Virus record (IMG/VR): IMGVR_UViG_3300035661_000011
Location: 64,001 to 128,000 of that record
Length of the DNA stretch: 64,000 nucleotides
Reading direction: 5' to 3' (one strand)
DNA from: a virus
In this document: one piece after another, positions 1 to 64,000 of the stretch
How the letters are laid out: the number at the start of each line of letters is the position of its first letter
Numbering within the stretch: the stretch's first letter is position 1
Translations under genes and position numbers: made by a program
Notes under the pieces: model-generated
What the model was told of the DNA's origin: nothing
Database searches by the model: none
The model's input: the letters and a program-made list of their open reading frames with translations, nothing else

Positions 1-191
1 TTATTGTATGTTAGGTTACACGCGGGTTTTGTAAAGAATACATATCCTTGGTGGTCAGTGTTATGTGGAATTGGAAGTAGACCTTTGTTAATGCTCAAAC
101 CATATAACATGGTCATTGCAGAACTCCCTGTTGGACCGAGTCCGTGTTCTAAATTACTTAGATTTAAAAAATCATCAATACTTAACGTCAT
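1..191 (-). CDS. Virion structural protein, phiKZ gp88-like (5' part; runs off window start)
   Basis: Not in the ORF track. ATG at 191 opens MTLSIDDFLNLSNLEHGLGPTGSSAMTMLYGLSINKGLLPIPHNTDHQGYVFFTKPACNLTYN with no stop to the window edge. The P.N.D..G..FFT(R/K)P..NL motif and divergent position next to the gp89-like gene fit phiKZ-like phages. Confidence 0.7.
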   Translation of the reverse strand, partial: MTLSIDDFLNLSNLEHGLGPTGSSAMTMLYGLSINKGLLPIPHNTDHQGYVFFTKPACNLTYN

Positions 192-222
192 AGTTTACAC
201 CATTATCTGATAGGACACTTAT

Positions 223-1425
223 ATGAGTACGAGAAATGATTTGACCCATACGCCACTAGAAATAGCAGCGTCGGTAGCCCACGCTGCTCACAGTATCACG
301 AGTAATACACTTGCTGAGTATACACGACCAGCAAGATTAGAACCAATTGCATTAATTGACAAAAGCCTAATGAACAGTTTGAGTGTGGAGCAAATTGTAG
401 CTTTAGAACAGACTATGGTGTCTGTGTTTAGCGGTATGTATTTAATGGCAATTGGCATGACAATGAAAGTCGGGGATATTGTCCCTATGACTATATTAAG
501 TCAGTTTTCAACAAACCGAAGTTTAACATTAGCAGCAGGTAACTCAGTTTACTGGGCTTTTGAAGGACTGTTGGATAAAGCAGTTAGTGACTTTACACAT
601 ATGCCAACAACAGAAGAACTTAGTCTAGCGTTGGATGCTAATATGAATAGCGCGTCCTATGGATTAGAAGCTTGGGGAGATGTCTCAAACGCATACGGGG
701 TCGCTGAAGATACAGACCCTAAGGCCACAAACGTTAAGGAGAGTGTTGACATTGACAAAACTATCCACAACATCATGGACGAATCAAACTTAGTTGTAGG
801 TAAAATATTAAACGTACCAATTAGTTACGGTGACCACACTACAACCATTCAAACAACCGTTACTCTACGTCCCAAATCTATCGCTAGTAGCGATTTAGTT
901 ACAATCTGTAGACATAACTCCAGAGACTTATCTTGGGCTGCTAGATGGCACGCTATGCGTTCTGGTGAAATTGAGTTTGTTAAAGATTGGTTACTGAACC
1001 AAGATGTAATTGAAGAATATCGTAAAGGTCTTCATGCAGATAAAACTGGTTTATTAATGAACCTTAAGTCTAGCCGTACTAAAAATATCTGGGCTGCAAT
1101 CATCAGTGGTAGAGCCTCACCAAATGCAATCTCAGCAATGATGTTTATGTCTAAAGAAACAGCTATGGATATACAACACGCGACTGGTCATAAGTTACAG
1201 AACTTCCACGATAGAGAAAAAATCTTTGAAGGAACTTCTTCCGCTTGGATGATAGTGGTTGATTCTATTCGTGAAACATTTACTATTTATACACGTGGGA
1301 TTGAAGATACGGTTGACAGTAGTTTTGTGCACATTAAGGGTAATGCAAAGAACCCTAAAGGCGTTGACATTAATCAAGTTATGGAAATGTTCAAACTTGG
1401 TAAAGTCAGCAATATGTTAAACTAA
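223..1425 (+). CDS. Internal head protein, phiKZ gp89-like
   Basis: 400 aa, SD-like AGGA upstream; YTRPARLEPIALID N-terminal motif; candidate head-protease sites (AFE, YGLE); synteny. Confidence 0.7.
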   Translation: MSTRNDLTHTPLEIAASVAHAAHSITSNTLAEYTRPARLEPIALIDKSLMNSLSVEQIVALEQTMVSVFSGMYLMAIGMTMKVGDIVPMTILSQFSTNRSLTLAAGNSVYWAFEGLLDKAVSDFTHMPTTEELSLALDANMNSASYGLEAWGDVSNAYGVAEDTDPKATNVKESVDIDKTIHNIMDESNLVVGKILNVPISYGDHTTTIQTTVTLRPKSIASSDLVTICRHNSRDLSWAARWHAMRSGEIEFVKDWLLNQDVIEEYRKGLHADKTGLLMNLKSSRTKNIWAAIISGRASPNAISAMMFMSKETAMDIQHATGHKLQNFHDREKIFEGTSSAWMIVVDSIRETFTIYTRGIEDTVDSSFVHIKGNAKNPKGVDINQVMEMFKLGKVSNMLN

Positions 1426-1443
1426 CTTAATGTTGAGACGATT

Positions 1444-2334
1444 ATGAATTATAGTTTCGAAGCGTTCTTCCACTCTTTAACTCCAAATATTTTACGTAGT
1501 GAGTTAGAGCGTAATGTAGATATGGATATAGGGGAGTTAGAAAACAGAACACTACCTATGTTTGAGCGTGCCCAGGGTGTTAATTTAACGAGTGTCGTTG
1601 AACAACGCATCCACAGTGCAATAATGGGTAGATCCAGTAAAAAAACAGTTTACGATTTGTTATTTGACACTATTCAAAACGTGGTTGATAACAGAGCATT
1701 AATCTTAAAGATGGTATCCACTGAATTTAATAAAGAAAATCCAAAAGAAGTCAGTGACTATTACAAGTTAAACATACTCAAGTATTTAGAGGCGTTTCGC
1801 TTCTTATCTAAATACGCAATTGAATACATCGGTGTGATTGTAATTGAAGCTATGTCTGACAAAGAGTATTTAAGTTTACCAGATATTAAAATGTCAGCTA
1901 AATTTATTACCGATAATGACAACATGGCTCAAATTGCACAGGTGTGTAATCAGTTAAATCGTCCGTTACACGAGTTTCTTAATGAAATAAAATCGTTAAA
2001 GGGACATCAGTTCGTTGAGTACGATTGGAAAGCTAACGCTGAGGCAACAGCAAAGCGTGTAGACGCATTTAAGTCTGGGTTAATACCAGTTAGATGGAAT
2101 CCGTTATATCACGCTCAGTTAATGTTCTCCACTTGGGCTTCAGAGAATGATACAAAAACACAACACGAGTATGAACGTTTACAGTATCTTTTGTTACAAC
2201 TGAAAGACCAACAAGAAAACACCACTGATAAAGTTGTAGCAGAACGACTAAAAAAACAAATCTTATATCGAAGCGATCAAATTAATAAGTTGCAAGTTTC
2301 GATGGAAAAGATTGAGGAACGGTATGCGGTATGA
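1444..2334 (+). CDS. Internal head protein, phiKZ gp90-like
   Basis: 296 aa; GLIPVRWNPLYH motif followed by a C-terminal coiled coil; directly follows the gp89-like gene. Confidence 0.65.
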   Translation: MNYSFEAFFHSLTPNILRSELERNVDMDIGELENRTLPMFERAQGVNLTSVVEQRIHSAIMGRSSKKTVYDLLFDTIQNVVDNRALILKMVSTEFNKENPKEVSDYYKLNILKYLEAFRFLSKYAIEYIGVIVIEAMSDKEYLSLPDIKMSAKFITDNDNMAQIAQVCNQLNRPLHEFLNEIKSLKGHQFVEYDWKANAEATAKRVDAFKSGLIPVRWNPLYHAQLMFSTWASENDTKTQHEYERLQYLLLQLKDQQENTTDKVVAERLKKQILYRSDQINKLQVSMEKIEERYAV

Positions 2335-3026
2335 TAACTGTAACTGAACCCTCATGTAAGCGTATCCACGATATATACACCGCATCATTAAAAATGCGGA
2401 ATAGTGATGGTAATACTTCAAATCCAGATTTTATTGACATATTGGATTTAAACAAAATGGTCTCTACCTATAACGTACTGATTCCTACGTTAGAGGATAA
2501 TGTTTTTTACTGGAAGTTTTTAAACAACTGGTTAGATTACATGGAAACCGGATTTTGGACTATGTTACCGCGTATGTGGTATGAAACATTATGTGATTCA
2601 AAGAACACTCCTCGTTTAGAAAAACATAGGGTGAATGAAGAATATGGATCATACCTCCTTAAACGTAAACGTATATGTGAGCGTTTAAAGCTAGACCCAT
2701 CACCAGGTAACGATAACTTAGTTAAACTACACTGGGTGATGCGTAAAGATGGCGAGGATAGCTTTATATCAATGGCTCACACGTTAATGCGTGTGTTTTT
2801 ATATGTAAACTGTTTAACCCTAAATGGGTTACGCACTAATGCTAGTACACCAACCGATGATGTTGTGAAAAACCTAGATCGTAGTTTTAACTCAGCTGAC
2901 CAAAACGCTTGGCCGGTTGGAGGAAATAACAGTTTGGAACGTATGAAAGGTTTAGATCAAAGAGCGAATGATACCAACGAAAACATTGGTACTATACGTA
3001 CGGTTGGTGAATGGATGGAATCGTAG
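2331..3026 (+). CDS. Hypothetical protein (head gene block)
   Basis: 231 aa ORF, ATGA overlap with upstream stop. Confidence 0.6.
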   Translation: MITVTEPSCKRIHDIYTASLKMRNSDGNTSNPDFIDILDLNKMVSTYNVLIPTLEDNVFYWKFLNNWLDYMETGFWTMLPRMWYETLCDSKNTPRLEKHRVNEEYGSYLLKRKRICERLKLDPSPGNDNLVKLHWVMRKDGEDSFISMAHTLMRVFLYVNCLTLNGLRTNASTPTDDVVKNLDRSFNSADQNAWPVGGNNSLERMKGLDQRANDTNENIGTIRTVGEWMES

Positions 3027-3129
3027 TCAATAAACTAATAAAGTGGTTTACTGATTTTGTAATTATATGTACTTAAAGTGCAAATTAATATTAATTTTTA
3101 TTTAAACAATTGTTAAAAGGTAAAATATC

Positions 3130-4479
3130 ATGGCCGGATTTAGTTTGTTAGATGATGAAGAATTGAACGTAGATATTTCTAATGGCGATATTCTGGAAAT
3201 TATTCCAGAAGAAGAACTGGATGCACATGCTCCAGATGAAGCGTTAGAAACTGATGTTGAAGACATTGGTGAAATTGCTGAAGGTCTTGAAGCGTGTCAC
3301 GATATGTTGGCAATGGCTGCGGCTGCAAATGCGATGAATCCACAAGCTGCACAGTTTGCAGGCTTAGCTATTCAATTAGCTGAACGTAACATTCGCGGTA
3401 ACTTTAGCGAAGGTTTGGATAAAGCGTTAGACGGTAAGGGTAAATATGGACTAGAGGCATTTGAAGACAAAGCTTCTGGTACAGCGTATGCCTCATACGC
3501 TATGTTGGGCATTATGGATACCCTGGAACGTATCTGGACTCGCATCGTTGAATTCTTAACCAAATGGTTCGACAAAGTTGCCACTTGGTTTAATAAGTAT
3601 TTGTCTGGTGCAGCTTTTGCAAAACGTAAAGCTGATGCGATTAAGAAAAAAGCAGACAAAGAACTAGGTTCAGTAAAGAAAGAACAAATTGAAATGAACC
3701 AAACTGAATCGTTGAATTTATCACTCGATGGTAAATTTGAACCAGCCCCCGCTATTAAAGCAACTATGGATGCTTTAAAAGGCATTGATTGCGAAAAAAT
3801 CGTTGATGCCTCTAAGGACAATTTGATATTGCTAAGAACACATTTGGAAGCCGCAAAGAAAGGCACTCTGAAAGATGGCGTATCCGGTAAAAGTGTAATG
3901 TCAATGCATCAACAAGCTGCAAAAGTTGCTTCAAGTATGGGTCCCAACTTTGTGGTTTTCAACGATACGCGTTTTAAAGAATCTAGTACACAAATGCACG
4001 TACGTGGAAAAAATATTTCTGGCGGCCAAATGGTTGTCATTACTATTAACGGTAAAGAAGTTGATGGAGCCTCAATCTTCAAAAGTATGTCTACATCTGT
4101 CGTTAAGATTGACGTTAAAGCTAAAGGTGATAGGAAAGTGGATGCGTTATCAACCGGCGCCATTAGTAGCTTGGCTGATTTATGCTCAGAGTCGTGTTCC
4201 GAACTTATTAAGTTTAAAGACCAATATCGTGACGGTAAACGTGATTTAGCTTCATTTAAGAAACATGTCGATGAGATTATTAAAGACGTTAGTGATATCT
4301 CAACCGATAAAGCGACATCTGAAATCAAAAGCATTACCTCAGCTTACATTGGTGGTATGGCTAGCACTGTCTCTTCACCATACAGTGTAGCAAAAGCTTA
4401 CCAGTCTCAAGCATTAACATCTATTAATGCAGCGTTGAACTACTGTTTGAAATCGTTAAGTAACCACAAAAAAGACTAA
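3130..4479 (+). CDS. Inner-body/internal head protein, phiKZ gp93/gp95/gp97-family-like
   Basis: 449 aa; acidic N-terminal propeptide with ALE/GLE/YGLE sites, then the GIMDTLERIWTRIVEFLTKWFDKV amphipathic helix and a Lys-rich body; SD AAAAGG. Confidence 0.75.
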   Translation: MAGFSLLDDEELNVDISNGDILEIIPEEELDAHAPDEALETDVEDIGEIAEGLEACHDMLAMAAAANAMNPQAAQFAGLAIQLAERNIRGNFSEGLDKALDGKGKYGLEAFEDKASGTAYASYAMLGIMDTLERIWTRIVEFLTKWFDKVATWFNKYLSGAAFAKRKADAIKKKADKELGSVKKEQIEMNQTESLNLSLDGKFEPAPAIKATMDALKGIDCEKIVDASKDNLILLRTHLEAAKKGTLKDGVSGKSVMSMHQQAAKVASSMGPNFVVFNDTRFKESSTQMHVRGKNISGGQMVVITINGKEVDGASIFKSMSTSVVKIDVKAKGDRKVDALSTGAISSLADLCSESCSELIKFKDQYRDGKRDLASFKKHVDEIIKDVSDISTDKATSEIKSITSAYIGGMASTVSSPYSVAKAYQSQALTSINAALNYCLKSLSNHKKD

Positions 4480-4496
4480 TACCGATTAGTGTAACT

Positions 4497-4532
4497 AGGT
4501 AGGACCTACGGGAATTCCCGTAGGTCCTACCT
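4497..4532. terminator. 36-bp perfect palindrome (centre GAATTC), putative terminator
   Basis: AGGTAGGACCTACGGGAA|TTCCCGTAGGTCCTACCT, 17 nt after a stop codon, T-rich downstream. Confidence 0.75.
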
Positions 4533-4595
4533 TTATTACGTCATTTATTATTTTTATTAAAAATCATATAGACTCAAACCCAACAGGCGTATATA

Positions 4596-6113
4596 ATGAC
4601 AAATGTAACAATTCCATTACGAGAAAGTAGTAGTTCAATAACACTACCTATAGTTAAAGCTGTAGTAGAACAATTTCTGTTTCTTTCTGAAGCTGAACAT
4701 ATCAGAAATATCATTTACACACAGAGAACTAACAAAAATACACAGAAGCAAACCAATGAAATACAAGAACCTTTACGTTTAGAAACTAACGAATTAATAA
4801 AGGTCGAATATAGTGTAAAACCAGATACAACAATTGCAGATAACGATAAGTATCTACGAGACTACTTACCTATTTTTAATAACAAAAAACTAGGTGTAGT
4901 TTTAACACCTATGCATGCACATATGGTGTTAGAGATGAATGTTACATATAGGTCACAAAGCTATGACGATTTACTCATATGGCTGACTAACCATGTTAGA
5001 AACACAATGCGATTATCTGCTAGCTCACACCATAACATTTTGTATAACATAACCATACCAGATGAAGTCTACGATTACTTATATGATGTATGGGGTTTAA
5101 CTGAAACGGTTGCGCCGTATGGTAATACGTTTCGTGAGTTTTTAATCGATGGGTTTGTTACTGGTTTATCATTAAGAAAAAATAAAAGTGAAACTGCTGA
5201 AAAACTAATAGTGGCAATTAAAAACACAGCGTGTTTAGGGATGTATACTACATTACCACCCGAAGTGCCAACTACCCAAGGTGAACCACCATTCTCAGAG
5301 ATTACGTTTACATACACGCTTAATTTTGAACAACCTACTGCACTTATACTACGGTTCCAGAAAATCGTCCATAATCGACTTGTAGACATTCGGAGACTAT
5401 ATAAGTTTGCAGATAGAAACTTACACGATGACCCAATGCGAGGAACACACAGTTTAGCTGGAGTGGTGTATGACCAAACAAAAAATCAACAAAATGTAGT
5501 AACGTATCCAGCAAGGTATGTTAATGAATCCGATGGGTGGGTACCAGAGGTTGTACAACCAGGACACAAAATTTACACACTGACTCCTATTCGATTAGAC
5601 TTAGATGATTTACACAGCGTAATAACCTTTTCAGATTTAATTGAATTAGGGTTTCCTGACTGGATGTTAAATGTAGTTATGACGGATATAGTGGCTCCAG
5701 TAACTCCATCTAAGTGGTTTTATCTATTTGTTTTATATGAGGTTAATGAAACAGAAAACATAGTTCCAATTTACATTGATGTTGAATCTGGTGAAATTAA
5801 ATCTATGATTTCATTAGACCCCAGAAGTAGACATTACTTATGTGTTTATAAAAACTTTAAATTGGGTACTGTGGATTTATCAGTGTTACGCAAAGACCCT
5901 GTGTTACTCACTCAAATATTTAATAACTACATACCAAATACACAACTGATTACTATCGGAAATGGTAGTTATGTAGTTACAGATAGTTTACTTACACAAA
6001 TGAACAATGTGTTAGCATTACTGCAACAGCCGTGGGATAATCCAAACTATGTACCGTATAAAGTATTACGTGACGGTACATTCACTTCCACTGTTGTTAG
6101 AAACCAACATTAA
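4596..6113 (+). CDS. Virion structural protein (phiKZ gp98-like position)
   Basis: 505 aa ORF; synteny. Confidence 0.55.
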   Translation: MTNVTIPLRESSSSITLPIVKAVVEQFLFLSEAEHIRNIIYTQRTNKNTQKQTNEIQEPLRLETNELIKVEYSVKPDTTIADNDKYLRDYLPIFNNKKLGVVLTPMHAHMVLEMNVTYRSQSYDDLLIWLTNHVRNTMRLSASSHHNILYNITIPDEVYDYLYDVWGLTETVAPYGNTFREFLIDGFVTGLSLRKNKSETAEKLIVAIKNTACLGMYTTLPPEVPTTQGEPPFSEITFTYTLNFEQPTALILRFQKIVHNRLVDIRRLYKFADRNLHDDPMRGTHSLAGVVYDQTKNQQNVVTYPARYVNESDGWVPEVVQPGHKIYTLTPIRLDLDDLHSVITFSDLIELGFPDWMLNVVMTDIVAPVTPSKWFYLFVLYEVNETENIVPIYIDVESGEIKSMISLDPRSRHYLCVYKNFKLGTVDLSVLRKDPVLLTQIFNNYIPNTQLITIGNGSYVVTDSLLTQMNNVLALLQQPWDNPNYVPYKVLRDGTFTSTVVRNQH

Positions 6114-6125
6114 AGGAACCTGAGC

Positions 6126-7424
6126 ATGCCTACATTCAACGAAAACGATAACTACTATACGGAAGTACCACTAAAGGTAGAATCTATCCCACCGACTGAA
6201 TTTAATGAAATAATAGATTTGGATATTGATACCGCCAGCGTGTTTAGAGATATACAGTACGATGGTTCGGTACTACTGAGTTTAAATGGTAGCCCTAACA
6301 ACGTAACGTATTACTCAAAGCTACTCCAGTCAGATGACTTAGTGGTTAATGCAGATGATATTTCCGATAGGACAATAAAACAGTATAGAAGGATTAACCA
6401 TCTTGAAATAAGGGTCACACAAGCTGATAGCATGACACTTGATGATTCAAGTAATACATCTGCTGTAACTGGTACAGCAAACTTCTACCCTGTGCTCACT
6501 CCACACATAGGGGATGTATTTGTAAAAGACATAGATTCCACAGAAGGGACATATGGTGTTTTTCAAGTAACCAATGTAGAAAGAAAATCTCCATATCACA
6601 TGAGCTCTTGGGGGATATCATATTCTCAAATCAGATACTCTAAGTCATTTAAAGATGAAGAGTCTGAACCATTTGTATTTGATGAAATTGATTTTGAGAT
6701 TAGTAATTTGGAGTTAGGTAGAAACCCCTTAGTTCCAGTGGTCACTAACTTAAAGTTACAAACTAAACAACAGATACGAGCTGAGTTAATACCCCTATAT
6801 TACCGAACGTTTTATAACAAACCGATTGGTACATTCATAGTTCCAATTAGTGGTGGCGGAACTGTATACGACCCATATCTTGTAAACTTTTGGAATTCTA
6901 CTATAAGTGTAAATGAATACTCTCCTTATGCAGCACCAATTGAATACCAGACTAACAACGCGTTTCATGAAAAAGAATACTCCACTGTGTTTGATGTGTA
7001 CATGAAGCAACAAATCGGATTACTACAAAATGTAGTAAAATGTATGGATAAAATATCAACATTGTTTTTTTCTGCACAGTTATTAAAAATAACAGCTTTT
7101 GCAACTGGGTTAGATTATATACTACATCCGCCGATGAACATAGATTGGGACGACGCACCTATGTTTAAACCAGAGGTAATAGTTCCAGTTATACCACCAA
7201 CTGATCCAATCGTGTTACCGACACCATACATCTTTAGTAACAACTTTTATGATAGTGGAGTACCGGATACATTGTTGGAAAAGTTAATATTAAGCGTGAT
7301 TTCACGTAAGACTATATCTACAAAAGACGTTAACCAAGCTTTAGAAATTGTTAAAACTGGAACTAAACTAGAACAGTTCTATCACATACCTTTTATTTTA
7401 TCATTGTTACAGGTGTCGAGATGA
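6126..7424 (+). CDS. Virion structural protein, phiKZ gp99-like
   Basis: 432 aa; VTYYSKLL, QYRRINHLEIRV, PHIGDVF, YDPYLVNF and EQFYHIP motifs; synteny. Confidence 0.65.
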   Translation: MPTFNENDNYYTEVPLKVESIPPTEFNEIIDLDIDTASVFRDIQYDGSVLLSLNGSPNNVTYYSKLLQSDDLVVNADDISDRTIKQYRRINHLEIRVTQADSMTLDDSSNTSAVTGTANFYPVLTPHIGDVFVKDIDSTEGTYGVFQVTNVERKSPYHMSSWGISYSQIRYSKSFKDEESEPFVFDEIDFEISNLELGRNPLVPVVTNLKLQTKQQIRAELIPLYYRTFYNKPIGTFIVPISGGGTVYDPYLVNFWNSTISVNEYSPYAAPIEYQTNNAFHEKEYSTVFDVYMKQQIGLLQNVVKCMDKISTLFFSAQLLKITAFATGLDYILHPPMNIDWDDAPMFKPEVIVPVIPPTDPIVLPTPYIFSNNFYDSGVPDTLLEKLILSVISRKTISTKDVNQALEIVKTGTKLEQFYHIPFILSLLQVSR

Positions 7425-8089
7425 GTGGAGATATTCCGACGTATGAATCTTTACAAAAATACACACAGCTTTTATTTGACCGCACGTACAGATGTATGTG
7501 TGATTTAGTGAGCTTATCGGTTATACAAAAGTTACCTGAGTTAGATATACCTGATACGCCGTTTATTGAGTCGATTGGTATGCATGGTTTTAATTTAGGT
7601 GTGGTAAGAAGTGAAACTAATAACACTTACGATTTGTTAGAAACAGCGTATGGGTGGTCACGTGACTTAGGTGGATATGAGTTTTCACAACACAAAGGTG
7701 AGGGCAGTGTAGAATCTCACAACTTCACGATAGTGCAGATTGCTGAGATTGTGGCTGGGTATGGTAGAGTTGACTTAACATCGGTTAATGACGGAAGAGA
7801 AATTGCTTTTAATATAAGTAAATTTTTAGAAGTAGAAGAAAAATACGCAAGAGTAGATTTACATTATGAACGTCCACCTAAAGAAGATTTACAGGGGCTA
7901 AGAAACTTGTTAGCGTTAGTTGATGGGTTCTTAGAAAAAGCACCAGTTAGAAGTCACAGTAACCGCAAACCTTTACGTTTCGGAACTACTTCTGCAAGTA
8001 CGATAAACAACACTATTACATTACGTAGACAGCAAGAATACCGTGATGACCCAAGAACTCATATTAACCCACATAACTTTTCAAGATGA
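7421..8089 (+). CDS. Hypothetical protein (phiKZ gp100-like position)
   Basis: 222 aa, ATGA-coupled on both sides; RPPKEDL motif. Confidence 0.55.
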   Translation: MSGDIPTYESLQKYTQLLFDRTYRCMCDLVSLSVIQKLPELDIPDTPFIESIGMHGFNLGVVRSETNNTYDLLETAYGWSRDLGGYEFSQHKGEGSVESHNFTIVQIAEIVAGYGRVDLTSVNDGREIAFNISKFLEVEEKYARVDLHYERPPKEDLQGLRNLLALVDGFLEKAPVRSHSNRKPLRFGTTSASTINNTITLRRQQEYRDDPRTHINPHNFSR

Positions 8090-9435
8090 TTATAGACGAT
8101 AAGGTATTTCAGCAGCAGTTCCTTAAAGTGGGAACTTCTAAACAGAAACCAGTAAACTTTACATATAAAGCGGAGTTTGTAGATGAGAACAATAGTGTAA
8201 TTCCTGTACACAATGTTTTACGATTGCAAGTGGCTGCAAATTACATTGAGCATTTTAGTGATGTAATTTTCTACACTATGGATATGTTTAAAAGTAACTA
8301 TTTTAAACTACTGAAAACCAATCGTAAAAGCTTAATGTTACGAGTTACTAAAACTGAATGTTCTTATACTGGTATTATAAATCAAAATGCTACATCGTCT
8401 AGTAGATTATACGATGTAGCATTAACTAATACTACTTCGGAGGCAGTAGAAACTAGACCAGGTAAGTTAACTGGAACTGAGTGGGATGACTTAGGTGGAT
8501 TTCATGAACTTACAGTCCAATTAATAGAGAGAGGATTAAATGAATTTAGAAACTGGGATGTTCCAGCTAGAGTGTATAAAAACTGTAATCTGACTACATT
8601 GTTACAGGGGTTTATGTCAACCCCACTTAAGTCATTAGACCCAAACATGAAAGTTGGATACGGGTGTACTATACACCCACCAGATAACGATGTTAAGTTC
8701 TTTCAGCGTAAAATTCCAGCTGGGATTAGAATTTATAAGTTTCCTAGACATATGCAGAATACGGTGGGTGTATATGGAAACGGATTAGCGTCGTATTTAT
8801 CAAACTCTATGTGGCATGTGTTCCCAACACACAACGTAGATAGATACACTAATGGTTCTAAAAAGATGACTATTATAAACGTTCCAAGAAATGAGATGAT
8901 GGGAAATAACAATAGTTATTTTTTGGACGCTAATGACGATGAGTTATATGTATACGCTACAGGTGACACATCACACGTTGATAACTCTGATAGAGCAATG
9001 AATAAAGTTGGTACTGGGTTTACCACTGTAAATCCAAATAACCTACTGGACGGATTTGTTAAGAACGATAAAGGTACATTAGTTATTCCTAAAGGACAAA
9101 ACTTAATGAGTGTCAACTTTGATTCTCGTTCTAGTGATATTAACAATGTAAAAACTAGTAAGCCTATATCTGGTAATCGTTTTAATGAAGCATCAAAAAT
9201 AACTAAGTCTATGGTTAATACAATTGTGGTAACGTGGGAGTATTCTAATACAGATTTATTGTACCCAGGTATGCCAGTTAAATTCATCTATAAGAATGGA
9301 GAGACTGCACATATGTTACATGGTGTTTTAGCAGGACATCACACCGAGGCAATAACACCCATGCAGTCTGTAACAGATCACAGGTACAAGTCCACAACTC
9401 AGTTAATACTAACTGTGGAACGAGCTAGTAATTAG
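8086..9435 (+). CDS. Virion structural (baseplate hub-like) protein, phiKZ gp101-like
   Basis: 449 aa; GVYGNGLASY and WEYSNTDLLYPGMPVK motifs; synteny. Confidence 0.65.
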   Translation: MIIDDKVFQQQFLKVGTSKQKPVNFTYKAEFVDENNSVIPVHNVLRLQVAANYIEHFSDVIFYTMDMFKSNYFKLLKTNRKSLMLRVTKTECSYTGIINQNATSSSRLYDVALTNTTSEAVETRPGKLTGTEWDDLGGFHELTVQLIERGLNEFRNWDVPARVYKNCNLTTLLQGFMSTPLKSLDPNMKVGYGCTIHPPDNDVKFFQRKIPAGIRIYKFPRHMQNTVGVYGNGLASYLSNSMWHVFPTHNVDRYTNGSKKMTIINVPRNEMMGNNNSYFLDANDDELYVYATGDTSHVDNSDRAMNKVGTGFTTVNPNNLLDGFVKNDKGTLVIPKGQNLMSVNFDSRSSDINNVKTSKPISGNRFNEASKITKSMVNTIVVTWEYSNTDLLYPGMPVKFIYKNGETAHMLHGVLAGHHTEAITPMQSVTDHRYKSTTQLILTVERASN

Positions 9436-9453
9436 AAAGTTCAATTTATATAA

Positions 9454-9468
9454 AAACATATATTATCT
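9454..9468 (+). promoter_or_regulatory. Putative early (virion RNAP) promoter motif, copy 1
   Basis: AAACATATATTATCT, intergenic, one of 10 copies; resembles the phiKZ early TATATTAC core. Confidence 0.75.
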
Positions 9469-9469
9469 T

Positions 9470-9650
9470 GGTGATATAGTTACTTTATCGCTTACACTAA
9501 AATGTGCGTCTGGAGGTTTAATTAACAACGGTGCATTACGAACCATTGATAAGTTAGGCGTTATTTCCATAGTTAACAATAAAAACTTATCACCTGCATA
9601 AACCTTATATGGTGGATCCCTGACAGAAATGTCAGGAGTCCACCACTAGT
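9470..9650 (+). ncRNA. Candidate structured small RNA or long structured leader
   Basis: No ORF of 60 aa or more between promoter copy 1 and a GAAA-loop hairpin; nested complementarity 9514-9520/9599-9605, 9532-9535/9595-9598, 9547-9555/9584-9592. Confidence 0.3.
9610..9645 (+). terminator. Imperfect hairpin with GAAA loop
   Basis: TGGTGGA-TC-CCTGACA GAAA TGTCAGG-AG-TCCACCA. Confidence 0.55.
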
Positions 9651-9684
9651 TTAAAACATTTAACTTTATTCGGAGATTTACAGT

Positions 9685-10632
9685 ATGTCATCAACTACCA
9701 ATATTACTAAAGAACAAGAAGCTTACATTATCACACTTATTGAAAATGGCGGGTTCTTAAAAGAAGAAGATTTACAGTACAGGGATGTGTTTCGTGCTGT
9801 TGGATTTGTAGTGACTCATGATAACGGGGAGTTCTATTTAACCGGTATGACGCATATACAGAGTGGTATTTTAACAAAATACCGCATTTCAGCACTACAC
9901 AAGAAGATGTTAATGAAAGGACATGACGTTCCACTGGATGTGGTCGCAGCACTTGTGAAACAATCACATACCAAAGTGCACCCAGTGTTATTTCAGTTAG
10001 GTGTAATTTTTACAAACGACACCTTACTAAAACACTTTCTAAGAAACCCACTGTTTTTACACGGTAGTGTTTCAGAAAGTTCAACGTGTGACTATGAAGA
10101 TTGGTTACAACGAACTATGTCTGTGGCTACAATCTACCAGTTTCAAACGATATTAAAGGCACATGATTTAAAGTTGATAGAAACTGCTATTGACAAAGTG
10201 CACACTCAGCTGAAAGGAGTTATCGATTTTGTAAAGTATGAAAAACCAAAAGATTACATTAGATACAATCAACCAAAATTAAGGTTGGGGAATCTTTGTA
10301 TTAAAGAAATTCTCGATTACGGTAAGGATTTTACTGAAGAAGCAGAGTGGGTACTTAAACAGCATTTAAAGTTGGAAGATTGTAAGTTCCCATATTTGCT
10401 GTGTAGTAAGAAGAAACGCGAAATAAATGAGCCAGACGAAGTCGTAGTGCTTCAAAAGTATACAACCGCTGGTGAAGCATTGAGTGAATGTAAAAAGCAC
10501 TCTGGGCGACTTATTGTGATGATTAATTTTAAACGTAACAAGTTGGGATGGTTTGAGTTACATGAACGTATAACGAGCGGAAAATATGTTTACATTGGTT
10601 CCGAAGATCGTCTAACTACACACAAGGGGTAA
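9685..10632 (+). CDS. Hypothetical protein (early cassette)
   Basis: 315 aa, SD GGAG upstream. Confidence 0.7.
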   Translation: MSSTTNITKEQEAYIITLIENGGFLKEEDLQYRDVFRAVGFVVTHDNGEFYLTGMTHIQSGILTKYRISALHKKMLMKGHDVPLDVVAALVKQSHTKVHPVLFQLGVIFTNDTLLKHFLRNPLFLHGSVSESSTCDYEDWLQRTMSVATIYQFQTILKAHDLKLIETAIDKVHTQLKGVIDFVKYEKPKDYIRYNQPKLRLGNLCIKEILDYGKDFTEEAEWVLKQHLKLEDCKFPYLLCSKKKREINEPDEVVVLQKYTTAGEALSECKKHSGRLIVMINFKRNKLGWFELHERITSGKYVYIGSEDRLTTHKG

Positions 10633-10635
10633 CTT

Positions 10636-11097
10636 ATGCTAACTACAGAAGAAAAAGCAAATTTGTTAGAAACGTTAGCTTGGGTAGTTGACAATGTTAG
10701 ACGTGTTAACCTTATACGGATAGATCTGGAGACTGGAAAAATCCAACTACACACTGAACAGATTTCTGGAATTTCCGGATTATGTACACTGTATGAACAG
10801 GGGTGGAGTTACACAAGTCTAAGTAAAAACACGTTTGAATTAACGCCCCCGGTTACCGACGATGTACACACTGGGTTATCCGTGTATGAACTAGATATAC
10901 CGATGGTAACTAAACGTGCATTGGTAACTACATTTGGAACAGTGTATCGTGGCAAACGTAGAACCGATATGTCCTTAGGAGATTTAGTTAAACTAACGCC
11001 ATTACAACTGTGTTCAGCATACAACGTGGGAAAAGTTAGTGTCTACAAAATAATCAGAGCGTTATCTGAACACAACCTTACTCTGGCCGATAAGTAA
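10636..11097 (+). CDS. Protein with C-terminal RNA polymerase alpha-CTD-like (HhH) domain
   Basis: SVYELDIPMVTKRAL...SLGDLVKLTPLQLCSAYNVGKVSVYKIIRALSEHNLTL aligns by eye with RpoA PVDDLELTVRSANCL...[38 protein letters not shown]. Confidence 0.75.
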   Translation: MLTTEEKANLLETLAWVVDNVRRVNLIRIDLETGKIQLHTEQISGISGLCTLYEQGWSYTSLSKNTFELTPPVTDDVHTGLSVYELDIPMVTKRALVTTFGTVYRGKRRTDMSLGDLVKLTPLQLCSAYNVGKVSVYKIIRALSEHNLTLADK

Positions 11098-11105
11098 AAG
11101 TGGTA

Positions 11106-11141
11106 AATACACCACGTGTCTATATAGACACGTGGTGTATT
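11106..11141. terminator. 36-bp perfect palindrome between convergent genes
   Basis: AATACACCACGTGTCTAT|ATAGACACGTGGTGTATT. Confidence 0.75.
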
Positions 11142-11206
11142 ATACTAATGGCTTATTTTTTAACTAATCAAACTATTTTTTTTTTTAAGTTTACAACCCA
11201 CACAGT

Positions 11207-12724
11207 TTAATCATCAAAGAAACTAGAAGATGACATAGAGTTGGAATTTGGTAACCTAAATAAAGCTGTGGACTCCATACCTACGTCTGGTTTAATACCA
11301 CCTAACTCAAACTTATAATAAAAGTCTCTACGGTTCATAGGGATAAAGTCACCCTCTCTTCGTTTTCCCCTCGAAACACACCAGTATGAACTACCATCAA
11401 TATGCTTACACACATTTGATAAAATTTCCATATCGAGTTCACTATATATACTCTTAGAGTTTTCATACCAGCTACCCTCAGCAAACAGTTTTGTACATCC
11501 GCCAGGGTTTTCTTTTGCTATGGCTCTAGCTTGTGAATCTAATTGTGCACCAGTAGCTAAAGCTATACCTTTGGGGTAGCAGTAACTTCTCATTATGTCA
11601 TAGGTTAATGCTAACTTTATATCATCCCTAGGAGCAGGTGTGTGCTTTGCTATTTTTGTAGCATAGTCAAAGTTACACATATGTATTTCATACCCATCAG
11701 AAATAATTTTATCCAATAGACTAATGAGGTTAAATACACTAAACACATTAGGGTTACATTTGATGAGAAAGACTTTATATCCAGTTTCATCAAAATACTC
11801 CCGTATGTATTCGCCAGCAGCTTCTTTTACAATTTTACCTAAAGGTGTATATACCCCTGTTTCTCTCCAGTGAGCACGCTGATACAAAACAGGTACATCT
11901 TGTTCAGTTGTAGTCTCAACACTAACTCTAACAATTGCTGGTATTTTAGTTGGATCAAATAACCAAGGTTTAGTAAACTTTGGTACATTTAATGTTAAGT
12001 CTAATAAATGTCCAGTCTTATATCCGAATGAAACCGCCCCGATGTTATAAGTCCAACCTCGTATTAACCCACCACCTATAGCATCGTTTAAACCTTGATA
12101 TCCAGTGTTTAACATTCCCTTCTCATCGTTCATGGTTATACCACGGTCTAACGCCTTAGTGATATCTGCAATGTTACCAAAATCAACAATGGTTTCTACA
12201 CCCGGAATCTCTTCCTGACTCATACCTGTGTTAATATCTGACAACTCGGCAATTACTTCTGATAAGAAAGGCTGCATTTCTAAAAACTCACCACTAAAAC
12301 TAATTTTAGCATTTGCTTTCTGTAACGCTTTTCTTGCATTGTCTTTTTTAGTAATGAATCGTAACTCGTTAATAATAGAAGCAATACGACCATCTAACAT
12401 ATCTGGGTTAATCTCAACACGTAATACTTTTTCGACTACAGCCATGTATTCTGGGTTATCTCTACAGTTAATGCGCATTCGTCCAATTACATCTTCTGCG
12501 TGGTGTTTGGTGTCAATAGTGTAGAGCATCCATTCAGCTGAATCCCTAAGGTTTTCTACGATATTTTCATCACTACCAACACCCATTGTAAATTTAGGGT
12601 CAATTTTAATCTTATCTAATATTCGTTTTACTTCATCTTTAATGTGATGTGAACATCCTTCTTTATGACCACACAGGTATAAAAGAGTAATTATTTTAAT
12701 CAACTTTAAAACTTCGTTATCCAT
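11207..12724 (-). CDS. Replicative DnaB-like helicase (phiKZ gp118-like)
   Basis: LNTGYQGLNDAIGGGLIRG...GAVSFGYKT Walker A variant, CNFDY Walker B, TGAQL, RGKRR; divergent from the capsid operon as in phiKZ. Confidence 0.85.
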   Translation of the reverse strand: MDNEVLKLIKIITLLYLCGHKEGCSHHIKDEVKRILDKIKIDPKFTMGVGSDENIVENLRDSAEWMLYTIDTKHHAEDVIGRMRINCRDNPEYMAVVEKVLRVEINPDMLDGRIASIINELRFITKKDNARKALQKANAKISFSGEFLEMQPFLSEVIAELSDINTGMSQEEIPGVETIVDFGNIADITKALDRGITMNDEKGMLNTGYQGLNDAIGGGLIRGWTYNIGAVSFGYKTGHLLDLTLNVPKFTKPWLFDPTKIPAIVRVSVETTTEQDVPVLYQRAHWRETGVYTPLGKIVKEAAGEYIREYFDETGYKVFLIKCNPNVFSVFNLISLLDKIISDGYEIHMCNFDYATKIAKHTPAPRDDIKLALTYDIMRSYCYPKGIALATGAQLDSQARAIAKENPGGCTKLFAEGSWYENSKSIYSELDMEILSNVCKHIDGSSYWCVSRGKRREGDFIPMNRRDFYYKFELGGIKPDVGMESTALFRLPNSNSMSSSSFFDD

Positions 12725-12808
12725 AATACCGAACTACCTCTATTTTTTTGTTTGTTATATTTATGTAACAACTGTTAACCATTAACTCGACACTAGGAGC
12801 TATAGGAT

Positions 12809-13282
12809 GTGAAGAAACTATTATATTTAAACGGCGTACAACTCGCATTACTATCACAGCAGGGCGTTAACCTTAATACTCTAACGATTGATAAATTAAA
12901 AGACTCACTTATAGGTTCTGACTTTATAAATATTTGTGAGACAACTGCTACTATGTGTTCAAAGTTTAGTTTTATTAATCGGCTTGGTTTAGAACTAGAC
13001 ACAGATTGGTTACCCACCATCTGTCATAGCTTTTATCAAGGAACTACACAACCAGACATACATGGTTTAACCACACCGCCCTTAGGAACTATCTTTGGTG
13101 CCATTTGTACAACAGATAAAATTCTACTGTTATACCCTATGGAATCCGAGTATATTAATGAGTATGATATGTGCAAGCATTCGCGATTAAACATCTTGTC
13201 TGCTTTAACGAAAATCATGATTTTTAAAGAACTTAAACAGTTAAACGTATTCAAGTCTGCATTTATCGCAGAAGGAAAATAA
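12809..13282 (+). CDS. Hypothetical protein upstream of the major capsid gene
   Basis: 157 aa, GTG start with AGGAG SD. Confidence 0.6.
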   Translation: MKKLLYLNGVQLALLSQQGVNLNTLTIDKLKDSLIGSDFINICETTATMCSKFSFINRLGLELDTDWLPTICHSFYQGTTQPDIHGLTTPPLGTIFGAICTTDKILLLYPMESEYINEYDMCKHSRLNILSALTKIMIFKELKQLNVFKSAFIAEGK

Positions 13283-13284
13283 CA

Positions 13285-15579
13285 ATGGCATACTTCGGAT
13301 TAAAAACACTAGATAGCGCATCTGTATCAGCAAGAGCTGCTATCAAAAACATCGTACTAAGTAACGGTAGCTTACTTGGGAAAGACGACCTCTATGGATT
13401 TTGTGGTTTGGAAGCACTTAGCGATAGACGCAAAATGCCAGAGTTCCTTGACAAAGTTGGTGTAGTGGTTGATGTTTTAAAACGCGATCCAGCAATCACA
13501 ACTTGGGTAACTGGCTTAGCTACACCAGATAGAAACGCCGTATACTTTGGTACTAATGCTGCACAGTCTGTAGCTGGTATGGAGTCTATTAGAGACAGCT
13601 GGGTAGACGACGCATTCCAAACATTAGCAGTTTCATTAATGTCACAAATGTCACCACACGAAACCGTAAAACAGTATAATAACATCTGTCCTCAAGCTGG
13701 CAGTGAACGTATCGCACATTCTTTTCAAGGTGCTCCATCTTTAGCTGGTTTAGATAACCCTACTTGGGGTGAGAAATGGGGATTGGAGTCATTTGATCCA
13801 ATCCAACATTTGGATTTCATTGCCGCTTCTGCAATGATTAATGCACAAACTTCTATCCCTGGTGGGTTTGAAGACACGTGGTTTCCTGCTATCTCTTTAC
13901 CACCTGGTCAGGCTGGTTACGATGTACAGATTCAAGTACCAAAGATTTTAATTACACGTTATCGTAATACTTCATCTGGCGCACCTATGCTTCTGCAAAA
14001 AGTGAACTTAGTTGAAGCTGCATACAACCCATCGATTATGGCGTCTAACGGAATTGATATTATTCCAATCGCTATCTCTGCTACAGAACCTGCTCAGTTA
14101 GTTGTTGAAGCTTTAGTTCCTGCTTGGGAAAAAGAAATCCTAGGCGAGAAAATGAAGACTCGACCAATCATCTTTGGTGAAGAAGTTGGTTTAATCGAAC
14201 TTGCTACCTTTAAAGGTATCGAGAACGGTGGTACAATGGACACCACAGATGCCTTATATACTAACATCGGTATTAAAGACATTTACTTTAAAGTAACTGT
14301 AACTACAGGCAAGAATACTGCTACACCAGTTGTTAAATCTGCGGTAATTAAAAACGATGTTACTAACGTAGTCGGTACACTGTTGCAACAAAAGACATTA
14401 GGTCGTCCACAAGGCTTACAAACCACAACCGAAGCACCATTGTATTTAAGTAGCGATTTTACTCCTGTTTCTGGCGACACAAATGCTGACGTTATTGGTG
14501 CCATTCGCAATATCATGGGTCTAGCTGCATCAGCTAAATTTACACTGCAAGGTGTAGTTCGTTTATCTGCTACAGCTGATACTGAAATCGGCAGTATGGT
14601 AGTTGACCAAGCACAACCAAAAGTGGTTTCCGCATTTGGTCCAGTTAAATCTGGTCAGTTACCAATCACGTATGATATCTCAACATTGGACAGCGCAGCT
14701 ACCAGTGTAACTATCACTATGGTTGGGTGGTATCCATCTGCTAAACGTACTAACTCAAACTTACGTACCAATGGAACAATCATTGATGCAAGCAACGTTG
14801 TAAACTACCGTTTGCCTATCAACGTATTTCCTCCATTTACTGCACGTACTGCATTAAACACAACTGACCAAATTACATTTGAAACTTTGGCTAACGTTAC
14901 ACAGTTGTGGGTGTCTGGACAATGTGTTGAAAAGTTATTACAAATGGAAGATTGGTTAACTGAAGTTTCTGGCACTCCAATGGGTGTCGGTGTAATGACT
15001 AACCAGTGTCCAATCATGGGTGGCGAATTTGTTATTCCAACACTTCGTAAAGACTTTGTTGATTTGCAATCATTATGCAAAAACTGGCAGTCTAAAGACA
15101 CATTGGCTAACATTCGCGCCACTATCCAAACAAGTATTATGTACAACTCTTTAGCGTTGTATATGGAGTCTGGTTATTCTTCAGCGATGCAAATGCTGTT
15201 GTCTGATTTGGATGCATATGAAACAATCATTGTTACTGATCCATTGATTGCGCAATACTTTATGGAACCTGGTGATATAAGAACCTTTGGTGATAATCGT
15301 AAATATATCATCACCAAATCTAACAACAAAGACATTCGTGGTAAAGTGTATTACTCGTTCCGTTTAGTAGGTTCAGGTGATTTGGTACACCCTATGTCAT
15401 TCGGTTGCAGATTACAATCACCAAACATCACATATGAAGTTGTACCTATGGCTCGTAGTGGTGCGACATACCGCGAAATTCAATCTATGCCACGTGTAGT
15501 ACCCTATGCTAATTTACCAGTGTTAGGCGTGCTTCTTATTCGTGGGTTGGATACATTCGCTAGCTCACCTGCACAATAG
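13285..15579 (+). CDS. Major capsid protein (phiKZ gp120-like)
   Basis: 764 aa; WGLES maturation site followed by FEDTWFP; TRPIIFG, DTTDAL, AKRTNSNLRTNG, IIVTDPLIAQY, NLPVLG motifs; biased codon usage. Confidence 0.9.
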   Translation: MAYFGLKTLDSASVSARAAIKNIVLSNGSLLGKDDLYGFCGLEALSDRRKMPEFLDKVGVVVDVLKRDPAITTWVTGLATPDRNAVYFGTNAAQSVAGMESIRDSWVDDAFQTLAVSLMSQMSPHETVKQYNNICPQAGSERIAHSFQGAPSLAGLDNPTWGEKWGLESFDPIQHLDFIAASAMINAQTSIPGGFEDTWFPAISLPPGQAGYDVQIQVPKILITRYRNTSSGAPMLLQKVNLVEAAYNPSIMASNGIDIIPIAISATEPAQLVVEALVPAWEKEILGEKMKTRPIIFGEEVGLIELATFKGIENGGTMDTTDALYTNIGIKDIYFKVTVTTGKNTATPVVKSAVIKNDVTNVVGTLLQQKTLGRPQGLQTTTEAPLYLSSDFTPVSGDTNADVIGAIRNIMGLAASAKFTLQGVVRLSATADTEIGSMVVDQAQPKVVSAFGPVKSGQLPITYDISTLDSAATSVTITMVGWYPSAKRTNSNLRTNGTIIDASNVVNYRLPINVFPPFTARTALNTTDQITFETLANVTQLWVSGQCVEKLLQMEDWLTEVSGTPMGVGVMTNQCPIMGGEFVIPTLRKDFVDLQSLCKNWQSKDTLANIRATIQTSIMYNSLALYMESGYSSAMQMLLSDLDAYETIIVTDPLIAQYFMEPGDIRTFGDNRKYIITKSNNKDIRGKVYYSFRLVGSGDLVHPMSFGCRLQSPNITYEVVPMARSGATYREIQSMPRVVPYANLPVLGVLLIRGLDTFASSPAQ

Positions 15580-15604
15580 TTTTAACCGTTAAGTAAGTAG
15601 ATAT

Positions 15605-15638
15605 GTGCACACACAGCTTATATAAGCTGTGTGTGCAC
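15605..15638. terminator. 34-bp perfect palindrome after the capsid gene
   Basis: GTGCACACACAGCTTAT|ATAAGCTGTGTGTGCAC, T-run a few nt downstream. Confidence 0.75.
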
Positions 15639-15654
15639 TATTCGTTTTTAATTT

Positions 15655-15669
15655 AAACATATATTATCT
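15655..15669 (+). promoter_or_regulatory. Putative early promoter motif, copy 2
   Basis: AAACATATATTATCT exact. Confidence 0.75.
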
Positions 15670-15716
15670 ATTTGAGCTAACTATTAGTTTATCATTTAAA
15701 CAAACTGGAGAAACCT

Positions 15717-16283
15717 ATGCGATACATAATTCAAAAAGTTACAATGGCGATTATATTTCAATTAGCTATAATAAGGTTTTATATAGCGTATAGTAGAAAT
15801 GGTAATATGTCAGCACTGTGTTTATATTACGCGTTTGTATCAACGATATATACGCGAGAATTGGATAAAATAAAACCAAGTAACAGTGTGCACGAAATAC
15901 ATATTTTAAAAAGTGTGATGCGTGATGTTAACTCACACGATGCTAAGTTAGCTACATTGGGGGACGAACAGATTTTAGTGTTGTGTAAAATACTTAAGTA
16001 TGAAATGGTACCGTTGATAAAATCATATATACGTGGAAAAATAAATATTCTACGTTTATATAACACGTTTGGGTATTATCTATTAGATGACGAAAGTCCA
16101 TATAAAGAACAATTATTAAAACTCGGTGTTAATAAGGAAACACTTGAAAGTATAAATGGGTATTTGTATTCTACAATTCGACACATCAGGTACACTGCCT
16201 CAGTCCAAAGGTTTCAACAGGTGACCGCTGTATTTTCACAAAACGTATTAAAGTTTTCTAAACCGTTTAACCTCATGGCGTAG
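15717..16283 (+). CDS. Hypothetical protein (single-gene early cassette)
   Basis: 188 aa, GGAG SD, bounded by two palindromes. Confidence 0.65.
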   Translation: MRYIIQKVTMAIIFQLAIIRFYIAYSRNGNMSALCLYYAFVSTIYTRELDKIKPSNSVHEIHILKSVMRDVNSHDAKLATLGDEQILVLCKILKYEMVPLIKSYIRGKINILRLYNTFGYYLLDDESPYKEQLLKLGVNKETLESINGYLYSTIRHIRYTASVQRFQQVTAVFSQNVLKFSKPFNLMA

Positions 16284-16284
16284 T

Positions 16285-16318
16285 CGTACTCCAGGCAGAA
16301 TATTCTGCCTGGAGTACG
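16285..16318. terminator. 34-bp perfect palindrome
   Basis: CGTACTCCAGGCAGAAT|ATTCTGCCTGGAGTACG then TATTATTTTT. Confidence 0.75.
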
Positions 16319-16340
16319 TATTATTTTTCGACAATGACAC

Positions 16341-16355
16341 AAACATATATTATCT
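16341..16355 (+). promoter_or_regulatory. Putative early promoter motif, copy 3
   Basis: AAACATATATTATCT exact; heads the operon containing the non-virion RNAP subunit. Confidence 0.75.
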
Positions 16356-16374
16356 AGATGACACTAGTTAGCTT

Positions 16375-17457
16375 ATGGGTATTAAAATGGATGTATTAAA
16401 AAGTGTTTTATCAGAAAAGAAACTAATAACAAATAACAATAGGGGATGTTCAGTAAGTTCTACATATGTTAATTTTTCAAAACATTACTTAGCAGTCTGT
16501 TTCAGAGATGGGTGTTATACTATTTTGTCACCGAATGCAAACAGTGTCAGTGCCGACCTCTTGGTAATTGAACATAACAAAACAAATTTCACAGATGGTA
16601 TTTTAACTGTAGATGGGGATGAGGACCCAATTTTAAATCACATAAAAGAAAATTTAACTAAATCAAACGGGAAGCATGTTACATGGGAAGAAAGAGTCGA
16701 TATTACAGATATCGTTAAAGCAAGGGGTGGTGTTTACATTTCAAATTTAGACGTCTATGTTGGGATAGCTACCCAAATGGAGAGTATACATTTTCACCCA
16801 TACAGTTACCAACATACACTTAATTCCATGTTAAATCATGGAGAGGATTTCGATACCGCATCACAAATTAGCATTCGATTGCAAATAATCGACAACCAAA
16901 AACCTGGTGTAGATTATTACACCGTTCTAAATAATAACATCGTACATTTAAAAAGCGAAAGGAGTATGATAAAGGGTAACGGTTTCTATATAAGTGGTAT
17001 GCCTGAAATTCAATCGGCACATGCAAACAAACTACGTTGTGTTCAAATAGTTAGTTTGGAAAAAGCTTTTTCTAAAGAAGCATCGTTTACACTGTTTACT
17101 ACATTGGCGGAGGCTACAGTAGCTGTAAATGAAAACATAGTACACTCATCGCAGAATAAGTTAGATACTGCGCAACACGAAAAGACTATACTTGAGATAA
17201 AACGAGAGGTAGAATTATTGCAACAAGAGAATCAGTTATTAAACACTAAACGAGTTCAGAAAGAAACTGAACTTAAAGAGTATAAAGTTGAACAGGAGAA
17301 AGTACAACAGGATATAAAATTTAACTATGACTTACGGTTACAACAACTTAAGGAGGAAGCTACAATTAAGAGTGGTGAAGCGAAAAGTACGATGGAGTAT
17401 TATAAATTAGCAGGAGCTGCATTGGGGTTCGGGTTATTAGTTGCAAAACTTATATAA
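16375..17457 (+). CDS. Conserved protein with C-terminal coiled coil and hydrophobic tail (phiKZ gp122-like position)
   Basis: 360 aa; GGVYISNLDV...HPYS motif; E/K/Q-rich coil; terminal LAGAALGFGLLVAKLI. Confidence 0.6.
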   Translation: MGIKMDVLKSVLSEKKLITNNNRGCSVSSTYVNFSKHYLAVCFRDGCYTILSPNANSVSADLLVIEHNKTNFTDGILTVDGDEDPILNHIKENLTKSNGKHVTWEERVDITDIVKARGGVYISNLDVYVGIATQMESIHFHPYSYQHTLNSMLNHGEDFDTASQISIRLQIIDNQKPGVDYYTVLNNNIVHLKSERSMIKGNGFYISGMPEIQSAHANKLRCVQIVSLEKAFSKEASFTLFTTLAEATVAVNENIVHSSQNKLDTAQHEKTILEIKREVELLQQENQLLNTKRVQKETELKEYKVEQEKVQQDIKFNYDLRLQQLKEEATIKSGEAKSTMEYYKLAGAALGFGLLVAKLI

Positions 17458-17515
17458 ATTTTAAAGGACGTTAACCATGATGTGTTTGTCTAAATTACAT
17501 TTATAGAGGGGTTGT

Positions 17516-19114
17516 ATGGATTCGAAAATGCTAGATTACTGTAACGAACGAGTTGCAAAGCTGAATACAGATATTATCACCAGTGTTGCCACTACTCAAT
17601 TAAACAAAGTGGAGATGTATATAGATTGGGTATGGAAATGTGCATCTAAAGGCTTTCCTGAGGGATTAAAGTATAAGGGTGGTAGACGGTGCACACCAAG
17701 AGAAACGTTTACTGAGCTAACTAAAACAGGCTCCCCTAACCGTATCTATGACATGGCTAGGTCTGATGTATATCTAATGCGATACGATTTCGAATACAAA
17801 GGTGTAAAACTAAAACCTAAACATATCTTTTTACCGTTTATAAACGATGGTGGACTTATGTTTATTCGTGACACGCAATATAGCGTGACACCAGTTATCA
17901 GTGGGAGGGTTTTTAATATAGAACAAAATAACATTTACTTGCCTTCCACACGACTACGTATGGGGTTTTGGCAAATCAACATTTCCTGTTTGGTAAACGA
18001 CATGGAAATTAACCCGTATGCAGTAGGTAGTTATCTGTTTTCAATTTACCCAGAAACAGATAGATCGCCGTTAAAACCATTACTCATACATTACCTTTTA
18101 GCAAAATATGGCTTGGCTAAAACGTTAAAGTTTTATAAACTAACTGCAAAAGTTGGTGGTAAAGAATTAGATGAACTAGACAAATCAAAATGGTTTGTCT
18201 TTAAAAGTAAACTGATACACACTGCTGCTTTCTATGAGGGTTTAGCACCAGAGATAAGAATAGCTGTATCATGCGAAACATATTACACATTAGCCAGCAA
18301 TATCATAGCTAGTATCTTTTATATATTCGATAATGCGGCTGAGGCAACAGCGGAGTTGGATGAATTAAATAATCCAAATCTATGGTTACGGTTATTAGAC
18401 TTTTTTATATATAAGGAACGTTGTGGAGAAACCAAATTAAAAGAGCGAATGACAAAACATTTAGAGTCGATGGAATCTACCATTGACTCTATTACAATTG
18501 ATACGTTTAGACGAGCAGGAGTGGACTCTAGTACGATTTTTGAATTGTTCCGTCACCTTACCCTTAACTTTCAGGATATGTGCGTACATTACGATTATGG
18601 GACGATGTACGATTTACAATTGTGTACAGTTGAACCATTAACGTTTGGTGTTAGAAAGGATATATTTAACACTATGTATATTTTGCAGAAAACTCCAGAT
18701 ATCTATTTGGAGGAAGCTAAGATAAATAGCATAATCTCTAAAAATATAAAGAGAGATAGAATTTTAGATTGGAAAGGACATGGTGAGTTAGAACCTGTAA
18801 GCGTGGCATCGTCTTGTATGGTATTTGGCCCATCTGCTGATTTAATTACACATCGTAAAGCAACAGGGGTCTCTGGTGACGGAATGGTAGACTTAAACGA
18901 TAGAGGTCTACTGATGCATCAGAGTTTATTAGAAATTGCATCTATACACGCATGTACAGGCAAAGATTTTACGGGGAGATCTATAGCCAACCCGTATCAG
19001 GAGTTTTCAAACGGCTATGTTACATCACAGGCATCAGATACTAAGAGTCAGTTAGATAGACTTGGTGCTCAATTAAAACGAGGAAAACATTTAAATGAGG
19101 TTAATTTATGCTAG
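17516..19114 (+). CDS. Non-virion RNA polymerase beta-like subunit (phiKZ gp123-like)
   Basis: FPEGLKYKGGRRCTPRE, YDMARSDVYLMRYDF, IFLPF, TGRSIANPY motifs; synteny with the capsid gene. Confidence 0.85.
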   Translation: MDSKMLDYCNERVAKLNTDIITSVATTQLNKVEMYIDWVWKCASKGFPEGLKYKGGRRCTPRETFTELTKTGSPNRIYDMARSDVYLMRYDFEYKGVKLKPKHIFLPFINDGGLMFIRDTQYSVTPVISGRVFNIEQNNIYLPSTRLRMGFWQINISCLVNDMEINPYAVGSYLFSIYPETDRSPLKPLLIHYLLAKYGLAKTLKFYKLTAKVGGKELDELDKSKWFVFKSKLIHTAAFYEGLAPEIRIAVSCETYYTLASNIIASIFYIFDNAAEATAELDELNNPNLWLRLLDFFIYKERCGETKLKERMTKHLESMESTIDSITIDTFRRAGVDSSTIFELFRHLTLNFQDMCVHYDYGTMYDLQLCTVEPLTFGVRKDIFNTMYILQKTPDIYLEEAKINSIISKNIKRDRILDWKGHGELEPVSVASSCMVFGPSADLITHRKATGVSGDGMVDLNDRGLLMHQSLLEIASIHACTGKDFTGRSIANPYQEFSNGYVTSQASDTKSQLDRLGAQLKRGKHLNEVNLC

Positions 19115-20640
19115 AAAGAATGGTGGGTGGTAATACTAGTAGAATGAATAATACTGGTAGTCAGGACACTTTAAAAAACCGATTATCAAATATGGTTTTA
19201 AATATCGTTACTTATTTTAAGTTAAATGCTGATGAGTGCGAATTGTATTATACGGGTATTGACCGTTACTTTGATGCGTATTGGCGTGATTTATCACCAC
19301 TGGTTGGATCTGATATTGATAACTTTATGCAACAGTTATGTCTGAGTATATTGGGTACTACAATACCAGCATTTCTTACCAATGGTCCAGATTTTGACGA
19401 TGGTATTTATAAAGCAGACCTAATGATTAATGCACTGGATGCTAGTCATAATCAAAGGTCTAATGGGCATTCTGGTGGACGTAACTCGTCCAATGTAGGT
19501 ATTGCACGCAATGTGCAGCAGCACCATAATCGTGGTGGCAGTGCGTATTCGACAAGTTCAGGTCGTCGAATGGAAAGTAAAAAACCAAGTTTGGTACAAA
19601 GAGATGAGGCAGAGATGTACGATAAACAACATTATACTAGTGGAAGGACTACATTACCGCACACTTCTGCACCATTAAAAACCGCAGTTGGTGGAACCAA
19701 ACCAGTAGCTGGTGCTACACGCATATTAATTTTACCACCAGTAGTAGATCGATTAATGGAATTCGAAAAAGATGACCATTCAAATATAGATCAGTTATCA
19801 CATGAGCCAAGTGTAGTTAGCTATCAGTTGGGAACAATTAGCGAGTTAGTTAATGGTGATAAACCATCACTTTATAAATGGTGGGTTGAGGAGCATATGG
19901 TATATGGTACTAGTGTATCCCACCCAGAAGCAGATGAACGTGTCACATTTATATTTAATTCATTCTCCACAGTGAATGACTACGATACACTAATCGACCT
20001 TATACGGGAATTGGGAAACCTTAGTAAAAATGAAATAGTGATGTGGTTATCTAATCGCATAACCGATGAAATTCTAAGTTTTATTCAACGAAACTATGAC
20101 TGCGCAGACCAACTAATGTGTACGTCATATCTTCGAAAGCCAGTTGAGTCATTAGAAGAGTTAGCCGTATTCGGTATTAAAGAACAAGTGGTACATCAGA
20201 TTCTAGCCACTTTCCGTAAACTGTTTAAGGATTGGGCATTTTTAGTTTTACATCAGGTAGACCCCGTAATAGCTGGTATAGCCGAACTAAATGCTGAAGG
20301 TGGAGTTGGGAAAGGTGGTGACGGTGATGTAATGCTAACCACAGTTGTATTGCGATATGCAAAGAATATATTAACGCTACCTATCATGGCGTTATATTAC
20401 AAATATGGAAATGAAGAACTTGAAATTAATAACAAATCGTTATATGTTCTTTCAGCTAAACCTTGTGTAAAAACCGATGCTATAGATGCATTGATTCAAA
20501 ATGTATTTGGTCGATTTACAGATCCTGATGACCACGAGTTATTAATTGTGGATAAAACCTTAACTCTGTACAGAACATTCAAGTTACGTGATGAACCCCC
20601 GACGGAAGTGTTCTATGAAATCGAAAAGCTAACCCTTTAA
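19108..20640 (+). CDS. Hypothetical protein (phiKZ gp124-like position)
   Basis: 510 aa with a low-complexity S/G/N linker; overlaps the RNAP subunit stop. Confidence 0.6.
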   Translation: MLERMVGGNTSRMNNTGSQDTLKNRLSNMVLNIVTYFKLNADECELYYTGIDRYFDAYWRDLSPLVGSDIDNFMQQLCLSILGTTIPAFLTNGPDFDDGIYKADLMINALDASHNQRSNGHSGGRNSSNVGIARNVQQHHNRGGSAYSTSSGRRMESKKPSLVQRDEAEMYDKQHYTSGRTTLPHTSAPLKTAVGGTKPVAGATRILILPPVVDRLMEFEKDDHSNIDQLSHEPSVVSYQLGTISELVNGDKPSLYKWWVEEHMVYGTSVSHPEADERVTFIFNSFSTVNDYDTLIDLIRELGNLSKNEIVMWLSNRITDEILSFIQRNYDCADQLMCTSYLRKPVESLEELAVFGIKEQVVHQILATFRKLFKDWAFLVLHQVDPVIAGIAELNAEGGVGKGGDGDVMLTTVVLRYAKNILTLPIMALYYKYGNEELEINNKSLYVLSAKPCVKTDAIDALIQNVFGRFTDPDDHELLIVDKTLTLYRTFKLRDEPPTEVFYEIEKLTL

Positions 20641-20644
20641 AAGT

Positions 20645-20680
20645 ACGATACATACACTCAGTGATGAGTGTATGTATCGT
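20645..20680. terminator. 16-bp stem, GTGA tetraloop, between convergent genes
   Basis: ACGATACATACACTCA GTGA TGAGTGTATGTATCGT. Confidence 0.75.
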
Positions 20681-20688
20681 CTAGTTTG

Positions 20689-20964
20689 TTACTTATTTTT
20701 TTTGTTACTACCAGATAACTTTTGTATCATCTGGTTAATCTTTCTTTCGTCCTTACGTTTACTCCACCATGCTGTAAACCGCTTATACCCGCTGTACAAT
20801 TGAGCAACACCTAAAACCATACCTACCACATACTTAAGTACATCTGATGCTTCACCAAACTGGTAATTGTCCGTTATTGTTTCATGTACTACATGTACAT
20901 AATCTAAACTGGATTTCACATGATCTAAACTATCTGGCGGTAATGATAACTTATCGATATCCAT
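20689..20964 (-). CDS. Small protein with one hydrophobic helix and basic C-terminus
   Basis: 91 aa, GGAG SD upstream on the - strand. Confidence 0.6.
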   Translation of the reverse strand: MDIDKLSLPPDSLDHVKSSLDYVHVVHETITDNYQFGEASDVLKYVVGMVLGVAQLYSGYKRFTAWWSKRKDERKINQMIQKLSGSNKKNK

Positions 20965-20975
20965 ACAACACTCCG

Positions 20976-21515
20976 TTATGAAATGCTATTAAGCACCCCG
21001 CATATATATAACCCCACAGCAACTGCGTCTATGCTATCGGGGTCTAATAAGTGTGTATTCCCGATAACGTTTTTTATGTTTCTTTCTAAAATCGCTGCTC
21101 TTACCAAAGACTTATCTCCAGACCCACCACTCACAGCTAAGTTCTTTTTAACTAATGCCGCAGGGACACGCTCGAACAACATCGCTTCATCATACTGAAA
21201 CACAGTATTCTCTATCATTGTTAAAACTGCCACTAAAACTTCAAATGCCGCAGGGCGTTTAGGGTTCCAAAATGGTATTTCAGATCCAACCAATGTGGGA
21301 TTAAAAGTCTGTAGTAGCTCAGTAAACTTTATAGCTAAAGCGTGTAACCTAGCATATCTCTCACCGTGTGTATCGACTATATATCCGGACTCCTTTATTA
21401 GTTCATCAGTGAATATAGTTTCAGCGTGTATTATGGTTGGTTCACCAAGTTCGTCGAGTTCTAATATAGCAACCCCACATTTATGTAGTCCTGGATCTAT
21501 AGATAAGATTATCAT
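20976..21515 (-). CDS. ruvC: Holliday junction resolvase, RuvC-like
   Basis: ILSIDPG, catalytic E in VGSEIP, VKK, DSIDAVAVG; start reassigned to ATG at 21515. Confidence 0.85.
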   Translation of the reverse strand: MIILSIDPGLHKCGVAILELDELGEPTIIHAETIFTDELIKESGYIVDTHGERYARLHALAIKFTELLQTFNPTLVGSEIPFWNPKRPAAFEVLVAVLTMIENTVFQYDEAMLFERVPAALVKKNLAVSGGSGDKSLVRAAILERNIKNVIGNTHLLDPDSIDAVAVGLYICGVLNSIS

Positions 21516-21519
21516 TGAA

Positions 21520-22359
21520 TTAAATTGAAACCAATAGAGGTTGAGCAATACCGATGTTAATACCTTCGGTTAAGCTTGGGTTAGGGTTAGAGTTAGCTGG
21601 ATAGACAATTGATATAAAGTTAGCCACCTGTGCACATTGTACTTCGGTGTGTGTGGCCTGTACACCGTTTACTAATAGTGGAGCTTCTACATCAAACCCA
21701 TGAACTAATGCCATTTCTGATATAGTGGCTGCGTTTGCAGTACCGTACAGTAGTATGCATGCGTCAATAATTCCGTTTAAATCAGCTTCAGATAACTGAA
21801 TACTGGTATCTATGGTTGTAGCAATGTGATTACCTGAAACAAGGTTTAAAGATATGTTTGAGGAATCAATCATATTTGGGTTCTGTGTAGCCAACGTTGG
21901 GACATATGTGTTTTGGTTAACCACCACACCACCTTCTAGTTTAAACGTGGTATAACCTATTTGCATAGGTGGAAAATCCAACACTTTTAAGTAGTAAGCG
22001 ATGTACTGGTTGCTGCGTATAGTCAAAGGTACACGTATTCTATACTTTGACATTTCAACTAAAGTCAGATCGTTATTAGCTGGAACAATCAACCACGGTA
22101 ACTGATTCTTTAATGCAGAGTCGGTGCAACTATGCATTAAACCATAAACAAAGTTATCGCCAGTTACCACAGCGTGACCACCATTTCCTACAGCGAGGTA
22201 TTTTATTTCAGGATATCCTTCGGTTGGTGGTGTGGCATAATTGATACCAAATTTATCGTTTAAAGTAGTTCCCGCAGCAGGTGTAAATGGTAATTTGTAT
22301 TTACTTGCTAATGTAGCAAATTGGTCATAAATTGTTGTAACAGCGTTTGCCTTAGACAT
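21520..22359 (-). CDS. Virion structural protein, phiKZ gp127-like
   Basis: TTLNDKFGI, YLAVGNGGH, NDLT...KYRIR, YIAYYLK, ATISE motifs. Confidence 0.75.
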   Translation of the reverse strand: MSKANAVTTIYDQFATLASKYKLPFTPAAGTTLNDKFGINYATPPTEGYPEIKYLAVGNGGHAVVTGDNFVYGLMHSCTDSALKNQLPWLIVPANNDLTLVEMSKYRIRVPLTIRSNQYIAYYLKVLDFPPMQIGYTTFKLEGGVVVNQNTYVPTLATQNPNMIDSSNISLNLVSGNHIATTIDTSIQLSEADLNGIIDACILLYGTANAATISEMALVHGFDVEAPLLVNGVQATHTEVQCAQVANFISIVYPANSNPNPSLTEGINIGIAQPLLVSI

Positions 22360-22370
22360 ATCTGAGTTTC

Positions 22371-24503
22371 CTATTCGGTGAGTGTTGTAATTTGTGGACC
22401 GTTACCTACAATGTAAGATTTGTGGTGCCCATTAAATTTAGAATTTAAAGAAATAAAACTTTCTACAGATGTGTTGTATTGTGCACCTGTGGATTTTATC
22501 GTATAGATAATTCCACTATCTAATAAGTTAGATGTGCCTTCAACGTGTGTGTTTTTTGGCATCACATCTATTGAATCGTCTATGGTCGTAGTGTTCCGTA
22601 TATCAACATACGATACCCGACAGTCGGGTAAGTTAGCAGGTAAAGGTGTGTTATAATTAGTTGCTTCACCAGCTACAAACGTTACAGTGTAACTGCATAT
22701 CTGACTTAGAATATCTAACATATTTGAGTACGGAGATTGTAATGTGGCAGTCTCTATTTCAATTGCCATAAACTTATTTGAAATCTGCACAATTAATTCT
22801 CTATATGTAAAGTCCGTCCACTTACTAGAGTTCAACCTAATGCGATTTAAAAAATCACTATACTTGGTCTCTGCACAAAATGTACATTTCACATCATTAT
22901 AAAACGACCATATTAAAGACAATGCTTCAGACCTAGCTATGTAATCTGATTCTTGTGAAACAACTATTAAATGTAAAAACTTATTGGAAATTACCCCATC
23001 CATATAGTTTGAAAACTCAGATAGCGAATACGCTTTCTTTGCCACAGTCTGGAACTTGTTTATAGTTGAGTAAACATCAAAGTTATCCCCATATTGAAAT
23101 TTAGCTTCCAGTAAACCACGTATTGTGGATTCTGGATAGTTGGGTTTAACCATTATGTCTTTTACCCAAAACTCTGGAATGTTAACTGTATCACTTAGTG
23201 ATAGCTGAGCATTGGCGTATAGATACAATACAGCAGCGTCTTTCGCTGTTAGTAATAAATTGGTTATACCAACGTCAACCAAGTCGATAGATATTTTAAA
23301 CTTAATATAATCGATGCTAGTTAAATAAAACCAATTGTTAACATGTTCCAGTGTCTTGTTAACTAAATCTAACGCAACATTATTTGCAACATTCCCTTCA
23401 ATTACACCAGTTAGTATATCGTTCGATACAGAGCTGTTAGAGTCATTTATTAAGGCTAAGGTATCCAACTCTATTACTTTCTTATTATCGACGCCTGTAG
23501 AGGCTAATAGGTTGACAAAATCACCAGGTGTTAACTGAGTCACTCGTCCAGATTCTAAAACGTTTTCACCGTATGGAAATTTATAAACTCCAACATCACC
23601 AACTAAATCTGTCAGTTTACCAGACTTTAAATGTTTATGTGCAGTAATAAAGTTTTTTCTTACTGTAAACGCAGATAAGTCTAAGTTAAACGGTTTAGCA
23701 AATCCATCATTTAAAAAGTCTAAAATTTTAGTAGTTCCAGAATTAGCAATAATGTATTCAATATTTCTATAAAGGAATAACGCTTGTCCGTAAGGTATTA
23801 CACCTTTGTGTTTAGATAAATCAAAATATCCACTTAGATAGTTCCACACGTGCCATTCGTTAACATACGGTGTTTTACAATTCTCCAATCTAATGTTAAC
23901 AATCTCCATCGGTAATGTAACAAATAGAATCCCAATTATTGCAGCTGGGTACAGGTGGTCTGTTAAACCGTAGTTAACGTTATCAAACCTATATATAAAA
24001 CGATCAATGTAACCTTGTACTTTCGGTATAACATTTGTTTCATTATAGTTTAATAGTAAACGGTTATAATGTAGGATTTGATAGTCAGCAGCTTCAATAG
24101 ACACATCCAATGGAATGGGGTCAATTATACCGCGTATTAAAATGTCATCGTTTGGGTATTTCAGTAATATGTTTTTGTATGTGTCACCTAGTGTACGTAA
24201 TTCTGATAACGTTTCTGGATTGTTAACTAACGATTGTGTATTAAACGGTATCATTTCATCTAAGTCCAATGAATACACAACCATATCAGTTGGGTCACTA
24301 TTATAATTATTTTGACCAACGTAAGCTATACCAGCTAGATTTAAGTAATATTTCCAGCTAGTGCGTTCCACCGGAATAACTTCGTTATTTAATTGTAAAA
24401 CCGTATTAATTGCCTTAGCGGTGTAATTAGATTTTACAATAAAACTATCCACTAACCGGATAGTGTTTGACACATAGTTAAAGTATTCAGTTGATACTAA
24501 CAT
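22371..24503 (-). CDS. Virion structural (baseplate wedge-like) protein, phiKZ gp128-like
   Basis: WKYYLNLAG, NIRLENCKT, QALFLYRNIEYI motifs; probable start ATG 24503; divergent from portal. Confidence 0.75.
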   Translation of the reverse strand: MLVSTEYFNYVSNTIRLVDSFIVKSNYTAKAINTVLQLNNEVIPVERTSWKYYLNLAGIAYVGQNNYNSDPTDMVVYSLDLDEMIPFNTQSLVNNPETLSELRTLGDTYKNILLKYPNDDILIRGIIDPIPLDVSIEAADYQILHYNRLLLNYNETNVIPKVQGYIDRFIYRFDNVNYGLTDHLYPAAIIGILFVTLPMEIVNIRLENCKTPYVNEWHVWNYLSGYFDLSKHKGVIPYGQALFLYRNIEYIIANSGTTKILDFLNDGFAKPFNLDLSAFTVRKNFITAHKHLKSGKLTDLVGDVGVYKFPYGENVLESGRVTQLTPGDFVNLLASTGVDNKKVIELDTLALINDSNSSVSNDILTGVIEGNVANNVALDLVNKTLEHVNNWFYLTSIDYIKFKISIDLVDVGITNLLLTAKDAAVLYLYANAQLSLSDTVNIPEFWVKDIMVKPNYPESTIRGLLEAKFQYGDNFDVYSTINKFQTVAKKAYSLSEFSNYMDGVISNKFLHLIVVSQESDYIARSEALSLIWSFYNDVKCTFCAETKYSDFLNRIRLNSSKWTDFTYRELIVQISNKFMAIEIETATLQSPYSNMLDILSQICSYTVTFVAGEATNYNTPLPANLPDCRVSYVDIRNTTTIDDSIDVMPKNTHVEGTSNLLDSGIIYTIKSTGAQYNTSVESFISLNSKFNGHHKSYIVGNGPQITTLTE

Positions 24504-24541
24504 GGCTAACTCTTTTTTTATTTTAAGTAAAGGAAAAACGT

Positions 24542-27301
24542 ATGAAAAAAACAAACATACACCCGGACAATACAGCGTCCACAAAAGATTCTTTAAATCG
24601 ATTAAGTCGCGTTGCTAAACTTCCAATTACAGACATGGTAACGCCCACACTACGGCAACAAAGTAGTAACGTGAACATGGCACTCCCACACTTGCGAAGT
24701 ATGGTAGAACAGCACTCTGAACAGAATGCAGATTCAGAAAATATATTTCACCTACTACCTGATTTAGAAATAGCTAAACAAACTTTAGTAGATAATATTC
24801 TTTCTCCAACTGATTTACAGGAGGGTAACCTTAGTATAGGGTTACACAAAGAAGCACCTGCTGAAATGAACGAAATGATTCGAGTACATTTTAGTTCAGA
24901 TAACGGCTACAATTACAATAAGAAACAACCTTTATTTATTGAACAAGCTTTAGTGACAATTGGAAGTGTGGCACTATTACCAGTTCCACCAAGTGCTATA
25001 CGTAAAATCATTCATGACAACACATATGGTTTAGAAAATATAGGTGGAACTTATAGATTTAACAAAGGGGTTTACAACTGTATCCCCCTTGGTACATTAG
25101 CTAATATAAGACCAAACCAAACTGTAACCCAAACCTTATATTCTCAAACAGCAGAAAAGATTAAATCGTATTCCTTAGAAAGTGCATTAGACGATACTGT
25201 AGCCGCAATTACTAAAGGTGTAGGTGCCGATAATTTAGCTAATAATAACACAGCGACTGAGCTAGTTAACACCTATAATGAACTTAAAAGTGAAATGTCT
25301 AAGTTTAATGAAACCCAAACACTTGTGGAACTTACAGACAATCCAGCGTATATTTTTCACGGTATGATTTCTAAGTCGATTAAAGACTATAACATTAAAA
25401 CAAAGTTAGCTTTAGGTTGGGGATTAGAGTCTGCTGAAGATAAAAAAAGTCCATTAGCAGAATACCGTGATAGAAGTGTCAAAATGTTACCGTATATGGA
25501 ACTGCTATTCAATAAGGATAAAGTTGATACATTAAATCCAATTGTAATTCATTGGCCATCTGAGTCAGTGATACCGATTTTAAATCCCACTACAAGAGAG
25601 CACATTGCATACTACCTAGTTGCAGATTTAGATGGTCAACCGTTACGTTGCTGTAATTATCAGAACCGATATAGACAATTAAGTGACAAATTGGATAAAA
25701 CTGTTCACGATCAAGCTATGACCGTCAACTACACATTCGGCGTATCGTATCCGGGTTCTAACACAGTAGCTATGAACGAGAGAAGTAATTCTGCTGTTCT
25801 TTTATCCGCATACCAAGAAAGATTTGAAAGAGAATTAAAAGAAGTAATTAGTAATGGTGATTTAGGTGCAGAGGTAGATATAGCTAAAGTGCCAGATATT
25901 TATAGAATGATGTTTACTCGCCAGTTAGAGAAACAGGCCACTCGAGTAATTTATGTACCGGTTGACAGATTGTCATATATGGCGTATAACTATTCACCAG
26001 AGGGAGTTGGTATATCGTTAATAGAAAAGACTAAACTATATTCTTCATTTAGAGCAGTTTTAATATTTGCTCAGTTAATGGCAGCAGTTAAATCTTCAAT
26101 TAACCGTAGTCACTTAACTATTACTTTGGATGATAAAGAGATAGACCCACGTGGTACGGTCGAGATGGTTAGAAACGAAATGGCTAATCTACAAGCTGAT
26201 GGGTTTCCTGTTTATAAATTTCAATCACAGGACATCATTGACAGTATCCTTAAAGCTGGTATGCAAACCACAGTCAATGGTGCGCAGTATCCAAACACTA
26301 GTGTGGAGTTAGTAGAAAGTAAACGAGATGTATCTGCGCCAGCTACAGACCTCCAGGATATGCTTAAAGAGATGCAATATCAAGGTTGGGGATTATCATT
26401 GGACTTATTAGAAAAAGCTAATCAGATTGATTTCATGGGACAGATTGATAATATTAATTTATTACAATCAAAACGTATGTTAGGTAAGCAAGCCGTAACG
26501 TGTGAACGTGGTGCTAATTTTATTAAAACGTATTTAAGATGTGGTGGTAAATTCTATAATGAGTTGAAAGCGGTACGTGATAGTGCTAAATGTCAACTTA
26601 CTATGGAAGAAATAATTGAAAGTGTTACACTGATTCTTCCTAAAGCAGATTATGCTCAACATAAAGCACAAGCCACAGCGTTTACCGATTACACTACATT
26701 CATAACCGATGTGATGGATTCGGTGGTTAGTGATTCTGAATTAGGTAGTTTGTTAAAAGGTGAAAATGTATCTTCTGATATAGCTGGAGTTAAAACCATT
26801 CTAATTAATGAGTTGAGACGTAGATATTTAAAATCACGAAACATATTACCAGAGTTGTTTGAATTGGTGAGTGACCCAGAGAAAACGTTAAAGGGTATTC
26901 TTGAAGAACACGTTAAAACTAATGTCTCTATAGTTGGAGATTTAGCAAACATGGTAGCAAAAGAAGAGAAGAAAGTAGATGATAAAATTCAAGAGGCGGC
27001 AGATAAACTAAACCCACCAGCACCAGAAGATGATGCTGGAACCGATGGTGCTATAGATGGTGATGCTGGTGACGAGGGTGGTTCTGATGATGGTGATGTT
27101 AATGACATGGCAACAGATGATGCAGATTTAGATGTAGATGGCGGAGATGACGATACATCATTGGATGACACTGCTGTGGATGACGGTACTAGTGCTGACG
27201 ATACTTCTGATGATACAGAAGATGATTCGGATACCGAAGATGACGATACTGCTAGTAGTGACGATGATACAACTGAAGATAAGGATACAAAAGACAAGTA
27301 A
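24542..27301 (+). CDS. Portal protein (phiKZ gp129-like)
   Basis: 919 aa; IFHLLPDLEIAKQTLVDNILSP, PSESVIP, YRMMFTR, YMAYNY..EGVGISL motifs; Asp-rich C-terminal tail. Confidence 0.8.
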   Translation: MKKTNIHPDNTASTKDSLNRLSRVAKLPITDMVTPTLRQQSSNVNMALPHLRSMVEQHSEQNADSENIFHLLPDLEIAKQTLVDNILSPTDLQEGNLSIGLHKEAPAEMNEMIRVHFSSDNGYNYNKKQPLFIEQALVTIGSVALLPVPPSAIRKIIHDNTYGLENIGGTYRFNKGVYNCIPLGTLANIRPNQTVTQTLYSQTAEKIKSYSLESALDDTVAAITKGVGADNLANNNTATELVNTYNELKSEMSKFNETQTLVELTDNPAYIFHGMISKSIKDYNIKTKLALGWGLESAEDKKSPLAEYRDRSVKMLPYMELLFNKDKVDTLNPIVIHWPSESVIPILNPTTREHIAYYLVADLDGQPLRCCNYQNRYRQLSDKLDKTVHDQAMTVNYTFGVSYPGSNTVAMNERSNSAVLLSAYQERFERELKEVISNGDLGAEVDIAKVPDIYRMMFTRQLEKQATRVIYVPVDRLSYMAYNYSPEGVGISLIEKTKLYSSFRAVLIFAQLMAAVKSSINRSHLTITLDDKEIDPRGTVEMVRNEMANLQADGFPVYKFQSQDIIDSILKAGMQTTVNGAQYPNTSVELVESKRDVSAPATDLQDMLKEMQYQGWGLSLDLLEKANQIDFMGQIDNINLLQSKRMLGKQAVTCERGANFIKTYLRCGGKFYNELKAVRDSAKCQLTMEEIIESVTLILPKADYAQHKAQATAFTDYTTFITDVMDSVVSDSELGSLLKGENVSSDIAGVKTILINELRRRYLKSRNILPELFELVSDPEKTLKGILEEHVKTNVSIVGDLANMVAKEEKKVDDKIQEAADKLNPPAPEDDAGTDGAIDGDAGDEGGSDDGDVNDMATDDADLDVDGGDDDTSLDDTAVDDGTSADDTSDDTEDDSDTEDDDTASSDDDTTEDKDTKDK

Positions 27302-27315
27302 CCGAATACAAACTT

Positions 27316-27330
27316 AAACATATATTATCT
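27316..27330 (+). promoter_or_regulatory. Putative early promoter motif, copy 4
   Basis: AAACATATATTATCT exact. Confidence 0.75.
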
Positions 27331-27365
27331 GATAGAGTCATGTAAGAAATTACATGACTCTATCA
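27330..27365 (+). terminator. 16-bp stem with GAAA loop abutting promoter copy 4
   Basis: TGATAGAGTCATGTAA GAAA TTACATGACTCTATCA; terminator of the portal unit or a 5' leader hairpin. Confidence 0.55.
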
Positions 27366-27818
27366 TTTAAAATTACAATGGAGACACACGTGGCAGAAAA
27401 CGAATTCAAATTTAAAAAGCTAGTAGTTGGCTCAGATATAACACGACAGTTAAACTTAAAAACAAATCCTACAAATGGACACAGTCTACCAATTGTTATA
27501 AACCAGTTGTCAATGTATCATAAAGACGTGGCGTATCCAACTCGTATGTTTGCATCAGAGGAAGACGTATGTGGGTTAGTATCTGGGGACATTGGTAACT
27601 ACATAGTCATTTGGTCAACTGGCACTGTGAAGTGTGTAGCGCAGCGCAAACACATTTCTAGTGCACACGGCACGTATCGATACGTTCGGACTAGTCAGTT
27701 AGATAAAGAAAGCGTTATAAGACTTAATAACTATCTACAACAAGTCGAAATAATTATGACCGAACGTTTACAAGAATTAACTTCAACTGACACAATAGTT
27801 TACACCAACGAATTATAA
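27354..27818 (+). CDS. Hypothetical protein, single copy of the expanded early domain (start may be ATG 27378)
   Basis: Shares DITRQLNLKT, RKHISSAHGT and LDKESVIRLNNYL with repeats of 55596..57272. Confidence 0.65.
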   Translation: MTLSFKITMETHVAENEFKFKKLVVGSDITRQLNLKTNPTNGHSLPIVINQLSMYHKDVAYPTRMFASEEDVCGLVSGDIGNYIVIWSTGTVKCVAQRKHISSAHGTYRYVRTSQLDKESVIRLNNYLQQVEIIMTERLQELTSTDTIVYTNEL

Positions 27819-27838
27819 ACTTTTAAAAGGATATTTTC

Positions 27839-28438
27839 ATGAAAACTACTTTATTAATTATATTTACTATTTTGATTAATTGTGAGTGCCACATCGGTTA
27901 TAGCAAATCTATTAAACCGCCTTTAACTGAAACTTACAAAGCTGTTATTACAAACACGCAATATGATATTGATTTTAAGAAACATGGAAACAATAAACAT
28001 TATGCGGATGCAAAGTTGTTAAAGTCGGTATGTGGAGTGGAATCAAAATTTGATGTAAAAGCAAAATCTAAGAAGGGAGCCAGTGGTATCTGTCAGATTA
28101 TGCCCAAGACATGGAAATACATAGCGAGTAAAAATAAAACTTTACCAGCACATGACACAAAAGTTCCGAGTCAATCTATTGAAGTGGCATCGTTAGTAAT
28201 TGATGATGCAGCAAATACTTGGAAAAAATTACCAAAGGGAAGAAATAAAACCGCTGTAGTTTTAGCATCCTATAACGCAGGGCCAACTAATATCAAGAAA
28301 GCATCTAAGCGATGTAATAGTACCAACTTTGCAGTGTTACAAAAGTGTTTACCTAAGATAACTTCTAAGTCACACGCAAAAGAAACAATTAACTATGTAG
28401 CTTCTGTACAAGAGCTATATAAAAAACTACCTTTATAA
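27839..28438 (+). CDS. Lytic transglycosylase (SLT family) with N-terminal signal-like sequence
   Basis: VES catalytic motif, GASGICQIMPKT, LASYNAG, ETINYV; hydrophobic MKTTLLIIFTILI N-terminus. Confidence 0.85.
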   Translation: MKTTLLIIFTILINCECHIGYSKSIKPPLTETYKAVITNTQYDIDFKKHGNNKHYADAKLLKSVCGVESKFDVKAKSKKGASGICQIMPKTWKYIASKNKTLPAHDTKVPSQSIEVASLVIDDAANTWKKLPKGRNKTAVVLASYNAGPTNIKKASKRCNSTNFAVLQKCLPKITSKSHAKETINYVASVQELYKKLPL

Positions 28439-28451
28439 TTAGGAGAACGAC

Positions 28452-28877
28452 ATGGAAAAGATAAATGGTGGTGGGCTGGATAATTTAATCGGTAGATTAG
28501 TGCGGTATAAAGATGCAGCCAATTACTGGAAATTAACCGAACCGATGTGGGTGTTAGGCTGGTACATCGACAAATGTGTAACGTTGGTGTTAGTTGATGT
28601 GGATAACAAAACACATGAACAAGACCTATCGGTGTGTATATTCGAAGCACCACTTGTGACCGATAAACCTAGTAATAACATTGTGCACCACGCTGGGTTA
28701 AATTCGTTAATAGGTAAACGAGTTTCACACACTAGCCCAGCAGGCCCAACCGTTATTTCAGTTGTGTTTGACTGGTATAGGGATAGCAATGGTGAAGTTA
28801 GATTAATACTCACGGATGAGCACGGGTTTTTAAAATATAATATTTGTGTTGAAAACAGTAAAGTGTTAGACGAATAG
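28452..28877 (+). CDS. Hypothetical protein with two internal repeats
   Basis: GLDNLIGRLVRY..VLGWYID..VTLVLVD versus GLNSLIGKRVSH..VFDWYRD..VRLILTD; AGGAG SD. Confidence 0.65.
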   Translation: MEKINGGGLDNLIGRLVRYKDAANYWKLTEPMWVLGWYIDKCVTLVLVDVDNKTHEQDLSVCIFEAPLVTDKPSNNIVHHAGLNSLIGKRVSHTSPAGPTVISVVFDWYRDSNGEVRLILTDEHGFLKYNICVENSKVLDE

Positions 28878-28883
28878 AACCTA

Positions 28884-28913
28884 GTAATAGGGAGCATTAA
28901 TGCTCCCTATTAC
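28884..28913. terminator. 30-bp perfect palindrome between convergent genes
   Basis: GTAATAGGGAGCATT|AATGCTCCCTATTAC then a long T-run. Confidence 0.75.
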
Positions 28914-28935
28914 ATAAGTCTTTTTTTTTTACATT

Positions 28936-29409
28936 TTAAATTATTGGAATTGGTAAGTCAGCTAACGCAGTGATAATATCTGGATATGACAACTCTTTCT
29001 CTTTAATTTTATAAGCGCGTATTTGACAATCAATTACCCACTTGTTTAATATAACCGCTTCATCCTGATACTCATTACTAAACAGTGCAAGTTTACTAAC
29101 CTCGTCTACATCTTTAAACTTGAATGTATCATTCGTGACAGTCTTTACAATGAACGTTTCTATTTCCATAGCCAACTTTAAATGACTACGATCGTTTTCA
29201 TTTGTTATAGGTTTACCGTCAGCAGAAACCCCAAGTGTTCTCCCAGCTATCAACCCGTTTCGCACAGTTAGATACTCGACTAATGTAACAGGTACTACGT
29301 CATCTGGATAAGACTTATGTATCTTTGAACTATAAAATCCAAATGTAGACTTAGAGAAGAATAACTCCTCTCCAATTTCTTTAACTAATTTAGTGTTTTC
29401 ATCAGTCAT
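28936..29409 (-). CDS. Tail fibre assembly/chaperone-like protein
   Basis: FFSKSTFGFYSSKIH..YPDDVVPVTLVEY..L..G...G..DGKP pattern of tail fibre assembly proteins; ATG 29409 coupled to the fibre stop. Confidence 0.7.
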   Translation of the reverse strand: MTDENTKLVKEIGEELFFSKSTFGFYSSKIHKSYPDDVVPVTLVEYLTVRNGLIAGRTLGVSADGKPITNENDRSHLKLAMEIETFIVKTVTNDTFKFKDVDEVSKLALFSNEYQDEAVILNKWVIDCQIRAYKIKEKELSYPDIITALADLPIPII

Positions 29410-30725
29410 GACACCCTCCCTAATAAGAATACCCACCCTTCAAGGCTATGGTTACCAGTAGTGGCTATATATATACCGGAGTTTGGATATGGAAAGTATT
29501 CTTGATCCAACCCAAGACTAGCATCTACATTGCTAATGACACCACCAGTGCACCACGCTAATGGCGGCGATATAAATGCTAAATTAAACCATATGGTCAC
29601 CTGTCCATCAAGGTACGTTATGTACGGGGTTTGAATCCACTGTAAACACCATCCACCGTATAAATACTTTATTCCTCCAGCAGGGTAACCTACAGCTGCA
29701 AACGAGTTATATATCTCAGTTCTAATAGCGTTATCACGAGAAACCAAATCGTTATACAGTGTAGCGTCTCTATCAAATAACGTTTGATACAAACTGGTAG
29801 CTCTATCGTACGTCGTATTGTAGTTATTCGTTATAGTGGTGTTTAATGTAGCTACAGCGTTATCTATTTTAGAGTTTAATGTAGCTACAGCTGTATTGAT
29901 TTTAGCATCTAATACAGCTCGATTAGTTTCTATAAGTGCATTAACTGCGACTATAAGTTTGTTAAATACAGCGGTCGCATTTTGTGCTACACCTAACGAT
30001 GACCAAGCCCTAGGCGTTGTGTCAGTACCAGCTTCTGCTACAGCTTGTGTAGGGATACTAGATTTTAACACATATCCGCTGAGGTCAGGTGGAACATAAC
30101 TAGCATTTAAAGAATCGACTTTACTTTGAACAAACCCTAAATCGTTAGCTACAGAATCCACTCTATCCATTAAATCATTAAATATCACTGCTGGAGAAAG
30201 TGTAGTTCGTGATATACTTCCAAGTAATCTACTCAGTAGAAATATAGTTCTTCCGTTATTAAATATATCTGGACGAACAGTATCTGCACTTACGACATAA
30301 TCCCCTTCAAGCGATTTCCACGAATTAAGATCTAGTCTATCAAAACTTCCTAAGTCAACAATTTGTTGCAATAGAATAGCGTCATTTTCGCACCCTACGG
30401 CTTGATAATTAATTGTAGCACTAGACCATAGGCTAACGTCTTTTAAAAGGATGTAGCTATATACAATCGCTCCAATGACATCAATTTGTTTACTGTAAGG
30501 TGGTGACCATTCGAAATCTACATTTGGAACCAATGGAACAGTTACATTGTCTGATAAACGTATGGCGGTTACAGTGAATCCATTTTGATAAAATGCACCT
30601 TGTTTTGGAAAGATAGCACATTGGGTGATTGGAAACACTACTTCATTTTTTATGTTGTTACCCACTAATGTACCACTAGGGTCATAGACCACAGTAATCG
30701 CATTGGGTGTTGGTGGTGTAGGCAT
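29406..30725 (-). CDS. Tail fibre protein 1
   Basis: N-terminal YDPSG....N...NE phiKZ-type anchor, central heptad repeats, C-terminal GGWCLQW...FNLAF fibre-tip domain. Confidence 0.75.
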   Translation of the reverse strand: MPTPPTPNAITVVYDPSGTLVGNNIKNEVVFPITQCAIFPKQGAFYQNGFTVTAIRLSDNVTVPLVPNVDFEWSPPYSKQIDVIGAIVYSYILLKDVSLWSSATINYQAVGCENDAILLQQIVDLGSFDRLDLNSWKSLEGDYVVSADTVRPDIFNNGRTIFLLSRLLGSISRTTLSPAVIFNDLMDRVDSVANDLGFVQSKVDSLNASYVPPDLSGYVLKSSIPTQAVAEAGTDTTPRAWSSLGVAQNATAVFNKLIVAVNALIETNRAVLDAKINTAVATLNSKIDNAVATLNTTITNNYNTTYDRATSLYQTLFDRDATLYNDLVSRDNAIRTEIYNSFAAVGYPAGGIKYLYGGWCLQWIQTPYITYLDGQVTIWFNLAFISPPLAWCTGGVISNVDASLGLDQEYFPYPNSGIYIATTGNHSLEGWVFLLGRVS

Positions 30726-30788
30726 CTAAGACTCCTAAGGTTAAGTTATGCAACACATGATAACCTTGTGATAACTCAATAAATACTT

Positions 30789-30803
30789 ATTTATATATCA
30801 TCT
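30789..30803 (+). promoter_or_regulatory. Putative early promoter motif, copy 5 (variant)
   Basis: ATTTATATATCATCT upstream of a + strand cassette inside the - strand tail region. Confidence 0.55.
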
Positions 30804-30876
30804 AGTAGAGTAAACAATAATGTTTTCTTTTGTTGCTATTACAATTTAATAGTTAATTATATTTTGGAGATTTACC

Positions 30877-31131
30877 GTGAAACACTTATTTACATTAAAA
30901 GATATGCCAACAACACCTTTAAACGATTTATACATTAAATCGTTTAAAGGGTATATTGAAATGATAAATAGCTTTCTTACATTGTATAAAGATGTTGGGT
31001 TTATTGCAACCCCAGAATACATCTCTATCGATGAGACGTTGTTGTCAAACCCCAATTATGCGCAGGTGGTTGCCGCTATGGCGTTAATGCCATATTCGTT
31101 AGTAGTTGACCACACTTTAGTTGGAGAATGA
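30877..31131 (+). CDS. Hypothetical protein
   Basis: 84 aa, GTG start with GGAG SD. Confidence 0.55.
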   Translation: MKHLFTLKDMPTTPLNDLYIKSFKGYIEMINSFLTLYKDVGFIATPEYISIDETLLSNPNYAQVVAAMALMPYSLVVDHTLVGE

Positions 31132-31132
31132 A

Positions 31133-31369
31133 ATGAACAAAGATCAACTGATGTTAGGCGCGTTAGAAATTGCCACTCGTGTTGACGGGTGGAACAATGA
31201 AGTGTACTGTGCAATAAAATCAGTACAGCCAAAAACCCACACCATAGTGGTAGCTGGTGATAGTAATTTTGGATGGGACAGTAAATGGTCCGAGATTCTA
31301 AAACTCGGGTTCACGTGTTCAAGAAGCTATCCAAACCTTTATACCTTTGTTTTGGAGGAAAAGAAATGA
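31133..31369 (+). CDS. Hypothetical protein
   Basis: ATG 31133 with GGAG SD, coupled to neighbours. Confidence 0.55.
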   Translation: MNKDQLMLGALEIATRVDGWNNEVYCAIKSVQPKTHTIVVAGDSNFGWDSKWSEILKLGFTCSRSYPNLYTFVLEEKK

Positions 31370-31899
31370 ACTACTTTAAGTTATTAAAAGAGTCGTTTGT
31401 TGTAGGTTTAAACACCTACCGTTGGATGGTGGATATTCAAGTGAATAGATTTATGACTTTTAAATCATTCACTGACTGGAATGGAATTCCAGTAATTAAA
31501 AGTACACACCTGATGCGATTACGATTAGGTGATTACCACTCGCCTATGAACAACGCCTGTGCATCAGCAGGTGAAAATATCATAATTATCCCAGACCACT
31601 GGGATGAATTACCAGAAGGGTTTAAACTCTTCATGTTATATCATGAGGAAGGACATATTCGAGGTAAACATTTCTTGACTACACCAACTGAAAACGCTGG
31701 TAAGGCGCGTTCAAAGTTTATTAAATGTGGGTTAGTTATGCCAGAGGAATTAGAAGCTGACAAATTCGCTTTTGATAACTTAGGTTTAGACATTAGTGTA
31801 TCAGCATTACAAGTTTGTAAAACTCTAGTAGCAAATGATGCACGTGGTAGAACCCATAGTGAAATTGATATGCGTATTGAAAAACTACGCAGCTACTAA
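31366..31899 (+). CDS. Zinc metallopeptidase-like protein (HExxH; M48/ImmA-like)
   Basis: NACA...IIIP...FMLYHEEGH and EELEADKFA; ATG 31366 with GGAGG SD. Confidence 0.7.
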   Translation: MNYFKLLKESFVVGLNTYRWMVDIQVNRFMTFKSFTDWNGIPVIKSTHLMRLRLGDYHSPMNNACASAGENIIIIPDHWDELPEGFKLFMLYHEEGHIRGKHFLTTPTENAGKARSKFIKCGLVMPEELEADKFAFDNLGLDISVSALQVCKTLVANDARGRTHSEIDMRIEKLRSY

Positions 31900-31910
31900 A
31901 ACGTTAAGTT

Positions 31911-31942
31911 ATCTAATTCCCCCGAATTCGGGGGAATTAGAT
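31911..31942. terminator. 32-bp perfect palindrome between convergent genes
   Basis: ATCTAATTCCCCCGAA|TTCGGGGGAATTAGAT. Confidence 0.75.
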
Positions 31943-31964
31943 TTCTCTTCCAATCGTTTTTTTT

Positions 31965-32174
31965 TTATTCAATTACCAGTTTACCATTTGGACATTCGAC
32001 TTTAAAGTCTTCAATCTTTATTACCAGTGTTCGTTTCTCAACCACATTCATTGTATCTGTTGCTTCTTTAGGTGGTATTGTCATCCCACGAGAACAGTCA
32101 ATTGTTTCGCAACCGCTCAAGATCAATATCAAGATCATAATTAGACATAGTGGATATTGTTTTATTAATCTCAT
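31965..32174 (-). CDS. Small lipoprotein
   Basis: Basic N-terminus, hydrophobic stretch, lipobox LSGC. Confidence 0.6.
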   Translation of the reverse strand: MRLIKQYPLCLIMILILILSGCETIDCSRGMTIPPKEATDTMNVVEKRTLVIKIEDFKVECPNGKLVIE

Positions 32175-32391
32175 CTAGTTTACCTTTGGTTGTAAGTGTA
32201 GTGTTAATTAGCTGTACTAATTCAGCTAATGCTTCAGTGGCATCTATTATACCACCAACAGTATTACCAGAACTAACCCGACTGTAACAAGCTAACGCAT
32301 GAATTGCAATTTGTTTAATTTTAGCTGTAGACGATTCAGTATCAGTAGAGCTACTATCCGTTACAGATTCTATTGTATCAATTATATTCAT
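32098..32391 (-). CDS. Hypothetical protein
   Basis: 97 aa, GAGG SD; 3' end overlaps the lipoprotein gene in another frame. Confidence 0.5.
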   Translation of the reverse strand: MNIIDTIESVTDSSSTDTESSTAKIKQIAIHALACYSRVSSGNTVGGIIDATEALAELVQLINTTLTTKGKLDEINKTISTMSNYDLDIDLERLRNN

Positions 32392-32408
32392 TAGCGCCTC
32401 ATTAATAA

Positions 32409-32981
32409 TTAAAGTTTTGGAAATTTATACAAATGAAAGTTTACATTTGTATCTGGAAATAAAACATGGCTACTTGATGAAACCAATTTTATCAATTTAC
32501 TAAAGCCCCACTTTGTAAAGTTTGGCGTGTCGAATAACACCAGTGTCACATCTGTTTTAAGGTCAGCTGAAATACACCCGAGGAAATCTACATCAATCGC
32601 TAATAAGCACGATACCCAGCAGCCAATCCCGCTGGAGTATGTGATTACAGCTGCAAAGTCATCTTGTCGCATTTCTTTCAGTACACTGTATAAATTTGTT
32701 TCTTTTACAGAACTGTAAATGTTATACGCATCTAAATGCGTATAAATATCACTGTCTGAAATATCTAATTTTCTAAGTGTTGAGTAGTTGTGTTTGGTTA
32801 ACAACTGAAGTTTTTCGACGTGTGGGTGTGTTTGGTCTAGATGTATAGATATGACAATTGTTTTATCAACGACATATACTTTAACTGAACACTCAGTTCG
32901 TTCTAGTGCTTCATTGCATTCGCACTGAACAACCGAGGCGTATGTATAAATTGCCGTTAAATCATTTACGGAGTCTAACAT
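32409..32981 (-). CDS. Degenerate class 3 lipase-like (alpha/beta hydrolase) protein
   Basis: VITYSSGIGCWVSCLLAIDV...VTLVLFDTP resembles VTGHSLGGALA.L.A.D...YTFG.P, but the GHSLG elbow is altered. Confidence 0.4.
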   Translation of the reverse strand: MLDSVNDLTAIYTYASVVQCECNEALERTECSVKVYVVDKTIVISIHLDQTHPHVEKLQLLTKHNYSTLRKLDISDSDIYTHLDAYNIYSSVKETNLYSVLKEMRQDDFAAVITYSSGIGCWVSCLLAIDVDFLGCISADLKTDVTLVLFDTPNFTKWGFSKLIKLVSSSSHVLFPDTNVNFHLYKFPKL

Positions 32982-32999
32982 ACGCTAACCCATTATAAT

Positions 33000-33434
33000 T
33001 TACATAAACATATCGTCAGACATAACTGTGTCTAAATTAAGAGTGGTATGTAACAACTCTTGTACGTTTGGATCTGAGTACGATATAGCCCCGTTACACT
33101 CCCAGGTTAAACGAAATAGGTTAGACCTTGGTAGTGTGTCGATGTAAGCAAATGCGATGTCTAGTAAGCGATATTTGTCTAGGTTTAAACAAAATTGTAA
33201 TTTGGGTATACTAAGTAAATTTCGTAATTGGTCTTTAGTTAACAAGTCTGTTTTTTTTGCTAATGGGATACCGTTTTCATCAGGTTCTATAACGTGTCCA
33301 ATTTTCTGTAAATCGCGTAGTTCAATAAACTCAATTTCACCAATATCTATTAAGTCGTCTGGTAAATCGCTATAGTTTTCGGTGTATGGATAAAACCCAT
33401 TCTTCGAAGGACTGTATCTAGTAAACTTATTCAT
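33000..33434 (-). CDS. Tail fibre assembly/chaperone-like protein 2
   Basis: YSPSKNGFY...LPDDLIDI...G..I.PDENGIP pattern. Confidence 0.7.
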   Translation of the reverse strand: MNKFTRYSPSKNGFYPYTENYSDLPDDLIDIGEIEFIELRDLQKIGHVIEPDENGIPLAKKTDLLTKDQLRNLLSIPKLQFCLNLDKYRLLDIAFAYIDTLPRSNLFRLTWECNGAISYSDPNVQELLHTTLNLDTVMSDDMFM

Positions 33435-33437
33435 TTT

Positions 33438-34892
33438 TTAATTTCCTATTGCAAATACACTATACCCAACTGCACCACCACCGTATGCGGTTGGATTACC
33501 ATTGCCATTACCGGCAACTACTCTTCCTCCACTCAATGTATAATCGCCCATTGTTAATTGGCATTGTGCCATAAATGTGTTGTTTAAAAGTTGTGCCCCA
33601 ATGTGTAGTATGTTGTTCGGAAAGGTTGCAGAAAACACAAACTGCCCTATGCCATTAGTGGTAGTCCCACGTACACATTGTATTAAGGTGTTTCCAATTC
33701 TAAGACTACCGCCATTAAACACACAGCTGTAAGATTGTGAGAATTGTAGTTGCATAGATCCACCAACGATATACCACGTGTTGACACCATCACATTCCAG
33801 TATAACGGATTCACCACCACCTAAAAACAACGTCCCAACAGTACCGCTATTACCCTTGAATACATTTAGTGCACCAGGATTTAATCTAATTAAATTGCTG
33901 TCACCCACATTAACCAATTCTACTCTTCCAATACCAAATGCACCAGCTTCTGGTAGAGTAATAGTTGAGTTGGCATATGTGTAATTAGCCATCTTAATTA
34001 TTAAACTTGCATCCTTAATACTTACTGGTAACACACCACCATCTGTAACGATAACCATTCTGAATGTAGTTGAGAAGTCCAACACAGCTTGTTTTATTAA
34101 AGCTGGACTCCACGATTTAGCTAGGGGTAATGTCCCATCGGAAACCTCCTGTGTAGTTGGAAGATCGCTTTTTAGAAGATACGGCGATAGGTCTACATTG
34201 GATATAGAGTTTATCGTTTGTGCTATTGTGGCATTTAAAGAATCTATCTTAGATTGAAACCCGCTTACAGCGGTTGTCATCACATCAAACTCTTGTTTAA
34301 TATACTCTAACCATTCTGCTGGAGCATCTAAATTCTTACTGATTAATTCTAACTCTCTCGAGAGTATATATACGTTTGATGTCTGACTAAGTAAATCGTT
34401 AATCTTTAACTTATTAAAAGCCTGAGAGTCGCCAATCAGACTAGACCATATAGTTAAGTCGTTCTGGTCGAATGTTCCAAGACTACCTATTTCAGACATT
34501 AATATCTGGTCAACTACTGCACCTACGGCATGGTACGATAGATGGATAGATGACCATTTAGTTTTATCTATTAAGACTACATAACTAAATGCGTCAAGTC
34601 CTAATAGCTGTTTAATTAAATTAAACTGTGGGGAGTAAATATAATCTACCCCTAGTTGTAATGTAACTAGTGTACGGAGTGTATGTGTTTCAGTTATAAG
34701 TATACCTTTAACCAATAGCCCGTCACTATAAAACGGACCATTCTTTGAAAACACTACAGGTGATGATACTGGGTCGGTTACTTCATTTGGAAAATAATTA
34801 CCTACTCGTAGCCCAGTGGGATCAAATGTAACTCCTGGGTCAGCACCAATTCCATCCTCATCAAAATCACCATCGAATAATTGTGTGGACAT
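33438..34892 (-). CDS. Tail fibre protein 2
   Basis: FDPTG....N...NE anchor, paralogous to 29406..30725 in the N-terminal half; C-terminal TLIQC...FSATFPN...SVFAIGN tip domain. Confidence 0.75.
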   Translation of the reverse strand: MSTQLFDGDFDEDGIGADPGVTFDPTGLRVGNYFPNEVTDPVSSPVVFSKNGPFYSDGLLVKGILITETHTLRTLVTLQLGVDYIYSPQFNLIKQLLGLDAFSYVVLIDKTKWSSIHLSYHAVGAVVDQILMSEIGSLGTFDQNDLTIWSSLIGDSQAFNKLKINDLLSQTSNVYILSRELELISKNLDAPAEWLEYIKQEFDVMTTAVSGFQSKIDSLNATIAQTINSISNVDLSPYLLKSDLPTTQEVSDGTLPLAKSWSPALIKQAVLDFSTTFRMVIVTDGGVLPVSIKDASLIIKMANYTYANSTITLPEAGAFGIGRVELVNVGDSNLIRLNPGALNVFKGNSGTVGTLFLGGGESVILECDGVNTWYIVGGSMQLQFSQSYSCVFNGGSLRIGNTLIQCVRGTTTNGIGQFVFSATFPNNILHIGAQLLNNTFMAQCQLTMGDYTLSGGRVVAGNGNGNPTAYGGGAVGYSVFAIGN

Positions 34893-34932
34893 TCTATATT
34901 CCTTAGTTAGTAAAATAAACGTGTTTAATGAA

Positions 34933-34966
34933 TGTGGTAGTCAGTGGATATCCACTGACTACCACA
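34933..34966. terminator. 34-bp perfect palindrome downstream of the Ala-rich cluster
   Basis: TGTGGTAGTCAGTGGAT|ATCCACTGACTACCACA; T-rich side is on the - strand here. Confidence 0.75.
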
Positions 34967-34991
34967 CCATATACGGTACTAATGTAAAACG

Positions 34992-35705
34992 TTAAACCGT
35001 TTGTGCATCTGCAGCCAAAAATGCTGAAGAGATCGCAAATCTTGGGTTGGTAGCAAGGTTAGTACCAGAAACATTACGGTTTACCGCCTGCGAACTATTA
35101 GTGTCAACTGGGTACAACCAGTAGTGGTCAGTTGGATGCCATCTTGCACCACCTAACGCCAACGCATTTGATACACCGGTGAATTGAATTTGGTCAAACG
35201 CTACTGTTTTACCGTATTCAATTACGATAACGTCATATGTGTCACCTAATACGCCGTCGCTAGGGTTTCCAGCTCTAGATTCCTGAACTACGAATGGTAC
35301 CGTGGCTTGAACTACACCGTTTAGAAGTAGGTCTACAGTATTTGTAGTTAGACCGTATTCAACGCTGTATGGGTTGTAGTTGCCATCGTAATAATTGGCA
35401 GTTCCAGATAAAGTACCATTACCTATCCAAATACCAGACTGCCACTTAGCCGCACTAACTGTAGAAATTGCATCTTGTGCTTCAGAGATAGCGATTTCAA
35501 GTATACCTGAGTTTGCAGTTAATGTTTCTACTGCCGACACTAGACTGTCGGTTACAGGAGTTGTAGTGAATATAGCGTTAACCGTATCTAACACGGTGTA
35601 TGGGAACGATGTTGCTGCGACTTTATTTACCACGGCACCAGCGCCGGATAGACCTACTGCTAACGCATCAGCGCGAGATTTAATTTGAGGATTTGTAGAA
35701 GACAT
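34992..35705 (-). CDS. Putative virion fibre/decoration protein (paralog module plus beta-rich C-terminal domain)
   Basis: First ~80 aa paralogous to 35828..36076. Confidence 0.6.
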   Translation of the reverse strand: MSSTNPQIKSRADALAVGLSGAGAVVNKVAATSFPYTVLDTVNAIFTTTPVTDSLVSAVETLTANSGILEIAISEAQDAISTVSAAKWQSGIWIGNGTLSGTANYYDGNYNPYSVEYGLTTNTVDLLLNGVVQATVPFVVQESRAGNPSDGVLGDTYDVIVIEYGKTVAFDQIQFTGVSNALALGGARWHPTDHYWLYPVDTNSSQAVNRNVSGTNLATNPRFAISSAFLAADAQTV

Positions 35706-35712
35706 TTTTTAT
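35661..35712. repeat. 52-bp exact direct repeat, copy A
   Basis: Identical to 36032..36083; encodes MSSTNPQIKSRADAL plus 7 nt of leader on the - strand. Confidence 0.9.
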
Positions 35713-35827
35713 TTACCAAATGTAATGTAAAAATTGGTTTCAAAAAACATACTGTCGAGGTGTGCAGGGTAACCCAACACACCCCTAGGTACATTTCTTG
35801 CGTGAGGTTTGACCGTTACACTAACAA

Positions 35828-36076
35828 TTAGATTGTAGCGATTGCGTCTTGCACTTCAGATACAGCTTGAGACAAAACACCATCAGTGGCAACTAAGTTT
35901 TCGATAGCTGAAACCAAACCATTAGTCACTGTAACTTCTGTAAAGGTACCATGCATGAAGTTTGAAACACCACCAACTGAACGACCAGCAACCGATGTTA
36001 CAGCGGCACTATGTGAATCCATATCTGCAATTAACGCATCAGCGCGAGATTTAATTTGAGGATTTGTAGAAGACAT
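35828..36076 (-). CDS. Small Ala/Ser/Val-rich paralog (82 aa)
   Basis: AAAGGA SD; N-terminus identical to 34992..35705. Confidence 0.7.
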   Translation of the reverse strand: MSSTNPQIKSRADALIADMDSHSAAVTSVAGRSVGGVSNFMHGTFTEVTVTNGLVSAIENLVATDGVLSQAVSEVQDAIATI

Positions 36077-36083
36077 TTTTTAT
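36032..36083. repeat. 52-bp exact direct repeat, copy B
   Basis: Identical to 35661..35712. Confidence 0.9.
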
Positions 36084-36156
36084 CCTTTGAATAAAAGTAT
36101 TTAAAATAAGTTTATAGATGGCACTAAAGTGTGCCACCGTTTAAATCCGAGTGATA

Positions 36157-37416
36157 TTAGATACCGGCCAACGCGTCTTGTAGTGCGCTTACTTGTGTAA
36201 CAAGTGTCAAGATAATGGCGTTTTGTGCTTCTAATGCAGCCATCATACTGTCAGCAGTCGCTAATGTTGCATAGTTAGCTGTACCGAAGTCAACAATAGC
36301 TTTGTTAGATGGGAATACAGTTTCTGATGCAATGTTAGTGCCGTCGATAACTGAAGTGCGGTCAGCAATGCTAACAGGAACATATGACAGCGGAGTATTT
36401 AAACCATCCCAATCTGCATCAGTTTGACCAGGAGCATCAGTAAGTGCAAACATGATGTCGCCGACGGTGTACAGTTTACCGTTAACAGTAATGTCTTCAC
36501 CAACGAACCAGAAATCAGATTCTTTAACTGCACCAGCTGCACCAGAACCACCCATACCAGAAGTATCAGTTGGGTAGTTAGTACCTTCAGAAACAGGTAA
36601 GAACACACCACGATTTTTCAACAAGCCAGCAACGCGAGTGTTAGCATACGCTTCGGCAGCAGCGATTGCAGCAGCAACGCCAGTGTTAGTGTAAGCTTCA
36701 GAAGCAGCTAATACAGAAGTAGCAGAAGTAGCAACTGCATCAGTAGCAAATGCTTGAGCAGCAGCTTGAGCAGCGAGTGCATTAGAAGCAGAAGTGCTGT
36801 TAGCAGAAGTTAAAGTCAGAGCATCTTTCGCGTCAGCATATGTTTGTGCAGCAGTTTGTGCAGCAGAAGCCGCGCTATCAGCGTATGTATTTGCGGCACT
36901 TGTAGCGTTAGCTACAGCTGAATTTGTGTTGTTGTTAGCAGCAGTTAATGTAGCTGCATCGCCAGCAGCCAACTGTGTGTCAGCGTAAGATTTTGCAACG
37001 ACAACACCGGCAGCAACAGCGTCGTTCGCATAAGTTTGTAATGCAGTTGTTGCATTTTGTACGGTCAGGTTTGTATACGCCTCAGCGTCTAGCAGCACTT
37101 GTGCACCACCGTCACCGACCAATGCAGTCAGTAAAGTGATTTTGCCATCAGTGTAACTGTTAGCAGAACCTAAAGTGGTGGTATCGTTTGCATCTGAGTG
37201 TGAATTAGCAGAAGCTAAAGCGGCAGCGATTGCAGCAGCTTGTGGAGTAGAAACAATCTTCACTGCATCAGCAGTGTTATCAACGTCAGTCAAACCAACA
37301 GTTTGTTTGACGATATGTGCTGGGTGTTTACCGCCTACTGTTGAAACCAAAGCTGCTTGTGCTGCTAATGTAGCTAAAATTGCTGTTGCACGGGTTTGTG
37401 AATCTACGTTTGACAT
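36157..37416 (-). CDS. Ala-rich coiled-coil fibre protein
   Basis: VKQTVGLTDVDNTADAVKIVSTPQAAA fibre motif; repeated A(N/Q/E)xY(T/A)D units; GAGG SD. Confidence 0.7.
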   Translation of the reverse strand: MSNVDSQTRATAILATLAAQAALVSTVGGKHPAHIVKQTVGLTDVDNTADAVKIVSTPQAAAIAAALASANSHSDANDTTTLGSANSYTDGKITLLTALVGDGGAQVLLDAEAYTNLTVQNATTALQTYANDAVAAGVVVAKSYADTQLAAGDAATLTAANNNTNSAVANATSAANTYADSAASAAQTAAQTYADAKDALTLTSANSTSASNALAAQAAAQAFATDAVATSATSVLAASEAYTNTGVAAAIAAAEAYANTRVAGLLKNRGVFLPVSEGTNYPTDTSGMGGSGAAGAVKESDFWFVGEDITVNGKLYTVGDIMFALTDAPGQTDADWDGLNTPLSYVPVSIADRTSVIDGTNIASETVFPSNKAIVDFGTANYATLATADSMMAALEAQNAIILTLVTQVSALQDALAGI

Positions 37417-37518
37417 TTGTGATACCTCTAAGGATGTAATTACAAGTTTAGGTTATATTTAACCCACATAATAGACAAATACAGAAATGTAGTTTTTTTA
37501 TATTTAACTCATCTACAT

Positions 37519-37944
37519 TTACACTGGTGGCCTGCCAGTTATAGCATTTTGAATAATTAATACTTCTTGTGCTAAGATTTTAAAATCGGAACTTTGTTGC
37601 TCTAATATAGAGAGTATTGTATCTACTACCTCACCAGAAGCGTAATGTGTATCTACAAATGACACCACAGCTTCTTCTGTTGGATACTGTACATTGGATG
37701 GTGGGGTTAATGTAGAAATTCCAGTTATTTTATTTGCTACGTTTTCGGGAGTATAAGATAACGGGTTATTTTGGTCACCCCAATTTATATCGTTTTGTGA
37801 TAAAGAAAATGCATCCACCTTAGCTTGTAATATCGACATCTGTGCCAACATACCAGTTAACAAAGTAACCACATCTACGTTTAATCCACCTACCCCACAC
37901 TTAGCTATAATCTCATTAAGTTTATCATTAAGTTGAGAATCCAT
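37519..37944 (-). CDS. Fibre-related protein, paralogous to the C-terminus of 36157..37416
   Basis: WGDQNNPLSYTPENVANK...YPTEEAVVSFVD versus WDGLNTPLSYVP...FPSNKAIVDF. Confidence 0.65.
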   Translation of the reverse strand: MDSQLNDKLNEIIAKCGVGGLNVDVVTLLTGMLAQMSILQAKVDAFSLSQNDINWGDQNNPLSYTPENVANKITGISTLTPPSNVQYPTEEAVVSFVDTHYASGEVVDTILSILEQQSSDFKILAQEVLIIQNAITGRPPV

Positions 37945-37955
37945 TTATCCACCCA

Positions 37956-38933
37956 CTAATTGCCAATTGCAAAATAACTAATTCTTCTGTCACCAGTGTA
38001 GCTATTGTCTAATGTCACACTCACTTTAATTCTATCTGTGAGTGGAGCCGATGTAACCACCTGGTCATTTGTAGGTGCAACTAGTGGGTCATCTGGTGAC
38101 ACCCAACAATGCGCTAATGTGCAAGCGTTAAGAAATGGGTCTCCTACAAACTTGACTTCACTAGGTCTAAACGTAGATGTAAATACATGGAAACCAAACT
38201 TTACAGTAAATGAACCTAATGTGATAGTGTAATGGTGTAAACCAATTGGTTTAACTAATTTATTTTTATCTCTGGTTAACGCTATATACGTGTCAACAAA
38301 TGCGTTATTGTTTTTGTTCATAGATATCGCTAACTCTAATAACGGCACTAGTGTAGAGTTAGCCCAAACTCCAACAAAACCATCAATTTCGTTGACACTT
38401 ACGTTATCACGTTTATGTCTAACTGCTGATGCTAGTTGCATTATAGTTTCACAAATCAAAGGGTATTGTGCTACAGCATTTGTATTTAGTGAATGTGGAG
38501 TCGGTGGAAAACTAGTTGGGGCTGTAGCCCAATCAACTGAAAGATATGTAGTGGCTAATTCCATATACCCATCGGCAATCGCATTGGCTTTATTAACCAC
38601 ATACTCGCCACCGATAGTGTGATAGTTAATATGGTATCTACCAACTGGGTTTCTACCTAGCATAGTAATGCTACCGTATACCGGTAAACCTATAGCCGTA
38701 TCACTTGATGCCTGAGACCAATAATGGCTTAAATAGTAATCTACATTTTCAGTTAGGGTAATTCCATCGGAGTTGACTATAGAAAGTCCAGCTGAATAAA
38801 ATGGGGTTGCCTCTGGAACAAATAAAAAAGCGTTAGTTGGACCGATGTTAGAAATATTGTGTTGTTCATTAGAAACAAAATTGTCTGGTAATGTACCAGT
38901 CCCATCAAATGGGTAAATTATTGGATTAGACAT
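37956..38933 (-). CDS. Virion structural protein, phiKZ gp139-like
   Basis: YPFDGTGTLPDNFVSNEQH, VPEATPFY, YHTIGG, PTSFPPTPH motifs. Confidence 0.75.
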   Translation of the reverse strand: MSNPIIYPFDGTGTLPDNFVSNEQHNISNIGPTNAFLFVPEATPFYSAGLSIVNSDGITLTENVDYYLSHYWSQASSDTAIGLPVYGSITMLGRNPVGRYHINYHTIGGEYVVNKANAIADGYMELATTYLSVDWATAPTSFPPTPHSLNTNAVAQYPLICETIMQLASAVRHKRDNVSVNEIDGFVGVWANSTLVPLLELAISMNKNNNAFVDTYIALTRDKNKLVKPIGLHHYTITLGSFTVKFGFHVFTSTFRPSEVKFVGDPFLNACTLAHCWVSPDDPLVAPTNDQVVTSAPLTDRIKVSVTLDNSYTGDRRISYFAIGN

Positions 38934-38983
38934 AATGGTTTACTTTTAATGTAGTAAAAAGATAACTCGTGAGGAATTAAGTT

Positions 38984-40195
38984 ATGTTAAGAGCAATTAG
39001 TATAGTACAAAGAGTAAAATACGACTGGGTAGAACTCCCAGTCACCACACTATTATCCAATTTAGATTGGACGTGGAGAACGCTTATAACTGTGATTGAC
39101 GAGAATACAGGTGTTGAAACACAGCATGATTTTAGTATGATACCAAACATACACAAGCTAGTGTCACACTTTCCAGCTGCAACTTTCAGTGATGTATTTG
39201 CCACGTACACTGGCCCGTTACCACCAGAAATACTACCAAAGATAGATATAACAAAAAAGAAATATTTATCGTATTACACACTTTGGGATTATCAACTAGA
39301 TGCGACTAGAGTTAATACATCCAATTCAGTTCTGTCATTTAATATAAACGATACCCCAGACTTAGAAATTACACCATCTAAATATTTTACTGATACGATA
39401 AACAGCTTAAAAGATAAAGTGTTATTTGTAATCAATGGTGTAATTGTATTTCCTGAGTACACTAATGGTAGGGTGATAATTCACAATGGTGGGTTAGAAT
39501 TAGATACAGCCGAAGAACAAAACTTAGGTGTAATTGACTTCTCTAATTTTAATGGATTTACACCGGTTGAATTTACACAACAAAACACAATTGTATTTTT
39601 TAGAGACACTGAAGTAACTACCTACCACGTTACATTAAAAGACCCCATTGTGAACGATTTTATGGTCGTGGTGAACGGTAAGCTACATATGTGTAACGAC
39701 GTGTACACTCTAGTTAATAAACACACCGTGGCTATTCAGGTGCGACATCAAGATGTATATAAAGAAGCAATGTATGCTGAGCCATCTACACTAAACTGGA
39801 TAGATAGAATATCACCGTATAGTAACGGGTATGATATTTCAACATTTAACCCTATGCGGTACATTACTTCTTTAGCTAATAGACTTCTATTATTATCTGT
39901 TAAAGGCGTAAGTGTTAAAACCTTGCCGTTAGTCACAACTGGATTTCCTTTAACGTTCTTTACCAATCACGATACCACAGATTTAATATTTTCATCGGAT
40001 GGAACACTAGGATACTACATAGCTAATGAGATGTTATCTGATAAGGCGGTTGTTATATCTGTTGCAAAACCTAGAGTGTATGATGCGATTTATGACACAA
40101 CAAATGTTTTAAACGAGAGTGTAATTGGTACAGGTGCATTATCTTCAGCATACGAGAATCAAACTGCAAAGCTAAAACGGATTTATGTATTGTAA
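38984..40195 (+). CDS. Conserved virion-associated protein (phiKZ gp140-like position)
   Basis: 403 aa; LFVING, LGVIDFS, VVVNGKLH; divergent from the gp139-like gene. Confidence 0.6.
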   Translation: MLRAISIVQRVKYDWVELPVTTLLSNLDWTWRTLITVIDENTGVETQHDFSMIPNIHKLVSHFPAATFSDVFATYTGPLPPEILPKIDITKKKYLSYYTLWDYQLDATRVNTSNSVLSFNINDTPDLEITPSKYFTDTINSLKDKVLFVINGVIVFPEYTNGRVIIHNGGLELDTAEEQNLGVIDFSNFNGFTPVEFTQQNTIVFFRDTEVTTYHVTLKDPIVNDFMVVVNGKLHMCNDVYTLVNKHTVAIQVRHQDVYKEAMYAEPSTLNWIDRISPYSNGYDISTFNPMRYITSLANRLLLLSVKGVSVKTLPLVTTGFPLTFFTNHDTTDLIFSSDGTLGYYIANEMLSDKAVVISVAKPRVYDAIYDTTNVLNESVIGTGALSSAYENQTAKLKRIYVL

Positions 40196-40249
40196 AATAA
40201 ACCACATTAGCGATAGTGTAGGTGGTAAACTATAAAGGATAAATTGATA

Positions 40250-42031
40250 ATGTCTGTTAAAAAAATAAGTTGGTCTAAAGCAAAAGGGTATGAGTGTAGC
40301 TCTAATGGAGATACTAGGTTTTCTGCCTTTTATGCAATTATGGAAGACGGTAGAACCTTGGAGCAACATTACCAGTGTGATGTTAAAGGTTATGATACTG
40401 GTGGAACAAATTGGAAGTTAGGTAAAGGTAAACCGCCTTTAGATACAACACAGAAGATGTTTCCTTTATATTTGAATTTATGGAAACGGTGGTGTAACAT
40501 TGGTGATAACTACGCTTCGCTTTTAGAACTTAAAGAGCTAGCTATAAGTAATGAATTTTATTTACGAGATTCATTTGCTACATCGCCAGTTAATCAAGCT
40601 CATGCGTTATCAGTTATACTAAACGATTTAGATAAAGTGTCTAAATCTAAAGTTAGCGTTGAGTTGTATACCGATGGTTCAGCGAGACCAAATCCTGGTT
40701 CTGCTGGATATGGATTTAATGGAACCGATTCACTTGGTAACTCGTACATTGGATGGGGACCTGTTGCTAGTAGGTCTACTAATAACGTAGCTGAGTTATT
40801 AGCGGTTGCATACGGCATTATTAGAATGCGAAGTGTTGTGAACAACTTAGGTAAGATTAAAATATTTGCGGATAGTGAATATGTAATCGAAAACTTAAAA
40901 TCTGTACCTAAATGGATTGGTAACGATTGGACGACTGACACTGGTCGTCCCGTAGCTAATGTGGAAGTGTGGAAGTTTTTAGATTCTACAATTATGGAAG
41001 CCAGAAATGCAGGTGTCGATATTAGCTTGCAGTGGGTCAAAGCACATAACGGCAATGCTGGTAATGAACTAGCTGATTTAAAAGCCAATGAAGGGCGCTT
41101 AATCGCGTTAGAATCACATATTGACTTACACTTTGAACTAACGGATTTACACAAGTTTGAAGTTACTAAATTGTTAAAGGTTAAAACCGTTAATAAAGCG
41201 GTTGCTCCTTTAAATAAATTGCTTTCAGCTAAACGTTGGTTTTTCTTTACAAATGTACCTGAGGAGATTGAGGGTATACCATTTTATTTTGCCTCTGTAT
41301 ACGAAGATAAAAAGGAGTATAATAATCGTAACTTAGGTAAACGTGCTCCAGACAGTATGTATGTGTTATTGTTAACTGATACCCGTATAACAGTTTTAGA
41401 TACAATCCGAGAATCTTTTAATAAAAAGTTTGAGGGTGAAACTTTACCAATTATAACATATCTCACGAAGATACAAAGTGCTAAAGTGTGGTCTAAGTTA
41501 GTTGAATCAATCGATGAATATTTGGTGTATAAAGGAAGTAGTGCTATTACTGTTGGTGGCGAATTACTTGGTAAATTACATTTCCCACCAAAGCTAGCGT
41601 GTAAAGTTCCTAAGATAATAACTTTAGGATACAATTGCATTAAGGAATATAAGTCTGGAAAACAAGGTGCACACTACTACGATATAACCAATAAAGTTTA
41701 TGTAACTGACACTAAGGGTAAATTGGCCATTAGTCCAGACTTTACAATGAGCACTAAGTTTCTCGATATACCGATTGTAATACCGTACACATCAGACGAT
41801 GGTTTGATTACTCCAGAAACATCAGATGTGATTCGATTAACTGTTAATATCGATATGCCGACTAGAAATACATTTTCTGCATTACTTAAACAAACAAAAA
41901 ATCCAGTTAAAATTACACTGATGGTCACAGAAAGTTTAGAGCGTAGTTGTAGAGTCTATGTGATAGTTGAAGTGGATAGTGACATCTGTATTTATTATAA
42001 CCCAGATTCAAATTTTAGAATAAAAAAATGA
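40250..42031 (+). CDS. RNase HI (phiKZ gp155-like) with an extra ~125-aa N-terminal domain
   Basis: LYTDGS, TNNVAELLA, ADSEYV, WVKAH..NAGNELAD catalytic motifs; N-terminal YECSSNGDTRFSAF...GRTLEQHYQ..K domain; start reassigned to ATG 40250. Confidence 0.85.
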   Translation: MSVKKISWSKAKGYECSSNGDTRFSAFYAIMEDGRTLEQHYQCDVKGYDTGGTNWKLGKGKPPLDTTQKMFPLYLNLWKRWCNIGDNYASLLELKELAISNEFYLRDSFATSPVNQAHALSVILNDLDKVSKSKVSVELYTDGSARPNPGSAGYGFNGTDSLGNSYIGWGPVASRSTNNVAELLAVAYGIIRMRSVVNNLGKIKIFADSEYVIENLKSVPKWIGNDWTTDTGRPVANVEVWKFLDSTIMEARNAGVDISLQWVKAHNGNAGNELADLKANEGRLIALESHIDLHFELTDLHKFEVTKLLKVKTVNKAVAPLNKLLSAKRWFFFTNVPEEIEGIPFYFASVYEDKKEYNNRNLGKRAPDSMYVLLLTDTRITVLDTIRESFNKKFEGETLPIITYLTKIQSAKVWSKLVESIDEYLVYKGSSAITVGGELLGKLHFPPKLACKVPKIITLGYNCIKEYKSGKQGAHYYDITNKVYVTDTKGKLAISPDFTMSTKFLDIPIVIPYTSDDGLITPETSDVIRLTVNIDMPTRNTFSALLKQTKNPVKITLMVTESLERSCRVYVIVEVDSDICIYYNPDSNFRIKK

Positions 42032-42130
42032 AAGCTCAAAAGAAAGATACAAAATACCTTTACACAATTCTAATTGTATTAGCGTTGTGTAAATTATGTT
42101 TATTAATTTTTTAACACTATAGGTTTACAG

Positions 42131-42568
42131 ATGTTTACAATGCGAGGCGATTTAATTAAGTTAACTAAAGCTGGTGAATTCGATGTAGTGCTACACGGGT
42201 GTAACTGTTATAACACTATGGGGAAAGGAATTGCTGCTCAATTTAAACAACACTTTCCAGAGGTGTATGCGGCTGATTGCAAAACTGAAAGGGGTGACCC
42301 ACGAAAGTTAGGTTCGTATAGCCGAGCAAAATTACCAAATGGCGTAATTGTGCTTAACTGCTACACACAGTTTAGATACGGACCGAATAGTGCAGATTAT
42401 GCTGCTATTCGTGAAGTGTTACAAAAGGTTAGAGAAGAATTTGTTGGTAAAAAAGTAGGTATGCCTATGATTGGTGCTGGTTTAGCTGGCGGGGATTGGA
42501 AAAAGATTTCTAATCTAATCGATAGATATTTACCAAACGCAACCGTTGTGGAGTGGGATAGTAACTAA
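42131..42568 (+). CDS. Macrodomain protein (ADP-ribose processing)
   Basis: GDL, HGCNCYNTMGKGIA, NCYTQ, MPMIGAGLAGGDW. Confidence 0.9.
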   Translation: MFTMRGDLIKLTKAGEFDVVLHGCNCYNTMGKGIAAQFKQHFPEVYAADCKTERGDPRKLGSYSRAKLPNGVIVLNCYTQFRYGPNSADYAAIREVLQKVREEFVGKKVGMPMIGAGLAGGDWKKISNLIDRYLPNATVVEWDSN

Positions 42569-42582
42569 CGATAATAACTCAC

Positions 42583-42610
42583 GGTATGGATTTAGATCTA
42601 AATCCATACC
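42583..42610. terminator. 28-bp perfect palindrome
   Basis: GGTATGGATTTAGA|TCTAAATCCATACC. Confidence 0.7.
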
Positions 42611-42685
42611 ACTAAATTGTAACTACGTGTACAGGTTTAATGAAACCAAAGGTTACACAACTGACTGTTTCAGTGAGGAAATAAA

Positions 42686-43951
42686 ATGACAAACCCAATA
42701 TACGGTTTCTTAAACATTAACCGATTCTTTAATGGACAAGCTGGAATAAACCCAGTTGGACAAATAAGCCCAAAAGGTATGACTTTTGGAACCAGCTCCG
42801 AATATTCAGCTGATAATTCTAATTCACAATTAATTATCTTTCGTCCAAATATATTACCAGTTATCGCAACTGTGGAATGGATGACTGGTTTAGCAACACA
42901 ATTGAGTAATGTTGTAAACTATACAACAACACAAGTCTCTTTGTTAAATAACATTATTACTGCATTAGGTCAACGGTTTACTAACGTCACAATTGGTGAT
43001 GTGGTTATGAATCCAGTTGATGGTAAAGGTTATCCAGCATTTATACAATTCACATACACCACTACTATTGGCTCTGCTACATTTAAAATTTGGTTAACTA
43101 ATACCAACTTTATGAATGAGTACCCAGATGGGGATATTACAGTAGTAACACCAATTGTAAATGTTAGTGATTTATTTAACAACTTTGCAGCGTGTAAAGC
43201 CGTAGTTGATAAACTTACACCAATGTCCATAATTAACGAGGTTGCTACATTAAGTTTACCAATTCCTGAAACTGGGATCTACACTAACGTATTCCGAGTA
43301 AACAACAGAGCTAATGTGGCCTTATGGTTTGATTTACCAGTTGCCTTTGTTTATCATGGTGGAACAGTGCATAATAACCCAACTTCGTTTTTACAAGCGT
43401 TTGTTGATTACTTAGTTAAGAACAGCACAATCACGCTAGCACAGTGGGAAACCGTTATACCATCTCTACTACCCACTGATAAGTTTTACGTGATACCAGC
43501 GTGGAATAACGTAGCTGTTTCCTCAGGTGTTAACATAGGTAGTCCTACCATTAAGTTGTTTGATAACCCAGGTGTGGTTATTGCCGAAACATACTTTCCA
43601 GAACTATTACCAGAAGCTGTAAATAACTTTTTAGATTACACAATTTTACAATTTGGTTCGTATGGTGTTTATATTGTTCCTGACATCAGTAATGCAGACG
43701 GTCGTATTCCATTCAGAGAAAAGTTTAACGATTACTTCCTAGTTCCAACAAACGATGTATTAATCAATAGACAATCTGTAGAGACTCAAAATGCAGTTGT
43801 CTTATTAACAAACTTAGTTCGTTACGCTAGCGACCCAACAGTTAAAAGCGTTGTTCCAGTTGGATACGAGTTAGAGATTAAGAATGGTAAATCGTATTTA
43901 TTGGGTACTGTAAATAGAATTACATTTGCTGTATTAGTTTCTGGAGAATAA
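42686..43951 (+). CDS. Virion structural protein, phiKZ gp157-like
   Basis: IYGF...NPVGQISP, FKIWL...F..EY, WETVIPSL...FYVIPAW motifs. Confidence 0.65.
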   Translation: MTNPIYGFLNINRFFNGQAGINPVGQISPKGMTFGTSSEYSADNSNSQLIIFRPNILPVIATVEWMTGLATQLSNVVNYTTTQVSLLNNIITALGQRFTNVTIGDVVMNPVDGKGYPAFIQFTYTTTIGSATFKIWLTNTNFMNEYPDGDITVVTPIVNVSDLFNNFAACKAVVDKLTPMSIINEVATLSLPIPETGIYTNVFRVNNRANVALWFDLPVAFVYHGGTVHNNPTSFLQAFVDYLVKNSTITLAQWETVIPSLLPTDKFYVIPAWNNVAVSSGVNIGSPTIKLFDNPGVVIAETYFPELLPEAVNNFLDYTILQFGSYGVYIVPDISNADGRIPFREKFNDYFLVPTNDVLINRQSVETQNAVVLLTNLVRYASDPTVKSVVPVGYELEIKNGKSYLLGTVNRITFAVLVSGE

Positions 43952-43952
43952 G

Positions 43953-44579
43953 ATGGCGTTATCAATTTTAATTGGTACAGTTGGGATATTTACTTTATCA
44001 CCACCATTTACGATAGGTAAGGTAAATTACACCATTACTAAACTCAATCTAATTAAGCCGTTGTTAAATTCTGGTGTGGATGTTTACAATGCGTATTATG
44101 CACCAGCTGGTATAACTTTAACTAAGTTTAATGAAGACTCATTTAATGGTCACGCTATAGTGACCTTAGAGTCTGATGACGGTCCAACGATTAATGTACC
44201 TAGTGGGTATATAGCCTTAGCTCCAATTGAGCCAGCAGTGTTATATTCTCACGTTATTTTATCTGTGGATTTAGGTGACTTACCAGATGAAATCAATTTG
44301 TCTCAAATGAAAGATGATATAAAGTCTATCACTGATGGAGCAATTGGTTCTGATACATTGGTTAACTTACACACTCTACCAGCTTCAAAGGTATATAGCC
44401 ACGAAGATTATGTAGCTTCTGAAATGGAGCGTAATGCTAAAATTACAGAGTATGTGTCGTTTTACACTAGTAAAGTATCTGCCGATGAAGAACTAGCTAT
44501 AGCTAAAACCACAATAAATAAATATTCTAAAATTATCATATCTTTAAAAGAACAACTCAAAGTAGCACAATCCACATAA
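43953..44579 (+). CDS. Conserved protein, phiKZ gp161-like
   Basis: GIFTLSPPF, DVYNAYY.P.G, NVPSGYI, SVDLGDLP motifs. Confidence 0.6.
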   Translation: MALSILIGTVGIFTLSPPFTIGKVNYTITKLNLIKPLLNSGVDVYNAYYAPAGITLTKFNEDSFNGHAIVTLESDDGPTINVPSGYIALAPIEPAVLYSHVILSVDLGDLPDEINLSQMKDDIKSITDGAIGSDTLVNLHTLPASKVYSHEDYVASEMERNAKITEYVSFYTSKVSADEELAIAKTTINKYSKIIISLKEQLKVAQST

Positions 44580-44591
44580 GCTACATTAACT

Positions 44592-44625
44592 TGATGAGTA
44601 TCACAGGAATCTGTGATACTCATCA
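44592..44625. terminator. 15-bp stem, GAAT loop
   Basis: TGATGAGTATCACAG GAAT CTGTGATACTCATCA. Confidence 0.7.
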
Positions 44626-44632
44626 TTAAAAC

Positions 44633-44647
44633 AAATATATATTATCT
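44633..44647 (+). promoter_or_regulatory. Putative early promoter motif, copy 6
   Basis: AAATATATATTATCT. Confidence 0.7.
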
Positions 44648-44696
44648 AAGTGGTAATCTTAATAAATTACTTAACCATTTCTTAAAAGGAGTTCCC

Positions 44697-45266
44697 ATGT
44701 TTAAATCTATTCGTACAATCGCCTTACTGTATACGTTAGTCGTACTATGTTACTGGCAATCTAGTATATTGAATGCCGGTGGTTTACAAGGAATATCACA
44801 CAGTTGGTATTTCATTTTTGGTCACATAGTGGCTAGTCTGTTTATCATTTTATCATTATCAGTTTTATGGGATTTTAAAACCACAACAGCTGTTCCACTT
44901 CAATACCACGATACACTTTATAAAAGTTTTGGTTTAATGTTTCCCTCTGTTGAAAGAGGACACTGTGTAATTAGTGAACAGTATTTCTCTTCTGATAAAT
45001 GGACTGTTACATTAGAACATCAATTTTATCATATTTACAATGGTGCATTTAGTGTACGTGTTACGATTGCATACACTGGTGCAATTGATATACAGTGTGA
45101 ATTAACTGTCAATGAATGTATGTTACCCGAAGCGTCAATTAACACACTAGGTCGTAGCGTGTACATGTACGTAGTACAGTGTCCATTTCGTACACGTGAA
45201 GAGTTTGATGTATTATTGCGTGAAAAATGTATAGAGTATTCTCTACCACCAACAAAACTTAAATAA
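44697..45266 (+). CDS. Membrane protein (two N-terminal hydrophobic helices)
   Basis: ATG 44697 with AGGAG SD. Confidence 0.65.
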   Translation: MFKSIRTIALLYTLVVLCYWQSSILNAGGLQGISHSWYFIFGHIVASLFIILSLSVLWDFKTTTAVPLQYHDTLYKSFGLMFPSVERGHCVISEQYFSSDKWTVTLEHQFYHIYNGAFSVRVTIAYTGAIDIQCELTVNECMLPEASINTLGRSVYMYVVQCPFRTREEFDVLLREKCIEYSLPPTKLK

Positions 45267-45289
45267 AACATTTATAATAAGAGGTTATT

Positions 45290-46975
45290 ATGCCACAAAA
45301 AACAGTTACATTAGGGTTGAACAAAGAAAACATGATTGGCGCATTGAAAAATTCATTTACTAATAAGGAAACGTTCCTTGGTGAATTGATGCAAAATGCA
45401 CGTCGTGCCGGTGCAACAAAAATCAAATTTAAGTACGACGAAGAACATAACGCACTAACTATTGAAGATGATGGTTGTGGGTTGGATAACTTTGAAACGC
45501 TTTTAACAGTTGCAGAAAGTGGTTGGTCAAAAGAAGTAGTAGAAGCGGAAAGTCCATTTGGTATTGGGTTTCTGTCTGCTATATTTTCTTGTGAAGAGGT
45601 ACAGATTGTTTCAAAGTGTGGAGTGTTACATTGTCTTACCGAAGATTTGTTGCAATTTAAACCATGTACAGTTATCCCCGAAGGTGGTATTCGCCAACCT
45701 ATAGGCACTTCAATTTTAATGGTCGGATGCACAGCACTTAAAGGCGACACTACGATTAAGAAAAGTGCTACTACGGTATTATTAAAGGCACTTCAACATC
45801 TTGCGTTGGGGTTTCCGATTCCAGTGTCGTTTAATGGGACAGAACTACCTCGTCCCAACGCAGTGGGGTCTAATTTTGTCAAAACGGAAATTGGGGATGT
45901 TCATGTCCCGTTAAATTATATTGGTGCGGAATATATGTACTACCGCCGATACCATAACTTTGTAGTTTATCTACAGGGGCTTCCTGTTGATACCCCTAAT
46001 TTAGATTACTACACGAGATCTGAATACGATAGTAAACTTAACATCGTTGTACATTTAGACTCTGCGAAGTTTATAGCTAGACTTCCGGACCGAGATAAGT
46101 TAATTAACGAACAGGAAAATATGGCGATCATACGGGCCGGTGTTCGTGAAGCTGTTCGTGAAACAGCCTTATCTTTAATAGCTGCTGGCGATTACGAAAG
46201 TGTATGCAAAAGTTTCTCAACAATTAACCACTACGACTTACTGGAACTTTATAATGAAGTTCCAATTCTTCCATGTGGAGTATTAAGTCATTTCATTAAT
46301 GGCGAGGGTGTAAATTGCGACAGTGAGAGTTTTGGCGATTGCAAAATACCAGTCTCTGAATATCTAACTCGTGAGAAAGTAAGCGGTAACACTGTTACAT
46401 CTGAGTGTGACTTTGATAAGTACGGTATGGTACACTTAGTGTATGCAAAGATGAAAAAGAAGTATATCTACACTTCGTGGTATGCTAATAAATTAGATTC
46501 CAAACACTGGTTATTCGAAGAAGCTGTAAATTTAGATAAAGAAGAGTATTCCATTAAATTAAACGGTGAAGTGTATAACACTGAATTTACTGGTGGGTGG
46601 TTGTATTGTGGTGTAACATTTTGTGATTCTTACGAGCTAACTATTGCAGGGGATACAATCGTTGTAAGTGACCTTGCATTATATTCTGGTGATGGGAGCA
46701 ACTTAATAGTCCCATCTGGTGTTACAACTGGTGACTGTATATCACAGGTCAGTAGTTTTAAAGATTATGACTCATTTCAAGACACTTCGTATTGTAACGA
46801 TGTTGCAAAATTTGAACAGTTCATGGTCACATCACGATTACGCCATGACCCAGAGAAAGCGTTTCTGGCCAACCTGAGAGAAATCGATGCAATGGCTTGC
46901 TTAAGTAACAAAACATTTACTGTGGACATTGGTGAGACAGGTAAAGTGGTCTCAGTTGTTGAAGTAAAGAAATAA
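45290..46975 (+). CDS. GHKL (HSP90/MutL/MORC-like) ATPase domain protein
   Basis: ELMQNARRAGA (N box), IEDDGCG (G1), PFGIGF (G2), GT. Confidence 0.8.
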   Translation: MPQKTVTLGLNKENMIGALKNSFTNKETFLGELMQNARRAGATKIKFKYDEEHNALTIEDDGCGLDNFETLLTVAESGWSKEVVEAESPFGIGFLSAIFSCEEVQIVSKCGVLHCLTEDLLQFKPCTVIPEGGIRQPIGTSILMVGCTALKGDTTIKKSATTVLLKALQHLALGFPIPVSFNGTELPRPNAVGSNFVKTEIGDVHVPLNYIGAEYMYYRRYHNFVVYLQGLPVDTPNLDYYTRSEYDSKLNIVVHLDSAKFIARLPDRDKLINEQENMAIIRAGVREAVRETALSLIAAGDYESVCKSFSTINHYDLLELYNEVPILPCGVLSHFINGEGVNCDSESFGDCKIPVSEYLTREKVSGNTVTSECDFDKYGMVHLVYAKMKKKYIYTSWYANKLDSKHWLFEEAVNLDKEEYSIKLNGEVYNTEFTGGWLYCGVTFCDSYELTIAGDTIVVSDLALYSGDGSNLIVPSGVTTGDCISQVSSFKDYDSFQDTSYCNDVAKFEQFMVTSRLRHDPEKAFLANLREIDAMACLSNKTFTVDIGETGKVVSVVEVKK

Positions 46976-46983
46976 CGGTATTT

Positions 46984-47017
46984 GGTATAGTGGAGACAGC
47001 AATGTCCCCACTATACC
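46984..47017 (+). terminator. 15-bp stem (one mismatch), GCAA loop
   Basis: GGTATAGTGGAGACA GCAA TGTCCCCACTATACC, T-run 6 nt downstream. Confidence 0.7.
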
Positions 47018-47041
47018 GGTGTCTTTTTTAGGAGAGTGCAA

Positions 47042-47113
47042 ATGAAAGAAGAATATATAAAACTAGTAAATCTTCTAACGGAATGGAATCAACATTACCA
47101 TATCCAGGTGTAG
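47042..47113 (+). pseudogene. 23-aa mini-ORF, possible gene remnant
   Basis: AGGAG SD then MKEEYIKLVNLLTEWNQHYHIQV*; weak resemblance to the first helix of NAD-dependent ligases. Confidence 0.2.
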
Positions 47114-47242
47114 ACTTCGTAGAAATGTACACTGGTTTATGTAGTGGTGTAGTTACTTTGAAAAAAAGTAACCTACGTAAAAGATAAAGTATTACGTAAA
47201 CAAAATAACAAACTTGAATAACAACATTTAAAGAGGTAACCG

Positions 47243-47893
47243 ATGTCAAAAAATGATATAGAGCTAGTCTGTTTTGTTAAAAGAATGCGTGTAATGAAAG
47301 ATAACAAAAGTGTAGTGCATTATTCACTCGATATATCGGTGTGTTCAACAATGAACATAAGTTCCATTTATTTACCAGCTTGCCAACTAATGTTAGAGTT
47401 AGAGTCATTGGATGAAGTAAATGAATATGTAACTCGTATTACTAATTTCTATAACAAGTTTGGAAAGATTATTGAACTTGAAGAAATCGAAGACGAAGTT
47501 GGGTTTACAGTACGTGAGAAAACACGACTACTTAACAGATCCATTGCTAGTTACAAAAGTAATGTTAAAAAGCTTTTAGACGGCACTTATATTTCTGATA
47601 AAGACTATGACTTGTTTCGTGGTTTAGTGTACACGTGGCAGATGGATGTAATTGCAGCAGCCCGTGAATCAATTGTAACACCGAATGATAAAGTCGGGAT
47701 ACACGTTCACATTGAAACCTCAGGGTTAATAAACTACCAGTTAGTAGCGACAGTGTATTCACTATTTGATGAAACAGAAAAAGCTATACGATCTGGAACA
47801 GAAGTGAATCCTGAAATCGTGTGGCATGATTTAAACAACTTCATTGAAAACGTGTATTCGTTTTATGAAGAAGACAACCGTAAAGTAGGTTAA
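47243..47893 (+). CDS. Hypothetical protein
   Basis: 216 aa, GAGG SD. Confidence 0.65.
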   Translation: MSKNDIELVCFVKRMRVMKDNKSVVHYSLDISVCSTMNISSIYLPACQLMLELESLDEVNEYVTRITNFYNKFGKIIELEEIEDEVGFTVREKTRLLNRSIASYKSNVKKLLDGTYISDKDYDLFRGLVYTWQMDVIAAARESIVTPNDKVGIHVHIETSGLINYQLVATVYSLFDETEKAIRSGTEVNPEIVWHDLNNFIENVYSFYEEDNRKVG

Positions 47894-47896
47894 TAT

Positions 47897-48502
47897 ATGT
47901 CATTAATAAACTCTATACAAGCCAGACCAGATATGTATGTCGGTCCAACAACATCATATGAATCTGTTGGAAACGTTATCATGGGAGTAGTTGAACATTC
48001 AGTTTTAAGAAACCATGATATGGACGATCTGAAAATTACAATTACGTTAAACCATGACGGCATACACATACATGACAACGGGTGCACGTTACCTGTGAAG
48101 TTAGATGAATCAGTTGGTTTGTCTATGGCGGAGTTAATGCTTACCACCAATAGATTCAGTAGCCCAAAAGATGAAATTTATTGTTTACAAGCAGCTGTCG
48201 CTTTGTCGAGTACGCTTTCCATTAAGGTACACATTGGAAAGTACACATACTGTCAATCGTACGCCAAAGGTTATCCAAATGCACCACTTGAATATCAAAC
48301 TGGTTCTTTAGGAAGTAGCAACGTTAAAACTGCTACAGACATTACATTTGTCCCCTGTAAAAACTATTTCGGCTGTGAATGGCACTGTACCGCTTTACTT
48401 GACTATTTAAGTTCTGAGATTGACATCTTAATTGGTCCACTTAAGAGTGTAACTGTAGATGTGTGTCTGGTAACCAAATCAACAATTAAATCTGGTCGTT
48501 AA
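47897..48502 (+). CDS. Stand-alone degenerate GyrB/ParE N-terminal ATPase-like domain
   Basis: IQARPDMYVG, IHDNG..LP, GLSMAELMLT, VALS, QSYAKGYPNAPL, TDITFVP align with GyrB residues ~15-180. Confidence 0.8.
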   Translation: MSLINSIQARPDMYVGPTTSYESVGNVIMGVVEHSVLRNHDMDDLKITITLNHDGIHIHDNGCTLPVKLDESVGLSMAELMLTTNRFSSPKDEIYCLQAAVALSSTLSIKVHIGKYTYCQSYAKGYPNAPLEYQTGSLGSSNVKTATDITFVPCKNYFGCEWHCTALLDYLSSEIDILIGPLKSVTVDVCLVTKSTIKSGR

Positions 48503-48506
48503 CAAC

Positions 48507-48538
48507 TGAGTGACATACACGCCTGTGTATGTCACTCA
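48507..48538. terminator. 14-bp stem, GCCT loop
   Basis: TGAGTGACATACAC GCCT GTGTATGTCACTCA. Confidence 0.7.
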
Positions 48539-48595
48539 TCGTAATCGTGTGGACTAAACACTTCTTTTTTTTTTACACACGACAAGGATACAGAT

Positions 48596-49789
48596 ATGCC
48601 TCTCCTTAAATACGACCGTACAGGAATAGCTTCTACTAATTTTGTACCAAACGAATCACATCCTGTTAATCTAACACCAGGTTTTATAATAGCCACAGAA
48701 CAAGGGTTCTTCTATACACAGTCGTTAAAAGTGGTATCGATGCCAACTAACACTATGTTAATTCGTGGAAAGGATTATATTCTAATTGGATTCTCTGCTA
48801 CAGTTACAGAAACCACTGGACTCGAAGTACACGCTGGTATACAGTTAATTAATGAAACCTTGAGTGGTACAGTAGAACTTACTTATCAAGCCGTAGGTGG
48901 ACTTATAGGTGCTTCCAATTCACTAATTTACGATTTAGTAGAACAGCTAAAACATAAACCAACCGAATTGGAATATAGTCAGATTACTAATCTACCAGAT
49001 ATGTTTCCTCCAGCTGACCATCTACATGACATAATGGATTTAGATGGAGTCACTGCAATCGTCCATTATGCGAGAGATATAGTTGAAGCTTTGTCAGGTA
49101 GACGTGCTCCAATTCAATCTGGGTTAAATGCTTTAACTATGATTAATAATCAGAATAAAGTGATAGCTGAGTTACTAAAGCGTCTAAATGACATGGAGGT
49201 TGTCCAGTCTACACTGGTGCAAAGTGGTGGAACTGTGATTGGTGTACAAGGTCCTATTGGTCCTAAAGGAGACCCTGGTGTCGGTACGCAAGGTCCAGCT
49301 GGGCCTAAGGGTGATCCAGGGGTTGGTATACGCGGTCCAATTGGACCACCAGGAATAGTTGACAACTACCATTTAGCAGATGCACTTAATGTACAGTTAA
49401 TAGACTTAATTCCAAATGGTGGGATTACAGCTAACGACACACTGTTTACCGCTATCCAAAAGTTAGTATCACACCTTACACCTACAACAAATATATTCAC
49501 TATAGTACCACCAAGCTTTGGGTTCCCAGTTAATATTGGTGACACTATGACAAACCCAAATATATTATTATCTGGTGTAACTAACACATTGAATTTACCA
49601 CAAAGCGTAAATGTAACACCTGTAACAAACGTTTCGTATGGAACACTAACACTTACCGCCAGTGGCGGATTTACGTATATTAATAACCCGTCTATTAGCA
49701 CACCTCATATAGACGATACATTTACATACGAAATACGAGACTCTATTGGAAATATAACACATCGCACCGTAAACATAAACCTTTTATAA
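48596..49789 (+). CDS. Tail-associated protein with phiKZ-type anchor, collagen repeat and C-terminal Ig/cadherin-like domain
   Basis: YDRTG...NFVPNESH, YQAVGG, FPPADHLH; Gly-X-Y run GPIGPKGDPG; GTLTLTASGGFTY...DTFTYEIRD. Confidence 0.75.
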   Translation: MPLLKYDRTGIASTNFVPNESHPVNLTPGFIIATEQGFFYTQSLKVVSMPTNTMLIRGKDYILIGFSATVTETTGLEVHAGIQLINETLSGTVELTYQAVGGLIGASNSLIYDLVEQLKHKPTELEYSQITNLPDMFPPADHLHDIMDLDGVTAIVHYARDIVEALSGRRAPIQSGLNALTMINNQNKVIAELLKRLNDMEVVQSTLVQSGGTVIGVQGPIGPKGDPGVGTQGPAGPKGDPGVGIRGPIGPPGIVDNYHLADALNVQLIDLIPNGGITANDTLFTAIQKLVSHLTPTTNIFTIVPPSFGFPVNIGDTMTNPNILLSGVTNTLNLPQSVNVTPVTNVSYGTLTLTASGGFTYINNPSISTPHIDDTFTYEIRDSIGNITHRTVNINLL

Positions 49790-49793
49790 ATAG

Positions 49794-49829
49794 ACAATGA
49801 CACTGCCAGTTAACTGGCAGTGTCATTGT
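49794..49829. terminator. 36-bp perfect palindrome
   Basis: ACAATGACACTGCCAGTT|AACTGGCAGTGTCATTGT then AGTTTTT. Confidence 0.75.
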
Positions 49830-49883
49830 AGTTTTTATTTATAGGTGTCAACGATAGTGTATACTACAAAAATAGGAACTGAT

Positions 49884-52355
49884 ATGTCACACTCAATGGT
49901 AATTGATTCAATCTACTTAAAAGGTTATAAACCTTTAGTGTTGAATAATGTAAACTCTATACAAATTGCTTTTAAATCAGTGTTAACTTTAATCTTAGGA
50001 ACTAACGGTTGTGGTAAATCTTTTTTACTGAAAGAGTTAACGCCTCTACCAGCAACGCCAGTTATGTTTATGGATAAAGGTGAAAAACATATACACATTA
50101 GTTACGGCGGAAATAGTTATGTTTTATCATCATACGTTGGTAAAAGTGCTAAGCACACATTTGTAAAAAATGGAGAAGTGTTACATTCTTTAGCTACTAC
50201 ACGTGTACATACTCAACGGGTAATTGAAGAATTTAACTACACCAATAACATTCATAAATTGTTAATTGGAGATATGATGTTTACGCAGATGTCTCCACAG
50301 GAACGTAAAGATATATTAACGTTGATAAACCCATTATCGTTAAACTACGCCTTAGCGTTCCACGATGATTTAAAAGAACAAATTAGGGATACCAAAGTGA
50401 TACTGAAACATATCACTATCAAAAACGCAAGTGCTAAAACTAAATTAAAAGAATTAGATTTACCAGATAATTTAACAGAAGTGAAATCTGATATTGAATC
50501 AGAAATTAGCGATATGTTACCATTCTCAGTAATTGATGTTAAACGAGAAGGCGGTATGCCATTATCTGAAATGCTATATCAAGCAGACCAATATAGAAAA
50601 CAGTTTGCTAAAAAATACGACAATAGAAGAGTGCCAGTTGAAAACATTAATTCAATTGAAGACTTACGTGACTATATCGATTCTTTAGATAAAGATTTAG
50701 CCGTTACACAATCTGAAATAAACACTTTAGCGAATGAACTATATTCTTTAAATGAAGTAAGTGCTGAGTTAGCAAACAGTGAAATGTCGAAAGTTGAGTT
50801 AGAAACTAAAGTTAAACATTTTACATTCGAATTAAAACACGACTACCAAATTGCTGCTCTACACTTCAATGACCATCTAAGGCTCATCAGTGGGTTAGAA
50901 CACATAGAAACCTCCTTAAACGAGATGTACGGATGGATACCAGATGAATATATCAGTGTGGAAGACCGTCCGACTATCCGTACGAGACACACCAATGTAA
51001 TTTCTAACAATTCACATCTGTTAAAAAAACTAGATGGGTTAACTGAAAAGCTAGGACATTACAATGACCCAGACTTAATGGTAGGTTGCCCTAAATGTGA
51101 TTTTGTATTTAGTAAATCAGGTGAAGATGTAGAGGTGATTAAATCTCGTCTTAAAAGACAAATACAGGAGACAGAATTTAAGTTAAAGGAATTTCCTGAA
51201 TTAATAGAAACGTACAGTGTGTTGGTTGAACGTATTTCAATTATAGAAAACGCTGAACAACTGTTACTTAAGTTAAAGCGTAGTACCCATGAATGTTTCA
51301 ATTTTTGGACTATGTTTAATGACGATAGCGATATCTTATTTAAGCGTGACATTACCATTGGTAAACTACACGGCTATATCTTAGATGTAAAATACTCGTA
51401 TGAAAAATCATGTATAGAGACTGAGTTAGAGCAGTGTAATAAAGTGTTGAAGTTGTACGACTTACATGGAAATAAAGCTAGTATACGTATATGTGCATTA
51501 ACTAACACACTCGAAGTAAAACGTAAACATCTTTCTAAAATACAAAATCAATTACACGAGTGTAAAAGTTTACACAAATACATTGGGTATTTTCAAAACA
51601 TTTCTAAATCATACGACGAATTACAAGTCGCTATTAAAGCTAACGTATTAGACACAATAGACCGTTCTATTAAGAATAAATCATCAAGGAGATTAAGTTC
51701 GCTATACGGTAAACTAGGTGAGTTAAATGAATCTGCAAATATGTTAAATCATTTAACATCAGCTATTGAAGAATTGGATGTAGAACAACATCAGTTAAGT
51801 GAAAAACTTAAAAGTTTACTCACGGCAGAAGAACTAATCTCTCCAAATAAAGGTTTTATTGCATCTCAGATGAAAGGTTTTATTACCAATTATATTTCCA
51901 GAATCAATAAAGTATCGAATCAGGTGTGGACGTATCAGTTAGAGTTATCCCCTTGTTCTTTAAATAATGGTGTTTTAAACTATGTTTTTCCATTAAGTGT
52001 TAAAGGTACTATAGTGCCAGATATTGTAGAGACTTCTAAGAGTCAGGAGGAAATGGTTAACCTATCGTTCACTATGGTAATGCGAGATTTCTTAAACCTT
52101 GGTCAGTATCCATTGTACTTTGATGAAACCGGAGCTAAATTCGATGACACCCATAGACACAACCTTATAAACTATATGAAATCACTTATTGCTTCGGGTA
52201 AGTGTAGTCAAATGTTTTTTATTAACCATTACGATAGTGTTTTCAGCGCATTCAGAAACACTAATACGGTTGTATTAGATGCTGCTAATGTAACAGTGTC
52301 ACAACCATATAACCAGAATGTAACATTTAATGAGGAGTACAACCCTCAGTATTAG
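49884..52355 (+). CDS. sbcC: SbcC/Rad50-like SMC ATPase (phiKZ gp165-like)
   Basis: Walker A GTNGCGKS, zinc hook CPKC within coiled coil, LYFDE Walker B, INH; start reassigned to ATG 49884. Confidence 0.85.
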   Translation: MSHSMVIDSIYLKGYKPLVLNNVNSIQIAFKSVLTLILGTNGCGKSFLLKELTPLPATPVMFMDKGEKHIHISYGGNSYVLSSYVGKSAKHTFVKNGEVLHSLATTRVHTQRVIEEFNYTNNIHKLLIGDMMFTQMSPQERKDILTLINPLSLNYALAFHDDLKEQIRDTKVILKHITIKNASAKTKLKELDLPDNLTEVKSDIESEISDMLPFSVIDVKREGGMPLSEMLYQADQYRKQFAKKYDNRRVPVENINSIEDLRDYIDSLDKDLAVTQSEINTLANELYSLNEVSAELANSEMSKVELETKVKHFTFELKHDYQIAALHFNDHLRLISGLEHIETSLNEMYGWIPDEYISVEDRPTIRTRHTNVISNNSHLLKKLDGLTEKLGHYNDPDLMVGCPKCDFVFSKSGEDVEVIKSRLKRQIQETEFKLKEFPELIETYSVLVERISIIENAEQLLLKLKRSTHECFNFWTMFNDDSDILFKRDITIGKLHGYILDVKYSYEKSCIETELEQCNKVLKLYDLHGNKASIRICALTNTLEVKRKHLSKIQNQLHECKSLHKYIGYFQNISKSYDELQVAIKANVLDTIDRSIKNKSSRRLSSLYGKLGELNESANMLNHLTSAIEELDVEQHQLSEKLKSLLTAEELISPNKGFIASQMKGFITNYISRINKVSNQVWTYQLELSPCSLNNGVLNYVFPLSVKGTIVPDIVETSKSQEEMVNLSFTMVMRDFLNLGQYPLYFDETGAKFDDTHRHNLINYMKSLIASGKCSQMFFINHYDSVFSAFRNTNTVVLDAANVTVSQPYNQNVTFNEEYNPQY

Positions 52356-52365
52356 GAGAGAGTTT

Positions 52366-52617
52366 ATGTCAGATACACAAGACAAAATACCACTTAGTTC
52401 GTGGCTTAAAGTAGCAGTTAACGTAGTTATTTCTAGTGTATACATAGTGGTGTTATTAGCACTAGTGTGGATTTGTGGTGAATACTTTTACTATAAACTC
52501 ACATCGTATCAGATTACACTGAGTCCAGTTACTTTAGTGCTACTCTGTGTACTGTGCTATGTGTACGGTTATTTACACCATAAAGCTAAAGTAGCAGCTT
52601 TACAGGAGGATGCATGA
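52366..52617 (+). CDS. Small two-TM membrane protein
   Basis: ATG 52366 with AGGAG SD; two hydrophobic segments. Confidence 0.6.
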   Translation: MSDTQDKIPLSSWLKVAVNVVISSVYIVVLLALVWICGEYFYYKLTSYQITLSPVTLVLLCVLCYVYGYLHHKAKVAALQEDA

Positions 52618-53510
52618 ATGTAGAAGATGAGCTAGAGATGCTAAAAAGAGCAGTTGGGAAACTGACGGAACAATTAGCATCTCACCATGATAGATTAGAA
52701 GCTCAAGAAAACCCATCTACCGCATTAAAGTTTATAGGTGTGGGTACAGTTGTAAGTGATAAAAACGATGGGTCTAAAAACCTCATGGTACATTTACAAG
52801 AAGACTTTCCAACTGTGGAGGGGGAAATTTCTCCTCTACATCAATCTACAGAATATGTCGGTAAAGATTTACATGGAAACGAATATAAACACACTCTACA
52901 ACATAACACGTCAGTTAAGTGTATTTGGAAAGAAGTACCTAATAGATTAACTGCACCGGACATTCGTCAAGGTGAACAAGTTGAAGTTTATCAGGCTGGT
53001 GATGGCGATAAGTTTTATTGGTCTGAGATGGGTAGACAGAAAGGTTTACGTAGAGCAGAAAGAGTGTGCTATGCATTTAATGCTAGTGGTGCCGATACTA
53101 GTAAAGATGAACCTATAATCCCACATAACCAGTATACAGTTGATGTAAACCCAAAAGGTGGAAACATAACGGTTTCCACCTCAAAAGACAACGGTGAACA
53201 CTGTAAGTATACTACGCAAATGGATGGTAAGGAAGGACATTGGTTAATTGAAGATGATTTAGGTAACCATTTCAGTATTGATAGTAAGTTAGCCAATATA
53301 CTTTTTCAGACGGCTAAGGGCGGTTTGATATCTGCTGTTGGAAAAGACGTAGTTTTAAAAGGGGGGACTTTACATTTAGATTTTGAAAGGATTGTGTTAA
53401 ATGGTGTAACTGAAGTCACAAAAGAGCTTACGACAAAAGGCGTTAAAAATAGTGGAGATATTAAAACTGATACACTTGGTAGTATACCTCTAGGTAATTA
53501 TAAACATTAA
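52614..53510 (+). CDS. Baseplate spike/puncturing protein, phiKZ gp164-like
   Basis: W...PNRLTAPDIRQGEQVEVYQ.GD.DKFYW, TSKDNGE, DDLGN motifs. Confidence 0.75.
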   Translation: MNVEDELEMLKRAVGKLTEQLASHHDRLEAQENPSTALKFIGVGTVVSDKNDGSKNLMVHLQEDFPTVEGEISPLHQSTEYVGKDLHGNEYKHTLQHNTSVKCIWKEVPNRLTAPDIRQGEQVEVYQAGDGDKFYWSEMGRQKGLRRAERVCYAFNASGADTSKDEPIIPHNQYTVDVNPKGGNITVSTSKDNGEHCKYTTQMDGKEGHWLIEDDLGNHFSIDSKLANILFQTAKGGLISAVGKDVVLKGGTLHLDFERIVLNGVTEVTKELTTKGVKNSGDIKTDTLGSIPLGNYKH

Positions 53511-53512
53511 CT

Positions 53513-53550
53513 GTATGTCCACTGTGTAGTTAACTACACAGTGGACATAC
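53513..53550. terminator. 38-bp perfect palindrome
   Basis: GTATGTCCACTGTGTAGTT|AACTACACAGTGGACATAC; a second small hairpin at 53568-53587. Confidence 0.75.
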
Positions 53551-53621
53551 TAGCCGCTATCATTTGTGGCAGAATTATCATTCTGCCGTCTATTTACGTA
53601 TAACGTCATTGGGGTAAATTC

Positions 53622-54137
53622 ATGACAACAAAAGAAGACCAAATACATCGTGTAGAAGATTTACAAAATAACCTATTGGCGGCTAATCCAGAATTAAGTA
53701 AAATTTCTAACTTTAAATACACAGCAAAATCTGCTCCACCACCTGGGTTTAATGGAACTAAAATATTTGTAGGTGGCACTGTGTCAGCTATAGATTGGCA
53801 TACGCATATCTTAGACGGTATAGCTGTACCATATTTTGATTCGTTATCATCAACTGATATCACCGAGATAACTAGACAGAAGGACATATTGTGTAATATA
53901 CACCTTTACTGTATAACTTGTGAGGTAACTTGGATTAATGTATTAGATATGATATCTAGTGCATACACTAAAGGTAAAATAACAATTATTCAGGTAGTTC
54001 CAGATGGGTTTACACCTCTGGAGTTAATTGAGATTAAAGCCGTGTTAGATAGGTTAGCGATAGTGGGCGGAATTGGTTACGTTGATAGTGATTTATCGCG
54101 TGCTGTTCAGGTGGTCAATCTGTGCTTTAAGAAATAG
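53622..54137 (+). CDS. Nucleoside 2-deoxyribosyltransferase-like protein (degenerate)
   Basis: KIFVGGT...W...PYFD...RQK..C..HLYCIT pattern of the KVFLGGT...YFNP...LYVIT family. Confidence 0.55.
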   Translation: MTTKEDQIHRVEDLQNNLLAANPELSKISNFKYTAKSAPPPGFNGTKIFVGGTVSAIDWHTHILDGIAVPYFDSLSSTDITEITRQKDILCNIHLYCITCEVTWINVLDMISSAYTKGKITIIQVVPDGFTPLELIEIKAVLDRLAIVGGIGYVDSDLSRAVQVVNLCFKK

Positions 54138-54155
54138 GATATTCATTAAAATTTA

Positions 54156-54170
54156 AGACTTATATCATCT
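54156..54170 (+). promoter_or_regulatory. Putative early promoter motif, copy 7
   Basis: AGACTTATATCATCT. Confidence 0.65.
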
Positions 54171-54222
54171 TTATGGTAAAGTATTTCACTTTACTAATTT
54201 CAATAACCCTAGAGGTAACTAT

Positions 54223-55014
54223 ATGCCAAACGTTTTCACTATCCCTAACTCAGCTGATGAAATTCAAACACTTCGTACTGAAAGCAACGTGTATGTTAAA
54301 CTGGATGTTTCCTTTCGTGAACAGGTAAAGTTGTTTAGCACTGCAAACGATATTGTTTTGACTGATGCCGATATTGGATTCAGTTTTATTCTATTAGATT
54401 GGGCTTTAACGTGTCGTGTTGTAGGTCGTCATCAGCGGGGTGTGTTCTCAGATGTAAGTGGTTACGTTACAGATTCTGGTGTAAAGGTGGCAGTGCTTCC
54501 AGAACATAAACTCAACGAAGATGACATACAACGACTCAGAGAGTATGCTTCTAACCTATCAGTAACATTACCCGAACCCCCTCCAGTTTCAAAATTATTA
54601 AACACCGCTGTGTTAGACGCAACGTATAACGCTTCTAAGAAGTTTTATACTGAATGCGCCATAGTAGCTGCACAGTTGGTTGACGAACTAAATACAATGT
54701 CTGAATTTAATGACCTGGTGTACATTAATGACGAAGGTGAAATTGTGCCCACTGGGTATTCTTGTGATTCTGAGTTCTCACCACTAGTAACAATTTCTCG
54801 CCAGTGGATGGCGGGTAACAAAGTTTTAGTGTGCGCTCAGGAGTTAGATATTGAGTTGTTTAACAACACCGTTGACTTACGCGAATGGTTAGTTGGTTTA
54901 AATGAAAACGTACAATATGCGGAATGGATTCACACTGCCATCGCAACTCGTCTTAAAAAGGTTGAGAAGCAGCGTTTAATTGATTCTGGTCTTGAACCAG
55001 ATGATTTCTTTTAG
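54223..55014 (+). CDS. Hypothetical early protein (N-terminal copy of the expanded domain)
   Basis: 263 aa, GAGG SD; VKLDVSFREQVKL...FILLD...LNEDDIQRLREY. Confidence 0.65.
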   Translation: MPNVFTIPNSADEIQTLRTESNVYVKLDVSFREQVKLFSTANDIVLTDADIGFSFILLDWALTCRVVGRHQRGVFSDVSGYVTDSGVKVAVLPEHKLNEDDIQRLREYASNLSVTLPEPPPVSKLLNTAVLDATYNASKKFYTECAIVAAQLVDELNTMSEFNDLVYINDEGEIVPTGYSCDSEFSPLVTISRQWMAGNKVLVCAQELDIELFNNTVDLREWLVGLNENVQYAEWIHTAIATRLKKVEKQRLIDSGLEPDDFF

Positions 55015-55027
55015 GTCTATGTAATAG

Positions 55028-55061
55028 GTAGGTACGAGACACATATGTGTCTCGTACCTAC
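55028..55061. terminator. 34-bp perfect palindrome
   Basis: GTAGGTACGAGACACAT|ATGTGTCTCGTACCTAC. Confidence 0.75.
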
Positions 55062-55121
55062 ATTTACTAATGTTTTTTTTTCATTGCCGTTTGCAATTTA
55101 TATATGTAACGGAGGTGTGTA

Positions 55122-55514
55122 GTGAAAGTTATAATTGCAGGCGGTAGAAACTTTACAGATTATAGGACACTTTGTATAGCCGTTAAACTAAGTGGTTTTG
55201 ATAACGACTATAACATCACCGAAGTGGTATCTGGTAAAGCAAGAGGGGCTGATACAATTGGTGAAATTTATGCCACTCTATTCGATATACACATAGAGCC
55301 ATTTCCAGCAGATTGGGGTGGGCCAAATAAGAAAGCGGCTGGGTTTATTCGTAATCAGCAAATGGCAGACTATTGTGAACCAGAGGTAGATGGTTTAATA
55401 GCTATGTGGGACGGTGAATCTCGAGGTACACTAGATATGATAACTAGAGCAAAGAAACGCAAGTTAAAAGTTTTCATATACAATTACGTAGAACGTAAAC
55501 CCATAACTCTTTAA
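55122..55514 (+). CDS. SLOG-family (YspA-like) protein
   Basis: KVIIAGGRNF, VVSGKARGAD, FPADW...AAGFIRNQQMA, WDGESRGT.DMI. Confidence 0.85.
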   Translation: MKVIIAGGRNFTDYRTLCIAVKLSGFDNDYNITEVVSGKARGADTIGEIYATLFDIHIEPFPADWGGPNKKAAGFIRNQQMADYCEPEVDGLIAMWDGESRGTLDMITRAKKRKLKVFIYNYVERKPITL

Positions 55515-55520
55515 ACAAAC

Positions 55521-55535
55521 AGACGTATATTATCT
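55521..55535 (+). promoter_or_regulatory. Putative early promoter motif, copy 8
   Basis: AGACGTATATTATCT. Confidence 0.7.
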
Positions 55536-55595
55536 ATGTGGTAAAGTGAATCACTTTGCTAACATTTAATAAATTAAAACAATTAGAGAATTATC

Positions 55596-57272
55596 ATGGC
55601 AAACGTTGTTAAATTACACCCTGAAGAAATAGTGTCTTTAAAGCTAAGATTTGAAGGTATAGCTGAAACCCTTAATCTTGGGGATATCGTTGTTTTTGTC
55701 AAAGAAGAAGATGTACGTGTTGAGTTAGTTGGCCCCGGTAATCCGTTTATCATTTTAGAAAATCGGAAACTCGGGTTCATTGTACCAATGTTTTTCGATC
55801 ATTCAAACTGTGATACGTTTGAAACTGTAAGATTATCCAACACTTACAGCTGGATATCAGAGTGTAGAATCGATGAACAGAGCGCAGTAATGTTAACCGC
55901 CTACATAGGTAGACGATCTACCCGGTCATTCAATGTGGAATTTTATACAGGTGACGATTTGTATGAGGATATGGTCACATTTGTAAACACGTTACGGTGG
56001 CTACACGAAAGTGATTTTTACAAAAGTCAAAATATTCACCACTGTTACCATCGGGATGAGGCAATGCCTCTACTGGATAAAAATAAACCCATTGATATAA
56101 AAGGGGTTTTACTTAAACAAAAAGCAAAGCGGGACAAATTTAAACACGCAACTACGTTAAACGATAAAACAATTGTCATTCCAAAACACTGGGTGATGGA
56201 ATTGCGATTAATGCTAGTACAGGACATTAACTTAGATGATATAGATATCCACTACATCGGTGGACCTAGTAAACAAAAACCTGTATTGGAAAACAATTTA
56301 TGTATTCCAGACTGGCATGACCTTAAAGTGTTTGAAACTGCCGCTGATATAAACTTAACTGACGCAGATAATAACCACGATTTTATTATTTTAGAAAGCG
56401 GATGTGTTGGGTTTGCATTTCTTAACGGTGCAGGTGTTATTAGCTATGTGGTTGGCGATGGGGACATAGATACCGTTCTATGTGACATTAGTGTAGGACG
56501 TCTGAAATGTTTTTTAGAGCTGTACAAATATATGAATGGTGCTAACGGTGCCGAAAACAACTCATTTCATTTAGACCCAGATTTGTTACGTAAGTTACAA
56601 CTCAGAACCGTTGGGTTACCAAACTGTGATATTGGAGAACTTTATTTATACGATACATACTGCCAAGTTGATGTATTTTGGGACATAAATAGCATATCTT
56701 ATACAACTAAGTCTATTCCAGACGTATTTATCACAATGTGCGATATGGTTGTTTGGGAAAGAAAAGGTCTATTTTCTGCACACCGTACAACAACCAGTAG
56801 AATTGTCACTGTTAACACACTTGAACAAATCAAAAGTTATGCTACCACCGCAGGTAAGTCTCTGGATCCCGAATCACAAAGTAAACTGTACGGTTGTATT
56901 TATTCTATCGCGGTATGTAGCGAACCTAGACATTATGTTCTTTCAGAAGAAGTGTTAGATGAACTTAAGCTCCAAGTTTTAGATCCGCAATATATACACT
57001 CTGTAGGCGGTTCTGTTAAAGTGTATCCTAATTTAGGTGACGTAACGGAAGCCGAGTTACACAAACCGTTTATCAGCCTAGATTCATGTAGTGTTAATGT
57101 AGCGTTAACCGATGAGGAAAATTCTGAGTTAAAAGAGGTGATGGGAGATAGAGTGGTGGTGTACCCATTGGACAAAGGAAGTTTTACATCTAGTCCAGAC
57201 TGGGTATTGGATGAAGAAAGTAAATTGCGACTGAACGAATATCTGGCGCGACCAGACGTAAAGTTAGTTTAA
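55596..57272 (+). CDS. Hypothetical early protein with about four tandem copies of an unknown domain
   Basis: Recurring L..(E/D)...L(K/Q/R)L, FI(I/S)L(E/D) and (L/I)D.(E/Q)S...L..Y motifs. Confidence 0.7.
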   Translation: MANVVKLHPEEIVSLKLRFEGIAETLNLGDIVVFVKEEDVRVELVGPGNPFIILENRKLGFIVPMFFDHSNCDTFETVRLSNTYSWISECRIDEQSAVMLTAYIGRRSTRSFNVEFYTGDDLYEDMVTFVNTLRWLHESDFYKSQNIHHCYHRDEAMPLLDKNKPIDIKGVLLKQKAKRDKFKHATTLNDKTIVIPKHWVMELRLMLVQDINLDDIDIHYIGGPSKQKPVLENNLCIPDWHDLKVFETAADINLTDADNNHDFIILESGCVGFAFLNGAGVISYVVGDGDIDTVLCDISVGRLKCFLELYKYMNGANGAENNSFHLDPDLLRKLQLRTVGLPNCDIGELYLYDTYCQVDVFWDINSISYTTKSIPDVFITMCDMVVWERKGLFSAHRTTTSRIVTVNTLEQIKSYATTAGKSLDPESQSKLYGCIYSIAVCSEPRHYVLSEEVLDELKLQVLDPQYIHSVGGSVKVYPNLGDVTEAELHKPFISLDSCSVNVALTDEENSELKEVMGDRVVVYPLDKGSFTSSPDWVLDEESKLRLNEYLARPDVKLV

Positions 57273-57281
57273 TGATGTTAC

Positions 57282-57311
57282 AGTGGAGTTACACCTAGGT
57301 GTAACTCCACT
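57282..57311. terminator. 30-bp perfect palindrome
   Basis: AGTGGAGTTACACCT|AGGTGTAACTCCACT. Confidence 0.7.
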
Positions 57312-57327
57312 TATTAAGTGAGGTAAT

Positions 57328-57570
57328 ATGAAATCTTTAAATCATAAATGGCGAATTAGTAACAGTTTTAAAAGAAAGTTGGATAGGAGTAGAGTTTCCA
57401 AATTGTACATCCGACATCCTAAATTAGAACGGTTTAGAAACAACGACAATCCACATAAACGAATACCTTTTAGATTTGGTAAAGGCTCATACCTGAGGCT
57501 GCCAATTTCTACAAATGTAAAGTTTGTCGGTTGGTGCCTATTAAATTTAACACTAACTCGGAAGGAATAA
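57328..57570 (+). CDS. Small basic protein
   Basis: 80 aa, GAGG SD, K/R-rich. Confidence 0.5.
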   Translation: MKSLNHKWRISNSFKRKLDRSRVSKLYIRHPKLERFRNNDNPHKRIPFRFGKGSYLRLPISTNVKFVGWCLLNLTLTRKE

Positions 57571-57574
57571 TAAC

Positions 57575-57760
57575 GTGCAATACAAAAGTATTAAACGTCG
57601 GGTTAAGAAACAATGGTTTGACATTATTAAAGGATGTGTTCCAAAGATTCAATTTAATAAACGCGCTGGATTTAAAAAGATTGTTTACACTGAATTTGCT
57701 AAAATTTACGGCACGGCGGAAGAAATTAACGACCGATTTAAATTGGTAATATCTGGGTAA
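57575..57760 (+). CDS. Small basic protein
   Basis: 61 aa, GTG start with AAGGA SD. Confidence 0.45.
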   Translation: MQYKSIKRRVKKQWFDIIKGCVPKIQFNKRAGFKKIVYTEFAKIYGTAEEINDRFKLVISG

Positions 57761-57797
57761 ATATAGTATAGTTTTATATAAAACTCATCATTTAGTT

Positions 57798-57812
57798 AAA
57801 CATATATTATCT
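57798..57812 (+). promoter_or_regulatory. Putative early promoter motif, copy 9
   Basis: AAACATATATTATCT exact. Confidence 0.75.
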
Positions 57813-57862
57813 AGGGGATGTAGCGCGTTCTACATCTTTTATTTAAACAAGAGGAACTTACC

Positions 57863-58072
57863 GTGGAATTAAATTCAAAAGTAGTACCAATGAATACCGT
57901 AGTATCTGAATTGCGTAAACTAGCAAAAGCTGGTGTACTAACCACCACAATTACATTACACCCTGAAAATATCAATGTTGTAACTTTACACACTGTATCT
58001 GATGACACCGGCTCAGGTTCTATTTCAGACAAACCAGATAGGAGTTTAGTAGGGTTATTACACGACATGTAA
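57863..58072 (+). CDS. Small hypothetical protein
   Basis: 69 aa, GTG start with GAGGA SD. Confidence 0.5.
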   Translation: MELNSKVVPMNTVVSELRKLAKAGVLTTTITLHPENINVVTLHTVSDDTGSGSISDKPDRSLVGLLHDM

Positions 58073-58148
58073 TCTATAGTTTTACACTGTGTCAATTATG
58101 GCAAAGTGTCTTAATAAACAACAACTTTATTTCAATTGGAGAAACATT

Positions 58149-59018
58149 ATGCAAAATCAAAATCAAAATACCCAACCTATGAATAATGATGAGTATAAGA
58201 TTGCTTCTGAGTCAGGTAAGACTATGACTAGTCGTATTCTTGGAACTAAACACTCAACTAACAGTTTGTTTGGGAGAGTTCAAAATGAACATATTCTGGC
58301 TACACAAAGTGCACCATGTGGACCACTATCACCTAGACAAGAATTCGGTGAAAGTCTTCATAGACACGCTGTTTTAAAACACTTCTACAATCACCCATCA
58401 TCAGTGCTACTTAACGGTCAATCCAAAAACTCAGTTCTGGATTGGGCACTAAATGTCGTCGGTGATTACAACGAACGTTACATACTTGATCGTGCTAACG
58501 ATGTGCTATTTAATACCCTTAAATCCCCAGCACAAAAACGATATTACACCACTATGTGTACTTTGCGTGAGTCTATTTTGATTGACGAAAATTTACGCGG
58601 CAGTGTACCTGAATGGGCAGAATATGTGTACTCTATGGCAATGCAAATACGCGGGCATTATTTACCAGCCGCCCTCATAACCCACATTTGTGACCTATAC
58701 CGTTTATCGTTCGTTATTTATGCCGACGGTAGCCATTATTATAATGCTTCTCGTACTGTGGCGTTAGGCGACAAACTATCATATTCAGATCGTGTATCGT
58801 GGAGAATGTATCGAAAGGCATTAAAACAAATTGTACACTTGTTGGGAACACGTCCCTTTTGTAGTTCATCCATTGACCAAAATAAAGTGTTCCACGTGTT
58901 ACGTCATCATCCATATAAAATTCTCAAACTACTAACTGTTCCAATTCGCAATGTAAATGAGTTAAATAAACGCACGCAAAATATTAACACCCTTTTATTA
59001 GCGTTACAGAAAGTGTAA
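58149..59018 (+). CDS. Hypothetical protein
   Basis: ATG 58149 with GGAG SD. Confidence 0.65.
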   Translation: MQNQNQNTQPMNNDEYKIASESGKTMTSRILGTKHSTNSLFGRVQNEHILATQSAPCGPLSPRQEFGESLHRHAVLKHFYNHPSSVLLNGQSKNSVLDWALNVVGDYNERYILDRANDVLFNTLKSPAQKRYYTTMCTLRESILIDENLRGSVPEWAEYVYSMAMQIRGHYLPAALITHICDLYRLSFVIYADGSHYYNASRTVALGDKLSYSDRVSWRMYRKALKQIVHLLGTRPFCSSSIDQNKVFHVLRHHPYKILKLLTVPIRNVNELNKRTQNINTLLLALQKV

Positions 59019-59035
59019 ATCTTACACCATCGTTT

Positions 59036-59067
59036 GTGTACACCCAGGATTAATCCTGGGTGTACAC
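59036..59067. terminator. 32-bp perfect palindrome between convergent genes
   Basis: GTGTACACCCAGGATT|AATCCTGGGTGTACAC then TATTATTTTTTTT. Confidence 0.75.
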
Positions 59068-59079
59068 TATTATTTTTTT

Positions 59080-59904
59080 TTACCCTAACTGTTTTTTTAT
59101 TTTCTTTAACGTTTCATCTTGTGCATTCTCTGCCACTTTAACTAAATGTATAGTTGTAGCTAACAACTCAAGTTCCTTAGCAGCTTGCCAAGTTAAAGCA
59201 GAGATTAACTCTGTCTTTTCTACAGGTAGTGAATCCATGTGATTTTCAATTCCTTTAAACTCAGTTAAGCGTTTAATGTTCTTAGCTAAGTCTGTAGATT
59301 TCTGATACAAGTTTCCTTCTAATAGCTTGTAACACATTCCAGTTAAATCTTCTATCAGATTATTTACTTTCTTTAATGTAGTAACATCTCTAAATATATC
59401 TTCATAACGTCTTTCTGCAAGACCTGTACCTGGTGAACTATTAAAAAATACTTTTAACGATTTGTTGTTATCCTCAACAGTTTTATTAAAAGCTGGAAGT
59501 ATCCAAACTTTCTCACCATACCCAGGTGTGGTGGCCATATTTAAAGCCCATACATTTAATGGCGTAAGTAATCGAACATCTATATCTTTTAATGAAGTTA
59601 AGATATAGTGTAGGTGCTCCAGGTACTTAACGTAATCTTTACTTATGTACTCTGGCGTATAGATTGTGAAGTGTTCTAACTCAGTGCGTTTTAAGGTCGA
59701 TAATATCTTAACCGCTACATCTGTATCGGATTTTAATAATCCAACCGGTAGCACCTTTGTGCTAAGCATACTGGCTAAGTTAGAAACATATCCACTAAGG
59801 TAATTAGACATACCCTGTATATTAAGTCCTTCCAAACCTATCTCTTCTGGAAGTTCAAATTGTTGTGGGACTGGTGGAAAAAAATTAATTGTTGGCGTGT
59901 CCAT
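59080..59904 (-). CDS. Virion head protein, phiKZ gp153-like
   Basis: N-terminal IGLE candidate cleavage site; AAKELELLA; divergent from uvsX. Confidence 0.6.
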   Translation of the reverse strand: MDTPTINFFPPVPQQFELPEEIGLEGLNIQGMSNYLSGYVSNLASMLSTKVLPVGLLKSDTDVAVKILSTLKRTELEHFTIYTPEYISKDYVKYLEHLHYILTSLKDIDVRLLTPLNVWALNMATTPGYGEKVWILPAFNKTVEDNNKSLKVFFNSSPGTGLAERRYEDIFRDVTTLKKVNNLIEDLTGMCYKLLEGNLYQKSTDLAKNIKRLTEFKGIENHMDSLPVEKTELISALTWQAAKELELLATTIHLVKVAENAQDETLKKIKKQLG

Positions 59905-59961
59905 TGTGTGCTCTCATGCAAGTGGTAATGAATTTAGTAACATAATAATAAAGGCGGAAAT

Positions 59962-61467
59962 ATGAGATTTGGAGATAAAATTACACCAATCCCAACAGTA
60001 GCACCAGCATTTAATGTTGGCGGAATGTTAGATATACCAACTGGAACATATTACATTGGTAAATACGGACAAAGTGTTCTCAATGGTGGTTTCGGTGATA
60101 GCGCATCTATAGTGGGCGTTGGTAATAGTTATAAGTCTACACTCGTGGCGGCAATTCATTTAATCGTAGTAGAGCGTATTGCTCAAGCTGAGAATATAAA
60201 CTACGATACGGAAAATGTTCACACATATATGCGCACTATGGCGTTATGTAAACGTTTACCAAATCTAAGTCAAATTGATTTTTGTAATCCAGCTGATGAA
60301 AGACGTAATCGCGTAATGACTACATCGTCTAGTACGATTGATGGAAATGGTAAGATTTTATACGGTGATAGATTCCATGAGCAAGTAGCTAAGTATGCAC
60401 GAGAAGTGTATGCTCAGAAGAAACCGGTCTGGTACACCACTCCATTCAGAGAAGGACTTAAACCTATTATGATGCGTGCACCAACCACTGTGTCATACGA
60501 TTCTTTTTCAAAGATGAAGTTTTCAGGAATTGAAGAGGGTAAAAAAGATGACCATAAAATCGGTGATAGTGAACGTAACACTGTGTCATTAGATGAGGGT
60601 AGATTAAAGACTCAGATGAACAATGAAATGCCAGGTTTAAGTAGACTTGGTGAACTTAGAATTACCATGACCGCACACACTGACAAAAGTGTTAACATGG
60701 AAGGGAAATACGCCACAGAGAAACCAAAATTAACACACGGTAAAAAAGATTACCAGATTAAAGGTGTTGGTACTGCATTTATGCAAATTAACGAATGGAT
60801 TTTAGATATACAAAGTTCAGTGAAGTTAGAAGATAAAGATAAGTGTCCAGAGTACCCATTAGATGATTCTGAAAGAAATGACCGTTGTAAAGATTTAAAT
60901 CTAATCACCGCTGTAATTACCCGTAACAAAAAAGGTGCTAGTGGCACTGTATTAAAATTGGTAGTATCACAAAGTGAAGGGTATTTACCACACGTCAGTA
61001 TGTTTCGTTTACTTAAAGAAGATGATTATGGTCTAATTAAAAAAGGTCATCATTATTCATCTATGTTACTACCAGATGTTTCATTGCAAAGGACTACTTT
61101 ACGGAAGCAAATAAATGAAAATTATGCTTTACGTAGAGCGTTAGAAATTACATCTGAAATGTTACAAATGCAGTATTTGTTTTCTCCTGCTGGAAAGCAA
61201 TATTTATGTACCCCTGAAGACCTCTACAACGATTTAATAGCTATGGGTTACGATTGGGATACACTACTTAATAAAACCAGAGGATACTGGATTTTTGAGG
61301 AAGAAGATAACAATAACTTACCGTTCCTTTCCACTATGGATTTACTCCGTATGAGAGGTGGTGTGTATACACCATACTGGTTAAAACAACCATACATTAA
61401 ACAAGCTAGCGGATACTTAAAAGAAATTTTAAGTACAATTCCTGAATCCCAATTAAGAGATAAATAA
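59962..61467 (+). CDS. uvsX: UvsX/RecA-like recombinase (phiKZ gp152-like)
   Basis: NVGGMLDIPTG, Walker A GVGNSYKST, YDTE, YDSFS, MTAH, RNKKGASG. Confidence 0.85.
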   Translation: MRFGDKITPIPTVAPAFNVGGMLDIPTGTYYIGKYGQSVLNGGFGDSASIVGVGNSYKSTLVAAIHLIVVERIAQAENINYDTENVHTYMRTMALCKRLPNLSQIDFCNPADERRNRVMTTSSSTIDGNGKILYGDRFHEQVAKYAREVYAQKKPVWYTTPFREGLKPIMMRAPTTVSYDSFSKMKFSGIEEGKKDDHKIGDSERNTVSLDEGRLKTQMNNEMPGLSRLGELRITMTAHTDKSVNMEGKYATEKPKLTHGKKDYQIKGVGTAFMQINEWILDIQSSVKLEDKDKCPEYPLDDSERNDRCKDLNLITAVITRNKKGASGTVLKLVVSQSEGYLPHVSMFRLLKEDDYGLIKKGHHYSSMLLPDVSLQRTTLRKQINENYALRRALEITSEMLQMQYLFSPAGKQYLCTPEDLYNDLIAMGYDWDTLLNKTRGYWIFEEEDNNNLPFLSTMDLLRMRGGVYTPYWLKQPYIKQASGYLKEILSTIPESQLRDK

Positions 61468-61468
61468 A

Positions 61469-61780
61469 ATGAAACAAGAATACATCAATAGCGTATTGTG
61501 TCTTATTGAAAAAGACATTGAAGAAACATACGGAAGTCGCAGTGTAAATAAATTACGGGCTGTAATAAACGCTACGTCTAATGGAGAAACCCTTAGAGTG
61601 GCTAATGGTGGAAGTCATCAAATTAGTTGGTTAAATTCTACATTAACTGACATCTTGTGTCAATTTGACAATACTACAGAAACCAGACTTTGGTTAGAGG
61701 ATACAGCTGATGTCCCAGCGTATGTATCAATGTTTAAAGAAAATGTAACCCCTACACTCCGTGAATTAAAAATCATCTAA
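61469..61780 (+). CDS. Hypothetical protein
   Basis: 103 aa, tightly coupled in operon. Confidence 0.6.
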   Translation: MKQEYINSVLCLIEKDIEETYGSRSVNKLRAVINATSNGETLRVANGGSHQISWLNSTLTDILCQFDNTTETRLWLEDTADVPAYVSMFKENVTPTLRELKII

Positions 61781-61789
61781 GGTACACTT

Positions 61790-62458
61790 ATGTCTAAAAG
61801 AAAAGAAGCCACAGCGTACTGGTTAGCTCTAATGAAAGAGTGTAAACCAGGAAATAGAAATATTGCTGTATACGATAAATACCTCAATGGGTTATCTGAT
61901 AAAGAGTTCAGTAATTTAATGTTAGAAACTTGTGAAAAGGGTGGTGTAACACTACCTTATACTTGTCCTAATATTGAAGACCCGGATGTAGAGATTGAGA
62001 CTTGTTTCAAGATTGCAAAACGTTTAAAGATAAACTTCTTTCAGCGTATAATTGAAACAAGCCCTGTAACTGGGGTTAAAAAGATGTCACCTGTAGCATA
62101 CCCTGTATTACGTGCCCAAGTGCGTAGACAGTCACAACATGTTACTAAAGGTAAGTCTGTAGCTGAAAACACACGGTTTACGGATAACTTATCAGGTCAA
62201 GCAATCGGCATATCTAAAACGGCTAAGATATCACAACCTGAATTAGGTGTATTAAAAGACCAAGGTCAAGTCCACGCTATATACGAATTCACAGGAGTTC
62301 GTGGTGGTAACACTAAAGGTTTACGTGAAGCTAAACGCACACTTATAAACAATGGGTCGTATAGTTTAGAAGATATTAAAAAACTAGGTACTCGTTCCGA
62401 ATCACTAGCCACAGCTAATATGATTTTTCGTGGGATGATGTATAAGTCAAATCTATAA
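61790..62458 (+). CDS. Virion RNA polymerase beta C-terminal subunit (phiKZ gp149-like)
   Basis: FFQRI, VRRQSQHVTK, DNLSGQ...SK...ISQPE, E...VRGG. Confidence 0.8.
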   Translation: MSKRKEATAYWLALMKECKPGNRNIAVYDKYLNGLSDKEFSNLMLETCEKGGVTLPYTCPNIEDPDVEIETCFKIAKRLKINFFQRIIETSPVTGVKKMSPVAYPVLRAQVRRQSQHVTKGKSVAENTRFTDNLSGQAIGISKTAKISQPELGVLKDQGQVHAIYEFTGVRGGNTKGLREAKRTLINNGSYSLEDIKKLGTRSESLATANMIFRGMMYKSNL

Positions 62459-62470
62459 CAAGGTGTACAA

Positions 62471-63226
62471 ATGCGTCCATTAAAAATATTAGTTGGGTTA
62501 GATAGTCTACTCGATACACGCTTGGTTTGTGTTGGTATGATAAATCCAGACCACGTAATACCATTGTTAAAACGCGGATATAGAGAACGGATGCATAACA
62601 AGTTATCATTGATTTTACCTGAGATTAACGATGAAGCTGTAGAAGCATTGTTTGCTGAACGCGATATGCCTATGGTGAAACTATCTCGTAGTACAAATAT
62701 TGTGCACCTGTTAGCTGAACGTATAGTCGAATCTCAAATATCTGGTGATACAAGACCCGATAGCAGAGAGATTACGATTATATTAAACACGTATCCGTAC
62801 TCTATATCAAAACAAGAAGTGTTAGCTTTTGCAAATGGTTTATCAGAAGTGTTTAAAACAAAAAAGATAACTCGGGTACATTTACCTACCGAAGAACTAA
62901 CACCGAAATATTTACGTGAAAACTATAGTCGTTATATAACACACGACTTAAACGAATGGCTAGGTGTACATCAGGTAAACTTAATAGAAGACCCAATGCC
63001 ACTGTTTACAATTATCTCACCGAAGTGTATACTAGACCCCGTAAAGTTTACTGACATTATAGATGCAGATAATAAAGGTGATAAAGACCATTACAACAAA
63101 TGCTTCGATGTTGTTTTTGAGTCGTTAAAAAGAAATACTTCGAAGTATGTAGAACTAGAATTCTGTCCACTAGCAGATTTCTCAATGACAATCCCACATT
63201 CAGCTGTAAGTAAAGAAAAGGAATAG
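62471..63226 (+). CDS. Conserved protein, phiKZ gp147-like (HAD-like N-terminus)
   Basis: LDSLLDTR and LNTYPY motifs; synteny. Confidence 0.65.
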   Translation: MRPLKILVGLDSLLDTRLVCVGMINPDHVIPLLKRGYRERMHNKLSLILPEINDEAVEALFAERDMPMVKLSRSTNIVHLLAERIVESQISGDTRPDSREITIILNTYPYSISKQEVLAFANGLSEVFKTKKITRVHLPTEELTPKYLRENYSRYITHDLNEWLGVHQVNLIEDPMPLFTIISPKCILDPVKFTDIIDADNKGDKDHYNKCFDVVFESLKRNTSKYVELEFCPLADFSMTIPHSAVSKEKE

Positions 63227-63229
63227 TTT

Positions 63230-63535
63230 ATGTTGTCCGATGAAGAGATTCAATCCTTGTTAGAAACGCATAGTGGTTTAACACTACTATACTTTATGCA
63301 CGATAACTGTGCTCCATGTAAAGTATTTAAACCAATTGTTAATAAAGTAATTGACTCGTACAATGGTCGTATTACACTTGCGGTGGTTGATGTTACACAA
63401 AGTGTGATTGCTAGAAATTACAGTGTGCGAAGTGTTCCAACTGTTATGTTATTTAAAGATGGGGTTTTAGTTGAAACTCACTCCGGTACTATGTCTGAAG
63501 TAGAATTTAGTACGATGCTAAAAGTTAATTTGTAA
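63230..63535 (+). CDS. Thioredoxin
   Basis: CAPCK active site, VRSVPTVMLFKDG. Confidence 0.9.
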   Translation: MLSDEEIQSLLETHSGLTLLYFMHDNCAPCKVFKPIVNKVIDSYNGRITLAVVDVTQSVIARNYSVRSVPTVMLFKDGVLVETHSGTMSEVEFSTMLKVNL

Positions 63536-63545
63536 ATTAAATTGT

Positions 63546-63583
63546 CATGTACAGTGCCTACGTTAACGTAGGCACTGTACATG
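63546..63583. terminator. 38-bp perfect palindrome
   Basis: CATGTACAGTGCCTACGTT|AACGTAGGCACTGTACATG. Confidence 0.75.
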
Positions 63584-63597
63584 TTCATTTTCTTTAA

Positions 63598-63612
63598 AGA
63601 CATATATTATCT
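63598..63612 (+). promoter_or_regulatory. Putative early promoter motif, copy 10
   Basis: AGACATATATTATCT. Confidence 0.75.
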
Positions 63613-63748
63613 AGTTGTATAAACAATTTACTAAAGTAACTATGTGTTATTAACGTAACATTTTATCATCTTTTTATATTTAATACAGTTATTGTTTATA
63701 CAGGTAACATACATTGTATCAATATTTTTTCACCTAATGGAGTCAACT

Positions 63749-64000
63749 ATGTCACGAATTTCAAACTCTGGGTTTAATTACCTACTAAATATACTTAGCA
63801 CTATCGTTAGACAAGATGTACGCTATCTAAGCTGTGCGTTCCAAATGTACCAGCTGAAACATGAAACACAATCTGTATTATTAGCCGTAAATCCTCCCAA
63901 TTTCGAATACGACTTAATCACTTCGGAATCACAGTGGCAAGCGATTAAAGATAAAATGCACACTATGCCGATTGTCACACAAGTGCATCCAAGACTACTG
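63749..64000 (+). CDS. Hypothetical protein (partial, runs off window end)
   Basis: GGAG SD, ATG 63749, open to the window end (MSRISNSGFNYLL...). Confidence 0.55.
   Translation, partial: MSRISNSGFNYLLNILSTIVRQDVRYLSCAFQMYQLKHETQSVLLAVNPPNFEYDLITSESQWQAIKDKMHTMPIVTQVHPRLL

Follow-up and report, generated by a model that had tools for sequence, protein, structure and literature searches.

Perfect palindromes as probable transcript-end hairpins in a clade of phiKZ-like jumbo phages

Introduction

Why should the genome of a phage be punctuated by long, perfect palindromes that differ from each other in sequence? The question is raised by a stretch of 64,000 nucleotides (hereafter, the window) from a giant phage that is related to phiKZ but uncultured, represented by a 154.5-kb contig that covers about 54% of the genome. 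A preliminary description of the window reported 14 intergenic palindromes without a spacer and six hairpins of similar size, and proposed that they belong to an undescribed system in which selection or repair acts on both DNA strands. Here, we analyze these elements in the window, across the contig and in relatives of the phage, and weigh the explanations that can be offered for their symmetry.

Results

The phage and its relatives

The palindromes belong to phiKZ-like jumbo phages of a deep-branching clade. No named phage has a capsid protein more than 28% identical to the one encoded here, and 7.4 kb of the contig yielded no megablast match among named phages. No relative was recovered when metagenomes were scanned with the capsid protein or when a second protein served as the query, and a profile scan of IMG/VR recovered a single one, the same 78%-identical genome (hereafter, R), in which hairpins are kept at the same sites. 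R is the only relative that can be aligned, and the counts of stem changes given below are therefore without direction or date. L014, an independent assembly from another sample, is 100% identical to R, hairpins included, and a relative with 57% capsid identity displays the same palindrome style. An exact scan for a 16-nt promoter-like word retrieved pieces of R along with about 110 unrelated contigs, which were reused as a background panel.

Symmetry of stems and centres

All 14 intervals reported as zero-spacer palindromes in the window, 28-38 bp long, are exactly their own reverse complements, with the central tetramers originally given for them (Table 1). The description of six hairpins with 4-nt loops holds for those starting at 20645, 27330, 44592 and 48507, with perfect stems of 14-16 bp, whereas the other two contain mismatches. 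Four of the six non-palindromic loops in the window are of the GNRA type.

Table 1. Palindromes, hairpins and adjacent motifs in the window, with their counterparts in relatives
Feature	Coordinates	Strand	Description	Relatives
Palindrome	4497..4532		36 bp perfect, centre AATT; 17 nt past stop of + gene 3130-4479	R: one compensated stem change; centre AGTT
Imperfect hairpin	9610..9645	+	GAAA loop, two adjacent stem mismatches; read from sequence	
Palindrome	11106..11141		36 bp perfect, centre ATAT; convergent junction, 8 nt past stop	R: junction occupied by a different palindrome
Palindrome	15605..15638		34 bp perfect, centre ATAT; 25 nt past major capsid gene stop; then TATT, T-run	Hairpin at this site also in R, L008, L010
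Promoter-like motif TATATTAT	15660..15667	+	22 nt past palindrome 15605..15638	
Palindrome	16285..16318		34 bp perfect, centre ATAT; 1 nt past stop; then TATTA, T5	
Promoter-like motif TATATTAT	16346..16353	+	28 nt past palindrome 16285..16318	
Hairpin	20645..20680		16-bp stem, GTGA (GNRA) loop; convergent junction	R: zero-spacer palindrome, centre CTAG
Hairpin	27330..27365	+	16-bp stem, GAAA loop; directly 3' of TATATTATC motif	R: two compensated changes, loop unchanged
Palindrome	28884..28913		30 bp perfect, centre TTAA; convergent junction	R: one compensated change
T10 run	28921..28930	+	7 nt past palindrome 28884..28913	
Palindrome	31911..31942		32 bp perfect, centre AATT; T10 run 14 nt downstream	R: identical
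Palindrome	34933..34966		34 bp perfect, centre ATAT; 25 nt past stop of minus-strand gene 34992-35705	R: two compensated changes
Palindrome	42583..42610		28 bp perfect, centre GATC; 14 nt past stop	
Hairpin	44592..44625	+	15-bp stem, GAAT loop; promoter-like motif 13 nt later	R: one compensated and one one-sided change
Hairpin	46984..47017		15-bp stem, one A.C mismatch, GCAA (GNRA) loop; convergent junction	
Hairpin	48507..48538	+	14-bp stem, GCCT loop; 4 nt past stop	
Palindrome	49794..49829		36 bp perfect, centre TTAA; 4 nt past stop	
Palindrome	53513..53550		38 bp perfect, centre TTAA; 2 nt past stop	
Palindrome	55028..55061		34 bp perfect, centre ATAT; 13 nt past stop; T9 run 11 nt downstream	
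Palindrome	57282..57311		30 bp perfect, centre CTAG; 9 nt past stop	
Palindrome	59036..59067		32 bp perfect, centre TTAA; convergent junction; T9 run 5 nt downstream	
Palindrome	63546..63583		38 bp perfect, centre TTAA; 10 nt past stop; promoter-like motif 20 nt downstream	

Extending the palindrome search to the whole contig and to other phages, as the preliminary description had proposed, we found 29 zero-spacer palindromes with a half-length of at least 12 in the contig, and the same pattern in the relatives, but not in phiKZ or BONAISHI. The longest half-length in 20 dinucleotide shuffles was 8-12, and shuffled sequence yielded no palindrome as large as those in the window. Short palindromes with a half-length of 8-11 number 6 in the contig against about 4 expected, and this lack of a genome-wide excess means that generally hyperactive template switching is not evident. 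The stems are 14-22 bp long, about 70% of the hairpins are spacer-less palindromes, and TTCG loops are absent. The reported scarcity of G-U pairs extends to the contig, where a mismatch or wobble occurs in 3 of about 47 hairpins; folding energies of the stems range from -21 to -33 kcal/mol, with no sense-strand preference for G.U pairs. The arms are unrelated in sequence, save for one identical pair at contig positions 6509 and 56399, outside the window. Thus, the elements are not copies of one mobile repeat, as already concluded from the window, and lack the shared sequence of REP- or MITE-like families; the absence of a common arm sequence likewise eliminates operator sites.

Under a uniform rule, whereby at least 10 perfect pairs surround the central tetramer, the centre is self-complementary in 14 of 19 cases in the window and in 29 of 41 in the contig, against 14 of 20 in the original count for the window. 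The contig-wide figure corresponds to p=1e-23 against a null of 0.076 derived from intergenic composition and to p=1e-9 if only A/T is allowed, a null of 0.25. A/T makes up 94% of the central 4 nt, compared with an average of about 50% GC at stem positions, and of the 28 centres with A/T only, 27 are self-complementary (p=1e-15). An RNA hairpin can do without a self-complementary centre, and so can a cruciform. TATA does not occur among 27 A/T-only centres (p=4e-4), which shows additional selection on the centre, left unexplained by the template-switching model discussed below.

Location and polarity at gene ends

Each palindrome in the window starts 1-25 nt past the stop codon of a gene that is transcribed toward it, and all eight intergenic hairpins of the relative L008 lie 5-22 nt past stop codons that were called independently by JGI. 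Hairpins occupy 12 of the 19 convergent gaps, 31 of the 104 tandem gaps on the plus strand, 1 of the 16 tandem gaps on the minus strand and 1 of the 19 divergent gaps (convergent versus divergent, p=4e-4). The surroundings are polarized as well: T-runs of at least 4 within 20 nt are found on the sense side of 23 of 45 hairpins and on the antisense side of 8 of 45 (p=0.002), and there are 47 T8 runs on the plus strand versus 1 on the minus strand. Directly past the stem, at an offset of 0-1, TATT or TTATT is found in about 10 of 46 cases in the sense orientation, compared with about 4 in antisense. As the preliminary description had it, the long T-runs do not abut the stem, lying 2-14 nt away. 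A T-run is present after about half of the hairpins and, given this offset and the half that have none, canonical intrinsic termination is no more than a candidate mechanism; a generic terminator scan flagged 2 of the 4 palindromes at window positions 1-20000. The promoter-like motif ACATATATTATCT is present in 19 copies, all on the plus strand, 10 of which are located 6-54 nt past a hairpin. This variable spacing eliminates a reading in which the hairpins act as promoters in the manner of N4.

Contrary to the earlier view that the palindromes are something other than transcript-end signals, their position, polarity and nearby promoter-like motifs are terminator-like, and they are probably terminators or 3'-end hairpins, with the RNA 3' ends placed from the sequence.

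Paired changes in the two arms

Comparison with R, which differs at 44% of 4-fold degenerate sites and 18% of the immediate hairpin flanks, gave a divergence of 12% for the stems. Across 10 ungapped orthologous hairpins with 161 stem pairs, 19 changes are both-sided (4 of these transversions) and 2 are one-sided; if the arms evolved independently, about 35 one-sided and 0.8 both-sided changes would be expected. Four site pairs (contig/relative positions 51257/13512, 57208/18340, 75106/36321 and 79605/41116) that resemble each other no more than shuffled arms (z -1.1 to 1.1) were left out of these counts, as were two weakly similar ones, 80285/41791 (z 2.7) and 84645/46132 (z 3.2). The stem differences include adjacent double and triple changes in both arms, and a compensated change even affects loop positions 1 and 4 (TTAA to ATAT). 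In the pair formed by contig 50285 and relative 12513, a 1-bp indel is mirrored in the two arms and the centre is flipped (GT/AC), each a single case. The hallmarks of homogenised inverted repeats are thus at hand, namely, multi-base differences in both arms and, as single cases, spacer inversion and mirrored indels.

Gene gain and loss breakpoints, for which a check at palindrome centres had been suggested, were not found there in the comparison with the one relative: the indels adjoin the hairpins, sharing intergenic gaps with them, as expected for any intergenic signal.

Discussion

The explanation that we favor, at somewhat better than even chances, is that the palindromes are transcript-end hairpins of a phiKZ-like clade that are kept perfect by template switching between their arms. 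As RNA, each element would form a perfect stem of 12-20 bp just past the stop codon, with the central A/U tetramer as the loop, followed in about half of the cases by a sense-strand T-run and in many by the next promoter. The perfect symmetry, which terminator function does not demand, would reflect concerted evolution of the arms at the DNA level. During replication, the nascent strand would switch template between the arms, staying on one strand or crossing the fork, in a Ripley-type correction of a quasipalindrome, such that a mutation in one arm would be either erased or copied into the other. Asymmetric loops would be flipped and, as we would add on our own account, with time made symmetric, the perfect palindrome being the end state that switching could alter no further. 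At the four central positions, selection would retain nothing but A/T, so that these could still open as a loop. Quasipalindrome correction was reportedly described in phage T4 by Ripley in 1982, and is said to have been pursued by the Lovett laboratory as well.

Of the earlier proposals, that of a strand-symmetric process acting on DNA fares best, accounting better than any other for perfect stems and self-complementary centres that exceed the needs of an RNA hairpin. Template switching is probably the cause, and it is not new: it homogenises the arms of inverted repeats, inverts spacers, and can create and maintain perfect hairpins (PMC8604942, PMC5941160, PMC8794818), which speaks against an undescribed system and suggests, instead, an extreme case of a process already known. 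The likeness to those reports comprises perfect arms, multi-base changes in both arms, mirrored indels and spacer inversion between two genomes; unlike the sporadic cases in those studies, the proposed effect here would involve nearly every terminator and extend through the loop. In the rRNA template-switching study, loop changes are rare, and PMC8794818 itself treats the maintenance of hairpin stems by template switching as circumstantial.

Paired changes may also be caused by compensatory selection if the phage populations are very large, and it is conceivable, if unlikely, that only RNA-level forces are involved, with terminators kept paired by such selection and symmetric centres produced by selection for bidirectional terminators. 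Nine palindromes are located at convergent junctions, 15 of the 132 terminators of 201phi2-1 are bidirectional (PMC11512511), and the stems diverge less than 4-fold sites, so that gene conversion need not be invoked on grounds of rate. However, the self-complementary share is alike at convergent (9 of 12) and tandem (19 of 31) positions (p=0.49), the T-runs are one-sided, and phiKZ hairpins flanked by TTAT on both sides employ non-palindromic TTCG/CGAA loops; non-symmetric A/T-only loops should work equally well in both directions, yet only 1 of 28 is of this kind, and RNA stability hardly accounts for the near absence of G.U from over-stable stems. RNA processing, whereby an RNase III-type enzyme would cut the perfect double-stranded stems and set mRNA 3' ends, deserves little credence, even though the sequence-unrelated palindromes that mark many gene ends, about half of them lacking a T-run, recall Mimivirus, where transcripts end at such palindromes and the viral RNase III cuts them according to the 'hairpin rule' of Mimiviridae (PMC4402537). 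The RNase III domain (PF14622) has no match in the contig, with its coverage of roughly half the genome, and the central symmetry would be left unexplained. Stems of 14-19 bp are, moreover, at the short end of the range for RNase III, which also counts against this possibility.

That the symmetry itself is functional or enforced, be it as cruciform signals for the divergent RNA polymerases or recombination enzymes of the phage or through a dedicated terminator-rewriting activity, appears improbable. The more specific idea of a function in DNA, with cruciforms serving as punctuation for RNA polymerase or as substrates of a resolvase or an SbcCD-like nuclease in recombination or replication restart, is slightly more doubtful still. 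The stems are perfect on both strands, the centres are A/T-only, the lengths fall in a narrow range, and the window encodes RuvC-like and SbcC-like proteins; but a cruciform leaves about 4 nt unpaired and does not need a self-complementary centre, the placement and T-run polarity are strand-specific, and the distance to the promoter motif is not fixed. The RuvC and SbcC homologues that had been put forward as agents are weak matches below the Pfam cut-offs (RuvC 19 bits, SMC_N 34 bits) and lack specific support, nor does the favored explanation call for them or for cruciforms. As a clade-specific cause, RuvC/SbcCD can be dismissed: phiKZ and BONAISHI, whose annotations include an SbcD-like nuclease and a Holliday-junction resolvase, respectively, have short hairpins with mostly TTCG loops and few palindromes. 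Finally, palindromes disturb de Bruijn assemblers, and one Logan contig of a relative begins and ends in perfect palindromes; nevertheless, an artefact of assembly or sequencing has a negligible probability, as does a single mobile repeat dispersed in the genome. Both are refuted by orthologous palindromes with compensated differences at the same sites of independently assembled genomes, by a second sample that reproduces R base for base, and by arms that have no sequence in common.

Among known systems, the terminators of phiKZ and 201phi2-1 mapped by ONT-cappable-seq (PMC10914365, PMC11512511) are the natural reference for the transcript-end hairpins that we propose. In both cases, hairpins are located at gene ends in phages with their own multisubunit RNA polymerases, and a T/A-rich tail replaces the classical abutting U-tract, with TTAT after the hairpin in phiKZ and TATT or TTATT directly past about 10 of 46 hairpins here. 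The phiKZ stems, however, are C-rich, only 7-9 bp long and share a motif, with mostly TTCG loops and 7 of 57 centres self-complementary (1 of 12 in BONAISHI), whereas in the present phage the stems are longer, the arms unrelated and TTCG loops absent, and the conserved motif of phiKZ, whose tetraloop is W-rich or TTCG, has no counterpart. Working terminators of 201phi2-1 fold at -7 to -19 kcal/mol (PMC11512511). Compared with intrinsic terminators in general, there is a stem-loop at the 3' end of the transcription unit, but the U-tract does not abut it. Intrinsic terminators with extra-long stems are described as resisting processive antitermination (Miguel-Arribas et al. 2023, via PMC11512511) and are similar in their unusual stem length, although, as far as that secondary account goes, spacer-less palindromes are not reported for them. 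The hairpins of Mimivirus, likewise sequence-unrelated palindromes at transcript ends of a large virus with its own transcription machinery, differ in being cut by a viral RNase III, which was not found in this contig, and then polyadenylated.

If template switching indeed maintains these hairpins, they would represent an unusually clean natural case of regulatory signals that are shaped, as an entire class, by a mutational process outweighing selection at the RNA level, down to loop positions that are never paired; the clade would then be a good test system for the creation and maintenance of RNA hairpins by template switching. The contigs of relatives break at palindromes, and the elements therefore matter for the assembly of jumbo phage genomes. 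Terminator architecture differs sharply among lineages of phiKZ-like phages, which is of consequence for the annotation of uncultured jumbo phages.

Perfect palindromes in the virus and its relatives

Each of the 14 zero-spacer palindromes listed in the preliminary description proved to be exact, at 28-38 bp. Its six looped hairpins stood in part: four have perfect 14-16-bp stems with 4-nt loops, but the one at 46984 contains a single A.C mismatch and the one at 9610 two adjacent mismatches. Across the whole contig, we found 29-31 zero-spacer palindromes of 28-44 bp, compared with a maximum half-length of just 8-12 in 20 dinucleotide shuffles. An assembly artefact is excluded by a contig from another sample that is 100% identical, hairpins included, to R, the closest relative considered here, represented by one IMG/VR contig.

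The window covers bases 64001-128000 of a single 154.5-kb virus record. The record (GC content 36.5%, completeness ~54% according to CheckV) encodes a 764-aa major capsid protein with the phiKZ capsid domain that is at most 28% identical to those of named phages, the top matches being phiKZ-like jumbo phages of Vibrio, Pseudomonas, Ralstonia, and Erwinia. In two more distant relatives, the palindromes recur: in L008 (capsid 57% identical), 6 of 8 centres are self-complementary and each hairpin lies 5-22 nt past an independently called stop codon, and both ends of the 5.7-kb Logan contig L010 (capsid 49% identical) fall inside perfect palindromes (L010:1-30 and L010:5669-5696). Assemblies of this clade probably break up at the palindromes.

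Position and polarity of the hairpins

All palindromes in the window begin 1-25 nt past the stop codon of a gene reading toward them, and this holds also behind the minus-strand gene. By gap type, hairpins are present in 12/19 of the convergent, 31/104 of the tandem plus-strand, 1/16 of the tandem minus-strand, and 1/19 of the divergent gaps (convergent versus divergent, p=4e-4). The lone hairpin in a divergent gap belongs to a ~150-bp intergenic repeat, which carries an identical 32-bp palindrome with the centre TTAA, the sole palindrome sequence that recurs.

T-runs of at least 4 within 20 nt are found on the sense side of 23/45 hairpins and on the other side of 8/45 (p=0.002), and 15 T-runs of at least 7 lie downstream of a strong hairpin, at a gap of 2-14 nt; T8 runs over the whole contig number 47 on the plus strand and 1 on the minus strand. 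The core motif TATATTAT (consensus about ACATATATTATCT) is present in 19 copies on the contig, all on the plus strand, usually 30-90 nt upstream of a start codon; 10 of the 19 are downstream of a hairpin, at 6-54 nt. The placement of the T-runs and of this motif thus yields the order stop codon, hairpin, often a T-run, and then a promoter-like box. Judging from this arrangement, the most likely identity of the elements is that of hairpins at terminators or 3' ends. The motif probably represents a class of promoters used by the phage-encoded RNA polymerase. The phiKZ early promoter, for its part, has been described as an AT-rich extended -10 box with a T-rich motif upstream (PMC8244752). Sigma-70-type promoters are depleted in window positions 1-20000 (46 versus 77 +/- 9 in shuffles), which fits transcription by the phage's own polymerases.

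Coordinates of the promoter-like motif and of further sequence features
Feature	Coordinates	Strand	Remarks
Motif TATATTAT	window 9459, 15660, 16346, 27321, 44638, 49561, 55526, 57803, 63603	+	10 further copies on contig
~150-bp intergenic repeat	contig 6477-6628, 56367-56520; window 30773-30882		contig copies upstream of window start; window copy partial; also in R
A/T-rich stem	window 30916-30950		15-bp stem, 5-nt loop; divergent gap of genes 29406-30725 (minus) and 31285-31899 (plus); unlike gene-end class; absent from R
Inverted repeat	window 8386-8423		perfect, 13 bp, 12-nt spacer; within coding region 8086-9435; not kept as repeat in R
Promoter-gene-hairpin cassette	contig 51295-52480		~12 kb upstream of window start; between two hairpins; R lacks cassette and has a single hairpin there

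The cassette represents a moron-like gain or loss adjoining terminators.

Self-complementary centres

The excess of self-complementary centres pointed out in the preliminary description is borne out: counting the hairpins in which 10 or more perfect pairs flank the central tetramer, such centres make up 14/19 in the window and 29/41 in the contig (p=1e-23 under a composition null, p=1e-9 under one restricted to A/T). The centres are TTAA (13), AATT (7), ATAT (7), and AGCT, ACGT, GATC, and CTAG (1 each). A/T-only centres are self-complementary in 27 of 28 cases (p=1e-15), and TATA is missing from the palindrome centres of the contig and relatives (0 of 27 A/T-only centres, p=4e-4), whereas background viral palindromes often have it (4/13). 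The base immediately 5' outside the centre is a purine in 23/31.

Composition shifts abruptly at the centre, where A/T makes up 94% at the two innermost positions of each arm, compared to a mean of ~50% GC at the stem positions beyond and 36.5% for the window; the central tetramer therefore acts like a loop. In the predicted RNA fold of the palindromes (-21 to -33 kcal/mol), the loop is likewise formed by the central tetramer. The classic stable tetraloop, GNRA, is present in 4 of the 6 non-palindromic loops of the window, which again indicates a folded single strand. However, both an RNA hairpin and a DNA cruciform can do without complementarity among their four loop bases, so that structure alone leaves the self-complementary centres unexplained.

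Concerted change of the two arms

R (70.5 kb, ~78% identity) is colinear with contig positions 38424-109690, and the same junctions hold hairpins in both genomes; 8 of its 14 centres are self-complementary. Between the two genomes, 4-fold sites have diverged by 44% and the 15-nt flanks of the hairpins by 18%; arm divergence, at 12%, is near the flank value. In 10 ungapped, clearly homologous hairpin pairs, leaving out six pairs at conserved junctions that are excessively divergent, we counted 161 stem pairs with 19 compensated changes on both sides (15 transitions and 4 transversions) and 2 one-sided changes, where independent arms would give 0.8 and ~35, respectively. In an eleventh pair, 3 further changes are compensated, a 1-bp indel is mirrored, and the centre is flipped (GT/AC). 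At contig 59952, the centres TTAA and ATAT differ by a transversion that is compensated between the first and fourth loop positions, two bases that are unable to pair within a tetraloop, and in one other pair, the counterpart of a GTGA loop is a palindromic CTAG centre.

Origin of the symmetry

The RuvC and SbcC enzymes of the phage had been proposed as one possible cause of the pattern. The respective ORFs do resemble these families, but at 19 bits for RuvC and 34 bits for SbcC (SMC_N), both below the Pfam cut-offs, and outgroup jumbo phages with related annotated enzymes, namely, a Holliday-junction resolvase in BONAISHI and an SbcD-like nuclease in phiKZ, lack the pattern. An RNase III domain was not found in the 154.5-kb record, which covers ~54% of the genome. 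Bidirectional use fails as the source of the symmetry as well, given that the palindromic share is the same in convergent (9/12) and tandem (19/31) gaps and that T-runs are one-sided; in phiKZ, hairpins with the TTAT tail on both strands have TTCG/CGAA loops, which also speaks against it. The gene-end hairpins in the 200 kb of phiKZ that we examined differ from those of the clade: their stems are C-rich and 7-9 bp long, most of the loops are TTCG, and the tail is TTAT, in agreement with the published terminator motif (PMC10914365), and self-complementary centres are limited to 7/57 in phiKZ and 1/12 in BONAISHI. Unrelated IMG/VR contigs totalling 967 kb have a ~5-10 times lower density of long hairpins (3.6 versus 20-36 per 100 kb in the clade); the centre is self-complementary in 13 of these 35, in some cases within simple AT repeats. 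Spacer-less palindromes thus form a widespread minority class that is dominant in this clade.

Working jumbo-phage terminators fold at -7 to -19 kcal/mol (PMC11512511), far short of the stability of the clade stems, so that one G.U pair or mismatch in the latter should be cheap, yet just 3 of ~47 contig hairpins contain one, and no sense-strand preference of G.U was seen. High turnover with almost no intermediates would be poorly handled by stepwise compensatory substitution but would be expected from copying of one arm to the other. Template switching between the arms of inverted repeats, discovered in phage T4, homogenises arms, inverts spacers, and can produce perfect hairpins in a single event (PMC5941160, PMC8604942, PMC8794818). 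Under repeated flipping and patchwise copying, the perfect palindrome would be the sole state unable to change further; selection at the four central positions may tolerate weak A/T pairs alone, such that the loop could still open, and GNRA loops would be retained wherever their stability is under selection. This template-switching account leaves unexplained the absence of TATA and the route to a symmetric 4-nt loop. Perfect symmetry that extends through the loop is a trait of this clade, for which a known process of correction at the DNA level is the best explanation.

Follow-up and report, generated by a model that had tools for sequence, protein, structure and literature searches.

The gene at 10636..11097 (+ strand, ATG start) encodes a 153-aa protein of two domains, in which an orphan N-terminal module is joined, as judged from the structural model, to a strongly diverged form of the fold of the C-terminal domain found in the alpha subunit of RNA polymerase (RpoA alpha-CTD). 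Positions are those of the analysed window, a stretch of 64,000 nucleotides that makes up bases 64001-128000 of a 154.5-kb IMG/VR virus record with an estimated completeness of 54%. What is new here is an alpha-CTD variant that stays below the family threshold, bears an insertion and has its DNA contacts replaced. We see about an even chance that the protein is an early, lineage-specific accessory factor, whose remodelled basic domain would use a mode unlike UP-element reading to bind nucleic acid, probably DNA.

By gene content, the source is a divergent, uncultured phiKZ-like (nucleus-forming type) jumbo phage. Its virion genes, for head-tail joining among others, lie at 4596-9435, and the capsid gene, of PhiKZ_MCP type, at 13285-15579; we also found a divergent DnaB-like helicase gene on the minus strand at 11207-12724 and, at 17516-19111, a homologue (E 7.5e-43) of PHIKZ123, a subunit of the non-virion RNA polymerase (nvRNAP) solved in PDB 7OGP. 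Compared with its counterparts in the closest annotated phages (Vibrio phage BONAISHI and others), the helicase is only about 31% identical, and a megablast search of phage records gave no match. Since the PHIKZ123 homologue and the capsid gene are both present, the earlier note was right to describe a phiKZ-type phage with its own RNA polymerase. RNA polymerases of phiKZ-like phages have no alpha subunit, and their transcription is independent of host RNA polymerase; a copy of a host polymerase domain in a probably early gene is therefore not explained by the phage's own machinery. DNA of the record is present in metagenomes of sediment and of microbial mats. No tRNA was found in the window, and Rfam gave nothing credible for 9400-11250.

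The gene begins 3 nt past the stop of a preceding 315-aa gene, and a Shine-Dalgarno-like AAGGGG lies 6-7 nt upstream of it. The dN/dS of about 0.25, a rough value because dS was saturated (above 1), indicates purifying selection, and the open reading frame proposed earlier can be taken as a coding gene. The N-terminal domain (residues 1-78, 10636..10869, + strand) is predicted to be alpha/beta and is acidic to neutral; its AF2 pLDDT was about 50. No relatives of it were detected in Pfam, PHROG, NCBIfam or PDB, in agreement with the proposal of a fusion to an unrelated N-terminal domain, and it gave no alignment with the N-terminal module of Atraxi gp24, a Microbacterium phage protein treated below. 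The alpha-CTD-fold domain occupies residues 79-153 (10870..11094, + strand) and carries a net charge of +5. For the protein as a whole, PHROGs, PADLOC and NCBIfam gave nothing meaningful, and no paralogue was found within the 154-kb record. An AbiEi match (E 0.028 over 15 residues) was rejected as noise. A truncated RpoA was also rejected, the N-terminal domain having no RpoA similarity: in Pfam and NCBIfam searches the dimerisation and assembly domains of RpoA (Pfam RNA_pol_L, RNA_pol_A_bac) were absent from residues 1-78, and the NCBIfam rpoA models matched residues 112-152 only, with 13-14 bits vs cut-offs of 228-277.

At the level of sequence, the link of the C-terminal domain to the alpha-CTD family is weak but specific. 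PF03118 (RNA_pol_A_CTD) was the sole Pfam family at E <= 10 (E 0.039, 14.1 bits, profile positions 35-67). The score stayed below the gathering threshold of 23.8 bits (67-position profile), both for the whole protein, at 14.1 bits, and for the C-domain taken alone, at 15.9 bits; the two relatives searched singly gave no Pfam match. HMMER aligned residues 113-151 with the E. coli and Francisella alpha-CTD chains, matching GDLV, N-x-G-K-x-S and L-x-L. A phmmer search of 1.84 billion representatives revealed one true homologue, P0002 (51% identity), and in the same library a 1031-aa protein with 11 tandem alpha-CTD domains, P0003, matched at E 1.9e-5. An HMM built from 10 of the P0003 alpha-CTD repeats gave the phage protein 22.1 bits, vs a best of 6.6 bits in 1000 shuffles. 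The family-only profile of three members reached 89% probability in hhalign (E 2e-6). In tblastn of phage records, we found Atraxi gp24 (139 aa, 'DNA binding protein'), which shares 36% identity with residues 67-152 and has a PF03118 score of its own, 42.7 bits, above the threshold; adding it to the hhalign profile extended the match to the whole domain (83-152) at 95%. B-Raf kinase chains came at the top of the PDB profile search with the two-member alignment (E about 0.2). We rejected this likeness as a coincidence in which FGTVYxGK resembles the kinase glycine-rich loop, because the matches were not significant and the fold context is different.

The modelled structure agreed with the sequence comparison. 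The AF2 model built from a three-sequence alignment, which included one bona fide alpha-CTD protein, gave residues 81-150 a pLDDT whose block means ran from 72 to 90, with the minimum at the insertion. A model from the single sequence was poor, at pLDDT 49, yet had the same four helices; it was left out of the fold search. In Foldseek against PDB, the top 50 matches were all RpoA or alpha-CTD, with target TM of 0.75-0.86 for isolated CTD chains. VIA-align, a method independent of Foldseek, against 48,161 chains placed B. subtilis alpha-CTD (1z3e_B) first, with Z 11.5 and rmsd 1.2 Å over 67 of 67 residues; further RpoA matches were E. coli 4mex_A (Z 10.4), H. pylori 2max (Z 9.0) and plastid alpha 8w9z_A (Z 8.4). 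The alignment-free ESM Atlas search gave PF03118 on the top feature match and on 8 of 9 structural rows. In the model, then, residues ~79-153 clearly adopt the RpoA alpha-CTD fold, ranked above other helix-hairpin-helix (HhH) and SAM folds, and the likeness of the C-terminal ~75 aa to alpha-CTD, with its GDLV and N.GK.S motifs, that had first been noticed by eye was recovered in both the HMMER alignments and the fold searches.

A sub-threshold Pfam score covering half of the profile might also be expected of a generic HhH DNA-binding domain, whose alpha-CTD likeness would be fold-level convergence within the (HhH)2/SAM-like class; RAD51-paralogue N-domains, Rev1 and SAM domains do align with the model, at Z 5-7.7. 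We consider this very improbable. The best non-RpoA match, to RAD51-paralogue N-domains, had Z 7.7, and SAM domains had about 5, so that at their best RpoA alpha-CTDs stand about 4 Z units higher, with the entire domain covered; even at E <= 10, Pfam reported no other family of HhH type. Transitive sequence similarity to Atraxi gp24 and the library-wide phmmer match to P0003 argue in the same direction. In the Pfam and VIA-align searches, the better match to a generic HhH family that the earlier note had allowed for was not found, and in VIA-align RpoA alpha-CTDs outrank both the RAD51-paralogue N-domains and the SAM domains.

The fold of the RpoA alpha-CTD (about 249-329; PF03118; 1z3e_B, 1lb2_B, 3n97, 4mex_A) is the same compact four-helix HhH-type fold. 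Four motifs are shared as well: helix 1 opens with L-x-L, GDL precedes helix 2, the hairpin reads N-x-G-K-x-S, and a further L-x-L is terminal. The phage protein differs in having no RpoA N-terminal (dimerisation/assembly) domain, in being encoded where the RNA polymerases have no alpha subunit, and in the residues and insertion described next. Identity to RpoA alpha-CTDs is 14-26%. The earlier description of a captured host domain found no support in the sense of a recent event: there is no sign of recent capture, because identity to RpoA is low and the nearest sequence relatives are non-RpoA alpha-CTD proteins.

Residue equivalences were taken from the HMMER alignments to the E. coli and B. 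subtilis alpha-CTD chains, with the numbering of E. coli RpoA. In the phage protein, R265 corresponds to V91, A267 to K93, N268 to R94, C269 to A95, G296 to G132, K297 to K133, K298 to V134 and S299 to S135, so the V, R and V read by eye at R265, N268 and K298 were correct. UP-element DNA is contacted through the '265 determinant' (R265, N268, C269, G296, K298 and S299), and in E. coli alpha the loss of R265 or K298 abolishes UP-element binding. Across the three members of the phage family, R265 is replaced by V/V/A, N268 by R/K/K, C269 by A/A/T and K298 by V/V/V; of this determinant G296 alone is kept in all three (G/G/G), and S299 in two (S/G/S). The residue equivalent to A267 is lysine in all three, K93 being invariant, and together with the R or K at N268 it makes two basic positions on helix 1, close to the lost R265 contact. 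Because the R265 and K298 equivalents are hydrophobic in every member, the domain may not bind DNA at all. Judged from the aligned residues as a whole, two key UP-element contacts are lost (R265 to V, K298 to V) and the DNA face is remodelled, not simply lost.

The insertion lies between helix 1 and helix 2, at residues 100-111 (FGTVYRGKRRTD, 10933..10968, + strand), where all alpha-CTD alignments have a gap; opposite T98-S113 the B. subtilis alpha-CTD and Atraxi gp24 alignments show a gap of 10 residues. F100, G101, T102, Y104, G106 and R109 are invariant in the three members (FGTxYxGxxR), and AF2 strands at 102-104 and 108-111 predict a beta-hairpin. The basic insertion after helix 1 reported earlier is thus real, 10 residues long and conserved in the family. 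Although the three members diverge by about 50%, the C-domain keeps a net charge of +4 to +6 and a pI of 9.6-9.9 in each of them.

These residues bear on a reading in which a free, DNA-blind alpha-CTD-like domain is a decoy or mimic that titrates or redirects host factors (CRP-type activators, NusA AR2, Spx-like factors, sigma region 4) or defence sensors. The alpha-CTD-like fold and the loss of the canonical DNA contacts R265 and K298 in all members would suit it, and so would the acidic equivalents of D259 and E261 (E85 and D87), which are kept in the 153-aa protein though not in its two relatives. A decoy would also help a phage that has its own RNA polymerase, and so is independent of that of the host, to silence the host. 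We nevertheless regard this as distinctly unlikely. A decoy should keep the docking surfaces of the host, and the low identity to RpoA alpha-CTDs speaks against this. CRP-type activators use the '287 determinant' (T285-L290, G315, R317 and L318). In the phage protein T121-P-L-Q-L-C126 stands against the T-E-V-E-L-L of E. coli (E286P, V287L, E288Q), a comparison in which the host's own alpha-CTD may differ from that of E. coli, and the protein ends at K153, at about position 317, so that the G315, R317 and L318 contacts are missing. The conserved net positive charge and the basic helix-1 residues fit nucleic-acid binding better.

Upstream of the cassette, we found a candidate early-type (virion-RNAP-type) promoter motif, AACATATATTATCT-N4-G, at 9455..9473 (+ strand), with the G at 9473 as predicted start. 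We counted this 19-nt motif 8 times in the window (9455, 15656, 16342, 27317, 44634, 55522, 57799 and 63599), each time on the + strand, vs 0.5 expected; in the window no copy was found upstream of the virion operon or the capsid gene. It agrees in its core, and in its distance from the start G, with the experimentally mapped early (virion-RNAP) promoter consensus of the phiKZ-related phage AR9, AAATATATATTAT-(6N)-G (PMC5312081). In L012, a 70-kb IMG/VR contig, the orthologous gene pair has an identical 19-mer 54 nt upstream. The copy at 16342 precedes the operon with the PHIKZ123 homologue, and the nvRNAP of phiKZ is an early-gene product (PMC5312081). The motif suggests that very distant phiKZ-related phages have kept a common way of recognising early promoters. 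By analogy with AR9, we infer that the cassette would be transcribed early by an injected virion RNA polymerase, and the placement of the gene in an early cassette gains support, by the same analogy, from the motif and its conservation in L012. An early-type promoter would also be in keeping with a decoy.

The 5' leader contains an extra structured stretch of about 165 nt (9484..9650, + strand) that is absent from L012. Its RNA fold (z -2.7) is multi-branched with a strong hairpin at 9609-9646, and it belongs to no Rfam family. The stretch may represent an inserted element, or else act as a small RNA or as an attenuator, and by the folding model the hairpin, which stands between the early-type promoter and the gene, could attenuate expression. 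A second, palindromic hairpin lies at 11101..11147, between the convergent alpha-CTD-like and helicase genes (-33.4 kcal/mol, z -7.4). None of 200 shuffles was as good, T-runs follow on the + strand, and it is probably a bidirectional terminator. Long near-perfect palindromic hairpins (11101-11147 and 9609-9646) bound the transcription unit.

The 153-aa gene is by far the fastest evolving in its neighbourhood. In the comparison of the source phage with L012, its protein is 52% identical to its counterpart vs 77-94% for eight flanking proteins, and its dN is 0.41 vs 0.035-0.138 in the eight neighbouring genes, or 3-12 times theirs. By domain, dN is 0.58 for the N-domain and 0.26 for the C-domain. 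Such very fast evolution suggests that the protein engages a host component or host DNA, outside the conserved phage machinery; rapid change is typical of accessory, host-directed early genes, and we infer that this applies here. The rate is also what a decoy, as a host-directed protein, would be expected to show. In a related form of that reading, which we hold to be improbable, an early DNA-blind alpha-CTD look-alike would capture host factors or defence sensors as decoy or adaptor, with the basic beta-hairpin insertion as a new binding site and an arms race behind the elevated rate.

Three members of the family were found, and the phages that carry them are related to one another, uncultured and phiKZ-like, with sediment or microbial mats as their source. 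The third, of 155 aa, was located in L012 via the upstream gene, and searches of viral and metagenome contigs for further members gave the L012 contig only; the two relatives are all that was found across 1.8 billion representatives and other collections. PF03118 had no match in phiKZ, BONAISHI or Ralstonia phage FLC1-1B, in a search that recovered the positive control Atraxi, and gave noise only in Erwinia phage pEa_SNUABM_54.

The 315-aa orphan gene (9685..10632, + strand) that precedes the alpha-CTD-like gene is putatively co-transcribed with it. Its orthologues are 78% (P0007, L012) and 60% (contig L002) identical, and each stands directly before a gene of 153-155 aa, so that in each of the three phages the pair (313-315 aa and 153-155 aa) stands together, separated by 3 nt or overlapping by 4 nt. 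Pfam, PHROG, NCBIfam, PADLOC, PDB and Atlas offered no assignment for the 315-aa protein. The interval from the homologue of the virion gene phrog_3245 to the convergent DnaB-like helicase gene spans 9436-11206 in the window, 5914-8163 in L012 and 7513-7551 in BONAISHI (L005), where the helicase comes directly after the phrog_3245 homologue. It holds no gene in BONAISHI, two here, four in L012 (with extra ORFs of 89 and 109 aa) and at least three in L002, a short contig, and because of these differences in gene content we regard it as a variable accessory island. By this comparison, only one small clade of uncultured phiKZ-like phages has the two-gene cassette, whose variable island is flanked by a virion gene and the replicative helicase gene.

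In L002, a 202-aa gene directly downstream of the alpha-CTD-like gene (L002:1480-2088) shows weak collinear likeness to the alpha-CTD-like domain (hhalign E 3e-4, probability 38%), and is not significant against the alpha-CTD HMM. From its sequence, it may be a further-diverged tandem paralogue.

The constant pairing raises the possibility that the alpha-CTD-like domain is an adaptor in a phage complex, a protein-protein or weak DNA tether for the 315-aa protein, and that the pair acts as a unit on phage or host DNA. Both genes lie between the same promoter and terminator in addition to being adjacent in the three phages, and the first 40 residues of the 153-aa protein are among its better-conserved parts in the comparison with P0002 (64% identical). 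We think this possible but unlikely, as the two rates of evolution differ, slow in the partner (78% identity) but fast in the alpha-CTD-like protein (52%), a contrast seldom expected where two proteins form a tight obligate complex; moreover, gene neighbourhood alone is weak evidence, and the 315-aa partner has no recognisable domain.

Returning to the accessory factor with a nucleic-acid-binding domain, the reading that we prefer, the course of events might be as follows. The virion RNA polymerase, injected with the genome, would transcribe the cassette early from the AR9-type promoter, and the 153-aa protein would act soon after infection. Through its basic alpha-CTD-like domain it would attach to nucleic acid, most likely DNA, and this attachment would anchor or deliver the N-terminal module, and possibly the co-encoded 315-aa protein too.

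Free phage proteins with an alpha-CTD domain already bear such labels: examples are BFVD/UniProt names, Atraxi gp24 and ORF40 of an Erythrobacter phage (PMC9127768). They have a common architecture and size, in which some 60-80 residues form an N-terminal module that varies and the alpha-CTD-fold domain makes up the C-terminal part, and the 153-aa protein shows this architecture in the AF2 model, in VIA-align and in its similarity to Atraxi gp24; its structural neighbours in BFVD are such proteins. Atraxi gp24 keeps the R265 and N268 equivalents, has no insertion and passes PF03118, none of which is true of the 153-aa protein, and the present family differs further in being confined to a phiKZ-like clade. 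The alpha-CTD is a known target of other phages. T4 Alt and ModA ADP-ribosylate R265 of the host alpha-CTD, and the lambda CII activator contacts the alpha-CTD. The common theme is the alpha-CTD interface as an early lever on host transcription (for background see PMC5312081). These proteins act on the host's own alpha-CTD, whereas here the phage encodes a copy of the fold, with no enzymatic domain. In the literature searched, we found no experimental study of a phage-encoded alpha-CTD mimic, nor an experimentally assigned role for any of the free phage proteins of this kind.

Should host DNA or host factors prove to be what the protein binds, it would represent a kind of host-takeover tool that has yet to be characterised in nucleus-forming phages. 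By database label, free alpha-CTD domains occur again and again in many phages, so one biochemical characterisation would inform the whole class. With its classical DNA contacts replaced and a conserved insertion added, the 153-aa protein is a natural variant that is useful for asking what the alpha-CTD fold does outside RNA polymerase.

The 1031-aa protein P0003, encoded outside the window, begins with a hydrophobic N-terminus that resembles a signal peptide, and its 11 tandem RNA_pol_A_CTD domains (Pfam E 5.8e-139) come after it, an odd architecture for a domain known from RNA polymerase.

Follow-up and report, generated by a model that had tools for sequence, protein, structure and literature searches.

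DNA gyrase, an essential hub, is also among the major drug targets, and the known protein modulators of this enzyme are, to our knowledge, toxins, pentapeptide-repeat proteins, and tiny phage peptides. Inside gyrase, the 24-kDa ATPase subdomain at the N-terminus of GyrB (GyrB24) has a single protein partner, the other GyrB24; dimerization of GyrB is ATP-dependent, and the pocket and lid face of GyrB holds ATP and receives the N-terminal strap of the partner subunit. A 2024 review of protein inhibitors of gyrase covers toxins, pentapeptide-repeat proteins, YacG, MurI, and the phage peptides Gip and Igy, which are approximately 50 aa in length (PMC10886550). A mimic of a GyrB domain is absent from this review, and a full-text literature search combining GyrB with the term "pseudoenzyme" returned nothing relevant.

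Here we describe a phage gene for a free-standing and apparently non-catalytic relative of GyrB24, referred to below as pseudo-GyrB. The DNA analyzed (the window) is a stretch of 64,000 nucleotides that represents bases 64001-128000 of a 154.5-kb IMG/VR viral contig with a CheckV completeness of 54%. Virion genes on this record show approximately 25% identity to their counterparts in phiKZ-like jumbo phages (e.g., Vibrio BONAISHI, Erwinia PhiEaH1, and Serratia 2050HW and Moabite), and the phage would seem to be distant kin of the nucleus-forming phiKZ group; that it forms a nucleus itself is an assumption taken from these distant relatives only.

Homology, predicted fold, and active site of pseudo-GyrB

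The gene under study is the following.

47897..48502, plus strand: pseudo-GyrB24, an intact ORF of 201 aa; a stand-alone GyrB N-terminal GHKL subdomain, equivalent to GyrB residues 13 to ~215

A first-pass annotation of the window had described an intact 201-aa ORF that covers only the N-terminal GHKL domain of GyrB; the ORF is present, and sequence homology as well as predicted fold agree with this description. In a phmmer search of PDB sequences, the best match was A. baumannii GyrB23 (E 1.6e-8), and approximately 50 further GyrB/ParE chains were also matched. NCBIfam gyrB models gave E-values of 3e-12 to 8e-11, with scores that stay below the model cut-offs (45.8 bits vs 796 and 41.2 bits vs 882), and parE was weaker (2e-6); a Pfam-A search of the protein gave no match. 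Phrog_543, which represents phage topo II of the T4 gp39 type, was matched weakly (E 2e-5 to 1.7e-4, 24 bits) and over profile positions 92-218 of 661. Since the gyrB models outscore parE and the match to phrog_543 is weak, we assign the protein to the bacterial GyrB type rather than the T4 gp39 type.

Structure prediction, which had been proposed as a check, returned a GyrB24 fold. The AF2 model, computed from a 67-sequence alignment, has a pLDDT of 91 and a pTM of 0.87; its top Foldseek matches are all GyrB24 crystal structures (TM 0.75-0.80), and in VIA-align, model residues 1-195 superpose on E. coli GyrB 13-211 (Z score 23, rmsd 2.1-2.4 A). On this predicted model, the protein thus has the fold of the GHKL 24-kDa subdomain. 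In a viral structure library (BFVD), full-length topoisomerases match best, including jumbo-phage topo II, and this library yielded no comparable stand-alone viral protein. Most likely, the phage acquired the pseudo-GyrB gene from a bacterium and its ATPase function was lost afterwards.

When aligned to Salmonella GyrB, whose residue numbers match those of E. coli GyrB, the window protein and its three relatives (two orthologues and one paralogue, described below) gave the following residue audit.

E42 (general base): G in the window protein; G/G/G/S in the family, with S in the paralogue
D45: replaced by E
N46 (Mg ligand): H in the window protein; H/H/H/F in the family, with F in the paralogue
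D73, G75, and P79: invariant
G77: T in all four family members
Pocket hydrophobics V43, V71, I78, I94, M95, and V167: hydrophobic character kept
K103: lost
Lid region: 10 residues shorter in the orthologues, with the GGLHGVG run deleted and no Gly run
Model residues 91-102 (former lid): predicted to be helical, with no exposed lid loop
R136: Arg absent in both alignments
T165: T/T/M/A in the family

The changes from E42 to G, from N46 to H, and from G77 to T, as well as the loss of the Gly-rich lid, had been read by eye and are all borne out by these alignments. The ExxxN catalytic motif (Glu42/Asn46) is lost in the window protein and its relatives, and motif II (the G1 box, DxGxG) reads D-N-G-x-T in all four members, with Thr in place of the second Gly but Asp and the first Gly unchanged. 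The arm region had also been listed as retained; this holds for the RPxMY(V/I)G helix (GyrB 20-28), which sits after the arm, whereas the true N-terminal strap (GyrB 2-14, with Tyr5/Ile10) is absent and the alignment begins at GyrB residue 13-15. At its other end, the protein stops at approximately GyrB residue 215 and is without the transducer (Q335/K337), the TOPRIM domain, and the GyrA-binding tail. These parts are not supplied elsewhere in the available DNA: the earlier observation that the window has no transducer, TOPRIM, or gyrA holds for the whole 154.5-kb record, in which no PF00204 (transducer), PF00521 (GyrA/ParC/DNA_topoisoIV), or PF01751 (Toprim) domain and no second match to phrog_543 or topo II was found, and the 70-kb contig of the closest relative has no topo II parts either. 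Lacking a general base, Mg ligand, and phosphate-binding lid, pseudo-GyrB would be unable to supply ATPase activity to any partner.

Relatives, selection, and the hairpin-bounded unit

Protein relatives were sought with a word-indexed search of 5.8 billion proteins, which found one orthologue, and with an exhaustive HMMER search of 1.84 billion cluster representatives, which added a second orthologue and a paralogue. Among the latter representatives, the pseudo-GyrB family is a small phage clade, the remaining matches being ordinary GyrB with E-values >= 1e-10. Megablast with the 4.8-kb region as the query found no match among 50,697 phage records, and a tblastn search of the same records with pseudo-GyrB returned genuine GyrB, ParE, and topo II only, with zero stand-alone relatives. 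A pattern scan of IMG/VR with the pseudo-GyrB protein returned nothing, and a scan with a DUF7194 anchor found a single related contig that stops short of the cassette. Pseudo-GyrB matches no defence system in PADLOC. The three relatives, with identities to the window protein, are as follows (L numbers denote phage loci).

L003, 2622-3227: orthologue P0002, 201 aa, 65% identity
L007: orthologue P0003, 198 aa, 53% identity
L003, 2005-2634: tandem paralogue, 209 aa, 35% identity, overlapping the orthologue by 13 nt

All four diverged copies are intact and of near-equal length, with no frameshifts and no sign of the neutral decay that would mark a plain pseudogene. Pairwise dN/dS values for the orthologues are 0.17 (window/L003), 0.20, and 0.33, at synonymous sites that are near saturation. 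Intact copies under purifying selection, combined with replaced catalytic residues, therefore identify the protein as a pseudo-enzyme, as the first-pass annotation had proposed, and not as a decaying pseudogene. Pseudo-GyrB is nevertheless the fastest-evolving gene locally, with 65% aa identity between the window and L003 vs 74-98% for the flanking genes, and its conservation is concentrated in one segment.

48074..48211, plus strand: segment under the strongest constraint (aa 60-105), 89% identical in aa sequence to the L003 orthologue; pS 0.77, pN 0.06

Segments outside aa 60-105 are 40-72% identical to the L003 orthologue. What is left of the G1 box, DNGxT(L/F)P, falls in the constrained segment together with the pocket helix S(M/I)AELMLTT, the shortened former lid, and the helix YC(L/V)QAAVALSS; as judged from these alignments, the strongest constraint is on the face formed by the former nucleotide pocket and lid.

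The features that surround pseudo-GyrB in the window are listed below.

44592-44625: hairpin, perfect or near-perfect
44638..44647, plus strand: early-promoter-like motif TATATTATCT, just after the preceding hairpin and the only one upstream of the block
45290..46975, plus strand: GHKL-561, a 561-aa GHKL ATPase (HATPase_c_3) with motifs intact at the N-terminus
46984..47017, plus strand: hairpin of 15 bp that separates GHKL-561 from the p216 unit; T6 run located 6 nt downstream; may not terminate
47018..47242, plus strand: leader of the p216/pseudo-GyrB unit, 225 nt, a deletion scar
47243..47893, plus strand: p216, an orphan acidic protein of 216 aa; ends 3 nt before the pseudo-GyrB start
48507..48538, plus strand: hairpin closing the unit, perfect, 14 bp; stem kept by compensatory changes in L003 and L004
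49794-49829: hairpin, perfect or near-perfect

The consistent partner of pseudo-GyrB is p216, a gene that had not been flagged before. It lies directly 5' of pseudo-GyrB, or of the tandem paralogue in L003, at all five loci (window, L003, L007, L012, and L013), and p216 homologues are confined to these phage lineages. Searches of Pfam, PHROG, PADLOC, NCBIfam, PDB, and atlas gave no match to p216, and its AF2 model, computed from a 4-sequence MSA, has a pLDDT of 43 and is unusable. The idea that p216 represents a scrambled remainder of GyrB was rejected, as hhalign against a full-length GyrB profile gave a probability of 0.6% and aligned a 10-residue NPExxW stretch only.

A longer form of the unit is found in L012 and L013, which are strain-level variants with 99.4% nucleotide identity to the window. 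These loci carry an extra 2.35-kb segment between window positions 47106 and 47147, with genes for a full NAD-dependent DNA ligase, in which every Pfam domain is present, and for p149, a basic protein of 149 aa; window positions 47042-47104 correspond to the first 21 codons of this ligase, which is intact in L012 and L013. From these 21 codons and the intact cassette of the variants, we conclude that ligase, p149, p216, and pseudo-GyrB made up the ancestral unit and that deletion of the ligase cassette left a scar in the window and L003. No other ligase was found in the 154.5-kb record. Because the ligase is in the same hairpin-bounded block of the strain variants, we place the p216/pseudo-GyrB pair among DNA-metabolism genes.

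With regard to transcription, the TATATTATCT motif has 33 matches vs 19.6 expected, and its copy at 44638 precedes a gene for a small membrane protein and GHKL-561. The p216 leader has zero copies of the TATAT(T/C)ATCT motif, and no pattern was seen for a TATTAC-type promoter motif 5' of p216. Read-through from the 44638 promoter is possible, since only approximately 24 nt separate the 46984 hairpin and the ligase start in L012, and the pseudo-GyrB unit and GHKL-561 may thus be on one shared transcript.

GHKL-561 itself belongs to a large bacterial family with hundreds of homologues, and its nearest named members (35-39% identical) are from Methylomonas, Methylobacter, Methylicorpusculum, and Crenothrix; this Methylococcales kinship is the sole hint to the phage host. 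In two methanotroph genomes, the homologue is located inside integrated mobile elements, next to SSB, RecT, YqaJ, and a Toprim-primase in one and next to CbbQ/VWA/DUF3150 in the other, and the family is common in Methylococcales mobile elements.

Possible roles of the p216/pseudo-GyrB pair

We tentatively favor a reading in which pseudo-GyrB is a selected, non-catalytic GyrB24 mimic that docks on the N-gate of host GyrB or ParE as a one-sided partner. Because a GyrB-derived domain would most naturally bind the partner of GyrB24, we infer that the host N-gate is the target. Pseudo-GyrB would be kept by selection as a binding module, would be made together with p216 from one hairpin-bounded block, and would dock on the ATPase domain of host GyrB or ParE, where it would accept the host strap and offer no strap, lid, or ATP itself; ATP-driven clamp closure of host gyrase or topo IV would be blocked or redirected during infection, without DNA cleavage. 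A one-sided cap is favored because pseudo-GyrB has lost its own strap and lid but its strap-receiving surface is the most constrained part of the protein. We also count in support of this docking model the fast evolution of the gene and its duplication in one lineage, which are common for host-interaction genes, as well as a record that has no type II topoisomerase parts of its own and the precedent of Gip and Igy, which make phage inhibitors of host gyrase an established class (PMC10886550).

Several observations count against docking at the host N-gate. The two main elements of the N-gate interface, the strap (residues 2-14) and the ATP lid, are missing on the phage side, which weakens the earlier proposal of a classic dominant-negative N-gate partner; since these elements are missing and dimerization of real GyrB depends on ATP, stable heterodimerization is uncertain. 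Conservation of the pocket face would fit a small-ligand site equally well, p216 is without a recognizable fold or a homologue outside these phages, and approximately 46% of the phage genome lies outside the record.

The pair could instead be a phage-internal DNA-metabolism or trafficking factor that serves phage replication, repair, or phage-nucleus logistics without inhibiting a host enzyme, a role that we consider possible though unlikely; in one variant, the pair could act as an adaptor through which host type II topoisomerase, or some different protein, reaches or enters the phage nucleus. Such a role would be consistent with the hairpin-bounded unit that the pair has in common with an NAD-dependent DNA ligase in L012 and L013, with the phiKZ-like virion genes, and with the lack of an own topoisomerase in the 154.5-kb record. 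It also has a precedent in phiKZ, where TopA is the only host protein known inside the nucleus and where its import needs the lineage-specific adaptors Imp4 and Imp5 (bioRxiv 10.1101/2024.03.27.586873). However, the pair resembles no known import factor, a nucleus is assumed for this phage solely because of distant relatives, the deletions in the window and L003 show the ligase to be dispensable, and the missing strap and lid would hamper binding to host GyrB here as much as in the N-gate model. A specific combination of the two ideas, in which the dead GyrB24 docks on the host N-gate and p216 links it to the import or replication machinery so that host topo II is captured for the phage nucleus, seems very doubtful to us; if true, the phage would obtain supercoiling or decatenation within its protein nucleus from the captured enzyme, in the way that phiKZ gains host TopA through Imp4 and Imp5. 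The nearby intact GHKL ATPase had been suggested as a partner as well, and a mixed GHKL pair in which pseudo-GyrB is a regulatory or structural partner of GHKL-561 (45290-46975) strikes us as quite improbable. GHKL-561 is upstream in the window, L003, and L012, the three loci of sufficient reach; it is preceded by the sole early-promoter-like motif (44638), and the intervening hairpin may not terminate. By contrast, GHKL-561 lies beyond the hairpin-bounded block of pseudo-GyrB, the hairpin between the genes is conserved, the 2.35-kb ligase cassette also separates them in L012 and L013, and pseudo-GyrB resembles GyrB and not the HATPase_c_3 family. The two genes have different recombination histories, as identity between the same two phages (window vs L003) is 98% for GHKL-561 but 65% for pseudo-GyrB. 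In addition, no GyrB-like or p216-like sequence was found, in any frame, within 6 kb of bacterial GHKL-561 homologues at four loci, and the proposed partnership is thus unsupported.

Conservation of the pocket face also bears on a rather improbable role as a ligand module, in which the remnant Bergerat pocket would bind an adenine-containing or other small molecule without hydrolysis and would act as a sensor or a signalling-nucleotide sponge. The invariance of D73 (the adenine N6 contact), G75, and P79, the pocket helix as the most conserved segment, and the retained hydrophobic character at V43, V71, I78, I94, M95, and V167 are in line with this role, whereas the variation at T165 (T/T/M/A), the Thr that replaces G77 in every member, the loss of all phosphate and Mg contacts (N46, K103, and the Gly-rich lid), and a literature search that gave no precedent argue against it. 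We find it improbable that pseudo-GyrB is a decoy for attackers of the GyrB ATPase domain (FicT adenylylation, Cpe1-type proteases, or aminocoumarin-like antibiotics) that would spare the host gyrase needed by the phage. The overall GyrB24 surface is kept, and the phmmer alignment sets the invariant Tyr95 opposite GyrB Tyr109; MAFFT alignments, however, show a gap at Tyr109 and model residues 91-102 are helical, so that the lid loop with Tyr109 appears to be deleted or turned into a helix, which weakens the FicT decoy that had been put forward. The recognition and cleavage motif of Cpe1, LHAGG/KF with the slash at the cleavage site (PMC12136450), is replaced by TNRFSSP in pseudo-GyrB, and for aminocoumarins, also named in the first-pass annotation, the contact N46 is lost and neither alignment has an Arg at the R136 position. 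Decoy roles toward FicT, Cpe1, and aminocoumarins are disfavored because the targeted residues are gone. Finally, the gene might be a gyrB fragment that was captured and is decaying, or it might supply the ATPase part of a phage topoisomerase that is split but functional and encoded in the unseen part of the genome, and we judge either to be highly improbable. The 46% of the genome outside the record would leave room for such an enzyme, and some jumbo phages do encode topo II (BFVD matches), but the four diverged copies are intact with dN/dS values of 0.17-0.33, ATP hydrolysis is implausible without general base, Mg ligand, and phosphate-binding lid, the transducer lysine cannot be supplied in cis, and topo II parts are lacking in 154 kb of this record and in the 70-kb contig of its relative.

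Comparison with known GyrB-related proteins and gyrase modulators

The GyrB24 of bacterial GyrB (e.g., PDB 4DUH, 1EI1, and 7PQI) and pseudo-GyrB have a common fold over approximately 186 residues and a recognizable sequence homology. In contrast to bacterial GyrB24, pseudo-GyrB is a free-standing protein and not a domain, and the strap, the catalytic residues, the lid, the transducer, TOPRIM, and the tail are missing. In T4 gp39 (phrog_543), a GHKL domain that belongs to the type IIA topoisomerases is likewise carried by a phage; proteins of the gp39 type, however, keep the catalytic motifs, the transducer, and TOPRIM, all of which pseudo-GyrB lacks, and pseudo-GyrB is closer to bacterial GyrB.

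A bacterial family of 207-aa stand-alone GyrB-N proteins (P0059, P0072, and similar proteins), which adjoins a gene of the LigB family, resembles pseudo-GyrB in being GHKL-only and in ending near GyrB residue 215-220. Unlike pseudo-GyrB, to which it is approximately 25% identical, this family keeps E42 and part of the lid. The phage and bacterial stand-alone proteins probably have independent origins, since the exhaustive HMMER search links the phage family to the bacterial one no more closely than to ordinary GyrB.

If docking on the host N-gate is correct, pseudo-GyrB would point to a new inhibitory surface on GyrB/ParE. In a phiKZ-like phage, the protein also bears on how DNA topology is managed for a genome inside a protein nucleus when the phage encodes no topoisomerase. 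The niche that this reading implies matches that of Gip (CGP3 prophage) and Igy (LUZ24 gp9), for which modulation of host gyrase without damage to DNA has been either proposed or demonstrated (PMC10886550). As compared by their published descriptions, Gip and Igy differ from pseudo-GyrB in that they are approximately 50 aa in length and have no kinship with GyrB (one binds GyrA and the other is a putative DNA mimic), whereas pseudo-GyrB has 201 aa and is derived from GyrB (PMC10886550). Pseudo-GyrB is thus a candidate phage modulator built by domain mimicry of its presumed target, and a selected dead copy of the gyrase ATPase subdomain would represent a different design principle, i.e., subunit-domain mimicry.

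Strain-level variation and the cassette edge

A full NAD-dependent DNA ligase gene and a basic 149-aa gene were found in two strain variants of the window, L012 (1425-3861) and L013 (2-394), that are 99.4% identical to it. The place taken by this segment in the variants is the site of a 225-nt scar in both the window and L003, a related phage locus that carries a pseudo-GyrB orthologue (65% identity); the first 21 ligase codons are retained within the scar, and no other ligase was found in the 154-kb record. The ligase segment is a strain-level presence/absence polymorphism.

Window 47018-47242: 225-nt scar
Window 47798-47827: conserved stretch of p216 (aa 186-195)
Window 48565-48580 and 28920-28935: CTTTTTTTTTTACA element
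L003:2005-2634: tandem paralogue of pseudo-GyrB (209 aa, 35% identity)

When window 45618-49801 was compared with L003, nucleotide identity was 96-98% over GHKL-561, the intact GHKL ATPase gene, and the leader of p216, the orphan 216-aa gene directly upstream of pseudo-GyrB, but fell to 82% from the p216 start codon on and then to 68% within pseudo-GyrB. This sharp divergence mosaic between the two related phages points to a recombination boundary lying at the edge of the cassette.

Motifs and a tandem duplication

The p216 protein contains an invariant stretch, (T/I)(E/D)(V/I)NPEIxWH, that is similar to the conserved GyrB C-terminal motif GEMNPEQLWE; this likeness is probably due to chance, given an hhalign probability of only 0.6%. 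The CTTTTTTTTTTACA element, which is located shortly upstream of genes that lie downstream of hairpins and is conserved ahead of the fibre-like gene in L003 and L004 (another locus compared), may represent a promoter or terminator element. The tandem paralogue in L003, with E42 replaced by S, N46 by F and a lid six residues longer, overlaps the start of the orthologue by 13 nt at its end and is confined to one lineage.

Homologues of GHKL-561 and of pseudo-GyrB

The closest named homologues of GHKL-561 (window 45290-46975) were all from Methylococcales methanotrophs (35-39% identity over the full length; L014-L017), a possible hint to phage host and gene origin. These homologues are located within integrated mobile elements, with SSB/RecT/YqaJ/Toprim-primase as neighbours in one genome and CbbQ/VWA/DUF3150 in another.

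In P0004, a metagenomic protein of 999 aa, and P0013, another of 3176 aa, short parts of the pseudo-GyrB profile (positions 58-89 and 124-191) were matched 17 and 24 times, respectively; both are long repeat proteins. P0008 (215 aa, on a 1.2-kb JGI contig), a short GyrB N-terminal protein which retains the full N-terminal strap but shows E42 to V, N46 to H and loss of the lid, is apparently dead as well. Finally, stand-alone 207-aa GyrB N-terminal proteins (P0059 and P0072, with P0026, P0047 and P0116 similar) form a separate bacterial family, encoded at:

L008:6001-6624
L009:2434-3057
L010:1889-2512

The gene is divergent to a PF02900 LigB-family gene, with RadC and an integrase also immediately downstream in L008; this family retains E42, and its lid is partly degenerate.
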